Positions 1-64,000 of a stretch of DNA of 64,000 nucleotides are shown here, one piece after another. The notes under the pieces were generated by a model, which was given only the letters and a program-made list of their open reading frames with translations, had not been told where the DNA came from and did not search any database. Positions within the stretch are counted from its first letter, which is position 1. Each line of letters opens with the position of its first letter. The position numbers and the translations under genes were made by a program. Origin of the DNA: Candidatus Hydrogenedentota bacterium (GTDB lineage: Bacteria > UBA8481 > J006); the NCBI GenBank assembly GCA_003697085.1, contig RFFU01000074.1, positions 17,562 through 81,561 on the forward strand. Reading direction: 5' to 3'.

Positions 1-343
1 GGTCGAGATCGGCTGTGTAGGGATAAGGAAGATCAAGAGCAGAAGCCTTCTCCTGCATTTTCTCAAGCGAATCCTCCGCGTAGTTTTTGTTCGCCGCGTT
101 GGGATTGACCGCGATCCAGTGAATACCGCGAGGCAAAGTCTTGCGGGCGAGAGAGACCGTGCGGAGATCGTAAGCCTTCGCATAGGGACAGTGGTTGCAC
201 GTGAAGACCACAACGAGTCCACGGGATCCCTTGGCGAGCGCGGAGGGAAGATACAGTTTTTCTCCCTCCAGCGTCGTAACGGAAACCTCCGGTACCGGTG
301 AGCCGAAGGGAATGATATCGGGGTTCTTTTCGATCAATACCAT
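1..343 (-). CDS. thioredoxin-fold (redoxin/TlpA-like) protein, N-terminal ~114 codons; gene continues beyond the left edge
   Basis: Absent from the ORF track because it leaves the window. Manual minus-strand translation from ATG (343-341) gives MVLIEKNPDIIPFGSPVPEVSVTTLEGEKLYLPSALAKGSRGLVVVFTCNHCPYAKAYDLRTVSLARK..., open to position 1. A hydrophobic strand followed by CxxC (VVVFTCNHCPY) is the thioredoxin-fold active-site context. Confidence 0.6.
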   Translation of the reverse strand, partial: MVLIEKNPDIIPFGSPVPEVSVTTLEGEKLYLPSALAKGSRGLVVVFTCNHCPYAKAYDLRTVSLARKTLPRGIHWIAVNPNAANKNYAEDSLEKMQEKASALDLPYPYTADLD

Positions 344-412
344 AAGGAAAGTATCCCTCGAAGAAGGGGTGAGGTCAAGACGCGCGGTAGAGAATCGAAA
401 AAAAGAGCGTGT

Positions 413-567
413 TCCTGGGAGCGAAGGCGTCTTGCCCGCAGGAAACGGCGCGCGAATTCTCCAACCCGGGAGCGCGGGCATCTTGCCCGCAAGAAACGGA
501 GCGCAGATTCTCCAACCTGGGAGCGCGGGTATCTTGCCAGCAAGACACGCGGCGCAGATTATCAACC
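413..567. repeat. three tandem ~52-bp copies of intergenic repeat module C (CTGGGAGCGCGGGCATCTTGCCCGCAAGAAACGG.GCGCAGATTCTCCAACC)
   Basis: Read directly. Copies begin near 413, 466 and 518. Each contains a GCGGGCA-TCT-TGCCCGC type palindrome. Related copies sit in at least 10 other intergenic sites of this window. Confidence 0.85.
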
Positions 568-708
568 CGCGGAGAGCAATTCTCTCCATTCACGGCCGAA
601 CGTGTCTGTGGTCGGATGGGACGCGGACATTCTGCTTGTAGGAACGCGAGCAGATGAGATTTTCCCCCGACAAGAGAATTCACCTTTCTTTAGGGAAAAG
701 GAAGGTGA

Positions 709-1527
709 TTATTGGTCAGAGTCCGATCCGGAAGAGGACACTTTTGCGGCGAGGCATCCAGTGAGAAGAAGCAGCGGCCACGCCAATGGTGAGGCGTAGA
801 GACGTTCGGGAGGCCAGAGCAGAGGCGAAACATCCTGTCGGGCAATGAAAAAGAGCGGCGAGGATTTCATCAGAAAGATCCACGCGCTGTGAAGGCCGAC
901 GGAGCGTCCGAGGCGGCCGGTGGCGACGAGGGGAAGCGCCAAGGCGATTCCCGTGCAGAAGAGGCCGAAGGCTTCGGGAGGAATCTGTTGGCCGGGGCGG
1001 ATACGAAGAAAGTGAATCGCGCTGAAGAAAAGGCTCCCGAGAAGAATGCCGGCGGTGCTTCCACCAGAACGAACGAGGATTCCCGTGAGATACCCTCGCA
1101 TGAAGAACTCCTCGGAGAAGGCTATGATCAGGGCGGCGAGAAGATTTTCGAGAAGGCGGAAGGCGAGATCTCCGAGGGTGCGATTGAAACCGAAAAAGGC
1201 CGCGCCGAAAAGGATTCGAAGACCAAGGAAGAAAAGAAAAGGCACCAGACCGAGACGGAATCCGCGGAGGATATCTCCGGTGAGCGCGGAGGAGGGAGCG
1301 AGGCCGACCCGGTTCCAGCCCTCGGGAAAGGTGAAAGTGTAATGAAGGGCGGCCCCGAGAGCCGAGAGAGCCGCGAGGCGGGTAAAGATGCGTTCCGGAG
1401 TGAACGTAGGAAAAAGGGGATGAAGAAGCAACGCGAGAAAAACTGACCCGACCAGAGCGGCGGCGACGCCGGCGAGAAGATGGTGCAATTCGCGACGCCG
1501 CATCCTTGTATTGGCGTTTGAATTCAT
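709..1527 (-). CDS. CPBP family intramembrane glutamic endopeptidase (CAAX protease/Abi family)
   Basis: ORF 709-1584 (-). It has EEFFMRGY (EExxxR) and FFSAIHF (FxxxH) motifs within a multi-helix hydrophobic protein. Start moved to ATG 1527-1525, which is preceded by GGAGG (complement of 1533-1537). Confidence 0.8.
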   Translation of the reverse strand: MNSNANTRMRRRELHHLLAGVAAALVGSVFLALLLHPLFPTFTPERIFTRLAALSALGAALHYTFTFPEGWNRVGLAPSSALTGDILRGFRLGLVPFLFFLGLRILFGAAFFGFNRTLGDLAFRLLENLLAALIIAFSEEFFMRGYLTGILVRSGGSTAGILLGSLFFSAIHFLRIRPGQQIPPEAFGLFCTGIALALPLVATGRLGRSVGLHSAWIFLMKSSPLFFIARQDVSPLLWPPERLYASPLAWPLLLLTGCLAAKVSSSGSDSDQ

Positions 1528-1612
1528 CCCACCTCCCGGTTGTCGGAAAGGAAGGATTCTATCTTTTGCCCGCGTTCCAAACAAGAAAGAGGCATCCTCC
1601 CTCCTCCCCCCT

Positions 1613-1635
1613 CCCTCTCCCCCGTGGGGAGAGGG
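1613..1635 (-). terminator. perfect 10-bp GC hairpin (CCCTCTCCCC-cgt-GGGGAGAGGG) 25 nt downstream of the EF-hand gene stop; possible terminator or RNA stabiliser
   Basis: Inverted repeat read directly. No clean U-tract follows on the minus strand, so terminator function is uncertain. Confidence 0.3.
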
Positions 1636-1659
1636 TTGGGGTGAGGGGAATCTCCTCCG

Positions 1660-2718
1660 TCAATGGTTCCTCTTCCATTTTTTCGCGGCTTTCTTCGCCG
1701 CCTTCGGGTGATGATACGCCGTCTTCGCCGCCTTCGGATGGCTCGTTACAGCCTTCCGATGCTTGTAGGCCTCCTTGGCGGCCTTCGGATGACTTGCGAT
1801 CGCCTTCCGATGTTTGTAAGCCTTCTTCGCCGCCTCCGGATGATTCTTGACAAAGGTCCTATGAGCGTAAATCGCCTTCGCGACCGCGGGATGGGAATTC
1901 AGATACTTCTTGTTCTTCCATAACGCCTCCGCGACCTCGGGATGATCGTACAGGTACTTGCGGTTCTTATATACCTCCTTCGCCACCTCCGGGTGGGCAT
2001 CGAGCCATTTGCGGTTCTCGTAGAGTTTCTTCGCGATCTCCGGGTGCTCGTTGAGAAAAACTCGGTTCTTGTAAACCTCCTTGGCGACTTCCGGGTGTTC
2101 GTTCAACCACGTCCGATTCTCGTAGAGCCGTTTGGCCACCTCCGGATGTTCGTTCAACCATTCCCGGTTCTCGTAGAGTTTCTTTGCCACCTCCGGGTGC
2201 TCGTTCAGCCATTTCTTGTTCCGGGCGAGGGCCTTCGCCACCTTCGGATGTCGATCCAGATAATACTTGTTCTCGAGGAGTTTCTTCGCCACGGTGGGGT
2301 GGTTCTTCAGCCACTTCAGATCGTCGAGATTCGCGTTGGGATACTTCGCCTTGAGATCGCGCCAGGCGCGTGCTTCAAGCGCTTCCCGGTGTCGGATCTC
2401 CCAGCGCCGCTGCGCCTTCGCTTCCTCAAATGAGATTCGTCCATCGCCGTCCTTGTCGGCGTGCTGGAAGCGCTCCCCGTCACGATAGGATTCAAATTCC
2501 AGCATCGCTGCGTCGATCTCATCCTTGTCCAGAAATCCATCTCCGTTTAGGTCTGTCTCGTCAAACCGTTCCTTCGAGTAATACTCCTTGTAAACCTCGC
2601 CCTCGTCGTCCGCTCTCACTGGAAGCACGGAACCAAGGGTACAGCCGATCGCCGATGCCAGAATCACCGCCGCCAGCCTTCGCACCGCTTTGCTCTTTCC
2701 TCGCTTCTCCCTTGCCAT
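1660..2718 (-). CDS. secreted (possibly lipoprotein) EF-hand calcium-binding protein with C-terminal 17-aa tandem repeat array
   Basis: N-terminal signal-like segment RRLAAVILASAIGC. Two canonical EF-hand loops are present: DLNGDGFLDKDE (aa 56-67) and DKDGDGRISFEE (aa 88-99). About 12 repeats of the type WLNEHPEVAKKLYENRx follow and degenerate into HPKAAKEAYKHRKA units. Confidence 0.85.
   Translation of the reverse strand: MAREKRGKSKAVRRLAAVILASAIGCTLGSVLPVRADDEGEVYKEYYSKERFDETDLNGDGFLDKDEIDAAMLEFESYRDGERFQHADKDGDGRISFEEAKAQRRWEIRHREALEARAWRDLKAKYPNANLDDLKWLKNHPTVAKKLLENKYYLDRHPKVAKALARNKKWLNEHPEVAKKLYENREWLNEHPEVAKRLYENRTWLNEHPEVAKEVYKNRVFLNEHPEIAKKLYENRKWLDAHPEVAKEVYKNRKYLYDHPEVAEALWKNKKYLNSHPAVAKAIYAHRTFVKNHPEAAKKAYKHRKAIASHPKAAKEAYKHRKAVTSHPKAAKTAYHHPKAAKKAAKKWKRNH
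1663..2313 (-). repeat. intragenic 51-bp (17-codon) tandem repeat array, about 12 units
   Basis: Periodicity is visible in both the protein (HP-x-VAK-x-LY-x-NR-x-WLNE) and the DNA (recurring GCCACCTCCGGGTGCTCGTTCAGCCA-like blocks on the plus strand). Confidence 0.8.
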
Positions 2719-2908
2719 TCTTCTCCCTCCATCTTTCGATATTCTTGAGGCTCTTTTCGTCCTCTGTTCCTTTAGAAGCTCTGAGGCGAAAACCGTTTAC
2801 CTGAAATAACGGTAACTTTTCTTACATAGGGAGCATACAACATGTTCCCAAAAGGATTTACCACGAAAAGAAGAGAGGGGAGAAAAGAGAAGAGTGATCG
2901 ACCTTCGC

Positions 2909-3904
2909 TCAAGAAACACTTTCCGCGGCACGGACTCCTCCCTTCCGGGAAGCGATGAGAAAGGTGATCAGGTCCCCGAGGGCGCTGACAACGCGCAGAA
3001 GGACCGCCAGCGCCAAGGTGGTTCCCTGTCCCAGGGTTTTTTCATAAAGAAGAAGGAAGACCGTCTCGCGGATTCCCAATCCGGCCGGCGCTCCCGGAAC
3101 CAGGAAACCGGCCAACCACGCCGCCGCGAACCCCCAAGAAAAGTCATACCATCTCAGGGGGACGTGGGAACCGGACAAAAGGGCCAACAACAGCGAAGAG
3201 ATGATGCCGTAAAGCCCGAAAACGATCCAATAGAGAAGGAAAGCAGAAATCAATCGAAGGGGAGAGCAAAAAGCCCGTCGCGCTAGAAACCATCCGCGAA
3301 CCCTCGGCAGGAGAGCGGCGAAAACGGCCGCGCCAACGCCCCCGGCCAGGAAGAGCGGAAGGCCGAATTCCTTGAAGGAAGAAAGAAAGGGAAGGAGTCT
3401 GCCCGCGCTGAAGTAACCGGAAAGGATTCCCGCAAGAATCAGCGAACCTCCGCTGAGAACGATGATGAATGTCTGCATTCCGATCGCCAGAACGGAAACC
3501 TCCCCTGGAATCCGCTTCTTAATCGCGAGGGCCACCTGGCCGATATGCTGAAAGATGTTGCCGGGGATGTACTTGGCAATCTGACTGATTCCGACGATTT
3601 CGTAACATCGTCCAAAAGTGATTGGCGGGGCGCCGGCGGAATAGAAGAGTGTCGAGACGGTCACGGTCAACGCAACGCATGACGTGGCGAGAAGGACCGC
3701 GAGGGAGAAGAAGAGGAGATTGGTTGCGGTGAGGCGGATGGAGGGAATTTGATGGAACAAAGTCGCGAAGCGTGTCAGGAAAAAGAGAAGGGAGAGTCCG
3801 AATAGGACTCGGCCGACAATGTCGATCGCTCTTCCCGCGTTCGTCCTCATTTTGTCGGTAGTTTGATCGGTGGAACGAGCGTTGTCAAAGGAAGGGGGAG
3901 TCAT
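2909..3904 (-). CDS. polytopic membrane protein, flippase-like / lysyl-PG-synthase TM-domain-like (UPF0104-type)
   Basis: ORF 2909-3949 (-) has about 8 hydrophobic helices and an AKYIPGNIFQHIGQ segment resembling the KYLPG motif of UPF0104 proteins. Start moved to ATG 3904, which forms an ATGA overlap with the upstream methyltransferase stop. Confidence 0.5.
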   Translation of the reverse strand: MTPPSFDNARSTDQTTDKMRTNAGRAIDIVGRVLFGLSLLFFLTRFATLFHQIPSIRLTATNLLFFSLAVLLATSCVALTVTVSTLFYSAGAPPITFGRCYEIVGISQIAKYIPGNIFQHIGQVALAIKKRIPGEVSVLAIGMQTFIIVLSGGSLILAGILSGYFSAGRLLPFLSSFKEFGLPLFLAGGVGAAVFAALLPRVRGWFLARRAFCSPLRLISAFLLYWIVFGLYGIISSLLLALLSGSHVPLRWYDFSWGFAAAWLAGFLVPGAPAGLGIRETVFLLLYEKTLGQGTTLALAVLLRVVSALGDLITFLIASRKGGVRAAESVS

Positions 3905-4659
3905 GTCTTCTTCTTGATCAGGAGCCAGATGTAAGTGGGGAAGAGGCAATACAGCCGCCGCACTGCGAAAGCGGCCATCTTTTGCTTGAAGGAACCGGGG
4001 AGTAGCATATCCGTGGCGGCGAACGTTTCCGGCTCCTCAACGATCCTCGGAGTGTAATCGACGACGTCGAAGGCCTTCACAAGTTTTCTCAACCCCCAAC
4101 AGGTGTAAAGGCGTTCGTGGTATTCATTCCCGCGTCCGGTGAGCCGTACATAGGCGTTCGCGAGGGGCCGCGGTAATATCGAGAGAAAGGGAAGTCTATT
4201 GTCCGGCTCGATGAGAATCAGCCTGTTTCCCGCTCCGAAATAACAGACTCCACCCGGTTTAAGGACCCGTTCTATTTCCTTCATCAAGTCCTCGGCGTTC
4301 TCGACATGTTCATAGACGTGGTTACAGACAATGACATCGAAACTCTCGTTCGGAAAATCGGTATGAATTGCATCGCCGATTTGAAAGGAAAGGTTCGGCC
4401 CTTCGAATGTCCGCCGGGCAAACTCCACGGCGGCCTCATCGAGATCGATTCCCGTTGCCGAGCGGAAATGTCGAGCACAGGCGGAAGTCGCGAACCCGGC
4501 CGAGCATCCCATTTCCAGGAGATCAAGATTTCGAGTGTTCGGGAGAAAATCCAGGAGCACGGAGACAATCTTTTTCGCCTTCCAGAGCCGCTGCCGTTCG
4601 TCAAACTGCTCCTGATGAGAGTGGGAATATCCCGTGCGATCATCGGAATCAGGGATCAT
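3901..4659 (-). CDS. class I SAM-dependent methyltransferase
   Basis: Motif I LLEMGCSAGF, then DLDEAAVEFAR, FDVIVCNHVYEHV and LKPGGVCYF (Methyltransf_11-like). Start moved to ATG 4659, an ATGA overlap with the GT4 stop. Confidence 0.85.
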   Translation of the reverse strand: MIPDSDDRTGYSHSHQEQFDERQRLWKAKKIVSVLLDFLPNTRNLDLLEMGCSAGFATSACARHFRSATGIDLDEAAVEFARRTFEGPNLSFQIGDAIHTDFPNESFDVIVCNHVYEHVENAEDLMKEIERVLKPGGVCYFGAGNRLILIEPDNRLPFLSILPRPLANAYVRLTGRGNEYHERLYTCWGLRKLVKAFDVVDYTPRIVEEPETFAATDMLLPGSFKQKMAAFAVRRLYCLFPTYIWLLIKKKT

Positions 4660-5930
4660 TCGGAGAAACCATCCGCTGTTTCCGCGGAAAGAAATGCGAG
4701 ATATTTCCCGACGATCTTTTCCCAACTGTAATGGTTCCGGACGAAAAGGGTGGCGCGGCGTTGTTGTTCGATAGCGTGGTCGGTGTCGAACGAGAGTATC
4801 TCGTTGATTTTTCCGGCCAGTGCCTCGACATCGGCCGGCGGGAAGTAGTAGGCCCCTTCTCCCTCCTGGACGGCCCCGATGTTTCCTCCGACCTCACTGA
4901 CCAACGCGATCGTTCCACAGGCCATTGCTTCAAGGGCGATCGTGGCGGATCCTTCCGTGTCTCCTCGGCTGTCGATGCAGGAGGGGAGAACAAAAAGGTC
5001 GGCGCTTCGCATCCAATCGACGATTTCTTCCTCGGGAATGGGACCGGGCATGATGACGTCGTTTTCGAGACATAATCTTCTCTTCAGAGCCTCCAGTTCA
5101 TTTTGCAAAGGGCCGTCGCCACCGAGAAGGAGACACGCATCGGGATGTTCTTTTTTTACCGCCGGCATCGCCTCCAAAAGGTATCGGTGCCCTTTCCTCT
5201 CAACCATTCTTCCCGTGAAGAAGAGAACTTTCCTGCCGAAGATTTTATATCTTTCGAGAAGGGTGAGGTTGGGAGGTCCTGGAGAATAATAAGCCGTATC
5301 GATGCCATCCGGGATGATCTTGGGGCGGATGCCCGGCGCCACTCGTTCGAGGGCGTCGGCCGTGTTTTTGCTGATGGCAACGAGAAGATCGGCGCCCCGA
5401 GCGCTCATGCGAACGAAAGGTTTGAGAAAAGTCCAGCGGCCGGAATCGAGCGGAAAAATCTCGGCTCCATACGCCGTGATGATCAGCGTGCGACCCGTCA
5501 TTCGTTTGATGAGATAACCGATGAATCCGGGAGGAAACGCCCAGTGGGCATTGATATAACGGATTCTGTTTTCTTGAACGATTCGATAGGCGGTCCAGAA
5601 GAGTCTGAAAAAATAGAACGGAACCTGAAGGAGGCACCACGGGTGACGAATGTTTTCGGGGATTCCGGCGCCCGAGGTGAGTGTCTCCCAGCCGGATACG
5701 AAATAATGAAATCGGTGGATGTTCACACCGTCGACTTTGGCGAAGAGTGCCGTACCGGGTTCGGCGTGAGTCACGACATGAACGGCAAATCCGGCGGAAA
5801 CGAAACTCTTCGCCGCGTGATGGACGAACTTCCCCTTCGGAAGTCTCTTTGAATCGCGGACAAAGGAAGGATAGGAGGTTGTCAGAATACAGAGGGAGCG
5901 TTGGGAGTGCCCGGCGTGGAGAGTCGTCAC
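4656..5930 (-). CDS. glycosyltransferase family 4 (GT-B, Glycos_transf_1)
   Basis: C-terminal half reads FFTGRMVERKGHRYLLEAM...LLLGGDGP...ADLFVLPS...EGSATIALEAMACGTIALVSEVGG, the typical GT4 E-x7-E region. Confidence 0.9.
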   Translation of the reverse strand: MTTLHAGHSQRSLCILTTSYPSFVRDSKRLPKGKFVHHAAKSFVSAGFAVHVVTHAEPGTALFAKVDGVNIHRFHYFVSGWETLTSGAGIPENIRHPWCLLQVPFYFFRLFWTAYRIVQENRIRYINAHWAFPPGFIGYLIKRMTGRTLIITAYGAEIFPLDSGRWTFLKPFVRMSARGADLLVAISKNTADALERVAPGIRPKIIPDGIDTAYYSPGPPNLTLLERYKIFGRKVLFFTGRMVERKGHRYLLEAMPAVKKEHPDACLLLGGDGPLQNELEALKRRLCLENDVIMPGPIPEEEIVDWMRSADLFVLPSCIDSRGDTEGSATIALEAMACGTIALVSEVGGNIGAVQEGEGAYYFPPADVEALAGKINEILSFDTDHAIEQQRRATLFVRNHYSWEKIVGKYLAFLSAETADGFSE

Positions 5931-6130
5931 GAGAATTCCACGAAATGAATGGAAACCGAATCAATGGATCGACGGGATTTTCCCAACACGGATTTCCTTC
6001 TCATCCTCCCGGCGATGAGGGTAGCAAGCCGCCAGGGGGCGGGCAACCGATAAAGCGCCGGAAGGAATGCGGCGTAAAGTCGGTCCCTTGTGTCAATCCT
6101 GTTCTTCATTCCATCGAGTCCCCGTCTCAT
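5927..6130 (-). CDS. small hypothetical protein (uncertain)
   Basis: Its TGA overlaps the GTG start of the GT4 gene (GTGA at 5927-5930), suggesting coupling. The longer ORF-track version (to 6247) runs into repeat module A, so only the distal ~60-67 codons are plausible. No recognisable motif. Confidence 0.25.
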   Translation of the reverse strand: MRRGLDGMKNRIDTRDRLYAAFLPALYRLPAPWRLATLIAGRMRRKSVLGKSRRSIDSVSIHFVEFS

Positions 6131-6177
6131 CTTCGCGGAGCCCTTCGTGGAGGAGGCCGGCCGGGTTCTCTCCCCCG

Positions 6178-6335
6178 GTGTCATTCCGAGCGAGGCGGAG
6201 CGAAGCAACGCCGACGAGGAATCCCCCATGAGTGCCATCCAGCGCATAGCGCGGGGTTCTTACCTGCGGAAATTCGCTTCATAGAGCGGCCAACCCTGGG
6301 AACGCAGGCATCCTGCCTGCATGGAAGGGATGGAA
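6178..6335. repeat. intergenic repeats: module A (GTCATTCCGAG...CGAGGAATCCCCC, 6178-6228) plus a partial module C (6293-6335)
   Basis: Direct sequence match to copies at 11300-11350 (inverted), 29747-29778 and 39955-39986. Confidence 0.7.
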
Positions 6336-6487
6336 CGTAGACTTTTCAGTCCACGCGAGTGAAACGCGGACTCTCCCGTCCGGGGAACGACGCGGCAAAG
6401 TTCGGCACAAATGCCCCCTCTTTGCCTCGCAACCGCGGAACCGCGGGGTTTGTTGCGAAAAGAACACCTCCCTCTTATACTTGATTT

Positions 6488-7474
6488 ATGTATCAAAAAC
6501 AGCGGATCGCGCTGGTTATTCCGGCTCACAACGAAGAGAAACTCATCGGAGATACGTTGCGGGGGGTTCCGGAACTTGTGGACGATATCTACGTAATTGA
6601 CGACGGTTCCACGGACGCGACCTCGGAATGCGCAAGGAAAGTCGGAGACCGCCGGGTCGTGGTCATTCGGAAGGAGAAGAACGAGGGAGTGGGAGCTGCG
6701 ATCGTTACGGGCTACAAGGTTGCCTTTGAGAGAGGCGCCGATATCGCCGTCGTGGTTGGTGGCGATAACCAGATGGACCTGGCGGAGATCGAGAATTTTC
6801 TTCGACCGATCATCGAGGGAGCGGCGGATTACACGAAAGGCAATCGGTTTCTCGATCCCTCCGGGACTTTCGAAAGAATGCCGACCGTCCGGCTCTTCGG
6901 AAATGCCTTGATTTCGGCGATGTGTAAATTGGCTTCCGGTTATTTCAAAGTTTATGATGCGGTGGACGGTTACACGGCGCTGTCGAGATATGGATTCGAG
7001 CAAGTTCGATGGAAGAAGGTCTGGAAGGGATATGGATATCCTTTGGACTTTCTCATTCGTCTCAATACTGCAGGACTTCGGGTAATGGATGTGCCGCGAC
7101 GCGCAATTTACCTTTCCGGGGTCCGACAATCCCAGATTCACGGTTTCTCGTATGCAATTCACGTGTTCCCGATGCTTCTGCGGGGTTTCTTTCGGCGACT
7201 GCTTTACAAATATATTCTTCGAGATTTCCATCCGCTCGTCTTCTTTTATTTGCTGGGGCTCTTCCTGGTTCCGGCGGGATTCGTTTTTGGCCTCTACCTC
7301 GTTTGGCAGCAGGCAAGCGGGATCGGCGTCTCCGGCCCCCGTGCCGTTTTGTGCGCCTTGGCGATCTTGATAGGAGTGCAATCCTTCTTCTTCGCCATCG
7401 CTTTCGAAATCCTGCATCAAGAATCCCCCGGAAACCGACGCCAAGAAGGTCGTTCGAAGCGACAATCGTTATGA
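6488..7474 (+). CDS. glycosyltransferase family 2 with C-terminal transmembrane helices (Dpm1/GtrB-like)
   Basis: ALVIPAHNEEKLIG...VIDDGSTDAT...VVVGGDNQMD (DxD-like) followed by hydrophobic C-terminal helices. Confidence 0.9.
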   Translation: MYQKQRIALVIPAHNEEKLIGDTLRGVPELVDDIYVIDDGSTDATSECARKVGDRRVVVIRKEKNEGVGAAIVTGYKVAFERGADIAVVVGGDNQMDLAEIENFLRPIIEGAADYTKGNRFLDPSGTFERMPTVRLFGNALISAMCKLASGYFKVYDAVDGYTALSRYGFEQVRWKKVWKGYGYPLDFLIRLNTAGLRVMDVPRRAIYLSGVRQSQIHGFSYAIHVFPMLLRGFFRRLLYKYILRDFHPLVFFYLLGLFLVPAGFVFGLYLVWQQASGIGVSGPRAVLCALAILIGVQSFFFAIAFEILHQESPGNRRQEGRSKRQSL

Positions 7475-7573
7475 GAAAACGTTTTGAGAAAATCTTTCGT
7501 AAAAAAAATCACCGACTTCACCCCTTGCGAATCTTTTTCGATCCGGCTTTATTTTTCGATAGAGAGAAGAAAC

Positions 7574-7611
7574 GATTCTCCGCAATCGGGGAGAAAGGAG
7601 AGGTGAAAACG
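7574..7611 (+). promoter_or_regulatory. conserved 38-nt 5' leader with small hairpin and strong Shine-Dalgarno (AAAGGAGAGG), copy 1
   Basis: 35/38 identical to 7791-7828. Contains CTCCG-caat-CGGGG followed by the SD, 8 nt before the ATG. Confidence 0.65.
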
Positions 7612-7758
7612 ATGGCGGAAAAGGAAGCTGAGAAGGTTGAGTCGGATTCCGGGAAGGAGCCGGAGAGGAAAGAGGAGGAGGCGCTTTCCGAGGAGGAGAT
7701 GCGGAAGGTGACGGGGGGACGACTCTTTGGAAATTCGATCGCCGGGCGGGTGCTATGA
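7612..7758 (+). CDS. double-glycine leader peptide precursor A (48 aa: 36-aa leader + 12-aa core RLFGNSIAGRVL)
   Basis: MAEKEAEKVESDSGKEPERKEEEALSEEEMRKVTGG|RLFGNSIAGRVL. L(-12), M(-7), V(-4) and GG(-2,-1) fit the C39-cleaved GG-leader consensus. Strong SD upstream. The leader is paralogous to that of the next gene. An in-frame ATG at 7471 would give a 95-aa form but is not supported by the paralog. Confidence 0.7.
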   Translation: MAEKEAEKVESDSGKEPERKEEEALSEEEMRKVTGGRLFGNSIAGRVL

Positions 7759-7790
7759 CTCGAGTGCTCTTCTTAAATGAGGGCGGAAAT

Positions 7791-7828
7791 GATTCCCCGC
7801 AGTCGGGGAGAAAGGAGAGGTGAAAAGG
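7791..7828 (+). promoter_or_regulatory. conserved 38-nt 5' leader with small hairpin and strong Shine-Dalgarno, copy 2
   Basis: GATTCCCCGCAGTCGGGGAGAAAGGAGAGGTGAAAAGG. Hairpin CCCCG-cagt-CGGGG. An in-frame TGA at 7790 prevents any longer N-terminus for the downstream gene. Confidence 0.65.
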
Positions 7829-8515
7829 ATGGCGGAAAAGGAAGACGGGAAGGCAAAAGCCGACAAAGAGAAGGAACCGGAAAGAAAACCGGAGGAACCC
7901 CTTTCGGAGGAGGAGATGAAGGATGTGGCGGGAGGGTTTATTCCCACTCCGGCCACTTTCGGGAATCCCCTTTCGTCCCGGATGGCGTCGAGATTGCGTC
8001 GGCGCGGCGCGGTCGGTCCGGTCGATCCCGAGGAGGCGGTCTCACGCGGTCCGGTCGATCCCGAACAAAGCCGGCGTCCCGACGATCCGAAACACCCGTG
8101 GCACCTTTGCTTCGGCCCGGAGACGCTGGTTCCAACGCGGAAGGGCTATCAGCCTATTTCTGGGATCGCAGTCGGTGACGAGATCGTCAGTGTCACCTTC
8201 GACGGAACCTTGTTCGTCGATCGGGTCGAAAAGCTGGACGTTCACCACGGGGAGATTTCCGTGATCGAACTTTCGTTGGACGACGACGTGATTCTCGTCA
8301 CTCCTGACCATAAGGTCTGGTCGGGCGAGAAATGGATCCGAGCCGCCGACTCGATCTATGTTTCCCGGACGAAGGTGGGAAGAATCGTTCCGGCGGTCTA
8401 TAACCTTCGAACCACCACGGGAACATACCTGGTCGGATACAGCGGACTGCTCGTTTCAGGTGGGCGGGTGGAAGACCTGCATTCCGAGGATCCGGTGGCG
8501 GAGGTTGCTCGGTAG
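7829..8515 (+). CDS. double-glycine leader precursor B fused to a Hint (Hedgehog/intein-like, BIL-type) domain (228 aa)
   Basis: Leader is MAEKEDGKAKADKEKEPERKPEEPLSEEEMKDVAGG, followed by a 57-aa Pro/Arg-rich segment. Cys94 then opens CFGPETLVPT..G..VGDEIVSV, followed by LVTPDHKVW (TxxH) and VYNLRTTTGTYLVGYSGLLVS. The ORF track starts at GTG 7820; ATG 7829 aligns with precursor A. Confidence 0.8.
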   Translation: MAEKEDGKAKADKEKEPERKPEEPLSEEEMKDVAGGFIPTPATFGNPLSSRMASRLRRRGAVGPVDPEEAVSRGPVDPEQSRRPDDPKHPWHLCFGPETLVPTRKGYQPISGIAVGDEIVSVTFDGTLFVDRVEKLDVHHGEISVIELSLDDDVILVTPDHKVWSGEKWIRAADSIYVSRTKVGRIVPAVYNLRTTTGTYLVGYSGLLVSGGRVEDLHSEDPVAEVAR

Positions 8516-8549
8516 GAATGTCTTCACCTGACAATTCCTGAAGTTCCCG

Positions 8550-8590
8550 AAGGAGGGCGTGTTTTCGGAACCGTCCTCCTTTTCTTTTTT
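8550..8590 (+). terminator. rho-independent terminator after precursor B
   Basis: AAGGAGGGCG (8550-8559), a 12-nt loop, CGTCCTCCTT (8572-8581), then TTCTTTTTT. This is a 10-bp stem with one G-U pair and a U-tract. Confidence 0.7.
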
Positions 8591-8739
8591 GCCGTGCTCG
8601 CTCGATGTCTCCCAAACGTTTCACGCTTCGATTCGCTCTTCCCCCTACCGTTCTGTATCTTCCGAGCGTTCCATCGTTTCTTAGTCCGCGCTCCCCCCTT
8701 TCCGGCGCGGGACGGCGCGTAAATGGCGGGTGGCGGGTT

Positions 8740-10986
8740 TTACCCTTGTTGGAACGGTTCCCCCGGCGCTGCCTCCGCCATACGCTCGAGAAAATAGACC
8801 GCCGGGCCGTCGTAGGGAAGTCGTCGTGCGACCTCGGTGATCGATTCCTTGGCACGGGCGACGTCCTTTTCGCGGTAGGCTCGAACGCCCTTCTCCCACG
8901 TTTCCATAACCTCCAGGTAACTCTTCGGGAGCCGTGCGGTTTCATCCACAAGTTCGTAAACATCCAACGCGGCTTTCTGTCCCCGAAGCCGAAAGACTCC
9001 GACGGTACGGAAATAGAACCGGTTTGGAGCGCACTTTTCGACCTCTTGCTTCGTCTCTCCGGACGTCAGGATTGTCGTGCCGAGATCGCGGTTGAGACTT
9101 TCGAGCCGCGAGGCGATATTGACCGTCGTGCCGATGACCGTGTAATCGAAGATCGTTTCGGAACCGAGGTTTCCGGCCACGACTTCGCCTGTATGGATTC
9201 CGATTCGAATGCCGAGATTTGGCCACACTCCGCTGGCCCACGTCTGGGCCAGCTCCGCCACCGCCCGCCGCTTTTCCAGGGCGCAGGAACAGGCGAGCAC
9301 GGCGTGCTTCTCCTGGTGAAGAGGGACGTTCCATTCGGCCATCACCGCGTCGCCGATCATCTTGTCGATCGTTCCGTCGAACGCGACGATCTTCTCGGTC
9401 ATCCTCGTGAAGTAGGTGTTGAGGAAGCGGACCAGATCTTCCGACGGCAACTCCATCGCCCACCGACTGAAGTGTTTGATATCCGAAAAGAGGACGGTCG
9501 CCGTCGTCTTTCGACCGACGAGTGTCAGCGCCGAGGGGTCCTTCAGGATCTCCCGCATTACGGAGGGGGCGACGTATTTCTGAAAGGCCAATCGCAGCCT
9601 CCGTTTCTCCTCGAACTGGTGATAGGTCCAGTCCGACAGGAGGAAGATGCTGGAGGCGAGCAAGGGAGCCGCGACCGGAAGAAGAAAGCCTTTGTTCATC
9701 AGTACTGCGGCGGCTCCCAGAAGAAGAACGCCACTTCCCGCCAAGGATGTCACTCCCCAAACCAGATTGCGGCGCATCCCCCACCATGCAAGAAACGCCG
9801 TGAGGACCGTAAGCAGCCAACCGAGCCACCTTGGAGGGAGCCGGAGGGAGGTGGGATCGAGCAGGGTTGCCGTGGCGTTTGCCAAAATCCGAGTGTAAGG
9901 AAGGGAAACGCCCAAGGGAGTCCGAATCCTCTTCCGAGCGGGACCGATCAAAACGATTCGCCCGGAAAAACGGTCCCGCGACAGCCGTTTCGGCGCGTTA
10001 TCGAAAGCCGCGTCGTGCCACAGGTCGGCGAAGGAAAGCGGTTCCCCTGGAAAGACCTCGAAACGTCCCGCCCGATCCTTTCGATTCCGTTTCGGGTTTC
10101 GGTAATAGTTGACCAGGATGGTTTCGTCCGCATTGGCGGCGCTTTGCTCCCCGAGATTCCGGAGGAGCGAACATCGTGCGCGCCCGTTTCCAGTAAACCC
10201 ACCGGAGTTGCCGGAGAGAGAAGCCGTCCAACCGGCGATCGCCAACGGCAGAGACGGGAAGAAAACGCCCTTGACCTGGAGCCAGAGTGGGAATCCCATC
10301 GTGGGGCGTTCCGGGCGCCGAAAAGCAAGGAAGCCGATCTCCGTTTTCGGAGTCGATACGCGGGACGAGGGAAAAGAGACGCTCGGAACGGAAAGAATTT
10401 TCTTCGGGGGGGTGGAAAAGGAACAGGCGGCCGCGTCGAGTACGGCGGCTTGTTGCCGGTTTGAATTCGCGAAGCCCGAGTCGATTCGGAGAGGCAGGAT
10501 GTTGGGGATTCGATCGAGCGCACTTCGAAAGGAGGCATCCTGTTCTCGGGAGAAGAGGACGGGAAATTCCGCCACGAAGGTTTCGAGTTGGCTCTCTTGT
10601 TCGGCGAGGTGTTTTCGGAGCGCGTCACGGAAGATCGTTGAATTGAGTTTGACGGGAACTTCGTCCAGTACGAAGGGAATGTGGAACGCGACCCCCTGGG
10701 CCCCGTTCTCCGCGAGATATTCGACCACCTTCGCAAAAACACTTCTCGGCCAAGGAGGTTCTCCCATTTCGGGCTTCAGTCTTCGCAAACTTTCGTCATC
10801 GATTTCCACGACCGTGAGGGGCAACTCCGTGGTCGTTTCCCGGTAATGACGGCGTATCCGAAACGCGATGGTTTCTTCCTCGAGACCCTGAACGAGATAG
10901 AACGGGTCCAAGAGGACGAAGAGGACGATCACCGCGAGAAGAAGGGTGCTCGAGTGAGAGAAGTTCTTGACCGACCTAAGAATCAT
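8740..10986 (-). CDS. CHASE2 sensor domain-containing class III adenylate/guanylate cyclase
   Basis: N-terminus VVEIDDESLRRL...GEPPWPRSVFAKVVEYLAENGAQGVAF is CHASE2-like, followed by TM helices. C-terminus TATVLFSDIKHFS...KMIGDAVMA...GIHTGEVVAGNLG...YTVIGTTVNIASRLES is the class III cyclase catalytic core. Confidence 0.9.
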   Translation of the reverse strand: MILRSVKNFSHSSTLLLAVIVLFVLLDPFYLVQGLEEETIAFRIRRHYRETTTELPLTVVEIDDESLRRLKPEMGEPPWPRSVFAKVVEYLAENGAQGVAFHIPFVLDEVPVKLNSTIFRDALRKHLAEQESQLETFVAEFPVLFSREQDASFRSALDRIPNILPLRIDSGFANSNRQQAAVLDAAACSFSTPPKKILSVPSVSFPSSRVSTPKTEIGFLAFRRPERPTMGFPLWLQVKGVFFPSLPLAIAGWTASLSGNSGGFTGNGRARCSLLRNLGEQSAANADETILVNYYRNPKRNRKDRAGRFEVFPGEPLSFADLWHDAAFDNAPKRLSRDRFSGRIVLIGPARKRIRTPLGVSLPYTRILANATATLLDPTSLRLPPRWLGWLLTVLTAFLAWWGMRRNLVWGVTSLAGSGVLLLGAAAVLMNKGFLLPVAAPLLASSIFLLSDWTYHQFEEKRRLRLAFQKYVAPSVMREILKDPSALTLVGRKTTATVLFSDIKHFSRWAMELPSEDLVRFLNTYFTRMTEKIVAFDGTIDKMIGDAVMAEWNVPLHQEKHAVLACSCALEKRRAVAELAQTWASGVWPNLGIRIGIHTGEVVAGNLGSETIFDYTVIGTTVNIASRLESLNRDLGTTILTSGETKQEVEKCAPNRFYFRTVGVFRLRGQKAALDVYELVDETARLPKSYLEVMETWEKGVRAYREKDVARAKESITEVARRLPYDGPAVYFLERMAEAAPGEPFQQG

Positions 10987-11129
10987 CGTTCTTCCTTCCC
11001 GCCCGACTCGCGTTTTCGATCGCGTTCAAGGACGATTTCGATTCGGTATCCTAAACCACGAAGAAGGCTTTATTGGAGTGGAATTTCGAAGCGGAGGCGC
11101 TTCGCGACGATCCGCGAATCGAGCGTCCG

Positions 11130-11560
11130 TGCGTGGAGCGCGGATTCACCAGTCTGCGGATGGCCGAACCGCTCTGCACAGGTTGGAGAACCTGCGGCCC
11201 ATCCTTGCAGGCAAGATGCGTGCGCTCCGAGGGAGCGTAGACTCTCCAGTCTGCGAATTGCTAATTCGCCCTCCGTGGAAGGGGCTGGTTAGCGCTGGTG
11301 GGGGATTCCTCGTCGGCGTCGCTTCGCGCCGCCTCTCTCGGAATGACACAAGGGGGGAGCGAAGCGACACACTGTTGTCATCCCGAGTTCGCCTCAAGGC
11401 GAACGACGGATCTCCCCAACGCGGTATTCCGCATTGCGAACCGATCGGTGCCTGTGGGGGATTCCTCGGCGCTAATGCGCCTCGGACTGACAGGCCGATC
11501 CGGCTCCATGTTCGCCGTGTTACGGAGCGCGGAGACTCCTGTCTGCGAATTCAGCGATCC
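11130..11560. repeat. intergenic repeat island (modules E, C-inverted, A-inverted, A variants)
   Basis: Module E (GAGCGCGGAyTC.CCAGTCTGCG) at ~11136, 11232 and 11525. Module C inverted at 11179-11233. Module A inverted at 11300-11350. Module A variants at 11376-11417 and 11456-11492. Confidence 0.7.
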
Positions 11561-11718
11561 GTCGCTCGCCGCCGACCGCACCTGTGCATTCCCATTTTTT
11601 CTTTCATTCGCTCTTGAAAATCAATACCAATTGGATTAAACTATAATGCTCTCCTGTTGGAGATTTCGGAGAAGATCGAATTTGAGGAACCGTGGGAGGC
11701 GGGAAGGAGTTCGCGTGT

Positions 11719-12765
11719 ATGAGGTGGTTTTCGCGACGTCTTTTCTCTCTAGGAATGGCGGTTTCGGCTTTGTTTTTGGTGGCGGGAGCCGGGAATGCTT
11801 CCCTCTATTCCTCCAACGGTTTCTATAACGTTACCTTCAACAATCCAACAAACACGAAATATATCGACAAGAGAGCCTCGGATTTCATCGACGCGGCTCA
11901 GTCGTACTGTTACGTCGCGATCTACGCGCTGAATCGCCAGAGGATCGTGGACAGCCTGATCGAGCGTCACCAGGCCGGGGTGGACGTTCGCGTGGTGACC
12001 GAAGCCGATAACCGTAATCACCCCTCCTACAAGGCCGCTTATGATCAACTCGAGGCCGCCGGAATCGTCGTCAAAACCGATAACCGGTCCGCTCTGATGC
12101 ACCACAAGTTCATCGTGGTCGATGATAACGAGGTTCTGACGGGATCCTACAATTTTACCGATGAAGGAACGCAACAGAACAAGAACAATCTCTTGGTCAT
12201 CCACTCCTCGGGCGTCGCTTCGCGTTTCAAGGGAGAGTTCCTCGAGATGTGGGCGGGGAGGTTCGGCAACGCGAAGGCGGATTTCTCGGGGAGAAACACC
12301 GTCAGCGGCGCCACCGTGTACACGAAGTTCGGCCCGAAGGCGAATCTCCGCGCTTCCCTGCTCTACCATCTCAACACCGCCAACGTTTCCGTCTATTTCA
12401 ACATCTTCACCTTCACCGACCAGTCGATCGCGGACAAGTTGGTCGAACTCCACCAGCGCGGTGTTACCGTAAAAGGCACGATGGACGCCTACCAGGCCAC
12501 CGACCAGTATTCGCAGTATCAGTACCTCGTGGCGAACGGCCTGCCGATCAAGCGCGATGCATATGCGGGTTTGTTGCACGACAAATTCATCGCCATCGAC
12601 GCGGGAACCGCCAGCACACCGAAACTGATCACCGGTTCGGCGAACTGGACGGCCGCGGCCGACGAGGAGAACGACGAGGATATGTTGGTCATCTACGACT
12701 ACGACACCGTCGGAAGAAGTTACAAGGGAAACGCCGTTTACGTCTACAACTACAAGGCCTACTGA
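11719..12765 (+). CDS. secreted phospholipase D superfamily protein with two HKD motifs (PLD/Nuc-like)
   Basis: Signal-like N-terminus MRWFSRRLFSLGMAVSALFLVAGAGNA. HKD motifs are HHKFIVVDDNEVLTGSYNFT and LHDKFIAIDAGTASTPKLITGSANWT. Start moved to ATG 11719, with GGGAAGGAG 10 nt upstream. Confidence 0.85.
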   Translation: MRWFSRRLFSLGMAVSALFLVAGAGNASLYSSNGFYNVTFNNPTNTKYIDKRASDFIDAAQSYCYVAIYALNRQRIVDSLIERHQAGVDVRVVTEADNRNHPSYKAAYDQLEAAGIVVKTDNRSALMHHKFIVVDDNEVLTGSYNFTDEGTQQNKNNLLVIHSSGVASRFKGEFLEMWAGRFGNAKADFSGRNTVSGATVYTKFGPKANLRASLLYHLNTANVSVYFNIFTFTDQSIADKLVELHQRGVTVKGTMDAYQATDQYSQYQYLVANGLPIKRDAYAGLLHDKFIAIDAGTASTPKLITGSANWTAAADEENDEDMLVIYDYDTVGRSYKGNAVYVYNYKAY

Positions 12766-13007
12766 GTCGACACGACGAACCTGTATCCTGCGCTTTTTTG
12801 TGCGTATCGAAGAGGCGGACTCAACCCCCCGGTGGTTCGGCCGGCGGATTGGAAAACAAAAACTTTGAGCTGGTATCGCATCGCAGTATACTTTTTCTTG
12901 AATCACAAGGCAGAGGTGCCCGCGTGAAGGCAAAAACGGACGCGTATCCGTTGTAGCGACCGGACGGTGTCGTCCACCACGGCGTCATCGAACCCGATAA
13001 GGATCCT

Positions 13008-13286
13008 GTGGTGCGGGAGATCGTCGGCGAGGCGGCCAAGGTCGAGGGAATCGCCTGGGTCGTCCTTTTCGGTTCCCGCGGCCGGGGGGATCATAATCGC
13101 CGTTCGGATTATGATATCGCAATCTCGGCACCGTTGTTGTCCAGGCAAGATTGGACGTTCTTCGCCTCCCACCTTCGGGATACGGTCCGAACTCTCTGTT
13201 GTCTCGATTTGGTCCGTTGGGAAGATCCCCTCGATCCCGAATTGAGAAGAGAGATCGAACGAGGAATCCGGGTTTACGCGGCGTGA
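13008..13286 (+). CDS. MNT-type nucleotidyltransferase (antitoxin of a HEPN/MNT pair)
   Basis: LFGSRGRGDHNRRSDYDI matches the GSxxxG...SDxD minimal nucleotidyltransferase motif. The stop overlaps the next gene's start (GTGA at 13283-13286). Confidence 0.8.
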   Translation: MVREIVGEAAKVEGIAWVVLFGSRGRGDHNRRSDYDIAISAPLLSRQDWTFFASHLRDTVRTLCCLDLVRWEDPLDPELRREIERGIRVYAA

Positions 13287-13687
13287 ATCGCCTTTCGTCC
13301 TCGATCGAGAACCTGAAATTGGCCTTCGCCGCGCTCGAACGGTTGCTGAAAACCCCCGTCACAGAACCACGCGATCTTTCCGGTATCGTGAAGGATTTCG
13401 AGATCGTCTATGAATTGAGTTGGAAGACCTTGAAAAAATTCCTCGAAAGCGAGGGCCATTCCCCTCGTTCAGCCAGGGAAGCCTTCCTTTTGGCCTTTCA
13501 ACTCGGATACCTGGAGGATGATCGGGTCTGGGTCGAGATGATCGAAGACCGAAACCTCACGGGACACACTTATAATCAACCTTTTGCAGCCTCTTTGGTG
13601 AAGCGGATACGGGAGAAGTATCTCCCCGCTTTGGCGGGACTAAGGAATACGATCGTCTCAGAGAGGGAAAACCAGACCAATCGTTGA
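13283..13687 (+). CDS. HEPN domain / HI0074-family nucleotidyltransferase substrate-binding protein (toxin partner)
   Basis: GTG start overlaps the MNT stop. IEDRNLTGHTYN carries the R-x4-H HEPN motif. The ORF-track N-terminal extension (from 13151) is another reading of the MNT gene region. Confidence 0.8.
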   Translation: MNRLSSSIENLKLAFAALERLLKTPVTEPRDLSGIVKDFEIVYELSWKTLKKFLESEGHSPRSAREAFLLAFQLGYLEDDRVWVEMIEDRNLTGHTYNQPFAASLVKRIREKYLPALAGLRNTIVSERENQTNR

Positions 13688-13859
13688 ATCGCGTTACGAC
13701 TTCCGTCACCCGGCTTCGCAATCTTTCCATAATGACCAGCGATACCGAGTGATGACGAGAGGGAGAACGAGCGTTTGGATAGGCGGGAGGAATGGGATGC
13801 CCGGGCCGCCGCGTTTTCTTGGACGAATCAGCATCTCCCAAAAAGGAATCGACGAAGTC

Positions 13860-14138
13860 TCAACCCCCGTTCCCGAACCGCTGTGCCACAACCAGAAGGA
13901 GTTCTCGAAACCCACCGGGCCGCCGGACAAGCGCAGCCGGATCGGGCAACGACTTCGGCACTTTCGAACCGTCGGTGAAGCCTTGGAGGTAGAGATCCAG
14001 GAAGGAATCGACGAGCGACAATAACTCCTCGAATTGTCCGGGCCCGAGCCGCGAGGCCAGATCGTTCATCAACGTTTCGTCTTCGAGAATCGCCTCGTGA
14101 ACCCGCCGGCGAAAATGAGCCGTGTTTCTTACTGCCAT
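13860..14138 (-). CDS. hypothetical 92-aa helical protein (uncertain)
   Basis: MAVRNTAHFRRRVHEAILEDETLMNDLASRLGPGQFEELLSLVDSFLDLYLQGF... looks protein-like but has no motif I recognise. It ends in FGNGG-stop. Confidence 0.3.
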   Translation of the reverse strand: MAVRNTAHFRRRVHEAILEDETLMNDLASRLGPGQFEELLSLVDSFLDLYLQGFTDGSKVPKSLPDPAALVRRPGGFRELLLVVAQRFGNGG

Positions 14139-14315
14139 TCGATGACTCTATTCTCTCTGTTCCAACGATGCAATTCGATATGGCCGCGCGGGAACGAAGA
14201 AACGGCGAGGGTTTCGGGGCGCGCGGAGATTTGGAGCCGACCGGCCGGTGAAGCGCATAACATCCATTGTGATTTCGTGAAGAGCGGGGCGAACCGACGC
14301 CACCCGGCGCCCCCC

Positions 14316-14672
14316 TGTCCTTCCGAGGAGGCCGAAGGCCAACGAGGAATCCCCCGCGGGAGCGAAACCGGCCCCCTGGAAGTATGGCGAAAAACGGGCA
14401 CCGTTTGTCGGATCGTGTCCGTCCACTCCGGCGCGAAACCCCGCATGGGATCGGGACGGGCGAAAGGTGACCCTCTGCGAACCCGTTTTTGCAGGCAAGA
14501 TGCCTGCCTGTCGGCAGGCAGGCCCGCGCTCCCAGGACACGCTTCCCATTCCCTTTTCGTTTCCCTTCCCCATTCCCTTTTTTTTGCCCTTGCCTTTGCC
14601 CTTGCCCTTCCCGCGTGATACTCCGTGGAGGGGATTCCTCAATCGCCTTACGGCGATTTTCGGAATGATAAA
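14316..14672. repeat. intergenic repeat island upstream of the exporter operon (A variant, F-inverted, C-inverted, B-inverted, A-inverted)
   Basis: 14383-14480 is the reverse complement of 28430-28535 (module F). C inverted at 14485-14536. The C-rich complement of purine module B at 14542-14613. A inverted at 14628-14672. Confidence 0.75.
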
Positions 14673-14875
14673 AGACGCTGTCCTTCCGGGGATGCCGCAG
14701 TCCCGGTGAGGCATCCTCGATGAGGAGGGGCTGCCGACGGCTCGCTTCTCGTCCCCACCTGTCTTTGGGTCTGCGCCCCCGGCAGGAGACAGCCGGATGC
14801 CCCTCTGGATGGCTCACTATGTCCCCGTGTACTTCTGAAACTGTCAAAATGGAAGAATGACACCTTTTTCTTTGT

Positions 14876-15496
14876 ATGATAGGTTGGGAAACGATGCGAA
14901 AGGTCCTTTTCATTCTCGGGCTCCTGACGGATCAGGATGTTGAACGCCTCGGGAGGCTGGGGTCCATCGAGAAGATTTCAGCGGGAGCGACGTTGATAGA
15001 AGCGGGGCGTCATCCCGACAAGGTCTATTTCATACTCAGCGGTATTTTTCGTGTTACGCGGAACGCTGCCGTCGGTACGGAGGGGGCGAGCGAGGGGGCG
15101 GTGGGTTCGAAAAACGTCGTGGCGGAACTGCGCGCGGGTGAAGTATTGGGGGAGATGTCGTTCGTTCAAGATGCGCCGCCGACGGAGACGGTCACGGCGG
15201 TCGGGGAGGGTGAGGTCTTGGCGATACCCCGCGAGGACCTCCGCGCCGTTCTCGAATCGGATCCCGCTTTCGCCTCGCGTTTTTATCAAGCCATCGCCGC
15301 TTTTCTTGCGGATCGCCTGCGCGGAACGATGAACCGGCTCTATGGGAGGCCGACGGAAACGGCGGGAGCGGGAGACGATGACTCGGAGAGAGGAACGATT
15401 CTCGAAGAGGACGAGTTGGATCCCCGCGTTCTTGATCGTGTTTCGCGTGCCGGAGAACGATTCGACCGATTGCTCAAGAAGTTCCGCGGGAGATAA
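14876..15496 (+). CDS. bacteriocin-transport-associated cyclic nucleotide-binding domain protein (cyc_nuc_ocin-like)
   Basis: cNMP-binding beta-barrel: AGATLIEAGRHPDKVYFILSGIFRV...RAGEVLGEMSFVQDAPPTETVTAVGEGEVLAI. First gene of the exporter operon. An alternative ATG lies at 14894. The phosphate-binding-cassette Arg appears replaced (PPTET versus PRSAT). Confidence 0.8.
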   Translation: MIGWETMRKVLFILGLLTDQDVERLGRLGSIEKISAGATLIEAGRHPDKVYFILSGIFRVTRNAAVGTEGASEGAVGSKNVVAELRAGEVLGEMSFVQDAPPTETVTAVGEGEVLAIPREDLRAVLESDPAFASRFYQAIAAFLADRLRGTMNRLYGRPTETAGAGDDDSERGTILEEDELDPRVLDRVSRAGERFDRLLKKFRGR

Positions 15497-15501
15497 GACG
15501 T

Positions 15502-16746
15502 ATGGTCGAATATCGCAAGGCGGCGCTCGATAAACTTGCTTCCCCCGAGCAACTCGACCGTCTCATTACGGTCACCGGTTCCCGTAGTTGGCTCGCTCTG
15601 GGCTCCATCTGTTTTCTTCTTCTCCTGATCCTCGTTTGGAGTGTCGTCGGGCGGATCCCCGTCACCGTCTCGGGACGCGGAATCCTGATCCGGGAGGGGG
15701 GGTTGGTTGAGATCGAGAGTCTGGGGACGGGATTAATTTCGGAGCTCCTGGTGGAGGAAGGGGATCACGTGGAGCCGGGCCAGCTGGTCGCTCGGATCCG
15801 ACAACCGACGCTCGTAACGGAGATCGAACAAGCGCGGGATCGGGTGCAGGAGCTCGAGGTGCAGCGGGAACGGACTTCGAAGCTAGAGTCGGAACGTGTC
15901 CGGCTGGGGGCCGCCGCGCTCGACCAACAGGAGGCGGAATTGCGAGGAACGATCCGCACCTCTCGGGAACGTGTTGCGTGGTTGGAGAAGCGGGTGGAGG
16001 CCTATCGCGATGCTGTTCGCGAGGGGCTGATCACGGAGGAGGAGTTGCGGCGGGTGATGAAGGAACGGGCGAGCGAGCGGGAGGTGATCGCGCGGGCCGA
16101 ATCCCGTCTCAAGAAGATCGCGTCGGATCGCCAAGCGCTGGAGACCGAGCGGGAGCGAAATCTTCTTGCGATCGACAAACAGCTCAGCGACGCCCGGCGG
16201 ACGCTGGCGGCTTTGGAGTCGCGGCTTCGCGAGGAAGGGCAGGTGTTTTCTCCGCACCGGGGCCGGGTCGTGGAGATCAAGGTCGAGCAAGGAGCGATTG
16301 TGACGAGGAACGCGGCCCTGATGAGTCTCGAGGCGGAAACGGGCCCGCTGGTCGCCGAGGTTTTCATTCCGGTCGAGGCGAAGAAGATACGCCGTGGGAT
16401 GGCGGCGCGGATCGCTCCCGCCACGGTGAAAAAGGAAGAGTACGGGATGATTGTCGGGCGCGTGGACGGTGTCTCGGCGCTTCCCGCCACGCGGGAAGGG
16501 ATGATGCATCTTTTGAAGAACGAATTGTTGGTCAAAGAACTGGCTTCGCGCGGCGCCCCCTTCCGTGTCACGTTGTCGCTCGAGGAGGATTCGGCGAGTT
16601 TCAGCGGTTTCCGATGGACCTCCTCGCGCGGGCCGAGAGTGCGGATCGAAAGCGGGATGCTCTGCGAGGGACGGATCGTCGTGGAGAAGAAGGCGCCGAT
16701 CCGCTTTCTTATTCCGGCGCTCAAGTCCTTCTTCGGCATAACGTAA
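15502..16746 (+). CDS. NHLM-type bacteriocin system secretion adaptor (HlyD family membrane fusion protein)
   Basis: N-terminus YRKAALDKLASPEQLDRLITVT, one TM helix, a long coiled coil, then barrel-type domains. Positioned directly before the C39-ABC gene. Confidence 0.88.
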   Translation: MVEYRKAALDKLASPEQLDRLITVTGSRSWLALGSICFLLLLILVWSVVGRIPVTVSGRGILIREGGLVEIESLGTGLISELLVEEGDHVEPGQLVARIRQPTLVTEIEQARDRVQELEVQRERTSKLESERVRLGAAALDQQEAELRGTIRTSRERVAWLEKRVEAYRDAVREGLITEEELRRVMKERASEREVIARAESRLKKIASDRQALETERERNLLAIDKQLSDARRTLAALESRLREEGQVFSPHRGRVVEIKVEQGAIVTRNAALMSLEAETGPLVAEVFIPVEAKKIRRGMAARIAPATVKKEEYGMIVGRVDGVSALPATREGMMHLLKNELLVKELASRGAPFRVTLSLEEDSASFSGFRWTSSRGPRVRIESGMLCEGRIVVEKKAPIRFLIPALKSFFGIT

Positions 16747-16757
16747 CTCGGAGAACG

Positions 16758-18962
16758 ATGGCTGTCGCCGCCGCGGAAGGTATCAAACCGTCTTCGGGAA
16801 AACCGCGGTTCCGTCGTGTCCGAACGCCGACGGTTCTTCAGATGGAGGCGGTGGAGTGCGGCGCGGCATCGCTGGCGATTATTCTCGAGTATTACGGCCG
16901 CGTGGTTCCGCTCGAGGAACTTCGCGTCGCATGCGGGGTGACGCGGGACGGAAGCAACGCCTTTCATTTGATCTCGGCTGCGCGGGAGTACGGATTCGAA
17001 GCCCACGGATACCGAAAGGACATTCCCCACCTCTACAACATCAAACCGCCCTTCATCATCTTCTGGAACTTCAACCATTTTTTGGTCGTCGAGGGATTGG
17101 CCAAGGATCGCGTTTTTCTCAACGATCCCGCGATGGGACCGCGCGTCGTTCCGATGGACGAATTCAACGAGTCCTACACCGGCGTTGTTCTGACCTTTGA
17201 ACCGACGCCGCGCTTCAGGAGAGGGGGACGCCGTCCGAGCCTGTCAGCGGCGGTCTGGAACCGCGTACGCCACTCTTCCGAAGGCATCGCCTACGCCGCT
17301 GTGGCGGCCGTCGCGCTCGTCGGCCCCGGATTGGCGGTTCCCGCCTTTTCGCGGATCTTCATCGATGACATTCTCATCGGCGGAATGCACGACTGGATCC
17401 GTCCCGTCCTGCTCGGTTTGGCGATCACTGGGTTTTTTCGCGTCTTTCTTACCTTTCTCCAGTCCCATTCTCTTCTTCGGCTCGAAACGAAACTTTCGAT
17501 CACCCAGACCGGTCGCTTTTTGCACCATATCCTTCATCTTCCCGTCTCGTTCTACCAGCAGCGTTACGGCGGAGAAATCAGCAACCGAGTCGGTTTCAAT
17601 TCGGACATCGCCCGCATCCTTTCGAACCGTCTCGCCGGAACGATCCTGGACCTTTTCATGACTGTCTTTTATGGAACGGTTCTCTTTCTGCTTTCTCCGG
17701 TGTTGATGCTGATTGCGGTTCTGGGAGTGGCCGCGAATGCCGTTACGGCTCGGACGATGCATCGGACCCTGACCGACGAGAACCTCCGTCTTCAGCAAGA
17801 GGCCGGAGCGACTTTGTCCGCGGCGATGTCCGGCGTGGCCTCGATCGAGACGCTGAAGGCGACGGGGAGCGAATCGGACTTCTTCGCGAACTGGGCGGGG
17901 CATCACGCGAAATACACGGTGACGATGCAAAACCTGAGTCTCAAAAGTGCTCTCTATTCCTCCCTCTCGACCCTCGTGAATTCCCTTTCGGACGTGGCGA
18001 TTCTGGGAGCCGGGGCCCTTCTGATTATGAACGGCCGCATCACGATGGGAACCTTTGTCGCCTTTCACGCGCTCTCCGCCTCCTTTGCGGGTCCGGTGAC
18101 GCGGATCATCAATCTCGCGACGGTGATTCAAGCCTTGCGCGCGCGCCTTGTCCGTCTCGACGACGTGCTCAATCACAAACACGCGCCGGACCTGCGGGTC
18201 GCGGAATCGACGCCGGTCGTTGCAGAAGAGGAAGAGAAACTTTCGGGACATCTCGAGATCCGCAATCTCACCTTCGGCTATTCGCGTTTCGATCCGCCGT
18301 TGATCGAGAATTTTTCGATGACGATCGCTCCGGGCGGGCGCGTGGCTTTGGTGGGGGCATCGGGATGCGGGAAATCGACATTGGCGAAACTGATCACCGG
18401 ATTGTACGAGCCGTGGGAGGGTGAGATTTATTTCGACGGACGTCCGCGAAAGGCGATCCCGCGTTCCGTGCTTACGAGCTCCGTTGCGATGGTGGATCAA
18501 GAGATTTCACTCTTTTCCGGAACCATTCGCGAGAACATTACACTTTGGGACGAGACGATTCCGGATATCGAAGTGGTGCGGGCGGCCAAGGATGCGGCGA
18601 TTCACTCCGAGATCACAGCGCGCGCGGGGGGATATGACGCGGAGTTGGAGGAGGGAGGAGCGAATCTTTCCGGCGGTCAACGCCAGAGGCTGGAGATCGC
18701 CCGGGCGCTCGTGACGAATCCTCGCCTGCTGATTCTGGACGAGGCGACCAGCGCTCTCGATCCCGTGACCGAGAAGGAGATCGATCGCAATCTGCGGGTG
18801 CGCGGTTGTACCTGCGTGATCGTCGCCCATCGGCTTTCGACGATTCGCGACGCGGACGAGATCATCGTCCTTGAACGCGGCCGGGTGGTTCAAAGGGGGA
18901 CGCACGAGGAATTGATCGCCGATCCGGACGCGCCGTATGCGCGATTGGTAAAGGCTCAATGA
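16758..18962 (+). CDS. peptidase C39 domain-containing ABC transporter (NHLM-type ABC1, peptidase/permease/ATPase)
   Basis: C39 domain reads VLQMEAVECGAASLAIILEYYG (Gln28/Cys34), NHFLVVEG (His), LNDP (Asp). Six-helix TMD. Walker A GASGCGKST, signature LSGGQRQR, Walker B LILDEATSALD. The ORF-track start at 15978 is an upstream out-of-gene extension; ATG 16758 lies 11 nt after the HlyD stop. Confidence 0.92.
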   Translation: MAVAAAEGIKPSSGKPRFRRVRTPTVLQMEAVECGAASLAIILEYYGRVVPLEELRVACGVTRDGSNAFHLISAAREYGFEAHGYRKDIPHLYNIKPPFIIFWNFNHFLVVEGLAKDRVFLNDPAMGPRVVPMDEFNESYTGVVLTFEPTPRFRRGGRRPSLSAAVWNRVRHSSEGIAYAAVAAVALVGPGLAVPAFSRIFIDDILIGGMHDWIRPVLLGLAITGFFRVFLTFLQSHSLLRLETKLSITQTGRFLHHILHLPVSFYQQRYGGEISNRVGFNSDIARILSNRLAGTILDLFMTVFYGTVLFLLSPVLMLIAVLGVAANAVTARTMHRTLTDENLRLQQEAGATLSAAMSGVASIETLKATGSESDFFANWAGHHAKYTVTMQNLSLKSALYSSLSTLVNSLSDVAILGAGALLIMNGRITMGTFVAFHALSASFAGPVTRIINLATVIQALRARLVRLDDVLNHKHAPDLRVAESTPVVAEEEEKLSGHLEIRNLTFGYSRFDPPLIENFSMTIAPGGRVALVGASGCGKSTLAKLITGLYEPWEGEIYFDGRPRKAIPRSVLTSSVAMVDQEISLFSGTIRENITLWDETIPDIEVVRAAKDAAIHSEITARAGGYDAELEEGGANLSGGQRQRLEIARALVTNPRLLILDEATSALDPVTEKEIDRNLRVRGCTCVIVAHRLSTIRDADEIIVLERGRVVQRGTHEELIADPDAPYARLVKAQ

Positions 18963-21877
18963 CGGCGCGCGATCTGCTCGCGTCTCTCGCTCGGCTCGGT
19001 CCAGAACGGGATGTGAGCGGGAAGGAGACGTTCTACGTTCAGGGAGCCGAACGCGCGTGGGTCCTGACGAAAGGCGTTGTCGATGTCTTCGCGGTTATGC
19101 TCGAGGACGAGCGGCCCATCGGCCCGCGACATTACCTCTTCAGCGCCTCGCCGGGAATCATTCTCTTCGGTGTCGATCTTCTCCGCTACCACAAGCGTTG
19201 TGCTCTGTTGGCGGTCGGAGTTCCGGGAACGCGTGTTGTTTCCTTCGGCATCGCGGATTTGGTCGAGACGGCCCGGCGAAGTGGAACGCTGGAGGCGCTG
19301 GCGAGGCAGATTGAGGATTTTTCTGGAAAGGTAGGGGCGCTCTTCACCGCTCGTGAGCGGCCACCGTTCGATGAATTTCTCGCCGTGGGAGAGGAACGAG
19401 AGGTTCCGGCGGGTCGTGTTCTCGGAACGGAGCGCGGAATTACTTGGGTCCACGTGATCGGGGGGAAGGTCCGGCTCTGTGGTTTCGAGGATCTCGTCGT
19501 GGAGGCCGACGGCACCGCCGTTCCTCTCGCCCCGGGGCTTTGGCTCGAAACACTTATTGCGTCACATCTCGAGGTGATCGACAGCCGCGCGTTGCTTGAA
19601 CGCGATCCGCGCCTGAAGGCGTTGGGAAATTTGCAAGCCGTATATGTCCGATGGATCGAGGACCGCATCGCGGCGAAGCGGGCCGAGGAGCGGGAACGAA
19701 TTTCCCGGAGGCGTGAGCGGGATCAGGCGATTCTTGCCAAGGCTCTGGAGGATCTTAGCAGTGTTCTTGTCGGAAAAGGGCGCGCCGTGCCGGAGCACGA
19801 TCGTCCTCTGTTGGCCGCCTTGAATCGGATCGGCGCCGCGCTCGATTTGGATTTTCACCTTCCTTCGGAGTGGGAGTTGAGCCGGTACGGCGCCGCGCCT
19901 CTCGAGGCCATCTGCCGCCGTTCGCGGATCCGCCACCGGCGGGTGGCCCTTTACGGAGATTGGTATCGCCGGGACAACGGGCCGTTATTGGTCTTTCGAG
20001 ACAAGGAGCACGGGGCAACGCCCGTAGCCGCGGTTCCTCTTTCGGAGTCGCAGTACGAATACTTTGACCCTGTCACGGGAGCGACGGGGATTCTGACGCG
20101 GGATGTTGCCGCCACGCTCGATCCCTTCGGCGTGATGTTTTATCCTCCGCTTCCCGCAAAACCGCTTCACGTCTTTCAACTACTCAGACACGGAAGCCGG
20201 TTCGTTTCGAAGGACCTCCGGCGGGTGTTGGGGTTGAGTTTGGCGGCCGGCGCGCTTTCGCTGGCGTTGCCGTGGGCGACAGGGCTCCTTTTCAGCGACG
20301 TGATTCCTTCTTCCGAGCGACCGCTTCTTCTGCAGGTTGTTTTAGCGCTGTTGATCGCTTCTTCCGTCCAGACGCTCTTCCATTTCGTTCGCACGATTGC
20401 GCTGACGCGGATGCGGGCACGGTGGGGCGAGACGGTTCAGGCGGCGCTGTGGGACCGGATCGCTTCCTTGCCTCCGCGATTCTTCCGCCGCTTCACCGTC
20501 GGGGATCTCGTGGATCGCGCCGAGGTCGTGGATCACCTGCGCGAGGAACTCAGCGGCGCCGGGCTGACGGCCATCATCGGCGGGTTGATGTCGCTGATGC
20601 AATTTATTTTGATGTTCTACTATAGCCGGGTTCTCGCTCTGGGAGCCTTGGGAATCACGGCGCTCTTTGCTCTCGTGACCGGAGGCCTTGCCGTGGGAAT
20701 GCTGCGGTACGAGAGGGAGATGCAGAGGATCGCGGGGCGCCTCTCGGGTTTTCTTTACCAGGTGATCACCGGCATTGCCAAGATTCGGGTGGCGGGGGCC
20801 GAGGAACGGGCGTTTGCGGAATGGGCGCGACGGTTCCGCCGCGAACGCCTTCTCCGCTTCCGGGCCGGCTCCTACCAGAACATCATTCTCACCGTCAATG
20901 CCGGGCTGCCGATCCTTTCGACGATTCTCGTCTTTCTCCTTGTGCGTTATGCCGCGTTGCTCCCGGAGGGAGCCTGGATCAGTGTCGGGGATTTCATTGC
21001 CTTCAACGCCGCGATGACCGTCTTCCTCAACTCCGCGCTTTCGCTTACCGACACGGCGGTCAACCTTCTCAACCTCGTCCCGATGTTCGAACGCGTCGAG
21101 CCGATTCTTGTGACGGAGCCGGAAGCGCGGGAGGATCGGCCGGATCCGGGGCGCATCACCGGTTCTGTCGAGATGAGTCACGTTTCGTTTCGGTATCATC
21201 CCGACGGGCCGCTTGTTCTCGACGATGTTTCGTGGTCGGCGGCGCCCGGGGAGTTCGTTGCGTTGGTCGGGCCGTCCGGGGGAGGCAAATCGACGATCAT
21301 CCGGTTGTTGCTGGGATTCGAAATCCCGGAGACGGGAAACATCTATTTCGATGGGAGGGATGTATCGGCGGTGGACGTCACGGCGTTGCGGCGTCAGATC
21401 GGAGTCGTTCTCCAGAACAGCCGGCTCCGCCCCGGCTCGATCTTCGACAATATCGTCGGTTCCTCGAATCTTACCCTCGATGATGCCTGGCGTGTGGCCG
21501 AGCAGGCGGGTTTGAAGGAGGATATCGAGGCGATGCCGATGGGAATGCACACGAACATTTCCGAGGGAGGGACGACGTTTTCGGGGGGGCAGCGACAACG
21601 AATTCTGATCGCCCGCGCGCTGATTCATCAACCGCGAATCCTGATCTTCGACGAAGCGACGAGTGCCCTGGACAACACGACGCAGAAAGTCGTCTCCGAC
21701 AGTCTCGACCGTCTCAATGCAACGCGGATCGTGATCGCCCATCGCCTTTCGACGATCCGAAATGCCGACAGAATCTATGTAATCGAGAAGGGAAGGATTG
21801 TACAACGGGGAAACTACGAGGAATTGATGACGGAGGGAGGTCTATTCACCGACCTCGCGCGCCGTCAACTCGCTTAG
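18959..21877 (+). CDS. second ABC transporter of the NHLM-type system (ABC2; long N-terminal regulatory-like domain, no peptidase)
   Basis: ATGA overlap with ABC1. About 400-aa N-terminal region with a degenerate cNMP-barrel-like start, then a TMD, Walker A GPSGGGKST, signature FSGGQRQR, Walker B LIFDEATSALD. Confidence 0.9.
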   Translation: MTARDLLASLARLGPERDVSGKETFYVQGAERAWVLTKGVVDVFAVMLEDERPIGPRHYLFSASPGIILFGVDLLRYHKRCALLAVGVPGTRVVSFGIADLVETARRSGTLEALARQIEDFSGKVGALFTARERPPFDEFLAVGEEREVPAGRVLGTERGITWVHVIGGKVRLCGFEDLVVEADGTAVPLAPGLWLETLIASHLEVIDSRALLERDPRLKALGNLQAVYVRWIEDRIAAKRAEERERISRRRERDQAILAKALEDLSSVLVGKGRAVPEHDRPLLAALNRIGAALDLDFHLPSEWELSRYGAAPLEAICRRSRIRHRRVALYGDWYRRDNGPLLVFRDKEHGATPVAAVPLSESQYEYFDPVTGATGILTRDVAATLDPFGVMFYPPLPAKPLHVFQLLRHGSRFVSKDLRRVLGLSLAAGALSLALPWATGLLFSDVIPSSERPLLLQVVLALLIASSVQTLFHFVRTIALTRMRARWGETVQAALWDRIASLPPRFFRRFTVGDLVDRAEVVDHLREELSGAGLTAIIGGLMSLMQFILMFYYSRVLALGALGITALFALVTGGLAVGMLRYEREMQRIAGRLSGFLYQVITGIAKIRVAGAEERAFAEWARRFRRERLLRFRAGSYQNIILTVNAGLPILSTILVFLLVRYAALLPEGAWISVGDFIAFNAAMTVFLNSALSLTDTAVNLLNLVPMFERVEPILVTEPEAREDRPDPGRITGSVEMSHVSFRYHPDGPLVLDDVSWSAAPGEFVALVGPSGGGKSTIIRLLLGFEIPETGNIYFDGRDVSAVDVTALRRQIGVVLQNSRLRPGSIFDNIVGSSNLTLDDAWRVAEQAGLKEDIEAMPMGMHTNISEGGTTFSGGQRQRILIARALIHQPRILIFDEATSALDNTTQKVVSDSLDRLNATRIVIAHRLSTIRNADRIYVIEKGRIVQRGNYEELMTEGGLFTDLARRQLA

Positions 21878-21927
21878 CGAGGCAGGGCTGGACAAATCCA
21901 TGACGACACGACAGCGAGGCACCAAAG

Positions 21928-23367
21928 GTGAATCTCCGCCCCTTCGTTTCCTTTTTCTCTCCCGCTGATACAATTTCCCCGATGGAACGGTTTTCGGATA
22001 AGAGCTTCTCGGATCGTGATGTCTCCGAACAACGGCGGCCGCGGATTCTCGTGGTTCGCTCCTGCGCGGCGACGCTCCTACCCGCAATCGATTCTCTCCG
22101 TAATGAATTTCCAGATGCGGCTGTCGATCTTCTGGTGAGCCGCGGATTTCGAGACGCGGCGGGGAACGAAGCCGCGAACGGCCGCGTAATCGAGGTTGAT
22201 CGGGACGGACCGTTTCGTCGAGCCAGTCTGCGTGCCGCCACGCGACGAACGTTTCGCAAGACGAATTATATCGCCGTCGTGACCCTCTATCCTCCGGAAA
22301 CCACCGCACCGGCCGCGAATCTCGAGTCCCTCGTCCGATCGCTTCGCGTCCACCGCCACCTTCGGCTTCGCCGAAAGGGAAACAGCGTCGAACCTCTTCC
22401 CGAGACACCGGCGATTCGAGCAAGAACGAGGCAAGGGCGAGGCTCCGGCCGATGGCGTTCGAGTGCATTCGTTGAACTCGCCTCCCCGGCGCGTTCCCCG
22501 CATTCCTTCTCGCGTCGGCTTCGATCCTTTTACGCCACGCTCTTCAATAAACCCGCCTTCCTCCCATGGAACCGTTTTCTCTTCCGGCTCGGACTGGCCG
22601 GTTTGGGCGTCGACCATTGCGGAGACGAGAAGAACAGCGGGGAAGCCTGGTTCGTCCGCAACATCCTGCGCCGTATCGGAAAAAAGGCCACGGTCGTCGA
22701 TGTGGGAGCCGGTATCGGTCGTTACGCACGCTTGGTCCGACGGAATGCTTCCGATGCACGTATCCTCTGCCTCGAACCCCACCCCGCCACCTTTCGCGTT
22801 CTTTCGGCCGCCGCCGCCGAAATAGGAGCGGAGGCTTTCGCCGTCGGCGCAGCGGAGACGGATCGTTCAGCGCCGCTTTTCGATTTTGTTCCGACCGGCT
22901 CGTCCCGAGCATCGCTCTTTCCGGAGACGCTCCTCTCCGGCTCCCGTCTTGATCAGTCACGTCCCGCGGAGGGGGATTCCGGTGAAGAATCCCTCTGGCA
23001 CTCCGACGTTCCCCTCGTCAGCCTCGACTCTTGGCTCCCCGCGCAGGAGGTCTCCCAGATTCATCTTCTTAAAATAGATACCGAAGGTTCTGAACGTCTC
23101 GTCCTCGAAGGGGCACGCCGTTTTCTTTCGGAGGGAAGGGTGGATGTCATTCAGTTCGAATTCAACGAGATGAATCTTGCCTCTCGGACGTTCTTGGCGG
23201 ACATTCGAACGCTTCTCCCCGGATTTCAACTCTATCGGATTCTCTCCACCGGCCTCCTTCCGCTCGATTCCCTCGCTCCCTTCGAGCGAGAGATATTCGC
23301 GTATCAGAATATCGCCGCGATCCGATCCGCTCTGTCGTCGCCGGATGGCATCTTCAACTCACTGTGA
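21928..23367 (+). CDS. two-domain protein: N-terminal GT9-N-like half domain + C-terminal FkbM family methyltransferase
   Basis: C-terminal half VVDVGAGIGRYA...ILCLEPHP...LLKIDTEGSERLVLEGA...IQFEFN is FkbM-like. N-terminal RILVVRSCAATLLPAIDSLRNEFPDAAVDLLV resembles heptosyltransferase (GT9) N-termini. Start uncertain (GTG 21928 or ATG 21982). Confidence 0.75.
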   Translation: MNLRPFVSFFSPADTISPMERFSDKSFSDRDVSEQRRPRILVVRSCAATLLPAIDSLRNEFPDAAVDLLVSRGFRDAAGNEAANGRVIEVDRDGPFRRASLRAATRRTFRKTNYIAVVTLYPPETTAPAANLESLVRSLRVHRHLRLRRKGNSVEPLPETPAIRARTRQGRGSGRWRSSAFVELASPARSPHSFSRRLRSFYATLFNKPAFLPWNRFLFRLGLAGLGVDHCGDEKNSGEAWFVRNILRRIGKKATVVDVGAGIGRYARLVRRNASDARILCLEPHPATFRVLSAAAAEIGAEAFAVGAAETDRSAPLFDFVPTGSSRASLFPETLLSGSRLDQSRPAEGDSGEESLWHSDVPLVSLDSWLPAQEVSQIHLLKIDTEGSERLVLEGARRFLSEGRVDVIQFEFNEMNLASRTFLADIRTLLPGFQLYRILSTGLLPLDSLAPFEREIFAYQNIAAIRSALSSPDGIFNSL

Positions 23368-25089
23368 TTTCGGATTCATCCAGGGAGGGAAGAGTGCGTC
23401 GCGGAAGACCCGCAGAAACTCTTTTGCCGTCAAAAGGGCGATACGCTCTCCCGTTCCATCACGGCATTCGGTCCTTCGGGAATGCCGTTCAAGGAAATTC
23501 CGTAGGCGGAGGTAGGACGCGTCGGCGGGATCGTTGACGGGAAGAACCGCCAGGTCGAACCTCTCTTGAACCAGTTTCTCGAGAACCTCGACACGGTAAT
23601 TTTCGAGATTCGGATAAAAGATCGTCTTTTCCAAACGCGCCTCCTCCGGCGGCGGATAATTGCGGTGGCAGACGAGAGTGAACGAAGCCTGGGGCCATTC
23701 TCGACGGAGAGCATCCCAAACTCTCTTCATAACCTCCCGTCTTGCGGACTGCAAAATGAGAATCGACCGCGGCTGATTCGGCGATACCTCTCTCTCTTTT
23801 TCCCGGGAAATGTCTTCTCCTCTCGATGCCTCTCCCCCCCGTTCGCCTTCCTCCGGCCGTGCTTCGTCTTCCCGGCGCGTTTCGCATTTCGTTCCTCCCC
23901 TCCTTTTTCGAAGTGGCGTCGCTTGTTCCGCGAATTCTGCGAACAACTCCTCGTACCGCCGCGCGACGGCTTCCGAATCGTCCCAGATTTCACGGCGAAC
24001 GCGTTTCGCCCTTGCGCCTCTCTCCAATTCCTCGCGCCGGCGTTCGTTCTTCAATAGGTGCGTCAGGGTTTTCCGTAAAGCGGCACGGCTTCCGGCGGGG
24101 AGAAGCACGCCGTTCACTCCTTCCTCGATCACCTCTTTCACAAGTCCCACGGAAAAGGCCACCGCCGGGATCCCGGCGTCGAGCGCTTCGAGGAGCGTCA
24201 ACGGGAGGCCTTCCGAGCAGGAGAGCACGAGGATGAGGTCGATGAGACCGGTGCGTTCGCGGACGGTGGGCAGTGAGCCCGTGAAGAGAATCCTCTCCGC
24301 CCAAGAGGTCCCGTCGAGCATCTTCCGCATTCTCTCTTCCGTTTCCGGGTCGACGCGGGGACCTATGAAGGCGACGCGAACGCTCCGTCCATCGTCCGTT
24401 TCGGTCGGCAGTCCAGGAAGAACCGCGGCCAAGTGATGAACCCCCTTGTGGGCATTAACAGCGCCGACCATTCCCAAGACGTATTCGTCCTTTTCCAGAC
24501 CGTATTCTTTTCGAAGCGCCTCGTCTCGCCCGCCGGGAGGGCCGAAACGCGGATAGGGGAGGCGAAAGAAGGGACGATGGCGGGCGGGAAGCGAAAGCAA
24601 AGCGGGAGACGGCCCGGCGAACGCGTCGGGAGGGGCGGTTTCATCGAGCCAGCGGCGGTAAGGGGGAGGAGCGAACGATTCCTGGACGAACTGAAGGGCG
24701 GTCGCACCGAGGTTGCGGGCCAGCACGTTGCCGTAGCGGATGGCCCCGGTCGTCGAGACGACAAGGTCCGGTGGTTCCTCGGCGAGCCGTTCTCCGAGGC
24801 GTTCGATGTTCTTCCAGCCCGCGCGAACGGCGGCGACCACTCTCCGAAACCGAACATTGATCGGAAAAGCGCCGTCGTGAAGAAGATGGATCTTTCCGAC
24901 AAACGGACGCAATTCCTCGACAGCCGGCCCCGCGGGAAGGGCCGCGTCGATCAGTAGACCGGTCTCCTTGACTCTTCCCGCGAGATACTCCAGCACGGGG
25001 AGCATCAGGCGGTAGGAGCCGCCGAGCCCGGAGCCGGAATGAAAAAGGAGCAGAACGCGCCGGCGGATGATTTCGTCTCGGAGCGTCAC
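23359..25089 (-). CDS. glycosyltransferase family 4 with charged linker and C-terminal GT9-N-like half domain
   Basis: GMVGAVNAHKGVHHL...ILFTGSL...LSCSEGLPLTLLEALDAGIPAVAFSVGLVKEVIEEGVNGVL is GT4-like. An E/R-rich linker follows, then RSILILQSARREVMKRVWDALRREWPQASFTLVC. The GTG start overlaps the upstream GT2 stop (GTGA at 25086-25089). Confidence 0.85.
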   Translation of the reverse strand: MTLRDEIIRRRVLLLFHSGSGLGGSYRLMLPVLEYLAGRVKETGLLIDAALPAGPAVEELRPFVGKIHLLHDGAFPINVRFRRVVAAVRAGWKNIERLGERLAEEPPDLVVSTTGAIRYGNVLARNLGATALQFVQESFAPPPYRRWLDETAPPDAFAGPSPALLSLPARHRPFFRLPYPRFGPPGGRDEALRKEYGLEKDEYVLGMVGAVNAHKGVHHLAAVLPGLPTETDDGRSVRVAFIGPRVDPETEERMRKMLDGTSWAERILFTGSLPTVRERTGLIDLILVLSCSEGLPLTLLEALDAGIPAVAFSVGLVKEVIEEGVNGVLLPAGSRAALRKTLTHLLKNERRREELERGARAKRVRREIWDDSEAVARRYEELFAEFAEQATPLRKRRGGTKCETRREDEARPEEGERGGEASRGEDISREKEREVSPNQPRSILILQSARREVMKRVWDALRREWPQASFTLVCHRNYPPPEEARLEKTIFYPNLENYRVEVLEKLVQERFDLAVLPVNDPADASYLRLRNFLERHSRRTECRDGTGERIALLTAKEFLRVFRDALFPPWMNPKSQ

Positions 25090-26612
25090 GAAAGCGCCGT
25101 TCGGAGAACGCGAACCATTTCCGGGGGTTTCGTCGAGCCCGCCGGGTGAAGACGCCGGTGAATTCCACCGAGAAGAAGATTCGTTCGCACGAAGGGAATT
25201 GCGCTTCGCGGTCCATGGCGTTCGAGGTAGCGCAGTCGTCCCCGCGCCAACCGCTCCCAGACAATCCAGGAGTTTTCGGTGCTTCCTCTTCCGTAGTGAA
25301 CGACCGGTCCCACCGGAAGATAACCGATACGGTATCCGGCCTTGCGCATCCGGCGGCAGAGGTCGGGATCGTCAAAGTACATCCGGAAGGTTTCATCGAT
25401 TCCACCGGTTCGTTCGAGTGCCTCGCGGCGCAAGGCGACGAAGGCGAAGGAGACCGAGGCGAGATTCCGATGCTCGCTTTCATATTCACGCGGATCTCGA
25501 ATCAATAGTCTGTTGTGCCAACGCCGATAACGCGGCGTTCTTCCAAGCCATGCATCCACGAGCCCCTGTTCCAAAAGCGTCTTCCAACCATAATCGTCGC
25601 GAACAAGGTTGAAATACGGACGTCCGGAGCCATCCTCCATCCGACACGTCACCGCTCCGAGACCTCGATGCTTCTCCAGAAATCCAATCAGCGGTTCGAA
25701 CGGGTCGATGGGAAACGAGAGATCACTGTTGCAAAGAAACAATATCTCCGCGCGACTCGCTTCCAATCCGTCATTCACGCTCGCCGCATATCCCCGATTC
25801 CGTTCGTGAGCGATGAGACGAATTTCCGGATATCTTTCCCTCACGAACTCGGCGCTTCCGTCGGTCGAAGCGTCATCGACGACGGTAACGGGAATCGCGA
25901 TGCGCAGGCGGCTCAGGCTTCGAAGAATTTCGGCAAGATACTCGCGGGTGTTGTAGTTGGTAACGATAATTTCCGCAGGATCTTCCTTTGTCAGCGAAGA
26001 CGTTTTTCGAGCGGAGCCGATCTTCCAATCGTCTCCTGCTTTCGCGGCGCCGTCCGGTCGCATCTTCCTCCGTGAGGGGATCGTTCGGATTCGCGGCGGT
26101 TCGAATCGAATGAGAGAGAGAATCGTGCCGAACGAGGCCGCAGCGAAAACGGGAGGGAGAAGGAGAGCCTCAATCAGCCCGGTAAAGAGAGACCGTATCA
26201 GGGTTCTTCTTCGCGCCCGCCGACACTCTTTCGGCGACAACATTCGAATATCCCCGCGCGAAAGACACGCGTGAACCGAGGACGCCCCGAGGGAATAAAG
26301 CCGGCCGGCAAGCCGTAACAGAGCCGCGGATTCATCGATTCCGGCGATGACGACGCGATCGAAAACGTGCGGCTTTACCTCGAACTTCCCGGAATCAGGA
26401 AGGAGGTTTTGGTCGAAGGAACGTTGAAGAACGAGCGACTCCCCGTTCGGTCTCTTCCGGAAGGAAAAACCGTTCCGTTCCGCCAAAGCCGCCTCCTCGG
26501 ATCGAATCATACAGATCCGCGTCGAAGACTCCTGACCGGGGATCGAAAAGGGCGTCTCCAACGCGCGCCGAACCTCGTCGGACCACCTCAATACAAGCCA
26601 GAGCTCCTTCAT
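25086..26612 (-). CDS. glycosyltransferase family 2 with N-terminal extra domain and TM segment
   Basis: IIVTNYNTREYL...VTVVDDASTDGS...HERNRGYAASVNDGL...LCNSDL is a GT2 core. The ORF-track start (27011) is antisense to the OmpA gene. Start moved to ATG 26612 (MKELWLVLRW...). Confidence 0.85.
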   Translation of the reverse strand: MKELWLVLRWSDEVRRALETPFSIPGQESSTRICMIRSEEAALAERNGFSFRKRPNGESLVLQRSFDQNLLPDSGKFEVKPHVFDRVVIAGIDESAALLRLAGRLYSLGASSVHACLSRGDIRMLSPKECRRARRRTLIRSLFTGLIEALLLPPVFAAASFGTILSLIRFEPPRIRTIPSRRKMRPDGAAKAGDDWKIGSARKTSSLTKEDPAEIIVTNYNTREYLAEILRSLSRLRIAIPVTVVDDASTDGSAEFVRERYPEIRLIAHERNRGYAASVNDGLEASRAEILFLCNSDLSFPIDPFEPLIGFLEKHRGLGAVTCRMEDGSGRPYFNLVRDDYGWKTLLEQGLVDAWLGRTPRYRRWHNRLLIRDPREYESEHRNLASVSFAFVALRREALERTGGIDETFRMYFDDPDLCRRMRKAGYRIGYLPVGPVVHYGRGSTENSWIVWERLARGRLRYLERHGPRSAIPFVRTNLLLGGIHRRLHPAGSTKPPEMVRVLRTALS

Positions 26613-26714
26613 AGAGCCATCATACGCCCCCCGATTCTTTTCCACAACCGCGGCCGCAACGACGTTTCTCTCCCTTACCAAGAGCGGTCTCCGTGTTGTA
26701 TAATTCCCCCCGTG

Positions 26715-28169
26715 ATGAGAGCACGGATTTTCACGATACGGGCATTCTTGCTTTTGGTTCTTGCGATCGCATCCGGTTGTGCTCAGGCGGACGTGGTGAT
26801 TGCGAAGGCGGAACAGACGATCGAGAAGGCGCGGGAAGTGCGCGCCGAGGAATTTGCTCCCGACTATTACCGCCAAGCGGTCGACCGGCTCGCGGAAGCG
26901 AAGCGCTATCAGCAGAGCAACAACGCGGCGGCGCTCGAGAACGCCGAGAAGGCGCTCGATGCCGCCCAACGGGCCTACGAACTCGCCGCCGTCCACTTCG
27001 AACTGGCTCAAACCCGCGAAGAGCTCGAACGAACGAAGGAGGAGGCGCGGAAGAAACTCGACGCGTTGACAAAAGAACTGTTGAAATTACGCGCTGACCG
27101 GGACCGGCTCGAGGCGGCGGCGCGCCAAGCCGAAAAAGAACGCGACGCGCTCCGCGCCGATCTCGAGAAACAATCGCGTCTTCTGGCTGATCTGAAGTCG
27201 GAGAAAGAATCTCTCGGCCGAGAACTCGATTCTCTCAACAACCAGATCGCGACGTTGAGTGAGGCGCGGGAGAAACTTCAGTCCGACAGAGAATCCCTGC
27301 GGAAGGAATTGGAGAAACGCACGAAGGAATTGGAGGAATTGGCGGCGCGAGGCGATTCTTTGGCGAAGCAGGTTGCGGAACTGGCCGCTCACCGCGCCAG
27401 TCTTGAAAAGGCGCTGGCGGAAAAGGATCGCGAGGTCTCGAAGATGAAGGCGGCGGCGGATTCTCTCCGAAAGGAGATTGCGACGCGGGAAGAGGCGTTG
27501 GCGAAGGAGAGAAGAGCGCTCGAAGACCTCCAAAAACAGCGCGAGGAGGCCGAGGGTCTTCTCGAAAGCCTCCGAAAACAGAGCGAAGAGGAGCGCGCGG
27601 CGCTGGAGAAGCAACTCCGGGAATTCGAAACGGCGAAGAAACGATCCGAAGAAGCCTTGCTTGCGGCGAAACAGGAATTGAAGCGGCACGAAGAGGAGTT
27701 GGCGAAGGCGAAGAAAGAGAACGAGAAATTGATGCGCGACCTCAGCGGCCTGCAGAATGAACAGGTTCGTCTTCGTGAGGAGTCGGATCGCATAACGCTC
27801 ACCTTCGTGGATAAGATTCTCTTCGAGTCCGGGAAGGCGGAGATTCAGCCCGAAGGGAAGGAGGCGCTGAAGAAGGTCGCCGAGATTTTGAAGCAGTATC
27901 CCGACCGGATCGTGCAGGTTGCCGGTCATACCGATACGGTGCCGATCACAAGTGCGCGCTTCCCGAGCAACTGGGATCTCTCCGTGGCGCGAGCCGTGAC
28001 CGTCCTGCGGTTTCTCTTGGAGAGTGAGCCGGATCTGAATCCGCGCCGGTTCATCGCCGCCGGGTTCGGCGAGTATCGGCCCGTGGCGACGAATCAAACG
28101 GAGGCCGGACGAAGAGAGAACCGCCGCGTCGAGATCGTCATTCTGAAGGGGAAGTTCGTCATCGAGTAG
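26715..28169 (+). CDS. OmpA family lipoprotein with DUF4398-like N-terminus and long coiled coil
   Basis: Lipobox MRARIFTIRAFLLLVLAIASGC. About 300 aa of heptad-rich E/K/R/L sequence. C-terminal OmpA/MotB domain (AGHTDTVPI...NWDLSVARA...NRRVEIVI). Start moved from 26367 to ATG 26715. Confidence 0.9.
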   Translation: MRARIFTIRAFLLLVLAIASGCAQADVVIAKAEQTIEKAREVRAEEFAPDYYRQAVDRLAEAKRYQQSNNAAALENAEKALDAAQRAYELAAVHFELAQTREELERTKEEARKKLDALTKELLKLRADRDRLEAAARQAEKERDALRADLEKQSRLLADLKSEKESLGRELDSLNNQIATLSEAREKLQSDRESLRKELEKRTKELEELAARGDSLAKQVAELAAHRASLEKALAEKDREVSKMKAAADSLRKEIATREEALAKERRALEDLQKQREEAEGLLESLRKQSEEERAALEKQLREFETAKKRSEEALLAAKQELKRHEEELAKAKKENEKLMRDLSGLQNEQVRLREESDRITLTFVDKILFESGKAEIQPEGKEALKKVAEILKQYPDRIVQVAGHTDTVPITSARFPSNWDLSVARAVTVLRFLLESEPDLNPRRFIAAGFGEYRPVATNQTEAGRRENRRVEIVILKGKFVIE

Positions 28170-28364
28170 AGGGCGGGGGGGCGATGGATTCTCCTGATTT
28201 ATCTTTGTTCCGAGGCTTCTCATCGGAACGGCGGAGACAGGCGAAATCCGTTGCGTTTGGTTGCGGAGCCGAGGTGGAGGAACGACGAGCCTAGTAGAGA
28301 AGGGGAACAGCCGAAGAGGATTACGGGTGCAAGGCAAATTTTGGGCAAGGTCAAATTTAGCCAA

Positions 28365-28535
28365 ACAGGTATTCCTGGGAGCGCAGGCCCGCCTGCTGGC
28401 AGGCAGGCATCTTGCCTCTGCAATGACGGACTCGGAGAAGGTTACCTTTCGGCCGCCCCGATCCTATGCAGGGGGTTCGCCTAGGGAGTGGTCTGATACG
28501 ATTCGGCGAAAGCTTCCCGTTTTTCGCCATGCACC
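28365..28535. repeat. intergenic repeats (module C variant + module F)
   Basis: CCTGGGAGCGCAGGCCCGCCTGCTGGCAGGCAGGCATCTTGCC..., followed by ~100 bp whose reverse complement recurs at 14383-14480. Confidence 0.7.
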
Positions 28536-28597
28536 TGAGAATTACAAAGAGAAAGAGATAGAATATTCGGGGAAGTTCTTGTAATCTCGGCTCGAGC

Positions 28598-28672
28598 GGC
28601 GGCGTAGCTCAGAGGTAGAGCAGAGGTCTCATAAGCCTCGTGTCGGCGGTTCGATTCCGCCCGCCGCTACCA
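28598..28672 (+). tRNA. tRNA-Met (anticodon CAT; elongator type, tRNA-Ile2 cannot be excluded)
   Basis: Manual cloverleaf: GGCGGCG/TA/GCTC-AGAGGTA-GAGC/A/GAGGT-CTCATAA-GCCTC/GTGTC/GGCGG-TTCGATT-CCGCC/CGCCGCT/A/CCA. 75 nt with encoded CCA. Confidence 0.9.
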
Positions 28673-28737
28673 AGGCGGTGACGGTGCCTCTTCTTCTGCG
28701 GGAGGGAAGCGGTTTTGGACGAAGGCGGGGGTGGCCT

Positions 28738-29406
28738 ATGAAAATCAATCGTGTTTATACGCGCGCGGGCGATGACGGAACAACGGCGTTGTTGGGTGGA
28801 GGACGGGTTCCGAAGGACTCGGTGCGCGTCGAGGCTTACGGAACACTTGATGAACTCCAATCGATTCTCGGGCTTTTGCGCGCTGAACTGCGCGGAATCG
28901 TCGAATCCGGCGGGCAAGACAGTGCTTTCGCCACCGGTGTCCTCAATGACCTCCACGCTCTCCAGAACGACCTTTTCGATATCGGCCGGAGGCTTTCGAT
29001 TTTCGGCGGCAATTCCGAGGCCGGCGCCGAACCGTTCGACGAGAAACGAGTGCGGTTCTTGGAGTACCGCATCGACGAGGGCACGGCGGATTTGCCCGAG
29101 TTGCGTTCGTTCATACTCTCCGGAGGAGGTCGGTTCTCGGCGCTGGCTCATTTCGCGAGAACGGTCTCACGGCGCGCCGAGCGGATCGTCGTGGCGCTTG
29201 CGCGTTCCGAGCCCGTCTCGAGCGTCACACTTGCCTATCTCAATCGCCTTTCCGATTATCTCTTCGTCCTGGCACGGCGTCTGGCCGCCCATTTCGGCGA
29301 AAGCGAACCGTTGTGGGAAACACCGCTGAAGAAGGAATCTCAACAAGAAGATACCTCGCCGCCCCCGCAAGTCGAAGGAGAAGGGGGAACGCCGGCTGGG
29401 AAATGA
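28738..29406 (+). CDS. PduO-type ATP:cob(I)alamin adenosyltransferase
   Basis: MKINRVYTRAGDDGTTALLGG...VEAYGTLDELQS...DLFDIG...FILSGG. Start moved from 28678 to ATG 28738. Confidence 0.9.
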   Translation: MKINRVYTRAGDDGTTALLGGGRVPKDSVRVEAYGTLDELQSILGLLRAELRGIVESGGQDSAFATGVLNDLHALQNDLFDIGRRLSIFGGNSEAGAEPFDEKRVRFLEYRIDEGTADLPELRSFILSGGGRFSALAHFARTVSRRAERIVVALARSEPVSSVTLAYLNRLSDYLFVLARRLAAHFGESEPLWETPLKKESQQEDTSPPPQVEGEGGTPAGK

Positions 29407-29408
29407 CG

Positions 29409-29482
29409 TAGCGGGGGGAGGATTTGAACCTCCGACCTCTGGGTTATGAGCCCAGCGAGCTACCAGACTGCTCTACCCCGCG
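29409..29482 (-). tRNA. initiator tRNA-fMet (anticodon CAT)
   Basis: Reverse complement is CGCGGGGTAGAGCAGTCTGGTAGCTCGCTGGGCTCATAACCCAGAGGTCGGAGGTTCAAATCCTCCCCCCGCTA. It has a C1-U72 mismatch and three G-C pairs closing the anticodon stem, and is very close to the E. coli initiator as I recall it. CCA is not encoded. Confidence 0.9.
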
Positions 29483-29589
29483 TCGCTGAAGGGTATCCTA
29501 TTCACGTTTCTCGAAATTTCAAGACGAATTTTTGGACGAGTTGGGAATGCACATCTACAGTACGAGACACCTGGAGGGGCCGCTGCCGC

Positions 29590-30075
29590 GTTGTGTCCTT
29601 CCGACGCGCGTCTTCGATGTCAATCCGAGGCACGCATCTTCTGTCATTCCGATGCGCGTCTCTTCTATCATTCCGGGGCGCGTCTTTTCTGTCATTCCGA
29701 GGCGCTTTGGCGCCGAGGAATCCCCTTCCCGTGGTATCCCGCGTTTTGTCATTCCGAGCGCCAGCGAGGAATCCCCTCGGCGCGGTATCCCGCGGGAAGG
29801 GCAAGGGCAAAAGCAAGGCCAAGAATAAGGGAATGGGGAAGGGAAAGGAAAAAGGGAATGGGAAGCGTGTCCTGGTAGCGCAGGCAATCTGCTTGCAAGG
29901 ATGGGGCGCAGGTTCTCCAACCTGCAGGGCCGATCGGCACTCGTGGGGGATTCCTCGTCGGGCTTCGCCCTCCTCGGAATGACAAGTATGGTGTCGGATT
30001 GCGCCTGCCTGCCGGCAGGGCCTCCTCAGAATGACACGCCTGGGGGGCGGGATCGGCCAAACGCAGACTGGAGAG
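29590..30075. repeat. large intergenic repeat island (several A heads, A, B, C, A-inverted, E-inverted)
   Basis: A heads at ~29641, 29665 and 29689. A at 29747-29778. Purine-rich B at 29794-29866. C at 29870-29927. A inverted at 29945-29985. E inverted at ~30055. Confidence 0.8.
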
Positions 30076-30293
30076 TCCGCGCTCTATAACTCGGCGAAAA
30101 TCGAGTGTAGGTTATCCAGCTCCATTGGGAGCGAACGTTTTCTTGACAGTACCGCCGTTCGACGTGGATCGGGAACGATTCTTGCTACCATCATCGCCGG
30201 TCGATTTTGAATCGCCCGATCGCCGCTGTCTGATTTCCCGAAACGGCTTTCGGACGTCGCTGAAAATGACTCTCTACGCACGGTGACTGTCAG

Positions 30294-31358
30294 ATGGGCG
30301 TTTTTGAGATGCAAGAAAATGTCATAACGGCACGGCGGATTCTTTGCGGCCGTTCTTCCTTTTCAATCCCTTTCCATTCCTTTCTAGCGGTTTTCGCGGC
30401 CGCACTTGTTTTCGCGTCACCGGCGCCGGCGACAACAGCCGCCGCGGACTCGGCCCCCGTGAATCGATCTTTTCCGCCGCCGCGTTCCTCCACTCCGTCC
30501 GTCCCCGCGCTCGTCACGCCCACGCCTCTTCGACGGCCACTCCCGCCCGACGCGGACTTCCAGGATCAGATCCGCCTCGGCGTCGAGACCTCCCGCGACA
30601 GCCTCCCCTTAGGGGATTCGGTTTCAGTCACGATCACAATTGCCACGCGGGGAACCCCGATCATTTTCGATCCGATCGACCATCTTCCCACCCGCGGCCT
30701 CCGCCTCATCGGCTCCCGCCACGAGGTTCTCTCGGAAGGGGCGGAAACCGCTTCTCTCCGCGTCACCCGCTTCCGTTTTCTCTTCCGCGCCTCCGAACTC
30801 GGAATGGCGTATCTCGAACCGATTCGATTCCGCTATCGTGTTTCCTCGGATACTGCGGAACGGATTCTCTTTTCTCCCCAGATCGGATTTCTGGTGATAC
30901 GCGGTGCGGAGGTGAATCAAACCCATCGCGGTCTCTTTATCGTTGGGGGGATAACGTTACTGATTCTGTTCTTGCTGGGGGGAGCGCTTTTCGTTTTGCG
31001 TCGCCGGTCCGGGACGGTCGAAAAGGAAGAAGCCGAAGAGGAGCGGGAGGAAATCATCGCGGAGATGGTGTCCGCCGTAGACGGGGTGGATGTCGAGGAC
31101 CCGGCGGCGGCGGGGGAGCTCTACCGACTGGCGCGCGAGTTTGTCCGGCGTTACGATCCGGACGCGCCGTCGTTTCCAACGGCGAAGAATCTTTGTCACT
31201 ATCTTGCCGAGCGGCATCCCGGTGTCGATGCCGACTTTCTGCCGCGCCTCGAGGAGCGTCGTTTCGCCAAGAGCATTACGCGGGACGACCTCGTCGTGGA
31301 AAAGATGCGGGTCAAGAATTTCATTCGATCTTTCAGAAAGAGGAGGAAGAGTCAATGA
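30294..31358 (+). CDS. BatD-like/DUF4381-like single-pass membrane protein (first gene of the Bat-type operon)
   Basis: Signal/TM segment, Pro-rich segment, beta-rich domain (LPLGDSVSVTITIATRG), TM helix GLFIVGGITLLILFLLGGALFVL, helical C-terminus. Same architecture as ORF 33268-34287. The stop overlaps the moxR ATG. Confidence 0.55.
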   Translation: MGVFEMQENVITARRILCGRSSFSIPFHSFLAVFAAALVFASPAPATTAAADSAPVNRSFPPPRSSTPSVPALVTPTPLRRPLPPDADFQDQIRLGVETSRDSLPLGDSVSVTITIATRGTPIIFDPIDHLPTRGLRLIGSRHEVLSEGAETASLRVTRFRFLFRASELGMAYLEPIRFRYRVSSDTAERILFSPQIGFLVIRGAEVNQTHRGLFIVGGITLLILFLLGGALFVLRRRSGTVEKEEAEEEREEIIAEMVSAVDGVDVEDPAAAGELYRLAREFVRRYDPDAPSFPTAKNLCHYLAERHPGVDADFLPRLEERRFAKSITRDDLVVEKMRVKNFIRSFRKRRKSQ

Positions 31359-32344
31359 ACCCGGAGATTGAAGCGATCCAGAAACGGATCACGGAGACGA
31401 GCGGTTTCGTGGAGCCCTTCTTCGAGAGGGCGGGGACGGTCGTGATCGGACAGAAGAACCTTCTGCGGTCGATCCTGATGACGATTTTGGCGCGGGGGCA
31501 CATCTTGATCGAGGGCTTGCCGGGCCTGGCGAAGACGCTGGCCGCGCGCACGACTGCGGCTCTAATCGAGGGGACCTACTCGCGGATCCAGTTCACGCCG
31601 GACCTGCTTCCTTCGGACATCACGGGAACGACGATCTACAATCAGAACACGGGGAAGTTCGAATCGCGAAAAGGCCCTATCTTCGCGAACATCGTCCTGG
31701 CGGACGAGATCAACCGCGCACCGGCGAAGGTCCAATCGGCGCTTCTGGAGGCGATGCAGGAGCGCCAGGTGACGATCGGCGAAACCTCGTATCCCTTGCC
31801 CGATCCGTTTCTCGTTTTGGCGACGGAGAATCCGATCGAGCAGGAGGGAACGTATCCGTTGCCGGAGGCTCAAATCGACCGATTCCTCTTTAAGATCGAT
31901 GTTACGTATCCGTCGCGCGAGGAAGAGGAAGAGATTCTCAAGCGAATGAGCGCGGCGGCGCCGGCGTTGCCGGAGCCGGTGATCACGCAGGAAGGGTTGG
32001 CGCGCGCCGTCGAGGCGTACGAAGGCATCTATGTGGACGAGAAACTCTACGGCTATGTCGCGCGGTTGCTCGAGGCGACCCGCACTCCCGGAAAGGCGGG
32101 ATTGTCGGATCTGGAGGCGATGATCCAATACGGCGCCTCGCCCCGGTCCGGAATCTTCCTCGTTCGGGCCGCCAAAGCCAACGCCTTCCTGAACCACCGC
32201 GGCTACACGACCCCGGAGGATGTTCGTGAGGTCGCACGGACGGTGTTGAGCCACCGGATCATTCCGACGTATGAGGCGGAGGCGGAGAATATCTCGCGCG
32301 AAGAGATCATCCTGAAGATACTCGATACCGTCGAAGCGCCCTGA
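31355..32344 (+). CDS. moxR: MoxR family AAA+ ATPase
   Basis: Walker A GLPGLAKT, Walker B LADEINRAPAKVQSALLEAMQE, and VLATENPIEQEGTYPLPEAQIDRF. Start moved to ATG 31355 (ATGA overlap); the ORF-track start at 30344 is out of gene. Confidence 0.92.
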   Translation: MNPEIEAIQKRITETSGFVEPFFERAGTVVIGQKNLLRSILMTILARGHILIEGLPGLAKTLAARTTAALIEGTYSRIQFTPDLLPSDITGTTIYNQNTGKFESRKGPIFANIVLADEINRAPAKVQSALLEAMQERQVTIGETSYPLPDPFLVLATENPIEQEGTYPLPEAQIDRFLFKIDVTYPSREEEEEILKRMSAAAPALPEPVITQEGLARAVEAYEGIYVDEKLYGYVARLLEATRTPGKAGLSDLEAMIQYGASPRSGIFLVRAAKANAFLNHRGYTTPEDVREVARTVLSHRIIPTYEAEAENISREEIILKILDTVEAP

Positions 32345-32357
32345 GGAGGTCCCGCGC

Positions 32358-33260
32358 GTGATCGACAAACGCCTTCTGGCTTATCTCCGGCGGCTGGAGT
32401 TGGAGAGCCGTTCCCGACTGACCGGCCTCTTCAGCGGGCGCTACCGGAGCGTCTTTCGCGGCCAAGGAATCGAGATGGCCGATCTGCGTGAGTACATACC
32501 CGGCGATGACATCAAGGCGATTCACTGGAAGGTCACGGCTCGGACCGGAACCCCGCACGTGAAACTCTTCGAGGAGGAGCGGGAGTTGGAGATGATGATC
32601 GTCGTGGATGTTTCCGGGTCGCAATCCTTCGGCTCGAAGCGCAACACGAAGACGGCGACGGCGGCGGAAGCGGCGGCCTTCCTCGCTCTGGCGGCCGGAT
32701 TCAACAACGATCGGGCCGGACTCGTTCTCTTTTCAGAAACGATCGAGCACTTCGTTCCAGCCCGCCGCGGGCGTAATCACGCCCTCCGTCTCGCTCGCGA
32801 TATTCTCGAGCAGCGTTCCGGTCGCCGGGCGACCGATCTCGATCGCGCGATCCGCTTTACGGATCGTATTATGAAGAAGCGCGGGATGGTCTTTCTCATC
32901 TCCGATTTCCTCGACGAGGGCTACGAACGGGCCTTGAGCCGGCTCTGCGGTCGGCACGACGTCACCGCTTTGGTGGTCCTCGATCCCCGGGAATGCGCCT
33001 TGCCCGACGCCGGCGTGGTTCTTCTTGAGGACGCGGAGACGGGAGGGATTCTCGAGGTCGAGACCGGCTCGGAAGAGATTCGTGAATCCTTCGCTACAGC
33101 GGCACGAAAGCGGAAACGCGACCTCGAGGTGCAACTGCGCGGGATCGGCGCCGATGTCGTCTTCCTCTCGACCGATCGCCTCTGTTACCCGGAACTGGTC
33201 GCGTTCTTCAACCGCCGCGCGGTCCGGTCGCGGCGCCGTGAGCGAAGCCGCATTCGGTGA
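32358..33260 (+). CDS. DUF58 domain protein (vWA-like, MoxR partner)
   Basis: GIEMADLREYIPGDDIKAIHWKVTARTG matches the DUF58 signature, followed by VVDVSGSQSFGS. Confidence 0.9.
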   Translation: MIDKRLLAYLRRLELESRSRLTGLFSGRYRSVFRGQGIEMADLREYIPGDDIKAIHWKVTARTGTPHVKLFEEERELEMMIVVDVSGSQSFGSKRNTKTATAAEAAAFLALAAGFNNDRAGLVLFSETIEHFVPARRGRNHALRLARDILEQRSGRRATDLDRAIRFTDRIMKKRGMVFLISDFLDEGYERALSRLCGRHDVTALVVLDPRECALPDAGVVLLEDAETGGILEVETGSEEIRESFATAARKRKRDLEVQLRGIGADVVFLSTDRLCYPELVAFFNRRAVRSRRRERSRIR

Positions 33261-33267
33261 TCCGGCT

Positions 33268-34287
33268 ATGAATGTCCCTCCGCGTTCCCGCAAAACGCGA
33301 AACGGGAGGCGAGACAGCGCCTGCAGGTGTACAGTAGGCTCTTGTCCGCCGGTAAGGATCTTCTTCCTCCTCCTTCTCTTCCTCGCGCCGTATCCTCCCG
33401 CCGGTGCGGCTCCCTCGTTCCGGCCGAAGTTCGTTTCCTCGGAACTCGATCGCCTCGCCGTCCGCATCGGTGATACCGTCACGCTGACCTTGACGGCACG
33501 CTTCGACACGGGTTTCACCGTCCTGAAGCCGCCCGAAATCCGAACCGGTCCGCTCGAATTGCGCCGGTGGAACCTCGATACGTCGCCGACCTCGCTGACT
33601 CTTTCCGTCACCTTTCAAGCCTTCACGCCCGATACGATCCTCGTTCCTCCCGCCTCCCTTTCGGTCCGGCACGCCGATACGATGATCGCAATCCGGTCGG
33701 AAACATTTCCCCTCTTCGTTTCCCTCGGACTTGCCCCGGGTGACTCGGCTCTCCGCGATATTATTGGACCGATCGCGCCGTCACCGCCCTTCTGGAAGCG
33801 CCGGGGGCTTCTCCTCCTCCTCCCGGTGCTCCTTTTCCTTGTGCTCATCCTCGCTCTGGTGTGGAAGGCCGTGCGCCGCCGGAGACGAACGCCGGCGGGA
33901 ACCAAACGACGGACACCGTTCGAGGAGTTCGACGACCGGATGCGGATGATCAAGCGGCTTCTGGCGAGGGACGCCCCGGACATCAAAGAAATCCACTTTG
34001 TTCTTACGGAGGCCTTCAAGGAATACCTCGCCGTGGCGGAGGGGATCGACGTGTTGGGTTTGAGTACGCGGGAAACACTCGAGCATCCCGGACTCCGGGC
34101 TTGGCCGGAATCGTTGTATCGAAAGACGGCCGAGGTTCTTCGAGCAGCCGACCTCGTGAAATTCGCCAAAGCCGCTTCGACGCGCGAGGAGACGTGGAGC
34201 CGAGCGCAAATGCTGCGCGAGGTCGTGGAAGAGCTCGAGGCGGCGCGCAAGCGAGATGAGGCGGAGACAGGAGGAACGCACCGATGA
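33268..34287 (+). CDS. DUF4381-like/BatD-like single-pass membrane protein
   Basis: Signal segment, beta-rich domain (RIGDTVTLTLTARFD), TM LLLLLPVLLFLVLILALVW, and a C-terminal helical part with AADLVKFAKA. Start moved from 33025 to ATG 33268, just after the DUF58 stop. Confidence 0.6.
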   Translation: MNVPPRSRKTRNGRRDSACRCTVGSCPPVRIFFLLLLFLAPYPPAGAAPSFRPKFVSSELDRLAVRIGDTVTLTLTARFDTGFTVLKPPEIRTGPLELRRWNLDTSPTSLTLSVTFQAFTPDTILVPPASLSVRHADTMIAIRSETFPLFVSLGLAPGDSALRDIIGPIAPSPPFWKRRGLLLLLPVLLFLVLILALVWKAVRRRRRTPAGTKRRTPFEEFDDRMRMIKRLLARDAPDIKEIHFVLTEAFKEYLAVAEGIDVLGLSTRETLEHPGLRAWPESLYRKTAEVLRAADLVKFAKAASTREETWSRAQMLREVVEELEAARKRDEAETGGTHR

Positions 34288-35276
34288 CGTGGCTGGCTCC
34301 CCAATACTTCTGGCTCCTTCTGCTTCTGCCGTTTCCTTTTCTTGTGCAAAGGAAGCGCCGGGAGGCGGCGGTGCTCTTCTCTTCGTTCCGTTTGCTTCCC
34401 CCATCGATTCGACGGAGGCGCCGGCGGCTCCGTCACATTCTTCCGCCGGTCCTGCGTTTCTTCGTTCTTCTTCTCGGGATCGTGGCGCTGGCGCGGCCGG
34501 TCAAGATCAAGCGGAACGTTACGGAGACGGTCGAGGGGATCGACATCGTGCTCGTGATGGATGTTTCGAGTTCGATGAGCGCGCGGGACCTGGGGCGCCG
34601 GACACGCCTGGAAACCGCCAAAGAGGTCATCAAGGAGTTCATCGGGAAACGTCCGAACGACCGGATCGGTCTAGTCGTCTTTTCCGGGCGCGCGTTCACG
34701 CAGGCTCCGCTCACGCTCGACCACGATCTTGTCGCCACGCTCGTCGATTCTCTCAAGATTGGAATGATCGAAGACGGGACGGCGATCGGGACGGCGCTGG
34801 GAACAGCCGTCAGCCGCTTGCGGACCTCGAAGGCCCGCTCGAAGGTCGTGATCCTCTTGACCGACGGCGATAATAACGCCGGTGTTCTCGATCCGCTTAC
34901 CGCGGCGGAACTGGCCCGGCAGTTCTCGGTTAAGGTTTATACCATCGGCCTCGGGTCCGAATCCGGATACCGCTTCACGCAACGCGATCCAGCCACGGGA
35001 CGCCTTTTTACCGGTCTCTACCGCTTCAATCCTCGACTCCTCCGCCGGATTGCGCAAATCACGACGGGAAGTGAAGCCGCCTATTTCAACGCCACCAGTG
35101 AAGAGGAATTGCGACAGATCTACGACACAATCGATGCACTCGAGAAAACGGCGATCGAGGTCAAGCGTTTCGAGAAGCGGGACGAATACTTCGCTCCGTT
35201 TCTCTTCGCGGCCGTCCTGCTGCTCACTCTCGAGATCGTTCTCACCGCCACGGTGTTCCGGAGGGTGCCGTTATGA
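34284..35276 (+). CDS. batA: vWA domain membrane protein, BatA-like
   Basis: N-terminal TM, MIDAS VLVMDVSSSMS, ...LLTDGDNNAG, C-terminal TM. ATGA overlaps on both sides. Confidence 0.85.
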   Translation: MTWLAPQYFWLLLLLPFPFLVQRKRREAAVLFSSFRLLPPSIRRRRRRLRHILPPVLRFFVLLLGIVALARPVKIKRNVTETVEGIDIVLVMDVSSSMSARDLGRRTRLETAKEVIKEFIGKRPNDRIGLVVFSGRAFTQAPLTLDHDLVATLVDSLKIGMIEDGTAIGTALGTAVSRLRTSKARSKVVILLTDGDNNAGVLDPLTAAELARQFSVKVYTIGLGSESGYRFTQRDPATGRLFTGLYRFNPRLLRRIAQITTGSEAAYFNATSEEELRQIYDTIDALEKTAIEVKRFEKRDEYFAPFLFAAVLLLTLEIVLTATVFRRVPL

Positions 35277-36262
35277 CGCTGGCCCAACCGCACGTCTTGA
35301 TTCTGCTGGCGGTTTTGCCGGTCCTGGTTCTGCTTTATCTTGCCGCGGATCGGGCGTTTCAGGCGCGATTGCACCGCTTTCTCTCCCGCCGCCTCTCTTC
35401 GCGGATGACGCGGTGTTTCTCGCTGGGGCGGCTCCGGTTCAAGCGCATCCTTCTCTTGGCTGCGTTGGCATTGTTGATCCTCGCGGCCGCCCGCCCGCAA
35501 GCCGGTGAGGCGATCCGTATGGTCCGCAAACGCGGAATGAACATCGTCTTCGTGCTCGACACCTCGCGCAGTATGGCGACACCGGATGTCGCGCCGAATC
35601 GATACGCTCGGGCGATGCATGACATCGAAAAGATACTCGAACACCTTGGCACCGATCGTGTCGGGCTGGTGACGTTTGCCGGCGAGGCCTTCCCGCAGTG
35701 TCCACTGACAACCGACTACGCCGCCTTTCGAATCCTGGCGCGCGCGGCACACCTCGGCTCGATCCCGCTGCCGGGAACCAATATCGAGAAGGCCGTCGCG
35801 AAGGCGCTGGAAACACTGGAGGCCGGGTCGAAGGGCAAGGGCAAGGGAGCCGTCGTGCTCTTCACCGACGGCGAGAACCACCAGGGCGATCTCGATGCCG
35901 CGATCGCGGCGGCGAAAAAGAAGAGCATCCCGGTCTTTACGATCGGATTCGGTTCGCCCGCCGGCTCCCCCGTTCCCGATCCTCGCGGGGGCTTCAAAAA
36001 AGACCGCGAAGGGAATATTGTCGTCAGTCGGCTCGATGCCGAGACCCTGCGCCGTCTGGCTTCGGGAACCCGCGGTCGCTTCTTCCTCGCCGACGCTCGC
36101 GGCACCGAGGTCGATGCGGTTCTGCGGGCGCTGGAGGGATTCGAGCGGGAAGAGGTGCTCAGCCGCGAGGTGAGTTCCCGCGCGGAACGGTATCAGTGGC
36201 CGTTGGCCGGAGCCTTGATCCTTTTGGCCTGTGAATTCTGTCTGGGAGTGAGACGCCGATGA
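35273..36262 (+). CDS. batB: vWA domain membrane protein, BatB-like
   Basis: N-terminal TM helices, MIDAS VFVLDTSRSMA, ...LFTDGENHQG, C-terminal TM. Confidence 0.85.
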   Translation: MTLAQPHVLILLAVLPVLVLLYLAADRAFQARLHRFLSRRLSSRMTRCFSLGRLRFKRILLLAALALLILAAARPQAGEAIRMVRKRGMNIVFVLDTSRSMATPDVAPNRYARAMHDIEKILEHLGTDRVGLVTFAGEAFPQCPLTTDYAAFRILARAAHLGSIPLPGTNIEKAVAKALETLEAGSKGKGKGAVVLFTDGENHQGDLDAAIAAAKKKSIPVFTIGFGSPAGSPVPDPRGGFKKDREGNIVVSRLDAETLRRLASGTRGRFFLADARGTEVDAVLRALEGFEREEVLSREVSSRAERYQWPLAGALILLACEFCLGVRRR

Positions 36263-36999
36263 GAGAGTCTTTCTCGAAAAGGACGCGATTGGGTAGGATA
36301 CGCCTTTACCTGCCGACACCGGCCTCGCTCGCCGGAATGGTCGCTTCGCTTCTTCTTCTCTTCTCCTTCTCCGCCGCGGCGGCCGCCGCTGATCCCTTCG
36401 CCGAAGGGTACCGATTTCAAAAGGAACACCGTTACGAGGAGGCCCTCCGCCGCTACGCGGCCGTCCCCGCGGACGCACCGGAGCACGGGGCGGCGCTCTT
36501 CAACAGCGGCGTGGCGGCTTACACCGCGGGGTGGTACGACACCGCAGCACGCTTCTTCACCGCCTGCCGGAACCTCGTCGATACCTTCTCCGTTTCCTAC
36601 AACCTCGGGAACTCCCTCTACCGGGAGGGAAAATTCAAGGAGGCGGTCGAGGCGTACAAGCAAGCCCTGCGCACGCGTCCGGGCGAGGAGCGGGCGGCTC
36701 ACAACCTCGCGCTCGCTTTGGAACACCTCCGGGGAAAGTCCGGCGCGGATACCGGTGCGCGGAACGATACCGGAGCGGGAAACTCCAAGCAGCCGTCTCC
36801 GCGGGCCGATTCCTCGGCGCGCCGGAATCCGTCGCCGCGGGCGGCGCAGAATCCGCCGGCGTCACCGAAGCAGCAGGGGCTCGACCGTGACCAGGCGCAA
36901 CAGATCCTCGATGCGCTCGACGACGCGGACAAAAAGACACGCGAGAAACTCGCCCCCATCGCGGTTCCTCGTGCTCCATACGTGGAGAAGGACTGGTGA
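36259..36999 (+). CDS. batC: TPR repeat protein, BatC-like
   Basis: Signal/TM segment, then TPR-like helices (ALFNSGVAAYTAGWYDTAARFF, YNLGNSLYREGKFKEAVEAYKQAL) and a low-complexity tail. Position in the operon matches batC. Confidence 0.7.
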   Translation: MRESFSKRTRLGRIRLYLPTPASLAGMVASLLLLFSFSAAAAAADPFAEGYRFQKEHRYEEALRRYAAVPADAPEHGAALFNSGVAAYTAGWYDTAARFFTACRNLVDTFSVSYNLGNSLYREGKFKEAVEAYKQALRTRPGEERAAHNLALALEHLRGKSGADTGARNDTGAGNSKQPSPRADSSARRNPSPRAAQNPPASPKQQGLDRDQAQQILDALDDADKKTREKLAPIAVPRAPYVEKDW

Positions 37000-38927
37000 G
37001 GCGCGGCGCCGAGAGTCGCGGGCCTCTACCCCTTATTGCAATGGCGACCGCTGTCGTGCTGATAATGGGCTTGCTCCCCGGTGCGCTGCGCGCCGACGCC
37101 GGAGTTCGCCTCACGGCCAACGTCTCAAGCACTCACGTCCGTGTCGGCGAGCCCTTTCGCTACACCGTCACCGTCTTTTCCTCCTCCGGAAGTGTACCGC
37201 AACCGCAACTCGGTGCTCTGACCGGCGTCGACGTCGTCGGTCGCTCGACCTCCCAGTCCTTCTCCTTCGTCAACGGATCCCTCTCGGCCTCCTCCTCGAC
37301 ACATTACACACTCGTGGCCCGCAGACCTGGAACGCTGACGATTCCGCCCGCAACCATCACCGTAGGCGGAACACTCATCCAATCGAATCCCGTGACCGTC
37401 ACGGTCGATACGGCCGCGCCGACGCCGCCGTCACCGTCCGGATCGGGGGCGGCGCAGGCTCCTCCCGCTTCTGGTGCGAATCCGCCGGCTCACCGATCTT
37501 CGGCCTCCCGCCCCGATATCTGGCTCGAACTCGAGCCCGAAAAACGCACGGTCTTCGTCGGCGAGGCGCTTCCGGTCAATATCCGGCTCTATTCCAACAC
37601 GGCGCTTGCGGGGTATGGATTGGAGCCGATGACACCGAGCGGTTTCTGGATCGAGGAAGCAGAGTTGCCGAAGAAGCCGGAGGTCGAGCAGAAGACGGTC
37701 CGGGGACAGCGCGTCTATTCCGTTCTCGTCCGCCGGCTCATCCTCTTCCCCACCAAGCCGGGGAGACTGACCATCCCCTCGCAGAAGGGAACGATCCAAT
37801 ACTACGTGCGGAAGCGGCAGAGGGATCCGTTCGAGGAGTTCTTCCGGCATCCGTTCTTCAACGATCCCTTCTTCCGCGATCCCTTCTTCGACCGGAGCGT
37901 GCTCGTCGTGGAGGAAACCGAGGCACGATCGAAGCCGCTGGCGATCACGGTGAAGTCTCTGCCGCGATCGAGGTTCCGCCGCAACCACGTTCCCGTCGGA
38001 CGGTTTACCATCGCGGCGCGGCTGAAGAAACGAACCCTCGCCGTGAACGAAGGAACGACTTTGACGGTCACGATTCAGGGGCGGGGAACACTTCAAGGTT
38101 CGAATATCGATACGCCTCCGGAGGTGCCGGGCTGTAACGTCTTTCCGTCACAGACCCGGCGCTCCTTCGAGGCCGATCGGAACTCCTATCGCGGAACACT
38201 GGTTGCCGAATACGCCGTCGTGGGACTGGCCGAAGGCCGGTACACCGTTCCCCCGATTCCTTTCACCTTCTTCGATCCGGAACGGAAACGATATGTCACG
38301 ATCTCTTCGGAGAGCCTCCCTTTTGTCGTCGAAGGAACGGCCTCGGCGGCGCCGATACCCGGCGTGACCGCGCAAGGACCAGCGACTCCCGTCAACCGCA
38401 TCACGGGGGAACAGAAGGATCTGATCGATATCCATACGGAATACCGACCGCGCCGGCGACGGCGGCCCCTGAGCTCGACGCAGAAAATCCTGCTGAATCT
38501 TCTGCCGTGGACTCTGGTTCTTCTGAGTGCACTCGACCGGCGGCGGCGGATCCTTTTGCGCGACCCCGCCTACGCCGCTCGTGTCCGCGCGCCGGCCCGC
38601 GTTCGAGCGGCACTCAGTGATGCGGTGAAAGCACTATCGAGCCCGGAGGTGTCCGAATTTTATCGCCTTCTCTACCTTGCTATCGCCGAGGAGATCGCCG
38701 CGAAGTTCAGTGTTCCCGCCCCGTCGGTTCAGCCGGAGCGCGTCTCGGCGATCCTCCAGGGGGCGGTTCCGGAGGAAAAAATCCGTACCATCCGCGATTT
38801 CCTCGAGATCTGCCATCGACGGCGGTACTCCCCGGAAACGCCGGAGCGTGCGGAGAAGAAACGCGACTTGGAGACGGCTCGGAACCTCGTCAAGACGCTG
38901 GGGCGGATCAAGGTGAGGAACCGATGA
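36996..38927 (+). CDS. batD: BatD-like oxygen-tolerance family protein
   Basis: Signal peptide, repeated beta-rich modules (VGEPFRYTVTV, VGEALPVNIRLY), a late TM helix (ILLNLLPWTLVLLSAL) and a cytoplasmic tail. Size and operon position fit BatD. Confidence 0.75.
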   Translation: MRRGAESRGPLPLIAMATAVVLIMGLLPGALRADAGVRLTANVSSTHVRVGEPFRYTVTVFSSSGSVPQPQLGALTGVDVVGRSTSQSFSFVNGSLSASSSTHYTLVARRPGTLTIPPATITVGGTLIQSNPVTVTVDTAAPTPPSPSGSGAAQAPPASGANPPAHRSSASRPDIWLELEPEKRTVFVGEALPVNIRLYSNTALAGYGLEPMTPSGFWIEEAELPKKPEVEQKTVRGQRVYSVLVRRLILFPTKPGRLTIPSQKGTIQYYVRKRQRDPFEEFFRHPFFNDPFFRDPFFDRSVLVVEETEARSKPLAITVKSLPRSRFRRNHVPVGRFTIAARLKKRTLAVNEGTTLTVTIQGRGTLQGSNIDTPPEVPGCNVFPSQTRRSFEADRNSYRGTLVAEYAVVGLAEGRYTVPPIPFTFFDPERKRYVTISSESLPFVVEGTASAAPIPGVTAQGPATPVNRITGEQKDLIDIHTEYRPRRRRRPLSSTQKILLNLLPWTLVLLSALDRRRRILLRDPAYAARVRAPARVRAALSDAVKALSSPEVSEFYRLLYLAIAEEIAAKFSVPAPSVQPERVSAILQGAVPEEKIRTIRDFLEICHRRRYSPETPERAEKKRDLETARNLVKTLGRIKVRNR

Positions 38928-39835
38928 AGCGATTCGTCGTTGGACTCCTTCTGGCCCTGTTGGCGGGAGGGATCGTCTTGACGAGCACGGCGGCGGAAGA
39001 CACGACGTCTGTATCTCGACAAGGGCCGGCGAAAGAGGCGGCGGTCGGTCCGGAAGTTCTCTTCCGGAAGGCGAATGCCTTGTACAAAGAAGGCGATTAT
39101 GCCGGCGCCGCCGAACTCTACCGGCGCGTGGTGGAGGCCGATCCCGGCAACCCGGTCGCTCTCTTCAATCTCGGCAATACCGCCTACCGCCTCGGACATC
39201 TCGGCCGCGCCGTCGTCGCGTATCGAAAAGCCCTTCTGGTCGATCCCGATTTCACGGATGCAAGAAAGAATCTCGCCTTTGTCCGGAAACGGAGAACCGA
39301 CAAGATCGAAATTCCCACGCCTTCACTGATCGCAAAACTCCTCGCTCGCGCCCAGACAAACGCAGGAACGGGTCTTTTGATCACGAACGGACTCTTCGCC
39401 TTAGTGCTGGCGCTTCTCTTCCGCTTCTCTCCCTTGCCCGGTGATGCCGAACCGGAATCGGGAGCGGTCGAGGGCGAGGAATCCGAGGAGAGCGGCGAAG
39501 GGAGGCGAAGTCGGCGCGGTCGAGCACTGCGATTCGCGGCGATCTTTTTGGGCGTGCTGTTTCTGGGGAATCTCCTTCTTGTCGTTGCAAGCGGAACGCG
39601 GAAGGAGCGCGCGGAGGCGGTGGTGGTCGCAAAAGAAGTGCCGGTCTATGCGGAGCCGAAAGAGACGGCGCCGGTATTGACGGTCCATGACGGGCTGGAA
39701 GTCGTGATCCGGCGTTCGAGCGGCAGTTATGTCGAGATCGGGATCGCGGACGCGCCGCTGGGCTGGGTCCGGAGCGCCGTTCTCTATGTCCTTCCGAAGA
39801 GGGAGCGGAACTTTGATCAGCGTGCCGCAGGTTGA
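38924..39835 (+). CDS. batE: TPR + SH3b domain membrane protein, BatE-like
   Basis: TPRs (ANALYKEGDYAGAAELYRRVVEADPGNPVALFNLGNTAYRLGHLGRAVVAYRKAL), TM helices, and a C-terminal SH3-like segment (VPVYAEPKETAPVLTVHDGLEVVIRRSSGSYVEIG). Confidence 0.75.
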   Translation: MKRFVVGLLLALLAGGIVLTSTAAEDTTSVSRQGPAKEAAVGPEVLFRKANALYKEGDYAGAAELYRRVVEADPGNPVALFNLGNTAYRLGHLGRAVVAYRKALLVDPDFTDARKNLAFVRKRRTDKIEIPTPSLIAKLLARAQTNAGTGLLITNGLFALVLALLFRFSPLPGDAEPESGAVEGEESEESGEGRRSRRGRALRFAAIFLGVLFLGNLLLVVASGTRKERAEAVVVAKEVPVYAEPKETAPVLTVHDGLEVVIRRSSGSYVEIGIADAPLGWVRSAVLYVLPKRERNFDQRAAG

Positions 39836-39869
39836 GGGCCAGGCCTGTCTGCTCTGAGTGCCCGCCAAT

Positions 39870-40420
39870 AGCGCAATTCCTGGGAGCGCAGGCATCATGC
39901 CTGCAAGAATGGGGCGCGGGTTCTCCAACCTGCGGGGCTGATCGCCGTCTGCGTTGTCATTCCGAGCGCCAGCGAGGAATCCCCTTCGCGCGGTATCCCG
40001 AGGGAAGGGCAAGGGCAAAGGCAAGGGCAAGAAAAAGGGAATGGGGAAGGGGAACGAAAAAGGAGACAGGAAGCGCTTCCTGGGAACGCACGCCTGCCTG
40101 CAGGAAGTCCCGCAAGGAGCGCCATTCCCGGTAGCGCAGGCATCTTGCCTGTAAGAATGGGGCGCAGGGTCTCCAAGCTGCGGGGCGCATCGATACCACC
40201 GTTGTCATTACTGAGCCCCTCGCATTCGCTCGGGACAGGCTCCGCGAGGAATTCCCCCAGGTGGTTCCCGTCGCGGGGGCCGATGGGCGCTCGTGGGGGA
40301 TTCCTCGTCGGCCTCCGGCTGCCTCGGAATGACACCACGGGTGGGCGGACCGGCCGAACGCTCCTCACCCCTACCTGTTCTGCACCTCACGTCCTCCTTT
40401 GTCGGCCCGCTCCCGGTGGC
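39870..40420. repeat. large intergenic repeat island (C, A, B, partial C, C, A variant, A-inverted)
   Basis: C at 39879-39933. A at 39955-39986. B at 40002-40075. Partial C at 40076-40105. C at 40128-40185. A variant at 40203-40258. A inverted at 40293-40335. Confidence 0.8.
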
Positions 40421-40865
40421 TCACCTGATCCGACCTAAGATGTGAACTTAATCACCTTGCCCCATGAGTTCCCGAGGCCGGATAATTTAATTGAATTTCG
40501 GAGGAAGTGGTTTTCGGGATTCCGATGGATTCCGCGCAGTTTTCTATATAACTCGTTCCACTCCGCTCATGCGGGGCCCGACCCTCGGGCCCCGCGCTTT
40601 TCTCTGGTTCTCTGCACTTTCCCCTCTCTCTTCTTCGTGCTTCGATCGGGAAGGAAGCATGGGAGACATCAGAACGCAAGACATCAGAACGCAGAAACCG
40701 TGGCGCGAGTGGAAACACCGCCCCGGGAGCGCAGGCATTCTGCCTGTATCCCCGACACGCCGCTGGGCCGAGGGAATCCCGAGTCGAGGGATCGGATAGA
40801 ATCTGCCAAGCCGTTGCGTTCCCTTGGGGGAAAAGCCTTGAGGAAGTATTAAAAGCAGACCATTC

Positions 40866-41255
40866 TCAGGGTTCGAGCAGTTGTAGTTCCCGGAAGTACT
40901 TCCGGAAGAACCCGCGATCACGCGTGCAGAGCCGGTCGGCATGGTGGAGGGCGTGGGCTCCAATCATGAAGTCCGAAAGAATTCGCGTTCTCTTTCCCCC
41001 GGAGCGAAGGTGACGCGTCCAAAGCGCACCAGCCCTGGCGAGCGCGTCCGGTGACGAAGCGACGAAGGTCACACCCAGGCGCGCGAGAATCTCGTCGACC
41101 TCTTGTCGGGATCTCACCGCGCATAACTCCGAGTAGACAACCTCCCCGAGGACCAGGCCGCCCTCCGCGTGGGCTCGCCGAACCGCCTCTCTCGATGCGA
41201 CGTTCGAGGCCGTCACGATGTCGATGAGGATGTTTGTGTCGAGGGCAGTGATCAA
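40866..41255 (-). CDS. vapC: PIN domain ribonuclease toxin VapC
   Basis: ITALDTNILIDIV...(D)...SDFMIGAHALHHADRLCTRD shows PIN acidic residues. The likely TTG start at 41255 overlaps the antitoxin stop; the ORF-track start at 41321 lies inside the antitoxin gene. Confidence 0.8.
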   Translation of the reverse strand: MITALDTNILIDIVTASNVASREAVRRAHAEGGLVLGEVVYSELCAVRSRQEVDEILARLGVTFVASSPDALARAGALWTRHLRSGGKRTRILSDFMIGAHALHHADRLCTRDRGFFRKYFRELQLLEP

Positions 41256-41491
41256 CGTCCGCGGATCGCCTCGATGAACTCGTCCGTAGACATCTTCCCC
41301 GGTAGCCCCTTTTCCGCCCACGCTCCCCAGACGTGATCAACAGGATCCAGGTCGCCTTTTACCAACACCAGACGCCCCTTCTCCTCGCGAAACGTGATGC
41401 TCGTGCCGGGCCGGAGACCGAAGCGATCCCTGAGCGGCTTCGGGATTACTACCTGCCCCTTGGTGTTGACCTGATATGTCTTACTCATCAA
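41252..41491 (-). CDS. vapB: AbrB/MazE/SpoVT family antitoxin (VapB)
   Basis: QVNTKGQVVIPKPLRDRFGLRPGTSITF is the swapped-hairpin AbrB-type DNA-binding motif. Sits directly upstream of the PIN gene. Confidence 0.8.
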   Translation of the reverse strand: MMSKTYQVNTKGQVVIPKPLRDRFGLRPGTSITFREEKGRLVLVKGDLDPVDHVWGAWAEKGLPGKMSTDEFIEAIRGR

Positions 41492-41584
41492 GTAATATCA
41501 TACTACATAAAAAGTAATCACGTCAATAGGGGAAGCAGATCACAAATCTCCTCTGCGGATTCGAAAATCCGTGCTCCGCTGAGG

Positions 41585-41635
41585 ATAAGATGCCTGCCTG
41601 CCGGCGGACAGGCCTGCGCTCCCGGGAAGGCATGT
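41585..41635. repeat. partial inverted module C
   Basis: GATGCCTGCCTGCCGGCGGACAGGCCTGCGCTCCCGGG matches the inverted C cores at 14485-14536. Confidence 0.5.
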
Positions 41636-41794
41636 CTACCGATGATTTAAAAATTTTCCGTTTGATGCGCCGTTGGCTTTCGTGTATCAATTTTTGGATT
41701 TTCCCTGGCATCGATGTGGATTTTTCGTGGTGAGGCATGGCTCACTGATGACCGTGGGGAAGGAACAAAACCGATTCAGCAGGAGAGGAATTCG

Positions 41795-44341
41795 ATGAAG
41801 ATTTTGCCGATTACCGTTCTACCCAACCTTCCGGACCGCCTCAAGCCGCTTCAAGAAATGGCGGAGAATATCTGGTTCTCGTGGCATCCGGAACTGCTCC
41901 TTCTCTTCCGCCAGATGAGCCAGGAACTCTGGCAGTTGACGGGGCACAATCCGGTCAAGATTCTCGCCGAATTGGATCAAGATCGGATCGAGGAATTGCT
42001 CTCGGACGAAGGTTTTCTCGACGGCATGGATTCCGTCTACAAGAAGTTCCAGCGATATATGAAGGAGCAGGCCTCCTACGATTTTCATCTCGAGGAGCCC
42101 GCTGATTACACGATCGCCTACTTTTCGACCGAATATGGTTTGACGGAGTGTCTGCCGATCTACTCCGGAGGTTTGGGAGTCCTCTCCGGCGACCATCTCA
42201 AGTCCGCCAGCGATATCCGCATTCCGCTTGTGGCCGTCGGGCTTCTCTACCAAGAAGGCTATTTCAAGCAACGGCTCAACTCTCAAGGGTGGCAGGAGGA
42301 ACAATATCCGGACAATGATTTCTACGTCCTCCCGTCATCACCGGTTCTCGATGCCAACGGTGAGCCGGAAACGATCGAGATTCTTGTTGGAGAACGATCG
42401 GTCAAGGTTCATATTTGGCGGGTCAAGGTCGGCCGCGTCGACCTTTATCTCCTCGACACGAACCTCGCGGAGAACCACCCGGACGACCGCAAGATCACGG
42501 GACAGCTCTACGGCGGAGACCGGGAGATGCGCCTGAAACAGGAGATCGTGCTGGGGATCGGCGGCGTGCGGGCTCTCCACCATCTCGATATTCATCCGGC
42601 CGTTTACCATATGAACGAGGGGCACAGCGCTTTCGCCACGCTCGAACGCGCCAATATCCTGATGAAGAAAGGCCTCTCCTTCACCGCAGCGAAGAATTAC
42701 ATCCGGGCGACAAGCGTTTTCACGACGCATACTCCGGTCCCGGCGGGCAACGACTACTTCGCGCCCGATCTGATGATTCGTTACTTTCGGAAGTACTGCG
42801 AGGAGATCGGGATCGACCTCGCGCAACTCCTTTCCTTGGGCCGAATCAATCCCGAGGACAAGAACGAGTACTTCTGTATGACAGTCTTTGCTTTGAGATT
42901 AAGTCTGTGGTGCAACGGCGTAAGCAAGATCCACGCTCGCGTCTCCAAGAATATGTGGAAGGGGATCTGGCCGGACGTACCTTTCGACGAGATCCCCATC
43001 AAGCCGCTCACGAACGGCGTGCATATCCCCTCCTGGATCTCTTACGAGATCGGCCTGCTTTACGATCGGTACCTCGGCCCGCGTTGGAGTGAGGATCCGG
43101 ACAATCAGAAGGTGTGGGAGAAATCGCTGACGATTCCGGACACGGAGTTATGGCGGACGCACGAGCGGCGGAGGGAACGGCTGGTCTCCTTCGCCCGGCG
43201 GCGATTGGCGTGGCAGCGGATGCGGCGCGGCGCGGCGCCCTCGGCCGTGGAAGAATCCCGAACGGTCCTTCATCCCGAAGCGCTCACGATCGGCTTCGCG
43301 CGCCGCTTTGCCACCTACAAACGGGCCATTCTCATCTTCCGCGATCCCGAGCGTCTGGCGCGGATTCTCAACGATCCCGAACGTCCCGTTCAAATCATCT
43401 TTGCGGGGAAGGCGCATCCCGCGGACGAACGAGGAAAGGAGTTCATCCAGCAGATCATTCGTTACAGCGAGGATCCTCGTTTCCGGAACCGCGTGGTCTT
43501 CCTCGAGGATTACGATATGAACGTCGCTCGGTATCTCGTCCAGGGAGCCGATGTCTGGCTCAACAATCCCCGGCGCCCCTTGGAGGCTTGCGGGACGAGC
43601 GGGATGAAGGCCGCGGCGAACGGCGCCATCAATCTCAGTGTCCTCGACGGTTGGTGGGCAGAAGGGTATTCCCCCGACAACGGTTGGGCCATCGGCCGAG
43701 GGGAGGAGTATCAGGACGAGGATTACGCCGACGAGGTGGAAGCGCGGGCCATCTACGATCTTCTCGAAAAGGAGGTTATTCCCACCTTCTACCAACTCAG
43801 CGAAGATGGATTACCACACGCCTGGATCGCCCGGATGAAGAATGGTCTCAAGAACGTCTGTCCCTTCTTCAACACCCACCGAATGGTTGAGGATTATATG
43901 GAGATGTTCTACAACCCGGCGGCGCTTCTGGGCAAGCGGCTCCGCCAGAACGATTATCAGGACCTCAATGCGATGACCGAGTGGCTCGATCGAGTCCGTT
44001 CCGTTTGGCCGAATGTCGTCGTGCGCGAAATCCACGTCTCGCCGGAGAAAGAGGTTTCAGTCTATTCCGAACTGACGGTGGAGGCGGTCGTGGACGCCGC
44101 CGGTCTCGCTCCGGCCGAGATCGATGTCCAGGCCTACTACGGTCGGCTCAATACCGCCGGGGAGTTCGAGGAGAGTTGGAAGGATTCGTTGGAATTTGTC
44201 GAGGAACGTGACGGGGCGCTGCTCTTTCGTGGAACGGTGAAGTGCCGGAGGACCGGTCGCGGAGGCGTCACGGTTCGCGTTCTTCCGAAACACGAACTGC
44301 TCCTCAACCCGCTCCATCTCAACCTCGTCCGCTGGGCGTAA
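41795..44341 (+). CDS. glgP: alpha-glucan family phosphorylase (GT35)
   Basis: AYFSTEYGLTECLPIYSGGLGVLSGDHLKSASDIRIPLVAVGLLYQEGYF and the PLP-lysine region EACGTSGMKAAANGAINLSVLDGWW. Start moved to ATG 41795. Confidence 0.9.
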   Translation: MKILPITVLPNLPDRLKPLQEMAENIWFSWHPELLLLFRQMSQELWQLTGHNPVKILAELDQDRIEELLSDEGFLDGMDSVYKKFQRYMKEQASYDFHLEEPADYTIAYFSTEYGLTECLPIYSGGLGVLSGDHLKSASDIRIPLVAVGLLYQEGYFKQRLNSQGWQEEQYPDNDFYVLPSSPVLDANGEPETIEILVGERSVKVHIWRVKVGRVDLYLLDTNLAENHPDDRKITGQLYGGDREMRLKQEIVLGIGGVRALHHLDIHPAVYHMNEGHSAFATLERANILMKKGLSFTAAKNYIRATSVFTTHTPVPAGNDYFAPDLMIRYFRKYCEEIGIDLAQLLSLGRINPEDKNEYFCMTVFALRLSLWCNGVSKIHARVSKNMWKGIWPDVPFDEIPIKPLTNGVHIPSWISYEIGLLYDRYLGPRWSEDPDNQKVWEKSLTIPDTELWRTHERRRERLVSFARRRLAWQRMRRGAAPSAVEESRTVLHPEALTIGFARRFATYKRAILIFRDPERLARILNDPERPVQIIFAGKAHPADERGKEFIQQIIRYSEDPRFRNRVVFLEDYDMNVARYLVQGADVWLNNPRRPLEACGTSGMKAAANGAINLSVLDGWWAEGYSPDNGWAIGRGEEYQDEDYADEVEARAIYDLLEKEVIPTFYQLSEDGLPHAWIARMKNGLKNVCPFFNTHRMVEDYMEMFYNPAALLGKRLRQNDYQDLNAMTEWLDRVRSVWPNVVVREIHVSPEKEVSVYSELTVEAVVDAAGLAPAEIDVQAYYGRLNTAGEFEESWKDSLEFVEERDGALLFRGTVKCRRTGRGGVTVRVLPKHELLLNPLHLNLVRWA

Positions 44342-44489
44342 ACCGCTCCTCGCTCGTTGAAGAGTACCACGGGAATTCGTGTGAGTCCGCCGGAGGTGCA
44401 AGAAACAGCAACTTGGTGATGGAAAATCCGGCGTCCCCGCCGTTTCCTCGGCCCCCCGGGTCCTCAAGTTCAGGAAAGAGTTTCCGGTC

Positions 44490-44795
44490 TTATTTCAGAA
44501 ATCCGCGGACTTTCTGCTCCACGATCTTCGCCTTGATGGACATTGCGCTCTCTTCCGGAAGCGCCTCGACGTGATAACTGTCTCCCAATTCCCGTACGGA
44601 GGTCACTTTCAAACCGGTCCGGATCTTCGGTGTCTGAATCACCAATTGAAAGCGGCTTCCCAGCGCGACGGGATCAAGCGTATAGATTTCCAAATACCCC
44701 TTTTCGCTCACGTGAACCAGCTTGCACGGGATCGAATCGGCATTTTCGTTCACGAGCACCCCGCTGATTTCGAGAGATTGCGTCATTTCACCCAT
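44490..44795 (-). CDS. hypothetical small protein (possibly a degenerate PilZ-like beta-barrel)
   Basis: 101-aa ORF with protein-like composition. HVSEKG resembles the D/NxSxxG half of PilZ, but no RxxxR is present. Confidence 0.45.
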   Translation of the reverse strand: MGEMTQSLEISGVLVNENADSIPCKLVHVSEKGYLEIYTLDPVALGSRFQLVIQTPKIRTGLKVTSVRELGDSYHVEALPEESAMSIKAKIVEQKVRGFLK

Positions 44796-44817
44796 ATCAT
44801 ATTATATCTCGGCTGTT

Positions 44818-45342
44818 ATGAACAGAGACTTTACCGATGAAGACGTCCACTGGCTCGAAGAGGCCTTGAGACTCGCGGAAGAGGCGGCCGCGGCGGGAGA
44901 AGTCCCGGTGGGAGCCGTTGTCGTGGAGGACTCGGAAATGATTGGAAGCGCCCGGAACCGGATGATCGAGGGGAACGACCCGACGGCTCACGCCGAGGTG
45001 TTGGCTCTTCGTCAAGCGGCGCGCCGTCGCCGGAATTATCGGCTTCCCAACACGACCCTCTACACCACCCTCGAGCCGTGTCTTCTCTGCGCAGGAGCCA
45101 TCGTGCAGGCCCGCTGCCGCCGCGTCGTCTTCGGAGCCTTCGATCCGAAAGCCGGAGCGTGCGGCTCCGCGCTTTCGGTTCTGCCTCATCCGGCACTCAA
45201 TCACCGGCCGGAGGTCCGGGGAGGTCTTTTGGCCGATCGCTGCGGAATTCTCCTCTCCACGTTCTTCGCCCTTCGTAGAAATCCGAAAGGTTCGATAAGG
45301 GCACCGGCATCCGCCGCCTCCGACAGTGTCGTTCAGCGCTGA
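44818..45342 (+). CDS. tadA: tRNA adenosine(34) deaminase
   Basis: HAEVLALRQA (HAE) and LEPCLLCAGAI (PCxxC) zinc motifs. Start moved to ATG 44818. Confidence 0.9.
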   Translation: MNRDFTDEDVHWLEEALRLAEEAAAAGEVPVGAVVVEDSEMIGSARNRMIEGNDPTAHAEVLALRQAARRRRNYRLPNTTLYTTLEPCLLCAGAIVQARCRRVVFGAFDPKAGACGSALSVLPHPALNHRPEVRGGLLADRCGILLSTFFALRRNPKGSIRAPASAASDSVVQR

Positions 45343-45351
45343 AGAAGAGCG

Positions 45352-46617
45352 ATGAAGACCGTTGCAATCGTCGGGAGGCCGAACGTGGGAAAATCCCGGC
45401 TCTTCAACCGGTTGATCGGCCGGCGATACGCGATCGTCGAGGGCACCCCGGGCATCACGAGAGATCGAATAGAAAAAGTAGGCGAGTGGAGGGGAAGAAG
45501 AATTCGGTGGATCGATACGGGCGGCATCGGTTCCGATGACGATCTTTCTTCCCTCGTCGCCTTTCAGGTTCGTGTGGCGATCGAAGCCGCCGATCTGATC
45601 ATCTTCGTCGTGGATGGAGCGGAGGGGCTTCTCCCGCTCGACGAGGAAATCGCCGATTCCCTTCGGGGGCGCAAGCCGGTGATCCTTGCCGTCAATAAAA
45701 TCGACCATCCGAAGCGGGAGTCGCTTGTTTCGGAATTCTTCTCTCTGGGATTCGAGGAGAGCTTCGCTGTTTCGGCGGAACACGGCCGCGGCGTCGGCGA
45801 TCTCCTCGACTCCGTCGTCGAACGGCTCGGTTCCGAGGAAGAGGGAGAGTCGGATGAGGAAGGCGGCGTTCGCGTCTCGATCGTCGGGAGGCCCAATGTT
45901 GGGAAATCAAGCCTGCTGAACGCCTTTCTTGAGACGGAACGCGTCATCGTTTCGGAGATTCCCGGTACAACCCGCGATACGGTTGAGGAAACGATCGATC
46001 TTCCTCAAGGACGAATCACGTTCGTGGATACCGCGGGAATACGGAGGAAGCGCCGGAAATACGACCTTCTCGAAAGTATAATGGTCTCCCGAACGCGCAA
46101 CGCCGTCAGTGCCAGTGACGCCGCGATCGTGGTCGCGGACGCCGTGGAGGGAATCACGGAACAAGACGTCAAAATCGTTCAGGCCGTCTTCGCACTCGGC
46201 CGTTGCGCCGTGCTCGCGCTGAATAAATGGGACGCCGTTTCGGAAAAAGATTTCGACGCAGTTTTGAAAGGCTTTCGCGCAAAATATCCGACCGATGCTC
46301 ACCTCCCCGTTATCAGTGTCTCCGCTCTCCGCCGCCTCCGCCTCCGCCGGCTCCTCTCGACGGTTCTCGATACGGTCGAACGGAGTCGATTTCGGTTTCG
46401 GACTTCGGAACTGAACAGGCTCCTCGGTCCGGTGGCCGCGCAAGCGCCGCGAAAGGTGAAACTCCGTTACGCGCTCCAGAAATCGATCTCACCGCCGACC
46501 TTCGTTCTCTTCGGAAGCGGGCGCCCGCCGCATTCCTACCTCCACTTCATCCGGAACACGATCCGCGACGCAGGAGGCTTCCAGGGTATTCCCCTGAATA
46601 TCGAGTTTCGGTCGTGA
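45352..46617 (+). CDS. der: ribosome biogenesis GTPase Der (EngA)
   Basis: Two tandem G domains (GRPNVGKSRLFN...DTGG; GRPNVGKSSLLN...DTAG) plus a KH-like C-terminus. Confidence 0.92.
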   Translation: MKTVAIVGRPNVGKSRLFNRLIGRRYAIVEGTPGITRDRIEKVGEWRGRRIRWIDTGGIGSDDDLSSLVAFQVRVAIEAADLIIFVVDGAEGLLPLDEEIADSLRGRKPVILAVNKIDHPKRESLVSEFFSLGFEESFAVSAEHGRGVGDLLDSVVERLGSEEEGESDEEGGVRVSIVGRPNVGKSSLLNAFLETERVIVSEIPGTTRDTVEETIDLPQGRITFVDTAGIRRKRRKYDLLESIMVSRTRNAVSASDAAIVVADAVEGITEQDVKIVQAVFALGRCAVLALNKWDAVSEKDFDAVLKGFRAKYPTDAHLPVISVSALRRLRLRRLLSTVLDTVERSRFRFRTSELNRLLGPVAAQAPRKVKLRYALQKSISPPTFVLFGSGRPPHSYLHFIRNTIRDAGGFQGIPLNIEFRS

Positions 46618-47213
46618 GTTTCATTCTCTGGTTGGGAGCCGCCGTCATCGGATACTGCTGCGGGGCGATTCCCTTCTGCCTTCTGATCGGCTTGAAGCGG
46701 CACGGAATCGATATTCGTAAACACGGCTCGGGAAACGTTGGAGCCACGAATCTCTGGAGGACGTGCGGATTTCGGAGCGGTCTCCTGGGCTTTTTCTGCG
46801 ATATGGGCAAGGGCCTCCTTCCGACACTGCTCTTCAAGGCCGCTGGCGGGGAATTTCTCGGCTTGACGGCGGGGATCGCCGCCGTCGTGGGACATATCTT
46901 TCCCGTCTCGATCGGAGCCCGCGGAGGAAAGGGCGTCGCGACGATGGCCGGAGTCCTGCTCGTCCTCGCCCCGCACACTTTTCTCTATTCCTTCTTCGTC
47001 TTTCTTATCGTCGGTCCGCTTGCGACACGAACGATATCCGGAGGGAGCCTGGCGGCGGCGGCGCTTCTTCCCTTCGTCTCCTTCACGAATGACTCGACAC
47101 TCGTCGCTTCCGTCTGTACTCTCATCTCCCTCCTCGTAATCTATCGCCACCGCGAGAACATCCGCCGCCTTTACAACGGCACGGAACGAAAAATTTGGGA
47201 AGGGCGTAAATGA
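46614..47213 (+). CDS. plsY: glycerol-3-phosphate acyltransferase PlsY
   Basis: GSGNVGATN motif and a polytopic membrane profile. The GTG start overlaps the der stop (GTGA at 46614-46617). der-plsY-gpsA synteny. Confidence 0.9.
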   Translation: MSFILWLGAAVIGYCCGAIPFCLLIGLKRHGIDIRKHGSGNVGATNLWRTCGFRSGLLGFFCDMGKGLLPTLLFKAAGGEFLGLTAGIAAVVGHIFPVSIGARGGKGVATMAGVLLVLAPHTFLYSFFVFLIVGPLATRTISGGSLAAAALLPFVSFTNDSTLVASVCTLISLLVIYRHRENIRRLYNGTERKIWEGRK

Positions 47214-47285
47214 CGAAATGAACCTTTACGAGAGATTATCGCGTTCACGGTGGTCGAGGTGCGCCGGATTGAACGGAAATTCGGG

Positions 47286-48290
47286 ATGAGGATCGCTGTT
47301 CTCGGAGCCGGGGGGTGGGGAACGGCTCTCGCCGTACTCTGGCACCGCCACGGGCGCGACGTTCTTCTCTGGACGCCCTTCGAGCAGGAGCGGCGGGCGA
47401 TTCGCGAAGCCGGTGAACATTCCCGCGTCCTCCCTGGAATCCGCGTGCCGGAGACACTTCCTATTACGACCGACATCGAGGAAGCCGTCGGCGGCGCACA
47501 GGTCGTGCTCCTCGTGACTCCTTCTCAGTTCATCGAGGAAACGGCGTGCAAGGCCGCGCCCTTCCTCGCTGAGGGGACCCCCGTCATCTCCGCCGCCAAA
47601 GGTCTCGAACGAACGGAGAATCCGGTGCCGCGAACCTTGACGGCGTTGATCGAGGAGGCCTTGCGAACTCACGGGGTCCTGTGCCCCGTTCTGGCGCTCT
47701 CCGGACCGAGCCATGCCGAGGAAGTGGGGCGGGGGCTTCCCACGACCATCGTTCTGGCGGGTGAGAATCCGGAACCGCTTCAAAAAGTCTTCAGCACCCC
47801 GACCTTCCGTGTCTATCGCTCCACCGATCGGCTCGGAGTGGAACTCGGCGGAGCCCTCAAGAACCCCATCGCCATCGCGGCGGGAATCGGAGCAGGGCTG
47901 GGAGGGGGTGATAACGCGCTCGGTGCGCTTGTCACGCGGGGAATGGTCGAGATCGCCCGTCTGGGAACCCGCGCCGGTGCCCGGCCGGAAACCTTCTGGG
48001 GTCTTTCAGGAATCGGTGATTTGGTCACGACATGCGCCAGCCCCCACTCCCGAAACCGGCGCGTCGGAATGGAACTGGCCAAAGGACGAGCCCTGGACGA
48101 CATCTTAAGAGAACTCGGAATGGTGGCGGAAGGCGTTCAGACAGCGCAGACCGTCGATTGCTGGGCCCGCCATCTCGGGATCGAAACGCCGATCACCTCC
48201 GCCGTGGCTCGCGTCCTCTTCCAAGGTTCGTCTCCGATGGAGGAACTTCAAAATCTTATGACCCGAGACCTGAAGGAGGAGCATTTCTGA
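47286..48290 (+). CDS. gpsA: NAD(P)H-dependent glycerol-3-phosphate dehydrogenase
   Basis: MRIAVLGAGGWGTALA..., LSGPSHAEEV, GALKNPIAIAAG. Start moved to ATG 47286. Confidence 0.9.
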   Translation: MRIAVLGAGGWGTALAVLWHRHGRDVLLWTPFEQERRAIREAGEHSRVLPGIRVPETLPITTDIEEAVGGAQVVLLVTPSQFIEETACKAAPFLAEGTPVISAAKGLERTENPVPRTLTALIEEALRTHGVLCPVLALSGPSHAEEVGRGLPTTIVLAGENPEPLQKVFSTPTFRVYRSTDRLGVELGGALKNPIAIAAGIGAGLGGGDNALGALVTRGMVEIARLGTRAGARPETFWGLSGIGDLVTTCASPHSRNRRVGMELAKGRALDDILRELGMVAEGVQTAQTVDCWARHLGIETPITSAVARVLFQGSSPMEELQNLMTRDLKEEHF

Positions 48291-48616
48291 AGGGATCATC
48301 GCCGGATCCGCTCGCTGATTCCCGGCGCCCGAAGGAAGGCACGCCGGCTGGTGGAGCGGGTTGAGACGGCTTTACGGTTGACGCCGGGGTGGCGGATAGA
48401 AATCCTCACCCGATCGAAGCGAAATTCGGGGTGTGCTCTCACACCTCACCTCCCTCCTGTCCCTCCGGGAAATCGTTTCGCCACGCGGGAGTTTTTTTGT
48501 GCCGCGGGAGGAGCTTCTGAAGAGGAAGGATTAGGTTGACGACGGGGATTTTCGCAAAATACCACTTTCTCCCGTTAAATTCCTCACGGAGAACGCCGAT
48601 AAGGATAATACCAAGG

Positions 48617-50071
48617 ATGGTTATGGAAATGATGCAAACGGATTTGTCACAACTTCTTTCTTTCCGGGCCGACTCTCCCGGAAACGGCGTTTCCACCGCT
48701 GTTTCGGCTGCGCCGCCCGCTCCGCCCACCTCGCCTGATCTTTCCGGCATACGCGTTCCGGTTTCCGTTCTTTCCCCGACCGAACCGACTTTCGATCAGC
48801 AAGTTTCGGATACCGCTGCGGGAGCCGATTCGGGAAACGACAGAGTGGAGATTACGGGGGAAAAACCCGATTCCTCCCGGCAAGACCAACTTTTCGAGGA
48901 CGTGGCGCGGAAGACGAAAGACCTTCCAACACCGGAGCAAATCTCCTCGGCCAATATCGTCCGAATCGTCAGTGAGAACGCTCCTCACGTTCTCCAGACA
49001 CTCCGGGCCATTCTGGCGACACGACTCGGGCTCGAACCTCCTCAACCGGCAAGCGACACCGTCTCTGACGAAACAGGCGGTGATTCCTCGAACGAGGTTT
49101 TGCCATCCTTTCCCGCTCCGGAAGGAACGGTTGACGGTTCCACCGTAAAACCGCTCGAAGACGCCTTGACGGCCGCCGCCGGCTCACCGGACCCGAGCCG
49201 GCGCGTGGCGGCAGTTGTCGAGGGAGCGGCGAATTTACCGGAGAAGGTGCGCGATACCTTCTACAAGGCCGCAACGCATCTTCTGAAGAACGAAAGCGCA
49301 GTCGTGCGTCGGGATCTCGTTTCCGGCCAGACTTCCCCCGTTGCCGTCGATCCGTCCTCGGGGGTCTATTCCGCGGAGGGAACGGGGACCCGTGTCGGCG
49401 TCAAATTCGATCTCTTCTATTCCATCTCGTCACGCTACGCCGTTCAGGCCGGGAAAGATGCAAGCGGCTCCTTTTACGAAGCGACGGCGGCCGTGGAGGC
49501 GAAATTTGGCGCGTCCTTCTCTCTGGAGATCGGAGGACGCTTCCTCTCCCTCGCCGACGCCGCTTCCAAGGTCGATCCCACGGTGCTCGACGCTTTCTCG
49601 GAAGCGGTCTCGGGCCTGGCTGGACTCGACGAGAACGCCCTGGATCGCTTCTTCAAAGCGACCGAATCGCTCTTTTCCGCCGTCGAGGATTCCTTGGAGC
49701 TGGCCGACGGCAGCCTCGACGGTGTCGCCACCGAGGTGAAAGAGACGGCGAAATCCTTCTTCGCCGCCGTCTCCTCCGCGACGGCGGACACCTTTCCCGG
49801 GGTCGACGTAAGCCAAATCTTCTCGCTTCCCGAGGGACTGGATTCCAACGGCACGACCCCCTTGTTGGATATGTTGCTGGGGGCGTTGGAGCAGGGAGAC
49901 GTATCGCCGACGGAACGACTCCTTGCCGCGCTCACGGGTGCGGAGAACGGTCGCGCCGCCGCCGCGCAACCGCCTTCAACGGAGAATCTCCCGAACCTTC
50001 CGGTCGGAAGTGTGCCGGGCACCGCTCAAGGAGGAACGACGACTGCGGACACATCCGCGAAGGCGGTCTGA
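48617..50071 (+). CDS. hypothetical acidic, Ala/Ser/Pro/Glu-rich protein
   Basis: Long ORF with no strong competing antisense gene and a terminator downstream. I see no recognisable motif, TM helix or signal peptide. Start uncertain (TTG 48536, ATG 48617). Confidence 0.55.
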   Translation: MVMEMMQTDLSQLLSFRADSPGNGVSTAVSAAPPAPPTSPDLSGIRVPVSVLSPTEPTFDQQVSDTAAGADSGNDRVEITGEKPDSSRQDQLFEDVARKTKDLPTPEQISSANIVRIVSENAPHVLQTLRAILATRLGLEPPQPASDTVSDETGGDSSNEVLPSFPAPEGTVDGSTVKPLEDALTAAAGSPDPSRRVAAVVEGAANLPEKVRDTFYKAATHLLKNESAVVRRDLVSGQTSPVAVDPSSGVYSAEGTGTRVGVKFDLFYSISSRYAVQAGKDASGSFYEATAAVEAKFGASFSLEIGGRFLSLADAASKVDPTVLDAFSEAVSGLAGLDENALDRFFKATESLFSAVEDSLELADGSLDGVATEVKETAKSFFAAVSSATADTFPGVDVSQIFSLPEGLDSNGTTPLLDMLLGALEQGDVSPTERLLAALTGAENGRAAAAQPPSTENLPNLPVGSVPGTAQGGTTTADTSAKAV

Positions 50072-50133
50072 AGACGGAACTTTTACGAATAGGGTGAACG
50101 GCCTTATTCATACGTTATAATATAATTCAAATT

Positions 50134-50164
50134 GTCCCGCAACGACCTTGCGGGACATTTTTTT
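50134..50164 (+). terminator. rho-independent terminator between convergent genes
   Basis: GTCCCGCAA-cgacc-TTGCGGGAC followed by ATTTTTTT. Confidence 0.75.
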
Positions 50165-50217
50165 GGATGGATAGAGGACGCCATTCCGTTTTCCGTTGTT
50201 TGCAATAGTGTGCTTGG

Positions 50218-51156
50218 TTATCCGCGCAAAATCGACTCCAATTGCACACTGAATCCGATGGCGGGAACGTCGGGACCGAAACGGCCGACAACATTATCGT
50301 AGCGGCCGCCGACGAGCACGGGGCGCCCGTGTCCCCGGGCCACTCCTTCAAAGACGATCCCCGTGTAATACGGCGTTACCGGCACCATCGCCGGGTCCAC
50401 GATCACTTCGATCCCTTCCCCCCGCAAAAATTCCGCCACGCCGAACAACCTCTCCACGGCGTCTCGAAATTCCGCATCGGAAGCAAGCGATTCCACCGCG
50501 GACCGCGACGGAGAAAAACCGAACTCAAGGAGTCGCACCAGTCGTTCGCCTCCTTCGAAAGCCCCGAGTGCCGTGCGATCCCGCCGCCGAATACTTTGGA
50601 GTATCGTCTCTCGTTCCGTCTCATCTCCGGCGGAAAGAAGCGCCGGGACAAGCGTGGAGTCTCCCAGGGCGATCCGAACATCCTTCAATCCCAGATCCCG
50701 CAAAGACTCGACCGCCAAACGCACCGTGGCGCGATCTTCTTCGGAAACATCGCCCCCATAAACCTCGTACCCGACCTGGCGGAATTCCCGGGTCCGGCCC
50801 GTATTCCGCAAGACTTGCCGAAAGACTTCGCCGGCATAAAAGACACGCACGGGAAGGTCTCGATCCGTCATTGCAGCGGCGAAAATCCGCGCCGCCGGAA
50901 TCGTCAATTCGGGCCGCAGGGCCAGCGTCTTTCCGTCCGTGTCGGAAAAAAGAAAGAGATCGTCCCAACCGGCATTGGCTTCCTCGAAGACGGAAGCGTA
51001 CTCGAGACACGGAAGCGAAATTTCTTCGGCTCCCCACGCGAGAAACCTCCGCCGCAAAATCTGCTCGCTCTCCCGCAAACGCCGGCAATCTTCGCCGAGC
51101 CACACCGACGTTCCCCAAGGGTACGGCGGAACAGCCCGTTCCTTCTTTTTCTTCAT
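50218..51156 (-). CDS. hisZ: ATP phosphoribosyltransferase regulatory subunit (HisRS-like, no anticodon-binding domain)
   Basis: Class II aaRS-like core: LALRPELTIPAARIF, VFYAGEVFR, REFRQVGYEVYG, GGRYDNVVGRFG. At 312 aa it is too short for HisS. Confidence 0.75.
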   Translation of the reverse strand: MKKKKERAVPPYPWGTSVWLGEDCRRLRESEQILRRRFLAWGAEEISLPCLEYASVFEEANAGWDDLFLFSDTDGKTLALRPELTIPAARIFAAAMTDRDLPVRVFYAGEVFRQVLRNTGRTREFRQVGYEVYGGDVSEEDRATVRLAVESLRDLGLKDVRIALGDSTLVPALLSAGDETERETILQSIRRRDRTALGAFEGGERLVRLLEFGFSPSRSAVESLASDAEFRDAVERLFGVAEFLRGEGIEVIVDPAMVPVTPYYTGIVFEGVARGHGRPVLVGGRYDNVVGRFGPDVPAIGFSVQLESILRG

Positions 51157-51302
51157 CTCTTCACACTCCCTCTTTCCTTCCCTCCGTTTCCTCTCGAAAA
51201 CGTTCTCTCCTCGTTACCCATTCCGCTCCGGATAATCTTCCTCGCACCTTTCCTCGAGACGACACGCCATCGATCGCCCGAGGAAACGGGTCGAGGGACG
51301 AT

Positions 51303-52238
51303 TCAGACGAGCCGATTCCGAAACGTTCCCGAACGGGCGTATTCGACGATAATCGCGGCCGCCTCGGTCGAAACGCTTGCTTGTGCTTCATCCGTGGAGG
51401 CTCCGATGTGAGGCGTTGCGATCACCTTCGGATGACTCGCGATCGAATTCTCTCCCGGCGGTTCCGTTTCATACACATCGAAAGCCGCTCCGGCGACCCG
51501 ACCGTCGTCGAGCGCTTCCCGCAGGGCCTGTTCATCCACGACTCCTCCCCGCGCGCAGTTGATGATCCTCACACCCTTCTTCACCTTCTTCAATGTCTCC
51601 GTGCCGACCATATGCCGAGTCTCTTCCGTCAGGGGAACGTGGAGAGAAAGGTAATCCGCCTCCCGAAAAACCCGATCCAGATCGCATCGTTCGATTCCGG
51701 CGATATCTTCCGTCACGAGCGGATCGTAACCGATGACGGTCATACCGAAAGCACGGGCATATTCCGCAACCGTACGGCCGATCCTTCCAAGGCCGATCAG
51801 GCCCAAGGTCTTGTCCTTCAACTGCGTTCCCTGAAGCGACTTCTTCTCCCAGCGGCCGGCCTTCATCGTGCGGTCCGCCTCGGGAAGACGCCGAGCCAGT
51901 CCCAGCATCATTCCTAAAACCAGTTCCGCCACGGCGCTCGTGGACCCGCCTGGCGTGTTCATTACCGCGATGCCTCGCTCCTTCGCCGCCGTCAAGTCGA
52001 CGTTATCCACCCCGACCCCCGCGCGAACGATCGCTTTCAACGAGACCGCCTTCTCGAGAATCGAAGCCGGAAGTTTCGTCGCTGATCGGATGATGATCGC
52101 TTCGTACCCCCCGATCCGTTCCGACAGCTCCTCCGGACTCAAGCCGACCGCGACATCGAGTTCCACCTCTTCCGCCGCCCGCAAAATCTCCAATCCCGCT
52201 TCCGACAACTTGTCCGATACCAAAACCTTCACCGCCAT
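51303..52238 (-). CDS. D-3-phosphoglycerate dehydrogenase-like 2-hydroxyacid dehydrogenase (short form, no ACT domain)
   Basis: KVLVSDKLSEAGLEIL N-terminus, NAD motif GLIGLGRIGRTVA, and the catalytic-region pattern RGGVVDEQAL...FDVYETEP...ATPHIGAST. Confidence 0.85.
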   Translation of the reverse strand: MAVKVLVSDKLSEAGLEILRAAEEVELDVAVGLSPEELSERIGGYEAIIIRSATKLPASILEKAVSLKAIVRAGVGVDNVDLTAAKERGIAVMNTPGGSTSAVAELVLGMMLGLARRLPEADRTMKAGRWEKKSLQGTQLKDKTLGLIGLGRIGRTVAEYARAFGMTVIGYDPLVTEDIAGIERCDLDRVFREADYLSLHVPLTEETRHMVGTETLKKVKKGVRIINCARGGVVDEQALREALDDGRVAGAAFDVYETEPPGENSIASHPKVIATPHIGASTDEAQASVSTEAAAIIVEYARSGTFRNRLV

Positions 52239-52354
52239 CGATCCGCCTCCTTAATCTTCTGTTCCTTTCAGGAGGAGCGACGATCGGCGTTTTCGCGAAT
52301 CGAAGGTCTCCGCCTCGCGAAGCCCCCCGCTCCTCCGTCCGCAATGCCCGTTTC

Positions 52355-52903
52355 TCACTCCCCCTTCAACACCCGGTATATCCTCCGGCGCAATTCTTCC
52401 ACCCCATAACCGGTCCGCGCGGAAATCGCGATCACTTCCGTTCCGGCCGGGGATTGAGCCTCTCTTCGCCGCATTATTCCCGGAATGGCGGAACGCGCAA
52501 CCTTGTCCGCTTTCGTCAAAAGGAGCAGGTTCTCTCCCTCCCCCTTGGCGAACCACCCTAAAAATTCGCGTTCCTCCTCCCTCAACTCCCGCCGAATATC
52601 ACAGCAGAGAACGAAGAGGGCGACATATCCGGAGGCGAGAAGTTCCCGAATCAGCGGTTCGAAGTTCCGTGAACGCACCTTCGCCGTGGCGGCGTAGCCG
52701 TACCCCGGAAGATCAACGAAATAACCGCCTTGGGAAAGAGAAAAGAAGTTCGCCGCCGCGGTGCAACCGGGCGTCTTCGAGACACGGGCTAATTTTCGGT
52801 TTCCGCACAGAAGATTGAGGACCGTGGACTTTCCGGCGTTGCTCCTCCCGCCGAACAGGACCCATCGCGCATCGTCCCGCGGGAAATCCCTCGCCGACAC
52901 CAC
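52355..52903 (-). CDS. engB: ribosome biogenesis GTP-binding protein YsxC/EngB
   Basis: GRSNAGKSTVLN (G1), DLPGYGYA (G3), TKADK (G4). Directly downstream of lon. Confidence 0.88.
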   Translation of the reverse strand: MVSARDFPRDDARWVLFGGRSNAGKSTVLNLLCGNRKLARVSKTPGCTAAANFFSLSQGGYFVDLPGYGYAATAKVRSRNFEPLIRELLASGYVALFVLCCDIRRELREEEREFLGWFAKGEGENLLLLTKADKVARSAIPGIMRRREAQSPAGTEVIAISARTGYGVEELRRRIYRVLKGE

Positions 52904-52938
52904 GCTTTTGTGGAAAGCGGCTTCAAACCGGATCGGAA

Positions 52939-55386
52939 CTACCTCTTCTTCTTCCGAGCCCTTCCCGACGGCGCCTTCCGCGCCAACGCCAAATCCAAAA
53001 CCTCGTCCATCGACTCGACGGGATGGAATTGGATCTTTTTCTTGATGGATTCGGGAATGTCCTCGAGGTCACGTTCGTTCTCTTTCGGAAAGATGACATG
53101 ATCGATTCCCGCGCGGGCGGCGGCCATAAGTTTCTCCTTCAATCCCCCGATCGGAAGAACCTTTCCTCGCAACGTGATCTCGCCTGTCATCGCCAAATCG
53201 CAACGAACGACGCGATTCGAAACGAGCGAAAGCAGCGCGGTGGCGATCGTGATTCCCGCCGAAGGCCCATCCTTCGGTATGGCCCCTTCGGGAACATGCA
53301 CGTGGACGTCGGTCTTCTTGAAGAAATCCCGCGGACATCCGAACTCCTTCGCGCGCGAGCGGGTGTATCCGTAGGCGGCTTGAGCCGATTCCTGCATCAC
53401 CTCTCCCAGTTTCCCCGTCAGGGTCAGTTTTCCCGTCCCAGGCATCTTCAGGGCCTCCACGGCCAGCAACTCGCCTCCCGTCTCCGTCCAAGCCAATCCC
53501 ATCACGACACCGACCTCGGGTTTCTTTTCCGCGGTTCCCGGCCGGTATTTCGGCACGCCGAGATAGGTTTTGAGGTCTTCCGGAGCGATGCGGCGCGGAG
53601 CGGGCCTTTTCTTCTCCGGTCTCCCGGGGCTTCCCGCTTTCTTCTTTCTCTTCCCCCTTCCCGTTCCTTCTCCCTGCTCGACGATCTCACGTGCCACCTT
53701 CCGGCATGTGCGTGCGATCGAGCGCTCCAAGTTTCTAACTCCGGCTTCGCGCGTGTACTCCCGGATGATTCGATACAGCGTTTCGTCTGGAAACGTGATC
53801 CGAAACTTCTTCAGCCCGTGCTCCTCCAGTTGTTTCGGAACAAGAAAACGTTTCCCGATCTCGACCTTCTCGTCATCGGTGTACCCGGAAAGATTGATCA
53901 CCTCCATCCGATCCAGAAGCGGACGAGGAATCGGATAGAGAACGTTGGCCGTGGTGATGAAGATGACCTGCGAGAGATTGTAGTCGACGTCGAGGTAGTG
54001 ATCGGCGAAGGTCGCGTTCTGCTCGGGATCGAGAACTTCGAGGAGAGCTGCGGAGGGATCGCCCCGAAAATCCATCGCCATCTTGTCCACTTCGTCGAGA
54101 AGAAAGAGCGGATTGATCGAACCGGCGCGGCGCATTCCCTGAATGATCCTTCCGGGCAACGCCCCCACGTACGTACGGCGATGCCCGCGGATTTCCGCCT
54201 CGTCCCGCACACCCCCCAGACTCATTCTGACGAACTTCCGCCCGATCGCCCGCGCGATGCTCCGCCCCAAACTCGTCTTTCCCACCCCGGGCGGTCCGAC
54301 GAAACAGAGGATCGGTCCGCGATGCGTGCGCGAAAGTTTCCGTACAGAGAGATACTCGAGGATTCGTTCCTTTGCCTTCTCCAACCCGTAATGGTCCTCA
54401 TCGAGGATCCTCGCGGCCTTGCGGATATCGAGCCGGTCCCGCGTCGAGGTCTTCCATGGAAGTTCCACGAGCCAATCGAGATACGTGCGGCAGACGGAAG
54501 CCTCGGCCGACATCGGGCTCATTCGCTCCAGTCTCCGCAACTCGCGCTCCGCCTTCACCCGAACCTCGTCCGGCATCCCCGCCGCGGCGATCTTCTGCTT
54601 CAGTTCCTCCATCTCGGTGAAGTCCTCGTCCTTCTTCCCGAGCTCCTTCTGGATCGCCTTCATCTGTTCGTTGAGATAATACTCCCTTTGCGTCTGCTCC
54701 ATCTGACTTCGCACTTCGCTGCGGATCTTCTTTTCGATCTTGAGAATCTCGATCTCGGCCGTCAGTTTCTCCATGATCAACTCGATACGCCGCTTCAAGT
54801 CGCGCGTCTCGAGTATCTCCTGCTTGTCCTTGACCTTCAGAACCATCTGCGCCGCGATCGCGTCCGCTACGCGCGCGGGATCCTCCTGGTTCGTGATCGC
54901 CATCACCGTCTCCGGAGGAACACGCTTGTTCAATTTCACGTATTGTTCGAAAAGCCCCACGCAACTGCGCAACAGTGCGGCGAATTCAACCGTCCCTTCC
55001 ACAATGTCCGGATACGGCGCCGTCAAAACCTCGAAGTATGCATCATTCGGAAGATAATCCCGGATCGCTCTCCGCTCGACCCCTTCCACCAGAACCTTGA
55101 TCGTTCCATCGGGCAGTTTGAGCAGTTGGAGGATCTCAGAGACGGTTCCGATCCGGAAGATGTCGTCTTGAACCGGATCGTCGGTCGTGGGGTCTCGTTG
55201 AGCGGCAAGAAAGATGAGACGCGGTCCCTTCATCGCCGCGTTCAAGGCTTCGACCGAGCGCTCGCGTCCCACGAAAAGCGGAATGACCATATGCGGGAAA
55301 ACGACGAGATCGCGCAAGGGCAACAGCGGCAGCGCCTCCGGAATCCGGGTGACCGAAGCCGCACGCTTGATCGGTCCCGCCGTCAC
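52939..55386 (-). CDS. lon: ATP-dependent Lon protease (LonA)
   Basis: LON N-domain ([24 protein letters not shown]), Walker [10 protein letters not shown], and protease site [10 protein letters not shown]. Confidence 0.95.
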
Positions 55387-55574
55387 GGACTCTCTCCGAA
55401 GAACCGCACCGGCCGCCTCCTGCGCCCGCGTCCTCGTTTTTTAACTCGTTTCGAACTCGTTTTCGTCATTCGTGGGACGGAGTCTAGCCGGGAATCCTTC
55501 CCGGTGGCAAGAAGATTGCGAACGTTTCCGAAGCGGGCATGAGAAATTTTCGGTGAGGAACGTCCCTACGAGCG

Positions 55575-55985
55575 CGGGTTCTATATGCCGGGAACGCCGG
55601 CATCCCTGCCGGCAGAAATGGGGCGCAGGTTCTCCAACCTGCGGAAGCCAAATCGTGCACCCGTAGGGGATTCCTCGTCGGACTGCGCCTGCCTGCCGGC
55701 AGGCAGGCCCGCCTCGGAATGACACTACGTGCGGATCGCCGGTCGCCGCTACGATTGTCGGTCGTGCCAGGAGGGCGACCGGCCGGTCGCCCCTGTGGGA
55801 AGGATGCCCGCGCTCCCAGGTTCCCCTCCTCCCCTTTTTCCTTCTCCCTTTTGCCTTTTTCCTTTTGCCTTCTTCCCGTTCCGTTTTTCGTGATTTCCGT
55901 GTCCGTGGTTTTACTTCCTTCCGCGTCTTCCGTGGTTCTCATTTTTTCCGTGTCCTTCCGCGTGCTCCGTGGTCCTCAGTTTGTG
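55575..55985. repeat. intergenic repeat island (C, A-inverted, partial C-inverted, degenerate B-inverted, module D)
   Basis: C at 55590-55650. A inverted at 55663-55715. Pyrimidine-rich stretch at 55821-55885. TTCCGTG/TTCCGCG-rich module D at 55886-55985, which recurs at 58060-58155. Confidence 0.7.
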
Positions 55986-56377
55986 ACGACGAGTTTGAAG
56001 ATCTGCCGGCTCCGAGCGGGACCGCAGGAAGCATGACAGGTGAAGGCGTAGGTCCCCGGGACAGTCGCCGGGATCTCGATCGGCCCCGCCTCAGGTCCCT
56101 TCTCCTCCCCCTCCTTCCGTGCCGGAATCACAAGGTCGATCCCCAAGGCGCGATTCGTCAAGGTGTGTTCCACGTCGAGCGATCGCGCACGCAGCCGAAG
56201 AATCGTTCCCTTTCGCACCGTTATGCGCGCCGGCTCGTATCCCCACTGCCATGCCGTAAGATTCACTTCGCGTACCGCCGGCAGCGGCTCCATCAGATTC
56301 TCCCGGCAACCCCACGCCAACAACGCCACGCCGAAAAGCGCGATCACGGCTCTCCGAGAAGGTCGAATTCCGCTCAT
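55976..56377 (-). CDS. small cupredoxin-like lipoprotein with incomplete copper site
   Basis: [24 protein letters not shown] (signal/lipobox-like), then a beta-rich domain ending [12 protein letters not shown]. This resembles the C-terminal ligand loop of cupredoxins but lacks the following His/Met. The ATG overlaps the thrC stop (ATGA at 56374-56377). Confidence 0.5.
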
Positions 56378-57744
56378 GAGGCCATTCGGTCCCGGTGCAT
56401 CCGAATTGCCTCGAGAACCGCTTCCGCTCTCGCCGGTAATTCCACCGGCTTGTTGACGTAATGCCCGACGACCCCTTCGAGCGCATCCGTGTGATATCGA
56501 ATCTTGAACTCTGGAAACTTCAAACCGTTGGCCGTGGAAATCACGACAACCTTTTCGTCCTTCCGAATAATTCCCTTTTCCAGACACTTGATCAACGAGG
56601 CCAATGCGACACCGGTGTGGGGACAATTGAAGAGTCCCGTCCGATCCGCGCGGGCGACGGCATCCGAGAGTTCCTGTTCCGTCGCCTGCTCGACGATCCC
56701 GTTGAACCGTTTCAATGTTCGTATCGCCCGCCGAATCGATACCGGATTCCCGATCTGAATCGCCGAAGCCAATGTCTTTTCCGCTTTCTTCGGACGAAAC
56801 TCCGCAAACCCGGTGAGAAAGGATTCGTAGAGCGGATTGGCGCGCGCGGCCTGCGCGCAAACGATCCGCGGCAATCGGTTGATCACGCCCAACTCCTTCA
56901 TCATCCAGAAACCGCTTCCGAGGGCGGAGACGTTACCGAGGTTTCCGCCGGGAATCACGACCCAGTCCGGAACCTCCCAATCACACTGCTGAACGATCTC
57001 GAACGCGACCGTCTTCTGTCCCTCGATCCGCAACGAATTCATCGAGTTGGCGAGATAGATTGATTTGTCCTTTGTGATCTCCTTGACGATGGCCATGCAC
57101 CCGTCGAAGTCGGTATCGAGAGAAAGAACGAGAGCGCCGTTGGCGATCGGCTGGATCAGTTGGGCCGGCGAGATCTTCGCTCGAGGAAGCAGAACCACCG
57201 CTGGGATGCCCGCGGCCGCGCAGTATGCGGCCAGCGCCGCCGAGGTATCACCGGTCGAGGCACACGCGACGGCGTCGATTGCGATTCCCTGAGCAATCAT
57301 CTCGTTCACCATCGAAACCAACACCGTCATGCCGAGATCCTTGAAGGAGCCAGTGTGCGAATTGCCGCACTGCTTGATCCAAAGATCCTCGACCCCGATC
57401 TCGGCTCCAAATCGCTCCGCCCAAAAGAGATTCGTTCCGCCTTCATACATCGAGATGACATTCTCATTACTCACTTCCGGGCAGACCCATTCCTTTTTTC
57501 CCCAAACCCCTGATCCGTAAGGCCAATTCGTGCGCATATAACGCTCGTCGAAGAGCCGGCGCCAGTAATTCGGAGATTGCTGCTTCAATCGTTCGATATC
57601 GTGTTCGACCTCGAGTAACCCTCCGCACTTCGGACAGTGATAAACGATCTCGGTAAGATCCAAGCGAACATCGCAACCTTCTCCACATCGAAACCAGGCC
57701 CGATAAGGAGTCTGCTGTCGGTGATTTTCACGGTTGCCAGCCAT
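56374..57744 (-). CDS. thrC: threonine synthase with N-terminal zinc-ribbon
   Basis: PLP-lysine motif HTGSFKDLG and typical fold-type II PLP blocks. N-terminal Cys pairs CGEGC...CPKCGG. Confidence 0.92.
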
Positions 57745-58019
57745 ACGCTGATCCTATCCGGGAACTTTCCTCTGCGGCAAGCACGGAATCCGATTTTCTT
57801 GGTGACCGGATTGCGCGGATGCGTTCGCTCCGCGTGGCAGTCGGCAACGAGGCGCGGATTCTCAACCCACGGAGGCGAAAAAAGCGCTGGAGAGGCGGAC
57901 GTACCGTTGCGCCCTCCAATGGCCGCCTTCTTTTTTATCCCGGTTCCGATGCCGGCCCCTCGATCAGCCGATGGGGAATAGAGAGACGGGATTCGTGTTG
58001 GATAGCCAAGAGCGTTCGC

Positions 58020-58155
58020 GCCCTTCTTCCTTTGTTTCCTTTGCCCTGTCTCCTTCCTCCTATTTCCGTGCATTCGGTGTATTCCGGGGTTCTCCTTTTC
58101 CGTTTTCCGTCTCTTCCGCGGTTCCTTTCCGCTCCGTGTGTTCCGGTGTTTCGGG
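58020..58155. repeat. degenerate B-inverted + module D copy
   Basis: CCCTTCTTCCTTTGTTTCCTTTGCCC... followed by TTTCCGTCTCTTCCGCGGTTCC...GCTCCGTGTG, parallel to 55821-55985. Confidence 0.55.
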
Positions 58156-58197
58156 CTTGACCAGCGTTACTTTCGAATTGTAGGTGGGGAGGGGGTT

Positions 58198-58899
58198 TCA
58201 GAGGGCTCCGAGTTGTCTGAGGTTGACCCGGGCGGGCTCCATGTTGGGATCGATCAGAAGGGCCGCCCAGTAGTTCTCGACCGCCTTCCTCCGGTTTTGA
58301 AGAGATTGATAGGCTACCCCGAGGGAAAAGTATCCCAGTGCGTCGAACGGATGGTGCCGTACGTAACGGGTGAATATCTCGACGGCGCCCGTGTCATTGC
58401 CGAGCCGTAAACGACACGAACCGACCAACGTCATTACCGTCGTGTCGTCCGGCATCTCGCGAAGGACCGAAAGGCCGTACTCCTCGGCTCGCTCGTAGTC
58501 TCCGCCGTCGTAGTACTGGAGGGCGATATAGAGTCGCCGGAGCCGGTCCAGTTCCGAGAGGAAGGCGGCGCGGTCGGGAGGAACCGGGGCGGCGGCAGCG
58601 GCGGAAGCAGCAATGCCGACGGGACGGGAAGGAGCGGAAGGCGAAGGGGTCGTGGAGGGGGAGGCGGGAGCCGAAGGAGCGCGAACTGAGGACGCGTGTT
58701 GCGCGGTCTCGGCGGAAGCGGTGGAGGGGAGAAGGGAGGGCGAGGAGAGGGAGGCGGCAATGCTGGAGTCGGCGGTGGGAGCGGAGGCGGGTGCGGTTTC
58801 GATGCCGGGGACCGGCGCGCTTGCGGGGGGAGCGGAAGAAGACTCCGCCGCCCCGGCGGGACGCGCGGCCGCCAGAAGCAACACTAGCGGAAACAGCAT
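58198..58899 (-). CDS. secreted TPR repeat protein with Ala/Ser/Pro-rich linker
   Basis: MLFPLVLLLAAARPAGA signal-like start, a low-complexity A/S/P region, and C-terminal TPRs (YIALQYYDGGDYERAEEY, ALGYFSLGVAYQSLQNRRKAVENYWAALLIDP). The ORF-track start (59139) runs through the tRNA-Leu gene, so the start was moved. ATG 58899 is one of two candidates. Confidence 0.6.
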   Translation of the reverse strand: MLFPLVLLLAAARPAGAAESSSAPPASAPVPGIETAPASAPTADSSIAASLSSPSLLPSTASAETAQHASSVRAPSAPASPSTTPSPSAPSRPVGIAASAAAAAPVPPDRAAFLSELDRLRRLYIALQYYDGGDYERAEEYGLSVLREMPDDTTVMTLVGSCRLRLGNDTGAVEIFTRYVRHHPFDALGYFSLGVAYQSLQNRRKAVENYWAALLIDPNMEPARVNLRQLGAL

Positions 58900-59057
58900 C
58901 TTTCCCTTGCCGGAATATGCGAAGTGGGAAAGGACCGAGACGAAGCACAGCGAGAAAACCGAATTCAATTTTGAGAACCCTTTGGACATCATTTCCAGAT
59001 CCAGATAAATATAATCGGTCTTTCCGCTCGAGTCAGAAAGGATTTTCGAGTGAAAAA

Positions 59058-59145
59058 TGGTGCCCCGGGCGGGATTCGAACCCGCACTCCCTTTTGGGGA
59101 ACCGGATTTTAAGTCCGGCGCGTCTGCCGATTCCGCCACCGGGGC
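59058..59145 (-). tRNA. tRNA-Leu (anticodon TAA)
   Basis: Reverse complement is GCCCCGGTGGCGGAATCGGCAGACGCGCCGGACTTAAAATCCGGTTCCCCAAAAGGGAGTGCGGGTTCGAATCCCGCCCGGGGCACCA. Long variable arm, encoded CCA. Confidence 0.9.
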
Positions 59146-59448
59146 TCCGACGGCGGAAATATCTTATGCCACTGATCCAACGTCGAAAACAGGATTTCAA
59201 CCCCGCGAATGGTGTTTAAGAGAACTGCAATTTTTGTAATTCTTTTTCATTTCCTGGTTTTTATGGTTTTTCCTTTTCCGGTGTCCCGTCTTTCAGAACA
59301 GAAGAAGATGGTTGGGAAAGCGGGACAGTCGTTTGCGAAAAATTCTTATCCAATAGCTATGGAATACAGATTCTCCAATTTGAGCGGGAATCGAGTTGTT
59401 TAAATCTTCTGTTCCTCATTTTTTTGAATTACGAAGTGATCCGTGGTC

Positions 59449-60579
59449 TCAAGCGGGGCGTTTTCGCGCCCGCCCTTCCGTCACGGGGAGACTTTCGGCG
59501 CGGGCCAGCCGGGAGAGCTGTTCATCGACGGTTTGTGCAACCCGAGGGAAGTTCTCGTCGGTTACGTTCCTATACGGGAAGGGACGGTGGGGGCCGGCTC
59601 CGGCGCTTCCCGCTCCGCGATGTCCTCCGCCGCCGAACGGTCGCAGCATTTCTCCCGCGTGAAGTTCGTTCTCCCGCGGATTGATCCTGATCGAGAGGAA
59701 CGGGTCGCGGTGGAGGAAGACGGCGACGCGTGCGTGAAGGTTCTGGAGGCAGTGAAGGCCGGCGGCGGTGACCTTAAGTCCGTGATGAGGGGGCATCAGA
59801 GCATAGACGACGTCGATGCGGCGTCCGGAGGCTAAGCGCCATCGGCGCCAGTGGTACCTCAATTCCCGCAAGAGGCGTTGCGTCTTCTCCTCCTGTCGGG
59901 AATGCACGGCGGCCAACTCGCGGTTCCAAAAAATTCCCCGGGAAAGGCAATCCGCTAGTTTCAAGGGAGGATAGTCGGCGCCGATCACGACCGAGATGCG
60001 ATTGGCTTCGGGAATCTCACGGAGCCCGAAGTCCTGATCGTGCGCCCACCGCATAATCCTCCGCGCGGTTTCGTCCAGGGGGACGTTCCATACACGTTCG
60101 AGGAAACGGGCCGTGACTTCCGTCGCACAAAGTTTTCGAGTATGGTCCAGAACTCGATCCTCCTCGGGACAAAAGGGGCAGATCCAAAGGGAGCGGATCA
60201 ATCCGTTTCGGTGGAATTCTTCGAAGATCGCTCGAGTCTCGCGTGTTACAGGGTGATGGTCGAGAAAATGGAGAATGACCTTCTGCGCGCGGAGTTTTTC
60301 GAGGCGTTGTCTGAGACCATCGCGGCCACCGGATTCCGGTTTCAATAATACATCGGGCGGAATATCCGCCAGTAAAATCTCCGTATTCCTTCGTTGAAGG
60401 AGGCGATCGAGCCCCGAGGAGTAGTAATCAATCATATCGAGTTCAAAGTCGCGACCGTACCGAAAGCCCTTTGCCATCGCTGTATGTTGGAGCAAGGCCA
60501 GAGATGCAACCGCGTCGAAATCCGTTCTTGTGTTCTCTCCCTCGGGAGATCCGTGGCTGACGTAGAGATAACGAGGCAT
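59449..60579 (-). CDS. DHH/DHHA1 family phosphoesterase (NrnA/RecJ-like core)
   Basis: Motif I DFDAVAS, motif III FLDHHP, DHHA1 motif FGGGGHRGAGS. Confidence 0.75.
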   Translation of the reverse strand: MPRYLYVSHGSPEGENTRTDFDAVASLALLQHTAMAKGFRYGRDFELDMIDYYSSGLDRLLQRRNTEILLADIPPDVLLKPESGGRDGLRQRLEKLRAQKVILHFLDHHPVTRETRAIFEEFHRNGLIRSLWICPFCPEEDRVLDHTRKLCATEVTARFLERVWNVPLDETARRIMRWAHDQDFGLREIPEANRISVVIGADYPPLKLADCLSRGIFWNRELAAVHSRQEEKTQRLLRELRYHWRRWRLASGRRIDVVYALMPPHHGLKVTAAGLHCLQNLHARVAVFLHRDPFLSIRINPRENELHAGEMLRPFGGGGHRGAGSAGAGPHRPFPYRNVTDENFPRVAQTVDEQLSRLARAESLPVTEGRARKRPA

Positions 60580-60803
60580 AGTACTTCCACTCCGATGAAT
60601 TATGAAAAGTGAGTATAATCCGAAAGCAATTCACGTTAAGATATTTCTTCATTTCTCGGCCGGGATGTCAAAATACCCTTTACGCGACCGCGACGCGACG
60701 TGTGAACGCCGGGCCGGGATGCTTGAACTTTTTTCGTGAGGAGTATCTCCTTCCAAATTCAGCGACGTTTTTTCGGAGAGGGCCATAGGGTGACTGAGAA
60801 CAA

Positions 60804-61850
60804 ATGAGCAAGATAGCGGTGGCAATGTCGGGAGGCGTCGACTCCTCGGTCGTTTTTCGTATGTTGTACGAGGAGGGGCACGAGGTTTTTGGAATCACGA
60901 TGCGGCATCTTCCCGAAGAGTTGGTTCGGGACAGGATCGGTTCTTGTTGTGCTCCTCGGGCTGTTCGTGCGGCTTCTCGTTTGGCGGCGTCTCTGAACCG
61001 GCCGCACTATCTTTTTGATCTCTCGGAGGAGTTCGCCGCCACGGTGATGCGGTGGACGGCCGAGGCCTATCGAAGTGGAGTGACGCCGAATCCCTGCGTG
61101 TTGTGTAACGAGGGAATCAAGTTCGGCCTGCTTTTTCAGCGGGCGCGGGCTTTGGGGGCGGAGTTCCTCGCCACCGGTCATTACGCCCGTGTCCACAACG
61201 GGCGTCTTTTCGCGGCCCGGGATCGGATGCGGGACCAATCTTATTTTCTCTACCGCGTGCCGAGATCGGTCCTTTCCGCGACGTTTTTTCCTCTCGGGGA
61301 AGTGGGCAAAGACGAGGTGCGGAGGATGGCCGAGGAATGGGATTTGGAGATGAAGGATGCGCCGGATTCGACCGACGTCTGCTTCGCTCCCGAGGGGGAT
61401 TTTTCCTATATCTTCGAACGTTTCGCGCCGGAGGCGATCGAGTCCGGACCGATCGTCGACGAGGCAACGCGTCTCTTGGGAAGACACCGCGGCTTCGGGC
61501 GCGTGACGATCGGCCAGAGGCGAGGGTTGGGGATTCCGGCCTCCGAACGGCTTTATGTCCGGGCGATACGCCCGGAAACGAAGACGGTCGTTCTCGGCGG
61601 GCGTCCCGTTGCCTCGCGGATGCTCGTGGAGAACCTCATTTGGCATCAGAAAATGCCGGAGCGATTCGAGGCGGTGGTCAAGATTCGGAGCCGGCATCCG
61701 GGGCGCGCCGTGTCGATCGAACGTATCGGAGACCGCTGTCATGTCACCTTTCCGGCTCCGGAACCGAACGTGACACCGGGGCAATCCGCCGTCTTTTATG
61801 AAGGCGATTGTGTTTTGGGGGGAGGCATTATTTGCCAAGGCGAAGTGTGA
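60804..61850 (+). CDS. mnmA: tRNA 2-thiouridine(34) synthase
   Basis: PP-loop IAVAMSGGVDSSV, catalytic Cys context NPCVLCN, and ATGHYAR. Confidence 0.92.
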   Translation: MSKIAVAMSGGVDSSVVFRMLYEEGHEVFGITMRHLPEELVRDRIGSCCAPRAVRAASRLAASLNRPHYLFDLSEEFAATVMRWTAEAYRSGVTPNPCVLCNEGIKFGLLFQRARALGAEFLATGHYARVHNGRLFAARDRMRDQSYFLYRVPRSVLSATFFPLGEVGKDEVRRMAEEWDLEMKDAPDSTDVCFAPEGDFSYIFERFAPEAIESGPIVDEATRLLGRHRGFGRVTIGQRRGLGIPASERLYVRAIRPETKTVVLGGRPVASRMLVENLIWHQKMPERFEAVVKIRSRHPGRAVSIERIGDRCHVTFPAPEPNVTPGQSAVFYEGDCVLGGGIICQGEV

Positions 61851-61869
61851 CGCGTAGAATCGGGTCGCT

Positions 61870-62958
61870 ATGAGCGGAAACACATTCGGCCGGTTGTTTC
61901 GAGTGACTTCCTGTGGAGAATCGCACGGGGCGGGAATCGGTGTGATCCTCGACGGCGTTCCGCCGGGATTATCGCTCGATCCATCCGAGATCGACGCAGC
62001 ATTGGCCCGGCGACGTCCCGGGCAATCCGACCTCGTTTCGCCGCGGAGCGAGGCGGATCGTTGCGAGATTTTTTCGGGTGTCGAGTCGGGGGTGACACTG
62101 GGGACGCCGATCGGTGTTCTGGTGCGAAACAAGGATGCGCGACCGGAATCTTATGACGAAATCAAGAATGTGTATCGTCCCTCGCATGCCGATTTCACTT
62201 ACGAACGAAAATACGGGCGGACGGCGGCGTCCGGGGGAGGGCGAGCCAGTGCGCGCGAGACGATCGCGCGGGTCGTCGGCGGCGTTGTTGCCGAGAAGAT
62301 TTTATCGCGAGCCGGGAGGATCGAGATCGTCGCGGCGGTCGAGCGGGTGGGAACGATCGAGACGAAGATCAGTCCGGATGATCCGCGTTTGACCCGCGAG
62401 TCCGTCGATGCGCATCCGGTACGATGTCCGGTTGCGGAGATTGCCGATAAGATGGGGGACTTGATCCGTGATACGCGCCGGCAGGGCGACTCGTTGGGGG
62501 GGATCATTTTGGCTGTGGCACGGAACGTCCCGGCGGGGTGGGGGGATCCCGTCTTCGATAAGATCGACGCGACGCTGGCCCACGCGCTCTTTTCGCTTCC
62601 TGCCGTGAAAGGTGTCGAGATCGGTTCGGGATTTGGAGGCGTTGCGCTTCGAGGAAGCGAACACAACGACGTCTTCGAAAATCGAGAAGGGCGAATACAA
62701 ACCCGGACGAACCGCTCAGGCGGCATTCAAGGCGGGATTACGAACGGTGAGAATATCGTGGTGCGCATCGCGTTCAAGCCGACCTCGACGATTGCTTTGG
62801 AGCAGGACACGGTGACGCGGCAAGGAGAACCGGCGCGGCTGAAAGGCCGGGGACGACACGACCCCTGTGTTCTTCCTCGCGCCGTTCCGATCGTCGAAGC
62901 GATGATTGCGATCGTTCTCGCCGACCATTACCTTCGCCAGCGCGCGATTACGTTCTGA
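61870..62958 (+). CDS. aroC: chorismate synthase
   Basis: MSGNTFGRLFRVTSCGESHG..., GRSSARETIARV-like block (GGGRASARETIARV), and RHDPCVLPRA. Confidence 0.95.
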   Translation: MSGNTFGRLFRVTSCGESHGAGIGVILDGVPPGLSLDPSEIDAALARRRPGQSDLVSPRSEADRCEIFSGVESGVTLGTPIGVLVRNKDARPESYDEIKNVYRPSHADFTYERKYGRTAASGGGRASARETIARVVGGVVAEKILSRAGRIEIVAAVERVGTIETKISPDDPRLTRESVDAHPVRCPVAEIADKMGDLIRDTRRQGDSLGGIILAVARNVPAGWGDPVFDKIDATLAHALFSLPAVKGVEIGSGFGGVALRGSEHNDVFENREGRIQTRTNRSGGIQGGITNGENIVVRIAFKPTSTIALEQDTVTRQGEPARLKGRGRHDPCVLPRAVPIVEAMIAIVLADHYLRQRAITF

Positions 62959-62979
62959 TTTGGTGGGTTGTCTGAAGCG

Positions 62980-64000
62980 ATGGATAAGACTCCAAAGCGG
63001 GAAAAGCGCGCGGCTTCCTTGACGATTCGCCTCCGGGTTCTTATCGGTGCTCTTCTCATCGGAAGCCTTGCCGTTTCGGCGGGCGCGGCATCGGTCGAAA
63101 GAGCACCGAACGGTGCGGCCTTGATACTGGAACACCGTGCCGGGGCTCCCGTGACGGCGGTACAACTCTGGGTTCGAACAGGTTCGCGCGACGAAGACAC
63201 GGTGACGATGGGGCTGAGTCATTTTTTGGAGCATATGCTTTTCAAGGGAACGAAGACGCGACCGGTCGGGGAGATCGATGAGGAGGTCGAGAGCAACGGC
63301 GGTGAGATGAATGCCGCGACCTCGAAGGACTGGACCTATTATCACGTCACGATTCGTTCGGAGGAGTGGCGGCGCGCCCTCGAGATCATCACGGATATTG
63401 CGAGGAATGCGTCCTTCCCTCCGGTGGAGATGAAGAAGGAGCGGGAGGTGATCAAGTCGGAGATCGACCGCCGTAACGATGATCCTGTCACGATGCTCTA
63501 CGACAGCATCGATCGCGCCGCCTATCTTCGTCACCCCTATCGCTTCCGCGTCATCGGAACAGACACCACGTTGGATCGCACGACGCGCGAGGACCTTGTT
63601 CGATACTACCGGTCACGTTACGAACCGACACATCTTGCCGTCGTTGTCGTGGGGGACTTCGACACGGTGATCGCACGGAATATCTTCAGGGAAACGCTCG
63701 GCGCGGACACTCGGCGGCCGGCCGTGGATCGGTTCTTCTCACCCGAGGTTGGGCTCCCCGCCGATACACTGCTCATTCTTCATACCAATGCCGTTTCCGC
63801 CTACGGAGCCATTTCCTATCCCGCGCCGGCCGCGCGGAATTTCCGCGACAATGTTGCCGCCGACCTTCTTCTGACCCTCCTTTCCGGAGACGCCGTCGGT
63901 CGCATGCGGCGTCACCTTGTCGAGGAAACCCGCCTCGCTGATCGGTTTTGGATCTCCTTTCCGACTTCGCGCGATCCCGCGCGATTCAGTTTTCTCTACG
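62980..64000 (+). CDS. M16 family (pitrilysin/insulinase-like) zinc peptidase, N-terminal part; continues past the right edge
   Basis: Not in the ORF track (no stop in window). From ATG 62980: MDKTPKREKRAASLTIRLRVLIGALLIGSLAVSAGAA (signal), GLSHFLEHMLFKGT (HxxEH), and EREVIKSEI (distal Glu region). Confidence 0.85.
   Translation, partial: MDKTPKREKRAASLTIRLRVLIGALLIGSLAVSAGAASVERAPNGAALILEHRAGAPVTAVQLWVRTGSRDEDTVTMGLSHFLEHMLFKGTKTRPVGEIDEEVESNGGEMNAATSKDWTYYHVTIRSEEWRRALEIITDIARNASFPPVEMKKEREVIKSEIDRRNDDPVTMLYDSIDRAAYLRHPYRFRVIGTDTTLDRTTREDLVRYYRSRYEPTHLAVVVVGDFDTVIARNIFRETLGADTRRPAVDRFFSPEVGLPADTLLILHTNAVSAYGAISYPAPAARNFRDNVAADLLLTLLSGDAVGRMRRHLVEETRLADRFWISFPTSRDPARFSFLY

Follow-up and report, generated by a model that had tools for sequence, protein, structure and literature searches.

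The window, i.e., the whole 64-kb stretch of DNA that was analysed, carries recurring repeat modules in its intergenic spacers, which are designated A, B, C1, C2, D, E and F. A 20-nt palindrome ("pal"), which was not among the modules of an earlier sequence-only reading, lies inside three C1 copies and one A copy. According to a gene map based on codon statistics and Pfam, 14% of the window is non-coding, and all good module copies (9 C1, 6 C2, 4 E, 4 pal, 3 B and about 13 A) fall there, in agreement with the earlier statement that modules never interrupt a gene. Modules account for about 2.4 of the 8.5 kb of gap DNA. That they fill almost every gap longer than about 150 bp was overstated, as only ten of 18 such gaps contain modules, although all eight gaps longer than 400 bp do. 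Five of the ten module-bearing gaps are divergent promoter regions, and several arrays adjoin cell-envelope, glycosyltransferase and tRNA genes. The individual features are as follows (+ and -, strands).

413-574 (+): tandem array of 3.1 copies of a 51-nt unit (C1 then C2; GGGAGCGCGGGCATCTTGCCCGC-AAGAAACG-GAGCGCAGATTCTCCAACCTG; TRF, 84% matches)
618-640 (+): doubtful degenerate head-plus-hairpin copy (GGGACGCGGACATTCTGCTTGTA), weak pairing
6178-6228 (+): A copy, TGTC-tagged REP with 24-nt inner hairpin
6295-6385 (+): C1 (6299-6320), then two degenerate E-type hairpins (6332, 6361)
11134-11257: E 11136-11158 (+), C2-C1 11178-11228 (-), E 11233-11255 (+)
11297-11493: three A copies, 11303-11347 (-), 11376-11416 (+; stem variant TGTCATCCCGAG..GACGGATCTCCCC) and 11457-11493 (-)
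11523-11549 (+): E copy
14314-14670 (-): composite element 3, 353 bp, with inverted A ends 14316-14358 (+) and 14628-14670 (-); cargo, all inverted, F 14384-14493, Cp (C1 with nested pal) 14491-14537 and B 14540-14625
28373-28531 (+): Cp (pal in the C1 loop) 28373-28417, then F 28420-28531, upstream of tRNA-Met
29591-29727 (+): about 4.5 tandem 24-nt 5'-half A sites (TGTCATTCCGAGGCGCGTCTTTTC), the last being a complete A (29689-29727)
29746-29986 (+): composite element 1, 237 bp; A (+), linker, B, C1, C2, linker, A (-)
30003-30086 (-): degenerate pal and A half-site (30003-30037), E copy 30062-30084 (-)
39879-39934 (+): C1-C2 pair, 44 nt past the stop codon of gene 38924-39835
39954-40336 (+): composite element 2, 379 bp; A (+), B, C1 variant, C1-C2, A variant (40203-40258), A (-)
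40722-40748 (+): solitary C1 copy
41587-41628 (-): solitary Cp (C1 with nested pal), inside which Logan contig L001 begins
55566-55726: degenerate C2 (55569), C1 (55591; stem altered on both sides to GCCGGCA/TGCCGGC), C2 55620-55642, A (-) 55664-55726 with pal in its loop
55794-55975 (-): degenerate C1 (55794-55822), pyrimidine-rich B-like tract and TTCCGYG-rich D tract, the latter reaching the stop codon of gene 55976-56347
57846-58160: C2-like hairpin (57849-57872) and second B/D-like tract (58021-58160)

Repeat blocks and composite elements

The intergenic mosaic of repeat modules is confirmed. Self-comparison of the window yields repeat blocks at 412-572, 6168-6329, 11163-11493, 14316-14640, 28372-28530, 29689-30037, 39840-40347, 41587-41628 and 55572-55725. 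The copies of F that had been listed were verified, as were those of A (6178, 11300, 11376 as a variant, 11456, 14316, 14628, 29641-29778, 29945, 39955, 40203 as a variant, 40293 and 55663), B (14542, inverted; 29794; 40002) and E (11136, 11232, 11525; 30055, inverted). The threefold tandem described at 413-567 is placed by TRF at 417-574, as a 51-nt repeat. Compared with dinucleotide-preserving shuffles, the A pattern GTCATTCCGAG-N5-35-CGAGGAATCC has eight exact matches (0.00 expected), C1 eight matches at up to three mismatches (0.00 expected) and C2/E nine matches (0.02 expected). The F copy at 28420-28531 is about 75% identical to the reverse complement of 14384-14493, with a local score of 94 compared with 15 ± 2 in shuffles. 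Less clear-cut are the tracts at 55821-55975 and 58021-58160, which had been read as degenerate B copies and as D: they do resemble each other (score 50 vs. 21 ± 3.5), but their likeness to the good B copies is only marginal.

The combination of modules into A-B-C units, which had been proposed for 29747 and 39955, was found as well, with 88% identity between 29746-29885 and 39954-40093, and the inverted unit at 14550-14640 shows 88-90% identity. In all three composites, inverted A copies form the exact boundaries, with similarity ending at TGTC...GACA, and enclose cargo of B, C and F. As a single strand, composite 1 folds into one long hairpin in which its two A copies are paired (z = -2.97; none of 200 shuffles was equally stable). 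The bracketing of cargo by A resembles that by dRS3 in neisserial NIME arrays, where inverted dRS3 repeats flank RS repeat families of 50-150 bp, and the mosaics of the window as a whole resemble those of E. coli BIMEs and, even more so, of neisserial NIMEs.

Two families of tagged hairpins

Module A has the layout TGTC-ATTCC-GAG-(variable inner hairpin)-CGA-GGAAT-CCCC. Behind an unpaired TGTC comes an ATTCC/GGAAT stem, the first two pairs of which are A-T and T-A. A tandem G.A/A.G step (..CGAG/CGAG..) leads to the inner hairpin, and the CC(CC) tail is again unpaired. A structure-blind search for N5-GAG-N4-8-CGA-N5 returned 172 copies with perfectly complementary stems. The stem differs from ATTCC in 42 of them, with TGTC upstream and C downstream still conserved; 18 stems were seen, about ten of which recur or fit the AT-initial pattern. 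Most copies, in the window as well as in other phyla, are solitary hairpins of 26-50 nt and not the ends of longer elements. By its layout, module A matches the super-family of CGTC/TGTC-tagged REPs (Di Nocera et al. 2013). In these repeats, the tag is "changed to TGTC" in many cases, stem positions one and two are A-T residues, the unpaired tails are short, head-to-head (HH) dimers occur, and no transposase is associated with the repeats; Neisseria dRS3 was assigned to family CGTC-1 (Di Nocera et al. 2013). dRS3 (ATTCCC-N8-GGGAAT) is the best-known member of the super-family that A fits. However, A has only five Watson-Crick pairs plus the G.A mismatches, compared with 8-9 bp in CGTC REPs, and most A copies of the window have much larger "loops" (6-35 nt).

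The second group had been described as one module C and a separate module E. While its repeats are real, C turned out to comprise two hairpins, C1 and C2, and E is a stem variant of C2. What all three have in common is the head, (C)CTGG-GA-GC or GRGCGC, behind which come a GC-rich stem of 7 bp, a loop (TCT or CTCC) and a short tail. They thus form a single head-plus-hairpin family, and their stems show compensating changes. In C2/E, 86.6% of the stem cells are paired, a share that drops to 21-38% once the 3' partners are shifted, and both sides have changed in five of eight pairs. The covariation score of 0.341 (0.218 ± 0.035 in shuffles) was reached by none of 500 shuffles. Among 157 C1 copies from metagenomes, 86 have the stem GCGGGCA/TGCCCGC, 60 have GCAGGCA/TGCCTGC and six are mixed.

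The layout of C1, C2 and E is that of Pseudomonas GTAG-1 REPs (TGTGG-GA-GCGGGC..GCCCGC-GAA), and C1 has the head GGGAGCG in common with the Pseudomonas putida REP TGTGGGAGCGGGCgTGCCCGCGAA. Strict membership in the GTAG super-family nevertheless fails, because the CTGG tag lacks the first G which all published degeneracies (GTAG, GTGG, GYRG and the like) retain. When 1.1 Mb from other genomes was examined for perfect 7-bp hairpins, the 5-mers found most often in front of them were GTAGG (26), GTAGC (14), TAGGG (13) and GGAGC (12), compared with a mean of 1.4, and verrucomicrobial copies (tctggGGAGC-GCACGCT-tct-AGCGTGC) have the C1 layout. REPINs and BIMEs are typically inverted doublets, whereas C1 and C2 are placed head-to-tail in the window; C1 doublets elsewhere are mostly head-out inverted (17 +/-, 12 tandem, no -/+).

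Distribution and relatives

A and C1 recur almost unchanged in sequence across many phyla and metagenomes, whereas C2 and E seem to be restricted to this lineage. Among the matches listed in a genome scan, A was present in Acidobacteriota, Chloroflexota, Verrucomicrobiota, Bacteroidota, Gemmatimonadota, Binatota, Nitrospirota, Proteobacteria, Firmicutes, Actinobacteriota, Armatimonadota and Patescibacteria, including isolate genomes such as Hymenobacter, and A copies were also found on IMG/VR viral contigs. The counts for C1 in metagenomes likewise refer to the matches listed.

Neither of two relatives (L147 and L148), whose Lon proteins are 69-71% identical, has a module in its 22 kb of sequence, and the spacer between cupredoxin and Lon measures 76 and 231 bp in them, compared with 589 bp here. 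By this comparison, the modules were gained recently in this lineage, and their absence from orthologous spacers of relatives means that they are dispensable. An independent Logan assembly of SRR7905022 reproduces 413-574 and 6168-6390 with single-base differences only. No insertion or deletion polymorphism distinguishes the two assemblies available for the organism, so the modules are only putatively mobile.

Origin, spread and possible roles of the modules

Taken together, it is probable that two co-resident REP-class families and accessory modules have been stitched into non-autonomous, BIME/NIME-like mosaics, which would make the modules a new example of the known REP/BIME/NIME class of selfish or structural DNA. 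The earlier designation "REP/MITE-like" holds for its REP side, given tagged hairpins of two published super-family layouts, but its MITE side is not supported, as neither target-site duplications nor a parent IS were found. In this window and the sampled loci, several distinct families were seen instead of a parent IS, which gives no support to fragments of a single IS or MITE.

The reported lack of a transposase was borne out by Pfam analysis of the 50 predicted proteins. Neither the 64-kb window nor 6.9 kb beyond its left end contains a RAYT, Y1 or other transposase. Likewise, no transposase was found next to about 340 module copies elsewhere, and among the matches listed, 179 A and 161 C1 copies have no recurrent protein family in the adjoining 0.6-1 kb. 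How the modules are mobilised is therefore purely inferential. They are probably moved as single-stranded DNA hairpins recognised by their unpaired tag and stem, and for the GGAGC-headed family the likely enzyme would be a trans-acting HUH/Y1 RAYT-type transposase encoded elsewhere in the genome. For the TGTC-tagged family, no dedicated transposase is reported in the literature. As to the formation of the mosaic, which is partly shown, whole composites are copied, to judge from the three A-linker-B-C1-head units, short units (51 nt three times, 24 nt 4.5 times) duplicate in tandem, and small palindromes lie nested in the loops of C1 and A.

A second reading, which we consider unlikely, is that the modules act mainly as functional RNA (3'-end stabilisers, attenuators or processing sites) and that their spread is secondary. 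The compensatory changes, together with G.U-compatible pairs in the head strand, would fit such a role, as would the C1-C2 pair shortly behind gene 38924-39835. Furthermore, A is located mostly downstream of genes across genomes (34 convergent and 57 tandem contexts compared with ten divergent ones), following the published REP pattern, which was read as a hint of RNA function (Di Nocera et al.). Unlike this usual bias, half of the module-bearing gaps in the small sample of the window are divergent promoter regions, which also disfavours the terminator role proposed earlier. The modules are no canonical intrinsic terminators, since they lack a T-tail, and terminator-like sites are not enriched in the window (17 compared with 15.2 expected). 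Moreover, none of the modules matches Rfam even at an E-value of up to 5, the orientation of A in tandem contexts is only weakly biased (35 same, 22 opposite), single composites contain both orientations, and relatives do without the modules.

It appears improbable that the composites are MITEs, i.e., deletion derivatives of a DDE-type IS with A as terminal inverted repeats (5'-TGTCATTCC...GGAATGACA-3', TG...CA) that are mobilised in trans by a full-length IS located elsewhere. Their exact boundaries and the long hairpin of composite 1 would suit this reading. Some transposon ends carry multiple transposase-binding sites, which the tandem half-sites at 29591-29710 resemble. Yet none of the three composites is flanked by target-site duplications, most A copies are solitary, and none of 144 loci has an outward-facing A pair around a transposase; the sole 1-kb pair examined encloses phage-like ORFs. 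In addition, covarying stems with a fixed unpaired tag point to recognition of a hairpin rather than of a double-stranded inverted repeat, and no transposase has been linked to CGTC repeats in the literature.

It is just as improbable that the modules are to be explained mainly by a role of the arrays as platforms for recombination or protein binding. Their layout parallels NIME arrays, in which dRS3 is the site where filamentous prophages integrate via a phage-encoded transposase/recombinase, and the A copies on viral contigs and the neighbouring cell-envelope, glycosyltransferase and tRNA genes could be seen in this light. However, the window contains no recombinase or integrase gene, no A copy here is interrupted by a prophage or IS, and array sites do not vary between the available assemblies. 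Such a platform would explain a use and not the origin or spread of the modules, and is compatible with their being REP-class mosaics.

GC-rich low complexity or assembly error can practically be dismissed and is refuted for A, C1, C2, E, pal, F and the three good B copies: although the B and D tracts are simple (purine- or pyrimidine-rich, with 6-, 7- and 14-nt periodicities) and their degenerate copies hardly resemble good B, the specific patterns lie far above shuffles, blocks of 90-140 nt are 88-90% identical, the Logan assembly reproduces repeat blocks and the motifs recur in isolate genomes.

For REP-class mosaics, any RNA or single-stranded DNA running across the modules would be expected to form stable hairpins, at which recombination or site-specific insertion could take place. 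Already visible are the expansion of intergenic spacers, the breaking of short-read assemblies at the repeats and the calling of spurious ORFs across them. The latter had been predicted, and the ORFs 10967-11617, 14148-14714, 29446-29982 and 39895-40368 indeed lie wholly on repeats, while the pseudo-peptides VIPSEA..SLGMT and PGSAGILPA cluster as "proteins" across unrelated genomes.

Genomic setting of the repeat modules

The gene map of the window, which combines codon statistics with Pfam searches on 50 predicted proteins, describes an ordinary housekeeping chromosome stretch. Besides three tRNA genes, it encodes the following:

Glycosyltransferases, a CHASE2 cyclase and a PLD-type enzyme
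A C39/ABC exporter, an OmpA-like protein and a PduO-type adenosyltransferase
A MoxR-DUF58-BatA/B/D operon and a VapBC pair
GlgP, TadA, Der, PlsY, GpsA and Lon
A PALP enzyme, MnmA, AroC and an M16 peptidase

Every good copy of the repeat modules (A, B, C1, C2, E and the palindrome pal) lies within the non-coding 14% of the window, and no transposase was found by Pfam among the 50 predicted proteins; the sequence-only reading had stated that the modules interrupt no recognisable gene and that a transposase is absent. Gap DNA amounts to 8.5 kb in total, of which about 2.4 kb are modules. A window-wide repeat search and self-BLAST delimited dense repeat blocks at 412-572, 6168-6329, 11163-11493, 14316-14640, 28372-28530, 29689-30037, 39840-40347, 41587-41628 and 55572-55725. 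Together with pattern scans, these searches bore out all module coordinates listed by the sequence-only reading. Its statement that almost every gap longer than about 150 bp is occupied was, however, too strong, as modules occur in 10 of the 18 gaps above 150 bp, although in all eight gaps above 400 bp.

Copies of A, C1 and C2/E exceed what chance or GC bias would produce. Specific patterns matched eight times for A and eight times for C1 (0.00 expected in dinucleotide-preserving shuffles for each) and nine times for C2/E (0.02 expected). Head-plus-hairpin copies number about 30 in the 64 kb and A copies about 13. Were this density typical of the whole genome, it would correspond to more than 1000 copies, yet the adjoining 6.9 kb past its left end contain no module; for REP/REPIN-RAYT systems the corresponding threshold is more than 100 copies per genome.

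Two Logan contigs assembled from short reads (run SRR7905022) match the window with single-base differences only. One of them (L001) covers 41594-55639 and the other (L146) covers 1-9928 plus the 6.9 kb past the left end. Ten such differences separate the MAG from these contigs, two of them in modules (6202 in A, 6311 in a C1 loop), and no module was gained or lost between them. As L001 starts inside a copy of C1 carrying a 20-nt palindrome (Cp) and ends inside C2, the repeats account for both of its ends. The modules hence break short-read assemblies, and they also generate false ORFs: the recurring junk "proteins" of gene callers (VIPSEA..SLGMT, PGSAGILPA, GKGKGK) derive from the repeats. 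That the repeats give rise to false ORFs had been noticed from the sequence. Repeat masking would improve the annotation of this MAG and of many environmental genomes.

The Lon protein is 100% identical to an endopeptidase La from a Candidatus Hydrogenedentota MAG. The next relatives, as judged by Lon (69-71% identical), are represented by two contigs (L147, L148) in which synteny around Lon is kept. Neither contains any module in 22 kb each, and their cupredoxin-Lon spacers measure 76 and 231 bp vs 589 bp in the window. It follows that this lineage acquired the modules, or multiplied them, and that they inflated its spacers, which is why this Hydrogenedentota MAG has such long intergenic regions.

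Two repeat sets inside genes are separate from the intergenic modules. The gene at 1660-2718 (-) contains about 12 tandem coding repeats of 51 nt (17 residues; 72-80% identity) at 1723-2292; Pfam gives it weak EF-hand matches only. The product resembles a repeat protein, and its repeats are unconnected with the intergenic modules. A 157-nt direct repeat (7562-7718 / 7779-7935, 77% identity) covers the end of the ORF 7471-7758 and the start of the ORF 7829-8515. These two ORFs may share paralogous N-termini, and neither has a Pfam match.

Two further loci lie next to repeat blocks. Two opposed tRNA-Met (CAT) genes, at 28598-28672 (+) and 29408-29482 (-), flank the PduO-type cob(I)alamin adenosyltransferase gene (28738-29406), and the biggest repeat arrays adjoin the outer sides of this trio. 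The VapBC-type toxin-antitoxin pair at 40866-41488 (-) is situated between two repeat blocks, with a PIN domain in 40866-41321 (Pfam) and an antitoxin ORF at about 41318-41488 that was read by eye as AbrB/SpoVT-like. A perfect 15-nt tandem duplication (AGACATCAGAACGCA x2) is present at 40664-40693.

Structure and combination of the modules

The hairpin units of the window are under structural constraint, and each carries a conserved unpaired tag. Module A has the form TGTC-ATTCC-GAG-(inner segment of 6-35 nt, mostly a hairpin itself)-CGA-GGAAT-CCCC. All eight full copies in the window start with the TGTC tag, and all window copies are intergenic. The stem (ATTCC/GGAAT) begins with an A-T and a T-A pair and comprises five Watson-Crick pairs, followed by a conserved G.A/A.G step. 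Pairs of A with their tags outward are found at 29746/29986, 39954/40336, 14314/14670 and 11376/11493. In genome-scan loci the commonest form, among the matches listed, is the 26-mer GTCATTCCGAG-CGNAG(T)-CGAGGAATCC, the flanks of which are not conserved. The centre of this cross-phylum short form is CGNAG(T), in place of the 6-35-nt inner hairpins of the window copies, and G-C and C-G pairs after the G.A/A.G step extend the stem to nine stacked positions, which are not nine Watson-Crick pairs.

A structure-blind search returned, among the matches listed, 172 copies of A with fully complementary 5-nt stems, 42 of which have stems other than ATTCC (ATCCC, ATCCT, ATGTC, ATGTT, ATTCT and others). 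Conserved in these 42 variants are the upstream TGTC (T in 25, G in 36, T in 32 and C in 33 copies at the four positions), the A-T pair that opens the stem, the GAG/CGA step and, downstream, the C. The tail of A reads CC(CC), and 35 of the 42 variants have C at +1. Folding z values of about 0 to -1 for several short A copies are uninformative; nearest-neighbour parameters give no credit to tandem G.A pairs or mini-hairpins. The centre GCGNAG overlaps GCGNAGC, which a review describes as an extraordinarily stable DNA mini-hairpin motif, with T replacing the closing C in many copies. The stability of such mini-hairpins may matter for A.

What had been read as one module C is in fact two hairpins, C1 (cctg-GGAGC-GCAGGCA-tct-TGCCTGC-aagaa) and C2 (aatg-GGGC-GCAGGTT-ctcc-AACCTGC-gggg), which together form a 51-nt unit; the tandem array at 417-574 contains 3.1 copies of it. 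Module E (GGAGC-GCGGACT-ctcc-AGTCTGC) equals C2 with two stem pairs altered on both sides. All three share a GA spacer, a 7-bp stem, a TCT or CTCC loop and an AAG or GGG tail, and the consensus upstream is (C)CT|GG-GA-GC, i.e., a CTGG or CCGG tag (152 metagenome copies and the window). In 14 copies of C2/E, 86.6% of the stem cells pair, vs 21-38% with slid 3′ partners; five of the eight pairs are altered on both sides, and the observed covariation score was reached by none of 500 shuffles. The C1 stem covaries as well, with 86 + 60 matched vs 6 mixed R/Y combinations among the metagenome copies listed. C1 and C2 are arranged head-to-tail in the window. Elsewhere, C1 mostly forms head-out inverted doublets (17 +/- vs 0 -/+ among the matches listed).

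The 20-nt palindrome CCTGCCTGCCGGCAGGCAGG (pal) has no free copy and is always nested in the loop of another module:

14491-14537, Cp (pal in the C1 loop)
28373-28417, Cp
41587-41628, Cp
55664-55726, pal in the loop of A

A pal-like palindrome, CCTGCCTG-N-CAGGCAGG, is also located in an A loop of a Flavobacteriales MAG (locus L030, about 3264-3309; cf. window 55664-55726), with another pal-like copy directly downstream of the first.

Three accessory modules accompany these hairpins. B is a purine-rich tract with many GGG runs and internal periodicities of 6 and 24 nt, whereas D is a TTCCGYG-rich tract, the two copies of which are alike and show only marginal likeness to B. F is a 112-nt unit with two copies of about 75% identity, at 28420-28531 and 14384-14493 (inverted), each adjoining a Cp. 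The consensus fold of F has paired ends and two compensatory pairs, as judged from only two sequences, and no Rfam match to F was obtained.

Three mosaic elements with inverted A copies as ends share, in this order, a left A, an 18-nt linker, B, the C1 head, a right linker and the inverted A. They differ in their interiors:

29746-29986, composite 1, interior C1-C2
39954-40336, composite 2, interior C1 variant, C1-C2 and A variant
14314-14670 (inverted), composite 3, interior Cp-F

Their similarity ends exactly at TGTC...GACA, and composite 1 folds as a single strand into one long hairpin with paired ends. The composites were thus copied as units, while short units were duplicated in tandem and small palindromes were nested in loops.

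Relation to known repeat systems

Judged by their sequences, the modules appear to belong to a known kind, namely tagged REPs in a BIME/NIME-like mosaic. Two super-families of REPs, one with a GTAG tag and one with a CGTC tag, have been distinguished (Di Nocera, De Gregorio & Rocco 2013, PMC3733652). The latter have an unpaired terminal CGTC (variants TGTC, which is common, and CCTC), a stem of 8-9 bp with A-T residues at positions one and two, a loop of 4-5 nt (longer in some families) and a short unpaired 3′ tail with the consensus CCA; head-to-head dimers predominate, the repeats are extragenic and without associated transposase, and Neisseria dRS3 is placed in family CGTC-1 (PMC3733652). 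Module A resembles them in its unpaired 5′ TGTC, in the A-T/T-A start of its stem (cf. ATTCCC..GGGAAT of dRS3), in its short unpaired C-rich tail, in occurring mostly as head-to-head inverted dimers and in its extragenic position alongside other REP families with no transposase adjoining. It departs from them in having five Watson-Crick pairs plus a tandem G.A step instead of 8-9 paired bases, a secondary hairpin of 6-35 nt as the "loop" of its window copies instead of 4-5 nt, and dimer partners that are 160-340 bp apart with other repeat modules between them. A therefore seems to fit the description of CGTC/TGTC-tagged REPs, with departures in stem and loops.

The composites find their closest architectural match in the NIMEs. 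These are arrays in which RS repeats of 50-150 bp, belonging to more than 100 families, lie between dRS3 inverted repeats (ATTCCC-N8-GGGAAT; Bentley et al. 2007, PMC1797815). In both cases inverted hairpins of the same super-family bracket repeat modules, and the modules form variable-order intergenic arrays that are dynamic and add noise to annotation. In contrast to NIMEs, the cargo B, C1/C2 and F consists of hairpin REPs or purine tracts with no relation to RS families, inserted Correia elements, IS elements and prophages are lacking, and there is no evident tie to natural transformation or antigen genes.

E. coli BIMEs consist of REP Y/Z units and extra-REP motifs in strictly alternating orientation, all of one super-family (GTAG-3). 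The window shares with them the combination of palindromic units and specific linker motifs in extragenic mosaics as well as tandem amplification, but combines two super-families plus the non-palindromic B, D and F. Tiny palindromes nested in repeats or hairpin loops and mosaic combinations reportedly also characterize the small dispersed repeats of Nostocaceae, and the same is said of the small non-coding repeats of Deinococcus radiodurans. The window modules may be likened to these two, from which they differ in sequence and host phylum.

For C1, C2 and E, the systems to compare are the Pseudomonas GTAG-1 REPs, RAYTs, REPINs and REPtrons (Nunvar 2010, PMC2817692; Bertels & Rainey 2011, PMC3116915). 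GTAG REPs carry GTAG or GYAG, GYRG, GTRG, GTMG or GTGG as tag, and GTAG-1/2 REPs combine an unpaired dinucleotide, a 6-9-bp stem with compensatory sub-families, a 2-4-nt loop and a 3-nt tail (Di Nocera 2013, PMC3733652). The layout of C1, C2 and E is the same, as the tag is followed by an unpaired GA, a stem of some 7 bp that is rich in GC, a loop of 2-4 nt and a 3-nt tail; their head GGGAGCG equals that of the P. putida REP TGTGGGAGCGGGCgTGCCCGCGAA (Nunvar 2010, PMC2817692), and compensatory stem sub-families, tandem amplification and, for C1 elsewhere, head-out doublets are further common traits. Because their tag is CTGG or CCGG, with C first, and not GTAG/GTGG, they were classed as GTAG-1-like and not as members. 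Moreover, the head-to-tail order of C1 and C2 in the window is unlike that of REPINs, and the exact C1 23-mer is common to very many unrelated metagenome contigs, whereas a classical REP is as a rule confined to one species or genus. A REPtron also includes a cognate gene for a RAYT (HUH/Y1 transposase), typically flanked by REPs. Neither a RAYT nor another transposase was found in the 71 kb of the genome that were covered (the 64-kb window plus 6.9 kb), and no RAYT lies within 1 kb of 161 C1 copies at 120 metagenome loci (654 kb of contigs, among the matches listed).

The sequence-only reading had described a REP/MITE-like system, of which the REP-like part is essentially right. The inverted A ends of the composites would suit MITEs, but none of the three composites is flanked by a target-site duplication and no IS with A ends was found in the loci read. 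An inverted A pair at another locus (L019) likewise encloses phage-like ORFs and not the transposase of an IS. A GIY-YIG or other A-linked gene was rejected, as ORF clustering within 600 bp of 179 A copies (144 loci) retrieved no transposase and no recurrent gene family other than repeat-derived pseudo-peptides and large generic families. Rfam matched three tRNAs only and no module at gathering score, and at E ≤5 one module block was overlapped at chance level (lncRNA model, E 4.3, 29825-30057). As regards the proposed terminator role, the modules find no support as canonical intrinsic terminators, and divergent promoter regions make up half of the module-bearing gaps in the window, which speaks against termination as their main function here. 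Transcripts that cross modules would nevertheless carry stable hairpins.

In the repeat-free half of a 1-kb gap, a sigma-70-like promoter match (40457-40486) precedes by about 110 nt the strongest intrinsic-terminator-like site of the region (40570-40596), which has a 12-bp stem followed by a T-run. This pair (40457-40596) could belong to a small RNA or a small ORF.

Distribution elsewhere and possible mobilization

The scan for A in a species-representative genome collection (at least 120 stretches) gave, among the matches listed, copies in Acidobacteriota, Chloroflexota, Verrucomicrobiota, Bacteroidota (including Hymenobacter isolates), Chlorobi-like lineages, Gemmatimonadota, Binatota, Nitrospirota, several proteobacterial classes, Firmicutes, Coriobacteriales, Armatimonadota and Patescibacteria. 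Matches were also found on 24 IMG/VR viral contigs, while for the short form PLSDB plasmids yielded nothing above chance-level matches. The gene context of A in the scan genomes was convergent in 34, tandem in 57 and divergent in 10 cases, with a weak orientation bias in tandem contexts (35 vs 22), again among the matches listed. Hydrogenedentota and most of the A-bearing phyla are not among the 5 phyla from which CGTC-tagged REPs were reported in 2013. With the scans, both hairpins, the TGTC-tagged one and C1, prove to extend far beyond the 5-8 phyla given at that time. New is, furthermore, the candidate phylum itself, for which tagged REPs had not been described earlier, along with the lineage-specific sub-families C2, E, F and B. 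Hydrogenedentota are thereby added to the hosts of tagged REPs, and a NIME-like mosaic is added outside Neisseria.

The 26-nt core of A (TGTC, AT-initial stem, tandem G.A step, GCGNAG centre, CC tail) is conserved near letter-for-letter across at least 12 phyla as well as on viral contigs, and just three stem positions covary. No dedicated transposase was found near CGTC-type repeats in the 2013 survey (PMC3733652), and the loci read in the present analysis likewise contain none. The wide, near-identical cores of A and C1 sharpen, rather than solve, the old question of what mobilizes CGTC-type REPs. That A, and perhaps C1, represents a pan-bacterial class of single-stranded-DNA hairpin elements appears unlikely; were it true, the degree of conservation would call for a factor that mobilizes or binds the elements and is either universal or spread by very wide transfer. 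A protein of host replication or repair might then play this part instead of a transposase encoded by the elements, and repeat-dense genomes such as this one could help to find the factor by phylogenetic profiling.

The modules may disperse via single-stranded hairpin intermediates. In the GGAGC-headed family, by analogy with REP-RAYT systems, such intermediates would be recognized by a trans-acting HUH/Y1 (RAYT-like) enzyme.

The C1 23-mer occurs at at least 120 metagenome loci, the flanks of which are not conserved. C2 and E were not found outside this organism, as the exact C2 23-mer had no match in JGI metagenomes and no near-match of C2 or E was present in the C1-bearing metagenome loci. 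Literature searches with the sequence strings of A, C2 and sister variants returned unrelated primer matches only. In a check on unrelated genomes (1.1 Mb), perfect 7-bp hairpins were most often preceded by the 5-mers GTAGG (26), GTAGC (14), TAGGG (13) and GGAGC (12), compared with a mean of 1.4; tagged REP-type hairpins are therefore common in these phyla. Verrucomicrobial copies of the form tctggGGAGC-GCACGCT-tct-AGCGTGC mirror C1.

In other organisms, a second hairpin, AATGAGCGC-G-NAG-CGCGAA, follows about 7% of the C1 copies at the offset of C2 (metagenome loci L149-L268). The layout of C1 plus another hairpin with a GRGCGC head thus recurs with interchangeable second hairpins. A closed Dehalococcoidia MAG (chromosome OZ244885.1, locus L027) carries seven A copies in alternating orientation within about 900 bp (6247-7141), an array that is made up of a tandem unit of about 329 bp.

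What the first reader, a model, noticed from the sequence alone, without database searches (positions are those of the whole stretch)
1660..2718. EF-hand protein with a ~12-unit, 17-residue His/Lys-rich tandem repeat (HPEVAKxLYxNRxWLNE)
SEEN:
- A signal/lipobox-like N-terminus and two canonical 12-residue EF-hand loops.
- From about aa 136 to the C-terminus, a strictly 17-aa (51-bp) periodic array. Each unit carries an invariant HP and basic/aromatic positions.
- The last units degenerate into HPKAAK(E/T)AYKH, and the protein ends KKAAKKWKRNH.

INFERENCE:
- The 17-aa helical repeat with one His per unit may be a periplasmic or extracytoplasmic metal- or polyanion-binding solenoid coupled to Ca2+ sensing.
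- I do not recognise this repeat as a named family.
- The array is also a likely hotspot for copy-number variation.
Basis: partly seen in the sequence, partly recalled or inferred. Interest (0 to 1): 0.5.

Follow-up and report, generated by a model that had tools for sequence, protein, structure and literature searches.

The report
Secreted calcium-binding protein with 17-residue helical repeats
This is a real, intact gene for an exported protein that joins a calcium-binding EF-hand pair to a lysine-rich coil of twelve 17-residue helical repeats; it belongs to a rare, unnamed and unstudied family that in many other bacteria sits inside a cell-envelope stress-sensing (ECF sigma factor) gene cluster.

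Summary
The ORF at 1660..2718 (-) encodes 352 aa: a signal peptide, two canonical EF-hand loops, and 12 exact 17-aa units (His-Pro at 140...327) plus a partial 13th. Lag-17 identity is 0.57, against at most 0.20 in shuffles.

The array is old. DNA units are at most 76% identical, and 45% of identical residues use different codons.

Relatives are rare and nearly all from uncultured bacteria of many phyla, with 4-12 units. In 12 of 22 contexts the gene lies beside an ECF sigma factor and anti-sigma factor, usually with DUF3106. The window copy lacks this cassette.

Best reading (inferred): a periplasmic, Ca2+-responsive basic scaffold that binds an acidic envelope partner. His-based metal binding is not supported, because His is the inter-helix cap. 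Interest is moderate: a new variant of known kinds.

The parts
1660..2718 (-). Complete CDS (352 aa plus TGA stop) of the EF-hand / 17-aa-repeat protein
   Evidence: The ORF is listed. The identical protein is called on Logan contig SRR7905022_13993. Homologues at 37-51% identity are intact in more than 20 loci.
2723..2730 (-). Shine-Dalgarno-like GGAGGGAG, 4 nt before the ATG
   Evidence: Read directly from the sequence.
2611..2718 (-). Signal peptide, aa 1-36: basic n-region, hydrophobic core, VRA|DD. It contains a non-conserved AIGC lipobox-like motif.
   Evidence: Hydropathy. AF2 predicts a helix at aa 8-31. All homologues have a hydrophobic N-terminus but no conserved Cys. The cleavage site is inferred, not predicted by a tool.
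2416..2580 (-). Acidic EF-hand pair domain (about aa 47-101). Ca2+ loops are at aa 56-67 (nt 2518-2553) and aa 88-99 (nt 2422-2457).
   Evidence: Pfam EF-hand_1 E=1.5e-9 with 2 stretches, and EF-hand_7 30.5 bits. PDB hits are EhCaBP, calbindin and calmodulin. Net charge of aa 37-125 is -10.
2344..2430 (-). Long connecting helix (aa 97-125) from the exit helix of EF-hand 2 to the repeat array
   Evidence: AF2 predicts a helix at aa 97-125, with pLDDT 76-91.
1708..2319 (-). Twelve 17-aa (51-bp) units, aa 134-337. Family consensus: R-K-W-L-N-x-H-P-E-V-A-K-x-L-Y-x-N. Units 1-9 are two short helices each; units 10-12 are single 16-residue helices.
   Evidence: Searches give the register, consensus and identities. 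One search gives the AF2 model (pLDDT 83.7, breaks only at His7 and Asn17). One search gives the TRF 51-bp period.
1663..1707 (-). Truncated 13th unit and Lys-rich tail (PKAAKKAAKKWKRNH)
   Evidence: Basic tails also end the homologues.
1585..1661 (-). Strong GC-rich stem-loop straight after the stop codon (core CCCTCTCCCC/GGGGAGAGGG at 1613-1635), followed by a CUCUUUCUUGUUU tract. It is terminator-like.
   Evidence: RNA fold gives -52.1 kcal/mol, z = -3.78, with 0 of 200 shuffles as stable. The simple terminator scan did not call it.

Best explanation
**Shown**
- The gene is real and under purifying selection.
- It encodes a two-domain protein with an N-terminal export signal.
- The first domain is an acidic pair of canonical EF-hand loops.
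- The second is a Lys-rich array of 12 (+1 partial) 17-residue units.

**Predicted**
- The array folds as an alpha-solenoid. Each unit is a 6-residue helix (xxWLNE) and a 9-residue helix (PEVAKKLYE).
- The two helices are joined by single capping residues: the invariant His, followed by Pro, and Asn17.
- Trp/Leu/Val/Ala/Leu/Tyr form the core. Lys and Glu are on the surface.

**Shown by comparison**
- It belongs to a rare, unnamed family found in Omnitrophota, Myxococcota, Planctomycetota, Goldiibacteriota, Gemmatimonadota, Spirochaetia, Desulfobulbales and Bacteroidia.
- In 12 of 22 contexts examined the gene lies on the same strand as, and next to, an ECF sigma factor and anti-sigma factor. 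Most of these (nine) also carry a very basic DUF3106 protein, and several a small very acidic secreted protein.

**Inferred mechanism**
- In the periplasm the EF-hand pair reports or depends on Ca2+.
- The basic solenoid acts as a scaffold that binds an acidic partner.
- In cassette-bearing genomes that partner would be the acidic amphipathic periplasmic tail of the anti-sigma factor or its small acidic look-alike. Otherwise it would be anionic envelope material.
- The protein would thereby take part in envelope-stress or cation sensing.

**The window copy**
- It is an orphan: no cassette lies within 64 kb.
- It has the largest array seen, and probably forms its own transcription unit.
For: - **Architecture:**
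- **Selection on the protein.** Units are at most 76% identical at the nucleotide level, while central units reach 82% at the amino-acid level. 45% of identical-residue codon pairs are synonymous variants.
- **Family.** There are 12 word-index hits and 714 HMMER hits with E up to 1e-3. 57 of the best 150 align continuously from the EF pair into the repeats. Thirteen loci were found among 185,579 species genomes.
- **Caps.** DSSP breaks fall only at His7 and Asn17.
- **Cassette.** Seen. The order sigma, then anti-sigma (zf-HC2 in most cassettes), then a small acidic protein, then DUF3106, then the gene occurs in Omnitrophota-type loci and L007. A Bacteroidia relative at only 31% identity also follows an ECF sigma (L026).
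- **Charge complementarity.** Anti-sigma tails are 0 to -19 over their last 60 residues, acidic (-5 to -19) in nine of the eleven (the L018/L020 pair is 0). Small proteins are -8 to -19 and carry NLEFLESLEFLEEE-type motifs. DUF3106 proteins are +15 to +37. The query array is +30.
- **Precedent.** Caulobacter periplasmic EF-hand CaBP forms a regulatory loop with the adjacent ECF sigV (PMC13171946).
Against: - No binding, localisation or expression data exist for any family member.
- The window copy and about nine other contexts lack the sigma cassette, so the function cannot strictly depend on it.
- No shared ECF-type promoter motif was found upstream of the sigma genes or of the repeat genes.
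- The partner is inferred only from co-occurrence and charge.
- The whole-protein AF2 model is mediocre (pLDDT 69, pTM 0.43).
- Signal-peptide cleavage was not predicted with a dedicated tool.
Confidence: 0.5

Rival explanations
1. Periplasmic metal-binding or metal-buffering solenoid (Zn, Ni, Fe, Cu). The regularly spaced His residues, one per unit and two per unit in the last four units, would form metal sites, with the EF-hands adding Ca2+ control.
For: - His is present in 119 of 123 units across the family.
- There are 18 His in 219 residues, and extra His at position 17 in units 9-12.
- The source is an iron-rich hot spring.
- One cassette partner is LTXXQ/Spy-like, a family that includes metal sensors (weak: 20.3 bits against a cut-off of 24.3).
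Against: - His is the single non-helical residue before Pro, a structural cap position.
- The same HP[DE]VA helix start occurs in non-metal TPR proteins.
- Distant members lose the His.
- Core units have only one His and no Cys or Met, so any site would need ligands from neighbouring units.
- No metal-binding family was hit.
Confidence: 0.15
2. Envelope or exopolymer-associated structural protein that works without any sigma factor. The basic solenoid would coat or bridge anionic polymers such as LPS, EPS or phospholipid head groups, with Ca2+ as co-ligand. In this genome it would act alongside the neighbouring glycosyltransferase, methyltransferase and membrane-protein genes.
For: - In the window the gene follows, on the same strand, a GT4 glycosyltransferase, a methyltransferase and a polytopic membrane protein, and it precedes a CPBP protease.
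- P0001 also has PMT_2 and GT2 genes nearby.
- The array carries +30 charge and a Lys tail.
- About ten contexts lack the sigma cassette.
Against: - The glycosyltransferase neighbourhood is not conserved among homologues.
- A 190-bp gap lies upstream and a strong hairpin downstream, which suggests a separate transcription unit.
- The recurrent neighbour is the ECF cassette, not polysaccharide genes.
Confidence: 0.2
3. Haem-binding, haemophore-like protein related to the mycobacterial Rv0203 (MHB) family. Each aromatic-x3-His motif would be a potential haem site.
For: - The Pfam MHB whole-protein score is 30.2 bits, above the 27.4 cut-off, and TIGR04529 gives 28.8 bits.
- Homologues carry faint MHB hits.
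- Acidobacteria-type HP-repeat proteins that hit the query (P0027) match MHB at 6.9e-18.
- Rv0203 uses Tyr59, His63 and His89 (PMC9846915). The i/i+4 Tyr-His spacing equals positions 3 and 7 of the unit.
- The habitat is iron-rich.
Against: - No single MHB stretch passes; the score is a sum over repeats.
- TIGR04529 is below its cut-off of 32.
- Profile and sequence searches of the PDB never retrieved Rv0203.
- Position 3 is Trp in 7 units, Phe in 2 and Ala in 2 of the 12 units, and Tyr in only 3.
Confidence: 0.07
4. Not a functional gene: a chance ORF or a decaying repeat.
For: None beyond the repetitive nature of the sequence.
Against: - The domain order is conserved across phyla.
- The pattern of synonymous differences points to protein-level selection.
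- A Shine-Dalgarno motif is present.
- The ORF is intact in more than 20 loci.
Confidence: 0.01

Closest known systems
Caulobacter vibrioides CaBP (CCNA_02838), linked to ECF sigma SigV; also P. aeruginosa EfhP
   Same: Both are Sec-exported bacterial EF-hand proteins. CaBP is genetically adjacent to an ECF sigma factor and in a regulatory loop with it, responding to Ca2+ and pH (PMC13171946). EfhP is an EF-hand Ca2+ sensor of P. aeruginosa that controls Ca2+ regulation of iron uptake (PMC11559002).
   Different: CaBP is 133 aa with three EF-hands and no repeat array. No sequence relationship beyond the EF-hand loops was tested or seen. The window gene has no sigma factor nearby.
HEAT/ARM/Pumilio-type alpha-solenoids
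   Different: The unit is 17 residues (helices of 6 and 9), against roughly 34-47 residues in TPR, HEAT and ARM repeats (textbook values). Sequence identity is 4-13%. There is no Pfam HEAT, ARM or TPR hit.
Mycobacterial haemophore Rv0203 / Pfam MHB (PF16525), and the Acidobacteria-type 'FLDxHPxxAxQL' repeat proteins
   Same: They share the short motif aromatic-L-x-x-H-P-x-x-A at a helix-turn-helix junction. Summed weak MHB scores are seen.
   Different: No domain-level match exists, and the period differs (exactly 17, against irregular units of about 60). Fold searches did not retrieve Rv0203, and Tyr is mostly replaced by Trp.
DUF3106 (PF11304) and LTXXQ/Spy-CpxP periplasmic helical proteins
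   Same: These are secreted, basic, all-helical repeat proteins encoded in the same ECF sigma cassettes as homologues of this gene.
   Different: The repeats are unrelated (W..L.PE.R or LTXXQ, against WLxxHPxVAK). The query does not hit these models.
TPR_12-type repeats (kinesin light chain) and the RecA C-terminal helix
   Same: They share the motif K-[DN]-H/N-P-[DE]-[VT]-A-K at the start of a helix.
   Different: The matches are only 8-25 residues long with E of 0.07 or worse per site. The RecA E-values arise solely from concatenated RecA chains.

Membership tests
EF-hand (PF00036 / PF13499 pair) | A 12-residue loop with D/N/D at positions 1, 3 and 5, Gly6, a hydrophobic residue at 8 and Glu12, flanked by helices | tested here: met
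   The loops are DLNGDGFLDKDE and DKDGDGRISFEE. EF-hand_1 gives E=1.5e-9 with two stretches. AF2 shows helix-loop-helix with short strands at aa 62-64 and 94-96.
EF-hand (PF00036 / PF13499 pair) | Two motifs forming a paired domain | tested here: met
   EF-hand_7 scores 30.5 bits against a cut-off of 30, which is marginal. Foldseek probability is 0.99-1.0 to calmodulin and centrin lobes.
EF-hand (PF00036 / PF13499 pair) | Ca2+ binding | not testable with these tools
   Needs ITC, 45Ca overlay or a mobility shift.
Haemophore MHB (PF16525 / TIGR04529) | A domain-level match to the family model above the curated cut-off | tested here: not met
   Pfam gives 30.2 bits for the whole protein but 0 stretches pass. 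TIGR04529 gives 28.8, below 32.
Haemophore MHB (PF16525 / TIGR04529) | Five-helix Rv0203-like fold | tested here: not met
Haemophore MHB (PF16525 / TIGR04529) | Tyr and His haem ligands (Tyr59, His63, His89 in Rv0203; PMC9846915) | tested here: inconclusive
   His is present in every unit. Tyr at i-4 occurs in only 3 of 12 units, with Trp in 7. The alignment to Rv0203 itself could not be made.
HEAT/ARM alpha-solenoid | A superhelix of stacked antiparallel helix pairs | tested here: met
HEAT/ARM alpha-solenoid | A repeat unit of about 37-47 residues recognised by family profiles | tested here: not met
   The unit is 17 residues. No HEAT, ARM or TPR Pfam hit appears at E up to 1.
Bacterial lipoprotein | A lipobox [LVI][ASTVI][GAS]C at the end of the signal peptide, conserved among orthologues | tested here: inconclusive
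   AIGC (Cys26) fits a loose lipobox, but hydrophobic residues continue to aa 32. The Cys is absent from all nine aligned homologues. No LipoP or SignalP was available.
ECF sigma / anti-sigma / DUF3106 envelope cassette (as seen around homologues) | The gene lies adjacent to, and on the same strand as, an ECF sigma factor and its anti-sigma factor | tested here: not met
   No ECF sigma, anti-sigma or DUF3106 ORF is found anywhere in the 64-kb window or in contig L001. The feature is met in 12 of 22 homologue contexts.
Spy/CpxP/LTXXQ periplasmic chaperones | LTXXQ motifs or a PF07813 match | tested here: not met
   No hit at E up to 1.

The most novel reading that the evidence does not exclude
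The 17-residue WLxxHPxVAKxLYxN unit would define a new natural alpha-solenoid class with an unusually short repeat. EF-hand/solenoid proteins of this family would then be Ca2+-gated periplasmic ligands of the acidic tails of anti-sigma factors, competing with small acidic decoy proteins and DUF3106. That would be a previously undescribed input module for ECF sigma signalling, spread across at least seven phyla.
Probability: 0.15. Interest if true: 0.7.

Novelty: new variant of a known kind. Interest (0 to 1): 0.42.

Why it matters
- **Family definition.** This work defines an unannotated protein family: an EF-hand pair plus a 17-residue helical repeat. No current Pfam or NCBIfam model describes the repeat.
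- **Gene neighbourhood.** It shows a recurrent neighbourhood of ECF sigma factor, anti-sigma factor and DUF3106, often with a small acidic protein. This gives a testable hypothesis for how some ECF systems sense Ca2+ or envelope charge.
- **Protein design.** The very short, regular and well-predicted solenoid unit may interest repeat-protein engineers.
- **This window.** For the window itself, the result is an ordinary chromosomal gene of unknown function. It is not a mobile element or a defence system.

Tried and rejected
- **PDB sequence search with the whole protein** returned EF-hand proteins only.
- **PDB search with a profile of triple units** returned only RecA C-terminus and kinesin-light-chain motif matches. 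The RecA E-values are inflated by concatenated chains.
- **Recovering Rv0203 through P0027** found only designed ankyrin-like proteins. The proposed Tyr59/His63 = 'YLxxHP' correspondence therefore rests on memory plus a review, and was not tested.
- **Foldseek against the PDB with the whole model** gave nothing at E below 0.06 for the repeat part.
- **The afdb50 library** was unavailable.
- **A shared ECF-type promoter (GGAAC...)** was sought upstream of the sigma genes and the repeat genes. No common motif was found. A lone GGAAC-N17-TCAAGA lies 53 nt upstream of the window ATG but has no support elsewhere.
- **The sigma-70 promoter scan** found nothing on the gene's strand, and the simple terminator scan missed the hairpin.
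- **Paralogues in the window:** none.
- **Conserved glycosyltransferase context:** rejected, because it is not conserved.
- **Literature on DUF3106** gave nothing relevant.
- **Model coordinates** are not exposed, so His and Lys surface geometry could not be measured.

Full report
**1.

The ORF at 1660..2718 on the minus strand encodes 352 aa. It has an ATG start preceded by GGAGGGAG.

The protein starts with a basic n-region and a hydrophobic stretch of about 20 residues ending VRA|DD. A loose lipobox (AIGC, Cys26) is present. The Cys is absent from all nine aligned homologues, so ordinary Sec/SPase I export is the more likely reading. This is an inference, because no predictor was available.

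Two canonical EF-hand loops, DLNGDGFLDKDE and DKDGDGRISFEE, are recognised by Pfam. EF-hand_1 gives E=1.5e-9 with two stretches, and the pair model scores 30.5 bits against a cut-off of 30. PDB sequence and fold hits to calmodulin-like lobes agree.

From aa 134 the sequence is a 17-residue repeat. His-Pro occurs at 140, 157... 327 with eleven spacings of exactly 17, followed by a truncated 13th unit and a Lys-rich tail. Lag-17 identity is 0.569. In 2000 shuffles the best value over any lag never exceeded 0.195. TRF sees the 51-bp period.

**2. The array is old and selected at the protein level**

- Units are at most 76% identical in DNA. Central units reach 82% at the protein level.
- 45% of identical residues are encoded by different codons.
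- The longest exact DNA repeat is 20 bp.

The array is therefore not a recent slippage product. Nothing here suggests ongoing instability, although copy number differs among homologues from 4 to 12, with this protein at the top.

The EF domain has net charge -10 and the array +30. Units 3-8 are near neutral. Units 1-2, units 9-12 and the tail are basic.

**3. Structure**

AlphaFold2 on the whole protein with 10 sequences gave pLDDT 69. On aa 126-352 with 33 sequences it gave pLDDT 83.7, with 81 residues at 90 or above.

The DSSP pattern is strictly periodic: a 6-residue helix, His, a 9-residue helix, Asn. The invariant His (followed by Pro) and the position-17 Asn are therefore the only non-helical residues, which makes them inter-helix caps. 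In units 10-12, where Asn17 becomes His and Trp-Leu becomes Ala-Ile, each unit is one 16-residue helix broken only at His-Pro.

The predicted fold is thus an alpha-solenoid with an unusually short unit. TPR, HEAT and ARM units are about 34-47 residues (textbook knowledge).

**4. No named family covers the repeat**

Pfam and NCBIfam at E up to 1 give only scattered sub-threshold hits in the repeat region.

The most notable is the haemophore family MHB. Pfam gives 30.2 bits for the whole protein, above the 27.4 cut-off, but no single stretch passes. TIGR04529 gives 28.8 bits, below its cut-off of 32. This is a sum of weak motif matches.

A profile of triple units searched against the PDB returns only short motif matches:
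- the RecA C-terminus, AWLKDNPETAKEI;
- kinesin-light-chain TPRs, KDHPDVAKQL.

This shows that aromatic-L-x-x-[HN]-P-x-x-A is a recurrent helix-junction motif. Rv0203 itself was never retrieved.

Rv0203 uses Tyr59, His63 and His89 for haem (PMC9846915). The i/i+4 spacing matches unit positions 3 and 7. However, position 3 here is Trp in 7 units and Tyr in only 3. I treat haem binding as a low-probability rival.

**5. The family**

The word-index search found only 12 relatives, the best at 37-47% identity. The exhaustive HMMER search found 714 proteins with E up to 1e-3 and 140 with E up to 1e-10. Of the best 150, 57 align in one stretch from the EF pair into the repeats.

Those 57 include roughly 220-aa Bacteroidia proteins and 800-1400-aa proteins in which the module heads a long coiled coil. 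A consensus from 123 units is R-K-W-L-N-x-H-P-E-V-A-K-x-L-Y-x-N, with His in 119 of 123 and Pro in 123 of 123.

In 185,579 species genomes only 13 loci were found. All are MAGs: Omnitrophota, Myxococcota, Planctomycetota, Goldiibacteriota, Gemmatimonadota and Spirochaetia. One cultured organism carries a member, Desulfomarina profundi DGMP_29460, annotated 'hypothetical protein'.

The identical protein occurs in SRR7905022. That sample is sediment from the source pool of Jinata hot spring, one of the iron-rich Japanese hot springs studied in PMC12501874.

**6. Context is the main new lead**

In the window the gene follows a GT4 glycosyltransferase, a methyltransferase and a membrane protein, and it precedes a CPBP protease. 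A 190-bp gap lies upstream. A very stable hairpin sits right after the stop codon, at -52 kcal/mol with z = -3.8. The gene is probably its own transcription unit.

That neighbourhood is not conserved among homologues. Instead, 12 of 22 distinct homologue contexts have an ECF sigma factor and its anti-sigma factor on the same strand, within 3 kb. Nine of these also carry a DUF3106 protein, confirmed by Pfam at 3e-27 and 2e-22. L018 and L020 have a weak LTXXQ-like protein instead.

Several cassettes also encode a small secreted protein of net charge -8 to -19. It carries NLEFLESLEFLEEE-type motifs that resemble the acidic periplasmic tail of the anti-sigma factor (DIIQDMDFLEDLEVIEN). The DUF3106 proteins are +15 to +37.

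The association reaches a Bacteroidia relative at only 31% identity (L026). Some cassettes add an outer-membrane beta-barrel-like gene.

The window copy has no such cassette within 64 kb or on the longer contig. No common ECF-type promoter motif was found.

**7. Interpretation**

Shown:
- an exported EF-hand protein with a conserved, selected 17-residue repeat;
- a recurrent ECF-cassette neighbourhood in relatives.

Predicted:
- an alpha-solenoid with His-Pro and Asn as caps.

Inferred:
- a periplasmic, Ca2+-responsive basic scaffold binds an acidic partner and takes part in envelope-stress or cation sensing;
- the partner would be the anti-sigma tail, the acidic small protein, or anionic envelope polymers.

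The nearest studied analogue in function is Caulobacter CaBP. It is a periplasmic EF-hand protein in a regulatory loop with the adjacent ECF sigV (PMC13171946). It has no repeat array.

The 'one His per unit = metal ligand' idea is not. The 'CNV hotspot' idea is weak.

**8. Verdict**

This is a genuine, well-described feature. It is a new variant of known kinds, combining an EF-hand with an alpha-solenoid, and it belongs to an unnamed family. Interest is moderate. The function remains untested.

Noticed in passing
window 417-574: There are 3.1 tandem copies of a 51-bp unit (84% matches) in the intergenic region beyond the CPBP protease gene. Each copy carries the palindrome GCGGGCATCTTGCCCGC. 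The unit occurs nowhere else in the window. Its period equals that of the protein repeat by coincidence.
   Followed up: partly
window about 7590-7758 and 7820-8515 (+): Two adjacent ORFs begin with very similar Lys/Glu-rich leaders ending ...LSEEEM(R/K)(K/D)V(T/A)GG, which look like double-glycine leader peptides. The second continues into a 231-aa protein. Pfam finds nothing for it.
   Followed up: partly
L014 2445-2723, L015 4681-4920, L016 1346-1585, L024 4074-4355, L007 3355-3639: These are small secreted proteins of 76-84 aa with net charge -8 to -19. Their NLEFLESLEFLEEE...DDYEALDEWE motif mimics the acidic periplasmic tail of the neighbouring anti-sigma factor, so they may act as decoys. 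No Pfam family was found.
   Followed up: partly
P0054, P0085, P0088, P0092, P0095, P0119, P0137: Proteins of 800-1400 aa carry the same module (EF pair plus about five 17-aa units) at the N-terminus, followed by about 700-1100 residues of Gln/Glu/Leu-rich sequence that looks like coiled coil. Pfam finds nothing in the two tested (P0054, P0092). One context (L027) has no sigma factor.
   Followed up: partly
P0002, P0008, P0014, P0026: In some homologues the HP repeats are followed by a second, unrelated tandem repeat of about 7 residues, RREDV(R/K)D, repeated up to about 15 times.
   Followed up: no
L020/L021 1108-2958: In one Omnitrophota-type locus an ExbB-ExbD-TonB set lies directly upstream of the ECF sigma / anti-sigma / LTXXQ-like / EF-repeat operon. 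This hints at trans-envelope signalling.
   Followed up: no
L007 1965-2941: In the Goldiibacteriota locus only a 74-aa C-terminal (region 4) piece of the ECF sigma factor is detectable upstream of an intact anti-sigma gene. A 287-aa ORF overlaps the place where region 2 should be. This may be a frameshift, an assembly error or a degraded sigma gene.
   Followed up: no
window 2719-2770 (-): GGAAC-N17-TCAAGA lies 53 nt upstream of the ATG and resembles RpoE-type ECF promoters. No matching motif was found upstream of homologues or their sigma genes, so it may be chance.
   Followed up: partly

What the first reader, a model, noticed from the sequence alone, without database searches (positions are those of the whole stretch)
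7574..7936. Tandem precursor genes share a novel 36-aa Lys/Glu-rich GG leader, and their 38-nt 5' leader is more conserved than the coding sequence
SEEN:
- 7574-7611 and 7791-7828 are 35/38 identical, and each ends exactly at an ATG.
- Each contains a 5-bp hairpin (CTCCG-caat-CGGGG and CCCCG-cagt-CGGGG; the T/C difference keeps pairing as G-U/G-C) abutting AAAGGAGAGG.
- The leaders that follow are the same length and clearly homologous: MAEKEAEKVESDSGKEPERKEEEALSEEEMRKVTGG versus MAEKEDGKAKADKEKEPERKPEEPLSEEEMKDVAGG. At DNA level they are visibly more diverged than the untranslated leader (by-eye comparison, not computed).
- Gene A encodes only a 12-aa core (RLFGNSIAGRVL). It resembles residues 6-20 of core B (ATFGNPLSSRMASRL, shared FGN).

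INFERENCE:
- The untranslated leader is under its own constraint, for example a translational or RNA-stability element.
- Gene A is either a genuine short peptide product or a truncated duplicate of B.
- The leader is neither NHLP-like nor Nif11-like, although the nearby exporter is of the type usually paired with those leaders.
Basis: partly seen in the sequence, partly recalled or inferred. Interest (0 to 1): 0.6.

Follow-up and report, generated by a model that had tools for sequence, protein, structure and literature searches.

The report
Export-leader peptide genes, one Hint-fused
Two neighbouring genes share an export leader and an unusually well conserved ribosome-binding region; the second is not a small peptide gene but a 228-residue protein whose leader and conserved peptide are followed by a self-cleaving Hint (intein-like) domain, a combination I found in no paper searched.

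Summary
The two 38-nt upstream segments are 35/38 identical. The 36-codon leaders are 78/108 identical, and their synonymous sites are near saturation (dS about 1.6, dN/dS 0.13). The conserved block runs from -42 to +16 (54/58 identical).

The interpretation needs correction:
- **Leader.** Its last 12 residues (LSEEEM..V.GG) fit the canonical double-glycine motif. It matches no NHLP or Nif11 model. Only the Lys/Glu-rich N-terminal part is unusual.
- **Gene B.** It encodes 228 aa: leader (1-36), a 57-aa Pro/Arg-rich peptide (37-93), then a Hint/bacterial-intein-like domain (94 to about 212). That domain keeps Cys1 and T-x-x-H but has no C-terminal His-Asn. It most likely cleaves itself off at Leu93|Cys94.
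- **Relatives.** A Hint-less 69-aa homologue of leader plus peptide exists elsewhere as a stand-alone gene. The same Hint clade is fused behind classical GG leaders, a mersacidin-type lanthipeptide leader, and a long GG-ending N-domain next to B12-radical-SAM genes.
- **Gene A.** Its 12-aa core is either a short secreted peptide or an old truncated paralogue. This is unresolved.
- **Hairpin.** It is small, not significant against shuffles, and absent from all related loci.

Selection on the translation-initiation region and a short gene-conversion tract cannot be told apart.

The parts
7475..7573 (+). AT-rich intergenic region between the GT2 gene and the conserved block; probable promoter region for A-B
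   Evidence: 36% G+C against 59% for the window. GC3 of the in-frame 5' extension annotated by NCBI (95-aa version, P0127) is 45%, against 71% in 7612-7758. The strict sigma-70 consensus scan found no hit.
7570..7627 (+). Conserved block, copy 1 (-42 to +16 relative to the gene A ATG)
   Evidence: 54/58 identical to 7787-7844. The block spans the hairpin, the Shine-Dalgarno sequence, the spacer, the ATG and codons 2-5.
7577..7592 (+). Small hairpin, copy 1 (TCTCCG-CAAT-CGGGGA; 6 bp including one G-U)
   Evidence: Read from the sequence. Folds at -9.5 kcal/mol, z=-1.5, not significant.
7595..7606 (+). Extended Shine-Dalgarno AAGGAGAGGTGA, 5 nt before the ATG
   Evidence: Sequence. Identical in both copies.
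7612..7758 (+). Gene A: 48 aa, made of a 36-aa double-glycine leader (7612-7719) and a 12-aa core RLFGNSIAGRVL (7720-7755), then stop
   Evidence: Translation. NCBI annotates a 95-aa form starting at 7471 (P0127). ATG 7612 is preferred because gene B has the same RBS and start, has an in-frame TGA at 7790 inside the conserved block, and because of the GC3 values.
7787..7844 (+). Conserved block, copy 2
7794..7809 (+). Small hairpin, copy 2 (TCCCCG-CAGT-CGGGGA)
   Evidence: Folds at -10.1 kcal/mol, z=-1.5.
7829..7936 (+). Gene B leader (aa 1-36), ending LSEEEMKDVAGG
   Evidence: Translation. The motif scan of the whole window finds only A and B as plausible double-glycine leaders. The AF2 model places a helix at residues 27-33.
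7937..8107 (+). Gene B core peptide (aa 37-93, 57 aa): FIPTPATFGNP...RLRRRG..GPVDPEEAVSRGPVDPEQSRRPDDPKHPWHL
   Evidence: The only homologue of this stretch is the stand-alone 69-aa peptide P0023 (53% identity over B residues 18-86; aligned). Predicted disordered, pLDDT below 50 for residues 45-82.
8108..8464 (+). Gene B Hint / bacterial-intein-like domain (aa 94 to about 212), starting with the nucleophile Cys94 (TGC 8108-8110) and containing T158-P-D-H161
   Evidence: Pfam Hint_2 is below threshold for B itself (18.7 bits), but homologues pass the gathering scores. AF2 pLDDT is about 90 or higher over most of 90-210. Foldseek against PDB ranks BIL2 (6y75), C. thermocellum BIL (2lwy) and hedgehog HhC (1at0) at the top, all at probability 1.0. 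The family profile matches 2lwy at E=2.5e-12. C94, T158 and H161 are invariant in the alignment.
8465..8515 (+). Gene B C-terminal tail (16 aa) and stop codon; nothing follows the Hint domain
   Evidence: Translation.
14876..21877 (+). NHLM-type exporter, the presumed partner: cNMP-binding protein (14876-15496), HlyD-type adaptor (15502-16746), C39-peptidase ABC transporter (about 16776-18962) and a second ABC subunit (18959-21877)
   Evidence: TIGR03794 348 bits, TIGR03796 1027 bits, TIGR03797 876 bits, all above their cut-offs. TIGR03896 is below its cut-off (131.7 against 161). Peptidase_C39 E=3.9e-36.

Best explanation
The locus is an old tandem duplication of the front end of a gene: ribosome-binding region plus double-glycine export leader. 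It sits in a Candidatus Hydrogenedentota genome. Both genes are most likely substrates of the C39-peptidase ABC exporter 6.4 kb downstream, which would cut after Gly36.

Gene B is a three-part protein:
- a leader (residues 1-36);
- a conserved 57-residue Pro/Arg-rich peptide (37-93);
- a C-terminal Hint (bacterial-intein-like) domain.

The Hint domain keeps its N-terminal Cys and its T-x-x-H motif. It has lost the C-terminal His-Asn and has no C-extein. It can therefore perform only the first intein step: an N-to-S acyl shift at Leu93-Cys94. Resolution of that thioester, by water or another nucleophile, detaches the peptide. The Hint domain thus acts as a self-removing C-terminal "follower". 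The mature product would be residues 37-93. Whether self-cleavage comes before or after export is not known.

Gene A carries the same leader and only a 12-residue core. It is either a short co-exported peptide or a truncated paralogue.

The near-identity of -42..+16 reflects constraint on, or homogenisation of, the translation-initiation region. That region is an extended Shine-Dalgarno sequence with fixed spacing, preceded by a small stem-loop that could stabilise the mRNA 5' end.

Shown here: the Hint fold, the catalytic residues, the leader motif, the exporter family and the conservation statistics. Inferred: cleavage at both sites, export, and any role of the hairpin.
For: Identity of gene B:
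- B equals an NCBI 'hypothetical protein' of a Candidatus Hydrogenedentota MAG.
- An exhaustive phmmer search gives 126 hits, all but one (P0023, which matches leader plus core) through residues from about 84 to 218.
- Homologues P0002, P0003, P0005 and P0006 pass Pfam gathering scores for Hint_2, PT-HINT or Hint.
- The AF2 model matches BIL, hedgehog HhC and mini-intein structures at probability 1.0.
- The family profile matches the C. thermocellum BIL 2lwy at E=2.5e-12.
- C94, T158 and H161 are invariant. The family ends ...LVSG(G) where 2lwy continues to its C-terminal splice residues.
- BILs that lack block G perform cleavage uncoupled from splicing (PMC4031507).

The core is a real cargo:
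- P0023 (69 aa) has a related leader and core, and stops 3-4 residues before the position of the Cys.
- It has its own -35/-10 elements and Shine-Dalgarno sequence, and is followed by a clear intrinsic terminator.

Leader:
- A, B and P0023 all have L(-12), E(-8), a hydrophobic or small residue at -7, V(-4) and GG.
- NCBIfam gives weak hits to two double-glycine peptide families.
- A and B are the only such ORFs in the window, and a complete NHLM exporter is present.

The architecture recurs. The same Hint clade follows:
- classical GG leaders (P0002, P0003, P0005, P0006, P0027);
- a mersacidin-type leader, TIGR03898 at 64 bits, with a tandem paralogue next to it;
- a 185-aa N-domain ending LSPAEMNELQGG, flanked by two B12-radical-SAM genes.

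Gene A leader under selection: dN/dS is 0.13 with dS about 1.6.

UTR: the statistics are. The true start of A is supported by the GC and GC3 values and by the in-frame TGA in B's copy of the block.
Against: - No cleavage or export has been observed.
- B itself is below Pfam's Hint_2 threshold (18.7 against 28.4 bits).
- The exporter is 6.4 kb away, separated by genes on the other strand.
- No PCAT is visible next to any other GG-Hint gene. Most of those contigs are short, but L020 is 13 kb and has none.
- The usual cargo of this kind of transporter is, as far as I know, a small unfolded peptide. Passage of a folded Hint domain of about 15 kDa is therefore doubtful unless cleavage comes first.
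- Many members of the Hint clade have no GG leader at all (P0008-P0010, L007, L008), or sit at the end of 2300-aa proteins.
- The hairpin is not significant, is absent from every related locus and matches no Rfam family.
- A gene-conversion tract explains the UTR identity equally well.
- dN/dS from 36 codons of low-complexity sequence is imprecise.
Confidence: 0.6

Rival explanations
1. The excess identity of the UTR is a by-product of a short gene-conversion tract of about 58 bp between two old tandem paralogues. It is not due to selection on an RNA element, and the hairpin has no function.
For: - The identity block has sharp edges at -42 and +16 and includes synonymous sites in codons 2-5.
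- Only two copies exist.
- The hairpin is not better than shuffled sequence.
- Related loci lack it.
Against: - The block coincides with the translation-initiation region: extended Shine-Dalgarno sequence, spacer, start codon.
- The single change within the stem keeps pairing (G-U versus G-C).
- The tract still holds 4 differences, so it is not a very recent event.
Confidence: 0.4
2. Gene A is a decaying truncated duplicate of the front of gene B and makes no functional product.
For: - The core is only 12 aa.
- It resembles only the start of the B core (FGNSIAGRV against FGNPLSSRM, 5 of 2000 shuffles), and there is no DNA similarity beyond the GG.
- No homologue of the A core exists in 5.8 billion proteins; the profile search returns only P0023 and A itself.
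Against: - The ORF is intact, with the same strong RBS.
- All leader positions needed for recognition are retained.
- Leader dN/dS is 0.13 although dS is about 1.6. A pseudogene of that age should have pushed the pairwise ratio towards about 0.5 and acquired stops or frameshifts.
- From my own knowledge, peptides of 10-20 residues behind GG leaders are normal products of this kind of exporter, for example competence and bacteriocin-inducing pheromones.
Confidence: 0.4
3. The Hint domain does more than hydrolyse. Its thioester is captured by a specific nucleophile, so the peptide leaves with a modified C-terminus. Possible outcomes are ligation to a lipid, a cell-envelope amine or a protein (as in hedgehog cholesterol transfer or Tetrahymena BUBL conjugation), or head-to-tail cyclisation after leader removal.
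For: - The best structural matches are BUBL BIL2 and hedgehog HhC, both of which, from my own knowledge, pass the acyl group to a non-water nucleophile.
- D137, H139 and G141 form a strongly conserved LDVHxG motif in this clade. H139 is invariant and D137 and G141 are nearly so.
- A DPKHP motif just upstream of the Cys is conserved across unrelated cores.
Against: - The Hint-less homologue P0023 implies that the peptide works with an ordinary C-terminus.
- Nothing resembling a sterol- or substrate-binding region follows the Hint domain; there are only 16 residues.
- The core is Pro-rich and predicted disordered, unlike known circular bacteriocins.
Confidence: 0.2
4. Gene B is an intracellular or polymorphic-toxin-type Hint protein. 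The GG motif is coincidental, and B is unrelated to the exporter.
For: - Several clade members lie at the C-terminus of RHS-like or very large surface proteins (P0007, L006, L009, L011).
- PT-HINT hits occur in homologues.
- No PCAT is seen beside the other loci.
Against: - In polymorphic toxins the Hint precedes a toxin domain. Here nothing follows it.
- The 12-residue GG motif is conserved in A, B and P0023 while the rest of the leader drifts.
- Four different export or RiPP leader types are fused to the same clade.
Confidence: 0.12

Closest known systems
Double-glycine (class II bacteriocin / peptide-pheromone type) leaders processed by C39-peptidase ABC exporters (PCATs), including the NHLM exporter set TIGR03794/03796/03797
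   Same: - The leader ends in GG, with hydrophobic residues at -4, -7 and -12 and Glu at -8.
- A complete NHLM-type exporter with a C39 domain lies in the same neighbourhood.
- The precursor genes are tandem paralogues.
   Different: - The leader has an extra 24-residue Lys/Glu-rich N-terminal extension.
- It matches no curated leader model above threshold.
- Gene B carries a 135-residue folded domain after the core.
- The exporter is 6.4 kb away rather than adjacent.
Bacterial intein-like (BIL) domains, e.g. Clostridium thermocellum BIL (PDB 2lwy); type B BILs that cleave without splicing
   Same: - Hint fold, Cys1 nucleophile and block B T-x-x-H.
- No C-extein +1 nucleophile.
- Found in secreted, variable proteins.
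   Different: - No C-terminal His-Asn and no C-extein at all: the domain is terminal.
- It sits behind an export leader and a short peptide rather than inside a large surface protein.
Hedgehog C-terminal autoprocessing (Hog/HhC) domain, PDB 1at0
   Same: - Domain order: an N-terminal signalling or cargo part followed by a C-terminal Hint that removes itself through a thioester at its first Cys.
- Structural match at probability 1.0.
   Different: - No sterol-recognition region follows the Hint domain.
- Bacterial, with a tiny disordered cargo.
- No evidence of transfer to a lipid.
Pretoxin-HINT of polymorphic toxin systems (PF07591)
   Same: Homologues score on PT-HINT. Some clade members follow RHS-type cores.
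   Different: PT-HINT lies upstream of a C-terminal toxin domain that it releases. In gene B nothing lies downstream of the Hint domain, so the released part is the upstream peptide.

Membership tests
Double-glycine leader peptides (PCAT substrates) | Gly at -2 and Gly/Ala/Ser at -1; hydrophobic residues at -4, -7 and -12; acidic residue at -8 | tested here: met
   A has LSEEEMRKVTGG, B has LSEEEMKDVAGG and P0023 has LSEEEAREVRGG. The regex scan of the whole window finds only A and B as plausible cases. The consensus itself is from my own knowledge.
Double-glycine leader peptides (PCAT substrates) | Match to a curated leader or bacteriocin model above its cut-off | tested here: not met
   Only sub-threshold hits for A: NF038035 at 16.8 bits against a cut-off of 37, and TIGR04149 at 16.4 against 25. 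B has no hit.
Double-glycine leader peptides (PCAT substrates) | Cognate C39-peptidase ABC transporter nearby | tested here: met
   TIGR03796 at 1027 bits and Peptidase_C39 at E=3.9e-36, at about 16776-18962, 8.3 kb from the end of B; the four-gene exporter set begins 6.4 kb downstream. The partner subunits are present. It is not in the same operon.
Double-glycine leader peptides (PCAT substrates) | Cleavage after GG and export | not testable with these tools
   Needs an in vitro C39 assay or peptidomics.
NHLP (TIGR03793) / Nif11 (TIGR03798) leader families | Sequence match to the leader-domain model | tested here: not met
   Neither A nor B gives any NHLP or Nif11 hit at E<=0.01 in NCBIfam.
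Hint superfamily (inteins, BILs, Hog) | Hint fold | tested here: met
   AF2 gives pLDDT of about 90 or higher for most of residues 90-210. Foldseek against PDB returns 40 matches at E<=1e-3, all Hint-fold domains.
Hint superfamily (inteins, BILs, Hog) | N-terminal Cys/Ser nucleophile and block B T-x-x-H | tested here: met
   C94, T158 and H161 are invariant in a 13-sequence alignment.
Hint superfamily (inteins, BILs, Hog) | Curated domain model above threshold | tested here: inconclusive
   B scores 18.7 bits on Hint_2 against a cut-off of 28.4. Homologues at E of about 1e-17 to B do pass: P0005 at 36.3 and P0002 at 35.8 on Hint_2, P0006 at 35.7 on PT-HINT, P0003 at 32.3 on Hint. The family profile matches PDB 2lwy at E=2.5e-12.
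True inteins / type A BILs (splicing-competent) | C-terminal His-Asn, and a C-extein beginning with Cys/Ser/Thr (inteins) | tested here: not met
   The domain ends ...GLLVSGG, followed by a 16-residue tail. There is no His-Asn and no C-extein.
Hedgehog/Hog proteins | Sterol-recognition region after the Hint module, and cholesterol transfer | tested here: not met
   Only 16 residues follow the Hint domain. Transfer chemistry cannot be tested here.
Polymorphic-toxin pretoxin-HINT | Hint followed by a C-terminal toxin domain, with an immunity gene | tested here: not met
   No domain follows the Hint. The next gene is a convergent CHASE2 adenylate cyclase.
RiPP precursor | Dedicated modifying enzymes encoded beside the precursor | tested here: inconclusive
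   The neighbours are a GT2, a GT1, a methyltransferase and an Rce1-like protease upstream, and a cyclase downstream. None is a recognised RiPP tailoring enzyme. Relatives P0018 (two B12-radical-SAM neighbours) and P0041 (mersacidin-type leader) do sit in RiPP-like settings.

The most novel reading that the evidence does not exclude
Gene B represents an undescribed class of ribosomal peptide precursor with the order leader, core, Hint. In this class an intein-like domain is a built-in, self-removing follower that hands the exported peptide an activated thioester C-terminus. The thioester would then be captured by an amine or hydroxyl. Outcomes could be head-to-tail cyclisation after leader removal, or ligation to a lipid, the cell envelope or another protein. 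That would be a bacterial counterpart of hedgehog lipidation or of enzyme-free BUBL conjugation. The class has arisen repeatedly behind at least four unrelated export or RiPP leader types.
Probability: 0.2. Interest if true: 0.85.

Novelty: new variant of a known kind. Interest (0 to 1): 0.55.

Why it matters
If the Hint domain does act as a self-cleaving follower on exporter-targeted peptides, this would add a maturation step that needs no separate enzyme to bacteriocin and RiPP biology. It would also show a natural use of intein chemistry to make defined, possibly activated, peptide C-termini. The same clade sits behind a lanthipeptide-type leader and next to B12-radical-SAM genes, which suggests the device is modular and reusable. 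That bears on genome mining, because precursor finders discard 200-400-aa ORFs, and on peptide engineering. The UTR observation alone matters much less. It is a two-copy, locus-specific feature that could serve as a test case for mRNA or translation control of precursor stoichiometry.

Tried and rejected
- **Rfam on 7000-9000, E<=1.** Only a chance miRNA hit on the opposite strand.
- **Sigma-70 and terminator scan of 7300-8900.** No promoter and no plus-strand terminator between A and B or after B.
- **RNA folding of both UTRs, with and without flanks.** The small hairpin appears, but z is only -1.5 for the two 38-nt segments. With flanks (71 nt) z is -1.1 for copy 1 and +0.35 for copy 2, and the minimum-energy structures differ between the copies.
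- **Covariation analysis.** Not possible: the UTR motif has 0 matches in metagenome contigs and only two copies in the window.
- **The search for related loci with family alignments.** Failed twice because no sufficiently conserved stretch was available. I replaced it with a degenerate DNA pattern for YN[LIV]RT..G[TS]Y[LIV][VI]G. This gave 5 genome loci and 5 metagenome loci, all leaderless or at the C-terminus of giant proteins. They say nothing about export.
- **Search for a PCAT beside other GG-Hint genes.** None seen. The contigs are 1-13 kb.
- **Search for Hint remnants after gene A.** Nothing in any frame.
- **The NCBI 95-aa version of gene A.** Rejected on GC and GC3, and because B has a stop codon inside the homologous block.
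- **Proline-rich antimicrobial peptide.** Considered for the B core but not pursued, because the net charge is about 0.
- **Second C39 site at the conserved ...LVSGG.** Considered and dropped, because the motif is also present in leaderless members.
- **Literature.** No paper in the library combines 'Hint domain' with 'double-glycine' or 'precursor peptide', 'NHLP' with 'Hint', or 'intein-like' with 'RiPP' or 'leader peptide'.
Full report
**1. What is in the sequence**

The window belongs to a Candidatus Hydrogenedentota metagenome-assembled genome. Gene B is identical to NCBI 'hypothetical protein' D6679_07460 on a 199.7-kb contig.

Gene A runs from 7612 to 7758 and encodes 48 aa: MAEKEAEKVESDSGKEPERKEEEALSEEEMRKVTGG followed by RLFGNSIAGRVL. 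Gene B runs from 7829 to 8515 and encodes 228 aa, not a short peptide.

NCBI annotates gene A as 95 aa, starting at ATG 7471 (P0127). I reject that start for three reasons:
- The extension lies in a 36% G+C stretch of a 59% G+C window.
- Its GC3 is 45%, against 71% for 7612-7758.
- Gene B's copy of the conserved block contains an in-frame TGA at 7790, so the block cannot be coding there.

**2.

- The two 38-nt upstream segments are 35/38 identical.
- The leaders are 78/108 identical in DNA and 24/36 in protein.
- Third codon positions match at only 21/36.
- By Nei-Gojobori, dS is about 1.6, dN is 0.21 and dN/dS is 0.13.

The duplication is therefore old, and the leader has stayed under purifying selection. 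The UTR is about twenty times less diverged than synonymous sites (Fisher p=0.0009).

The conserved block is really -42..+16, at 54/58 identical, against 62/92 for the rest of the leader (p=0.0002). It includes four synonymous sites in codons 2-5. The constraint, or the homogenisation, is therefore at the nucleotide level.

The block contains three elements:
- a 6-bp hairpin (7577-7592 and 7794-7809);
- an extended Shine-Dalgarno sequence, AAGGAGAGGTGA;
- a 5-nt spacer.

The hairpin alone is unremarkable (z=-1.5). It matches no Rfam family. It is absent from the only locus with a homologous leader and from nine other family loci. The motif does not occur in 241 million metagenome records. Covariation therefore cannot be assessed. 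Selection on the translation-initiation region and a short gene-conversion tract remain equally viable explanations.

No terminator or consensus promoter separates A from B, so co-transcription from the AT-rich region upstream of A is likely.

**3. The leader**

The last twelve residues are L(-12)SEEE(-8)M(-7)xxV(-4)xGG in A and B, and LSEEEAREVRGG in P0023. From my own knowledge this fits the classical double-glycine consensus.

NCBIfam shows no NHLP or Nif11 match. It gives only weak hits to two GG-peptide families. The AF2 model puts a short helix on residues 27-33.

The Lys/Glu-rich N-terminal part is low-complexity. In P0023 it is much shorter. The leader is therefore a variant of a known kind, not a new kind.

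A regex scan finds A and B as the only plausible GG-leader ORFs in the 64 kb. The NHLM exporter is complete at 14876-21877: a cNMP-binding protein, the TIGR03794 adaptor, the TIGR03796 C39-ABC subunit and the TIGR03797 ABC subunit. It starts 6.4 kb downstream of B. Between them lie a convergent CHASE2 adenylate cyclase, a PLD-like gene and a gene for a nucleotidyltransferase-substrate-binding protein.

**4. Gene B carries a Hint domain**

- The exhaustive search of 1.84 billion representatives gave 126 hits. All but one, P0023, come through residues from about 84 to 218.
- B itself scores only 18.7 bits on Pfam Hint_2.
- Homologues at E of about 1e-17 pass the gathering thresholds of Hint_2, PT-HINT or Hint, and of TIGR01445 intein_Nterm.
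- The AF2 model is confident over the domain. Its best PDB matches are the Tetrahymena BUBL BIL2 domain, the C. thermocellum BIL domain, the hedgehog autoprocessing domain and mini-inteins, all at probability 1.0.
- The family profile hits 2lwy at E=2.5e-12.
- Cys94, Thr158 and His161 are invariant.
- The domain ends ...LVSGG and has no His-Asn. Only 16 residues follow it.

According to the review PMC4031507, BILs lack the +1 nucleophile, and type B BILs lack block G and perform cleavage uncoupled from splicing. The chemistry left to gene B is thioester formation at Leu93-Cys94 and release of the upstream part.

**5. The upstream part is a real peptide**

P0023 is a 69-aa protein from an unrelated metagenome contig. 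It aligns with B residues 18-86 at 53% identity. The shared motifs are FIPTPA.(F/L)G(N/D)P, RLRR and GP(V/I)DP..SRGP(V/I)DP. It stops 3-4 residues before the position of the Cys. Its gene has its own -35/-10 elements and Shine-Dalgarno sequence, and is followed by a strong intrinsic terminator.

The cargo therefore exists both with and without the Hint domain. This places the mature C-terminus of B at or near Leu93. It also argues that plain release, rather than exotic chemistry, is sufficient for function.

**6. The architecture recurs**

Within the same Hint clade I found:
- classical GG leaders, of the form M.RI.I.DLP....E..I.GG (P0002, P0003, P0005, P0006) and SQVSGG (P0027);
- a mersacidin/lichenicidin-type lanthipeptide leader, TIGR03898 at 64 bits against a cut-off of 23.5, followed by a Ser/Thr/Cys-rich core (P0041), with a second such gene in tandem;
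- four proteins with an N-domain of about 185 aa ending KLS..EM...QGG. One of them sits between two B12-binding radical-SAM genes.

Other clade members have only 23-31 residues before the Cys and no leader. Others sit at the end of RHS-like or 2300-aa surface proteins of Planctomycetota.

No paper in the searchable library links Hint or intein-like domains with double-glycine, NHLP, RiPP or precursor peptides. Absence from that library does not prove novelty.

No PCAT was visible beside the other GG-Hint genes, but most of those contigs were short.

**7. Gene A**

Its 12-aa core resembles only the start of the B core (5 of 2000 shuffles). Nothing Hint-like follows it. The intact RBS, the retained recognition motif and the low dN/dS argue against a long-dead pseudogene. 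The lack of any homologue and the tiny core argue the other way. I put a genuine short product at about 0.55 and a decaying duplicate at about 0.4.

**8. Mechanism proposed, with status of each step**

- A and B are co-transcribed and efficiently translated from near-identical initiation regions (inferred).
- The Hint domain of B folds and cleaves at Leu93|Cys94 through a thioester (inferred from conserved residues and fold).
- The C39 domain of the NHLM exporter removes the leader after Gly36 and exports the peptide or peptides (inferred from the motif and the neighbourhood).
- The order of these two cleavages is unknown. Cleavage before export seems more compatible with what I know of PCAT cargo size.

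**9. Verdict**

The finding is real and partly well interpreted. I rate it a new variant of known kinds (GG-leader precursors and BIL/Hog autoprocessing). Interest is moderate, and it would rise sharply if the thioester is used for ligation or cyclisation.

Noticed in passing
window 8740-10986 (-), with 14876-15496 and 18959-21877 (+): A CHASE2-sensor adenylate/guanylate cyclase lies between the precursor genes and an exporter that includes a cNMP-binding protein (TIGR03896-like, below its cut-off). The N-terminal 280 residues of the second ABC subunit are outside the TIGR03797 model. This suggests possible cyclic-nucleotide control of export by an extracellular signal. A cNMP-binding gene also sits directly upstream of the Hint gene P0008 in L023 (9441-9896).
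   Followed up: no
window 14384-14640, 28373-28530, 29746-29984, 39857-40334, 55618-55689; shorter pieces at 6166-6243 and 11179-11363: A dispersed repeat family of about 60-160 bp, 80-89% identical, in both orientations and mostly intergenic. It yields spurious 'GKGKGKG' ORFs. It may be a MITE- or REP-like element.
   Followed up: no
window 709-1584 (-); L020 7130-7738: An Rce1-like/CPBP intramembrane protease gene lies 6 kb upstream of A-B (PF02517, E=1e-11). Another lies 1.1 kb downstream of the GG-Hint gene P0027. From my own knowledge, this family often provides bacteriocin self-immunity.
   Followed up: partly
window 7471-7611: The NCBI annotation of gene A (D6679_07455, 95 aa) probably starts 141 nt too far upstream, in a low-GC intergenic stretch.
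   Followed up: yes
L015 5100-5771 and 5990-6631: Two tandem genes, each made of a mersacidin-type lanthipeptide leader, a Ser/Thr/Cys-rich core and a C-terminal Hint domain. A P450 gene lies upstream. No LanM gene is visible on the 6.6-kb contig.
   Followed up: partly
L016 3172-11526: P0018 has an N-domain of about 185 aa ending LSPAEMNELQGG, then a Gly-rich segment, then a Hint domain. It sits among two B12-binding radical-SAM genes, methyltransferase and sulfotransferase genes and an Orn/DAP decarboxylase gene. This looks like a RiPP-like cluster.
   Followed up: partly
Alignment A1, residues -9 to -4 before the Hint Cys (B residues 85-90): A D-P-K-H-P motif just upstream of the scissile bond is conserved across GG-Hint proteins whose cores are otherwise unrelated. 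[quoted passage not shown] Conservation of N-extein residues is unusual for Hint domains.
   Followed up: no
window 1660-2718 (-): A 352-aa protein with an EF-hand pair followed by about ten tandem 17-residue repeats (HPEVAKKLYENRKWLNE). The DNA repeat is visible at 1873-2292.
   Followed up: no
L006 and L009 (Planctomycetaceae and Pirellulaceae MAGs): Surface-type proteins of about 2300 aa with many Calx-beta-like repeats end in the same Hint clade, with nothing after it. This implies hedgehog-like C-terminal self-removal from giant proteins.
   Followed up: no
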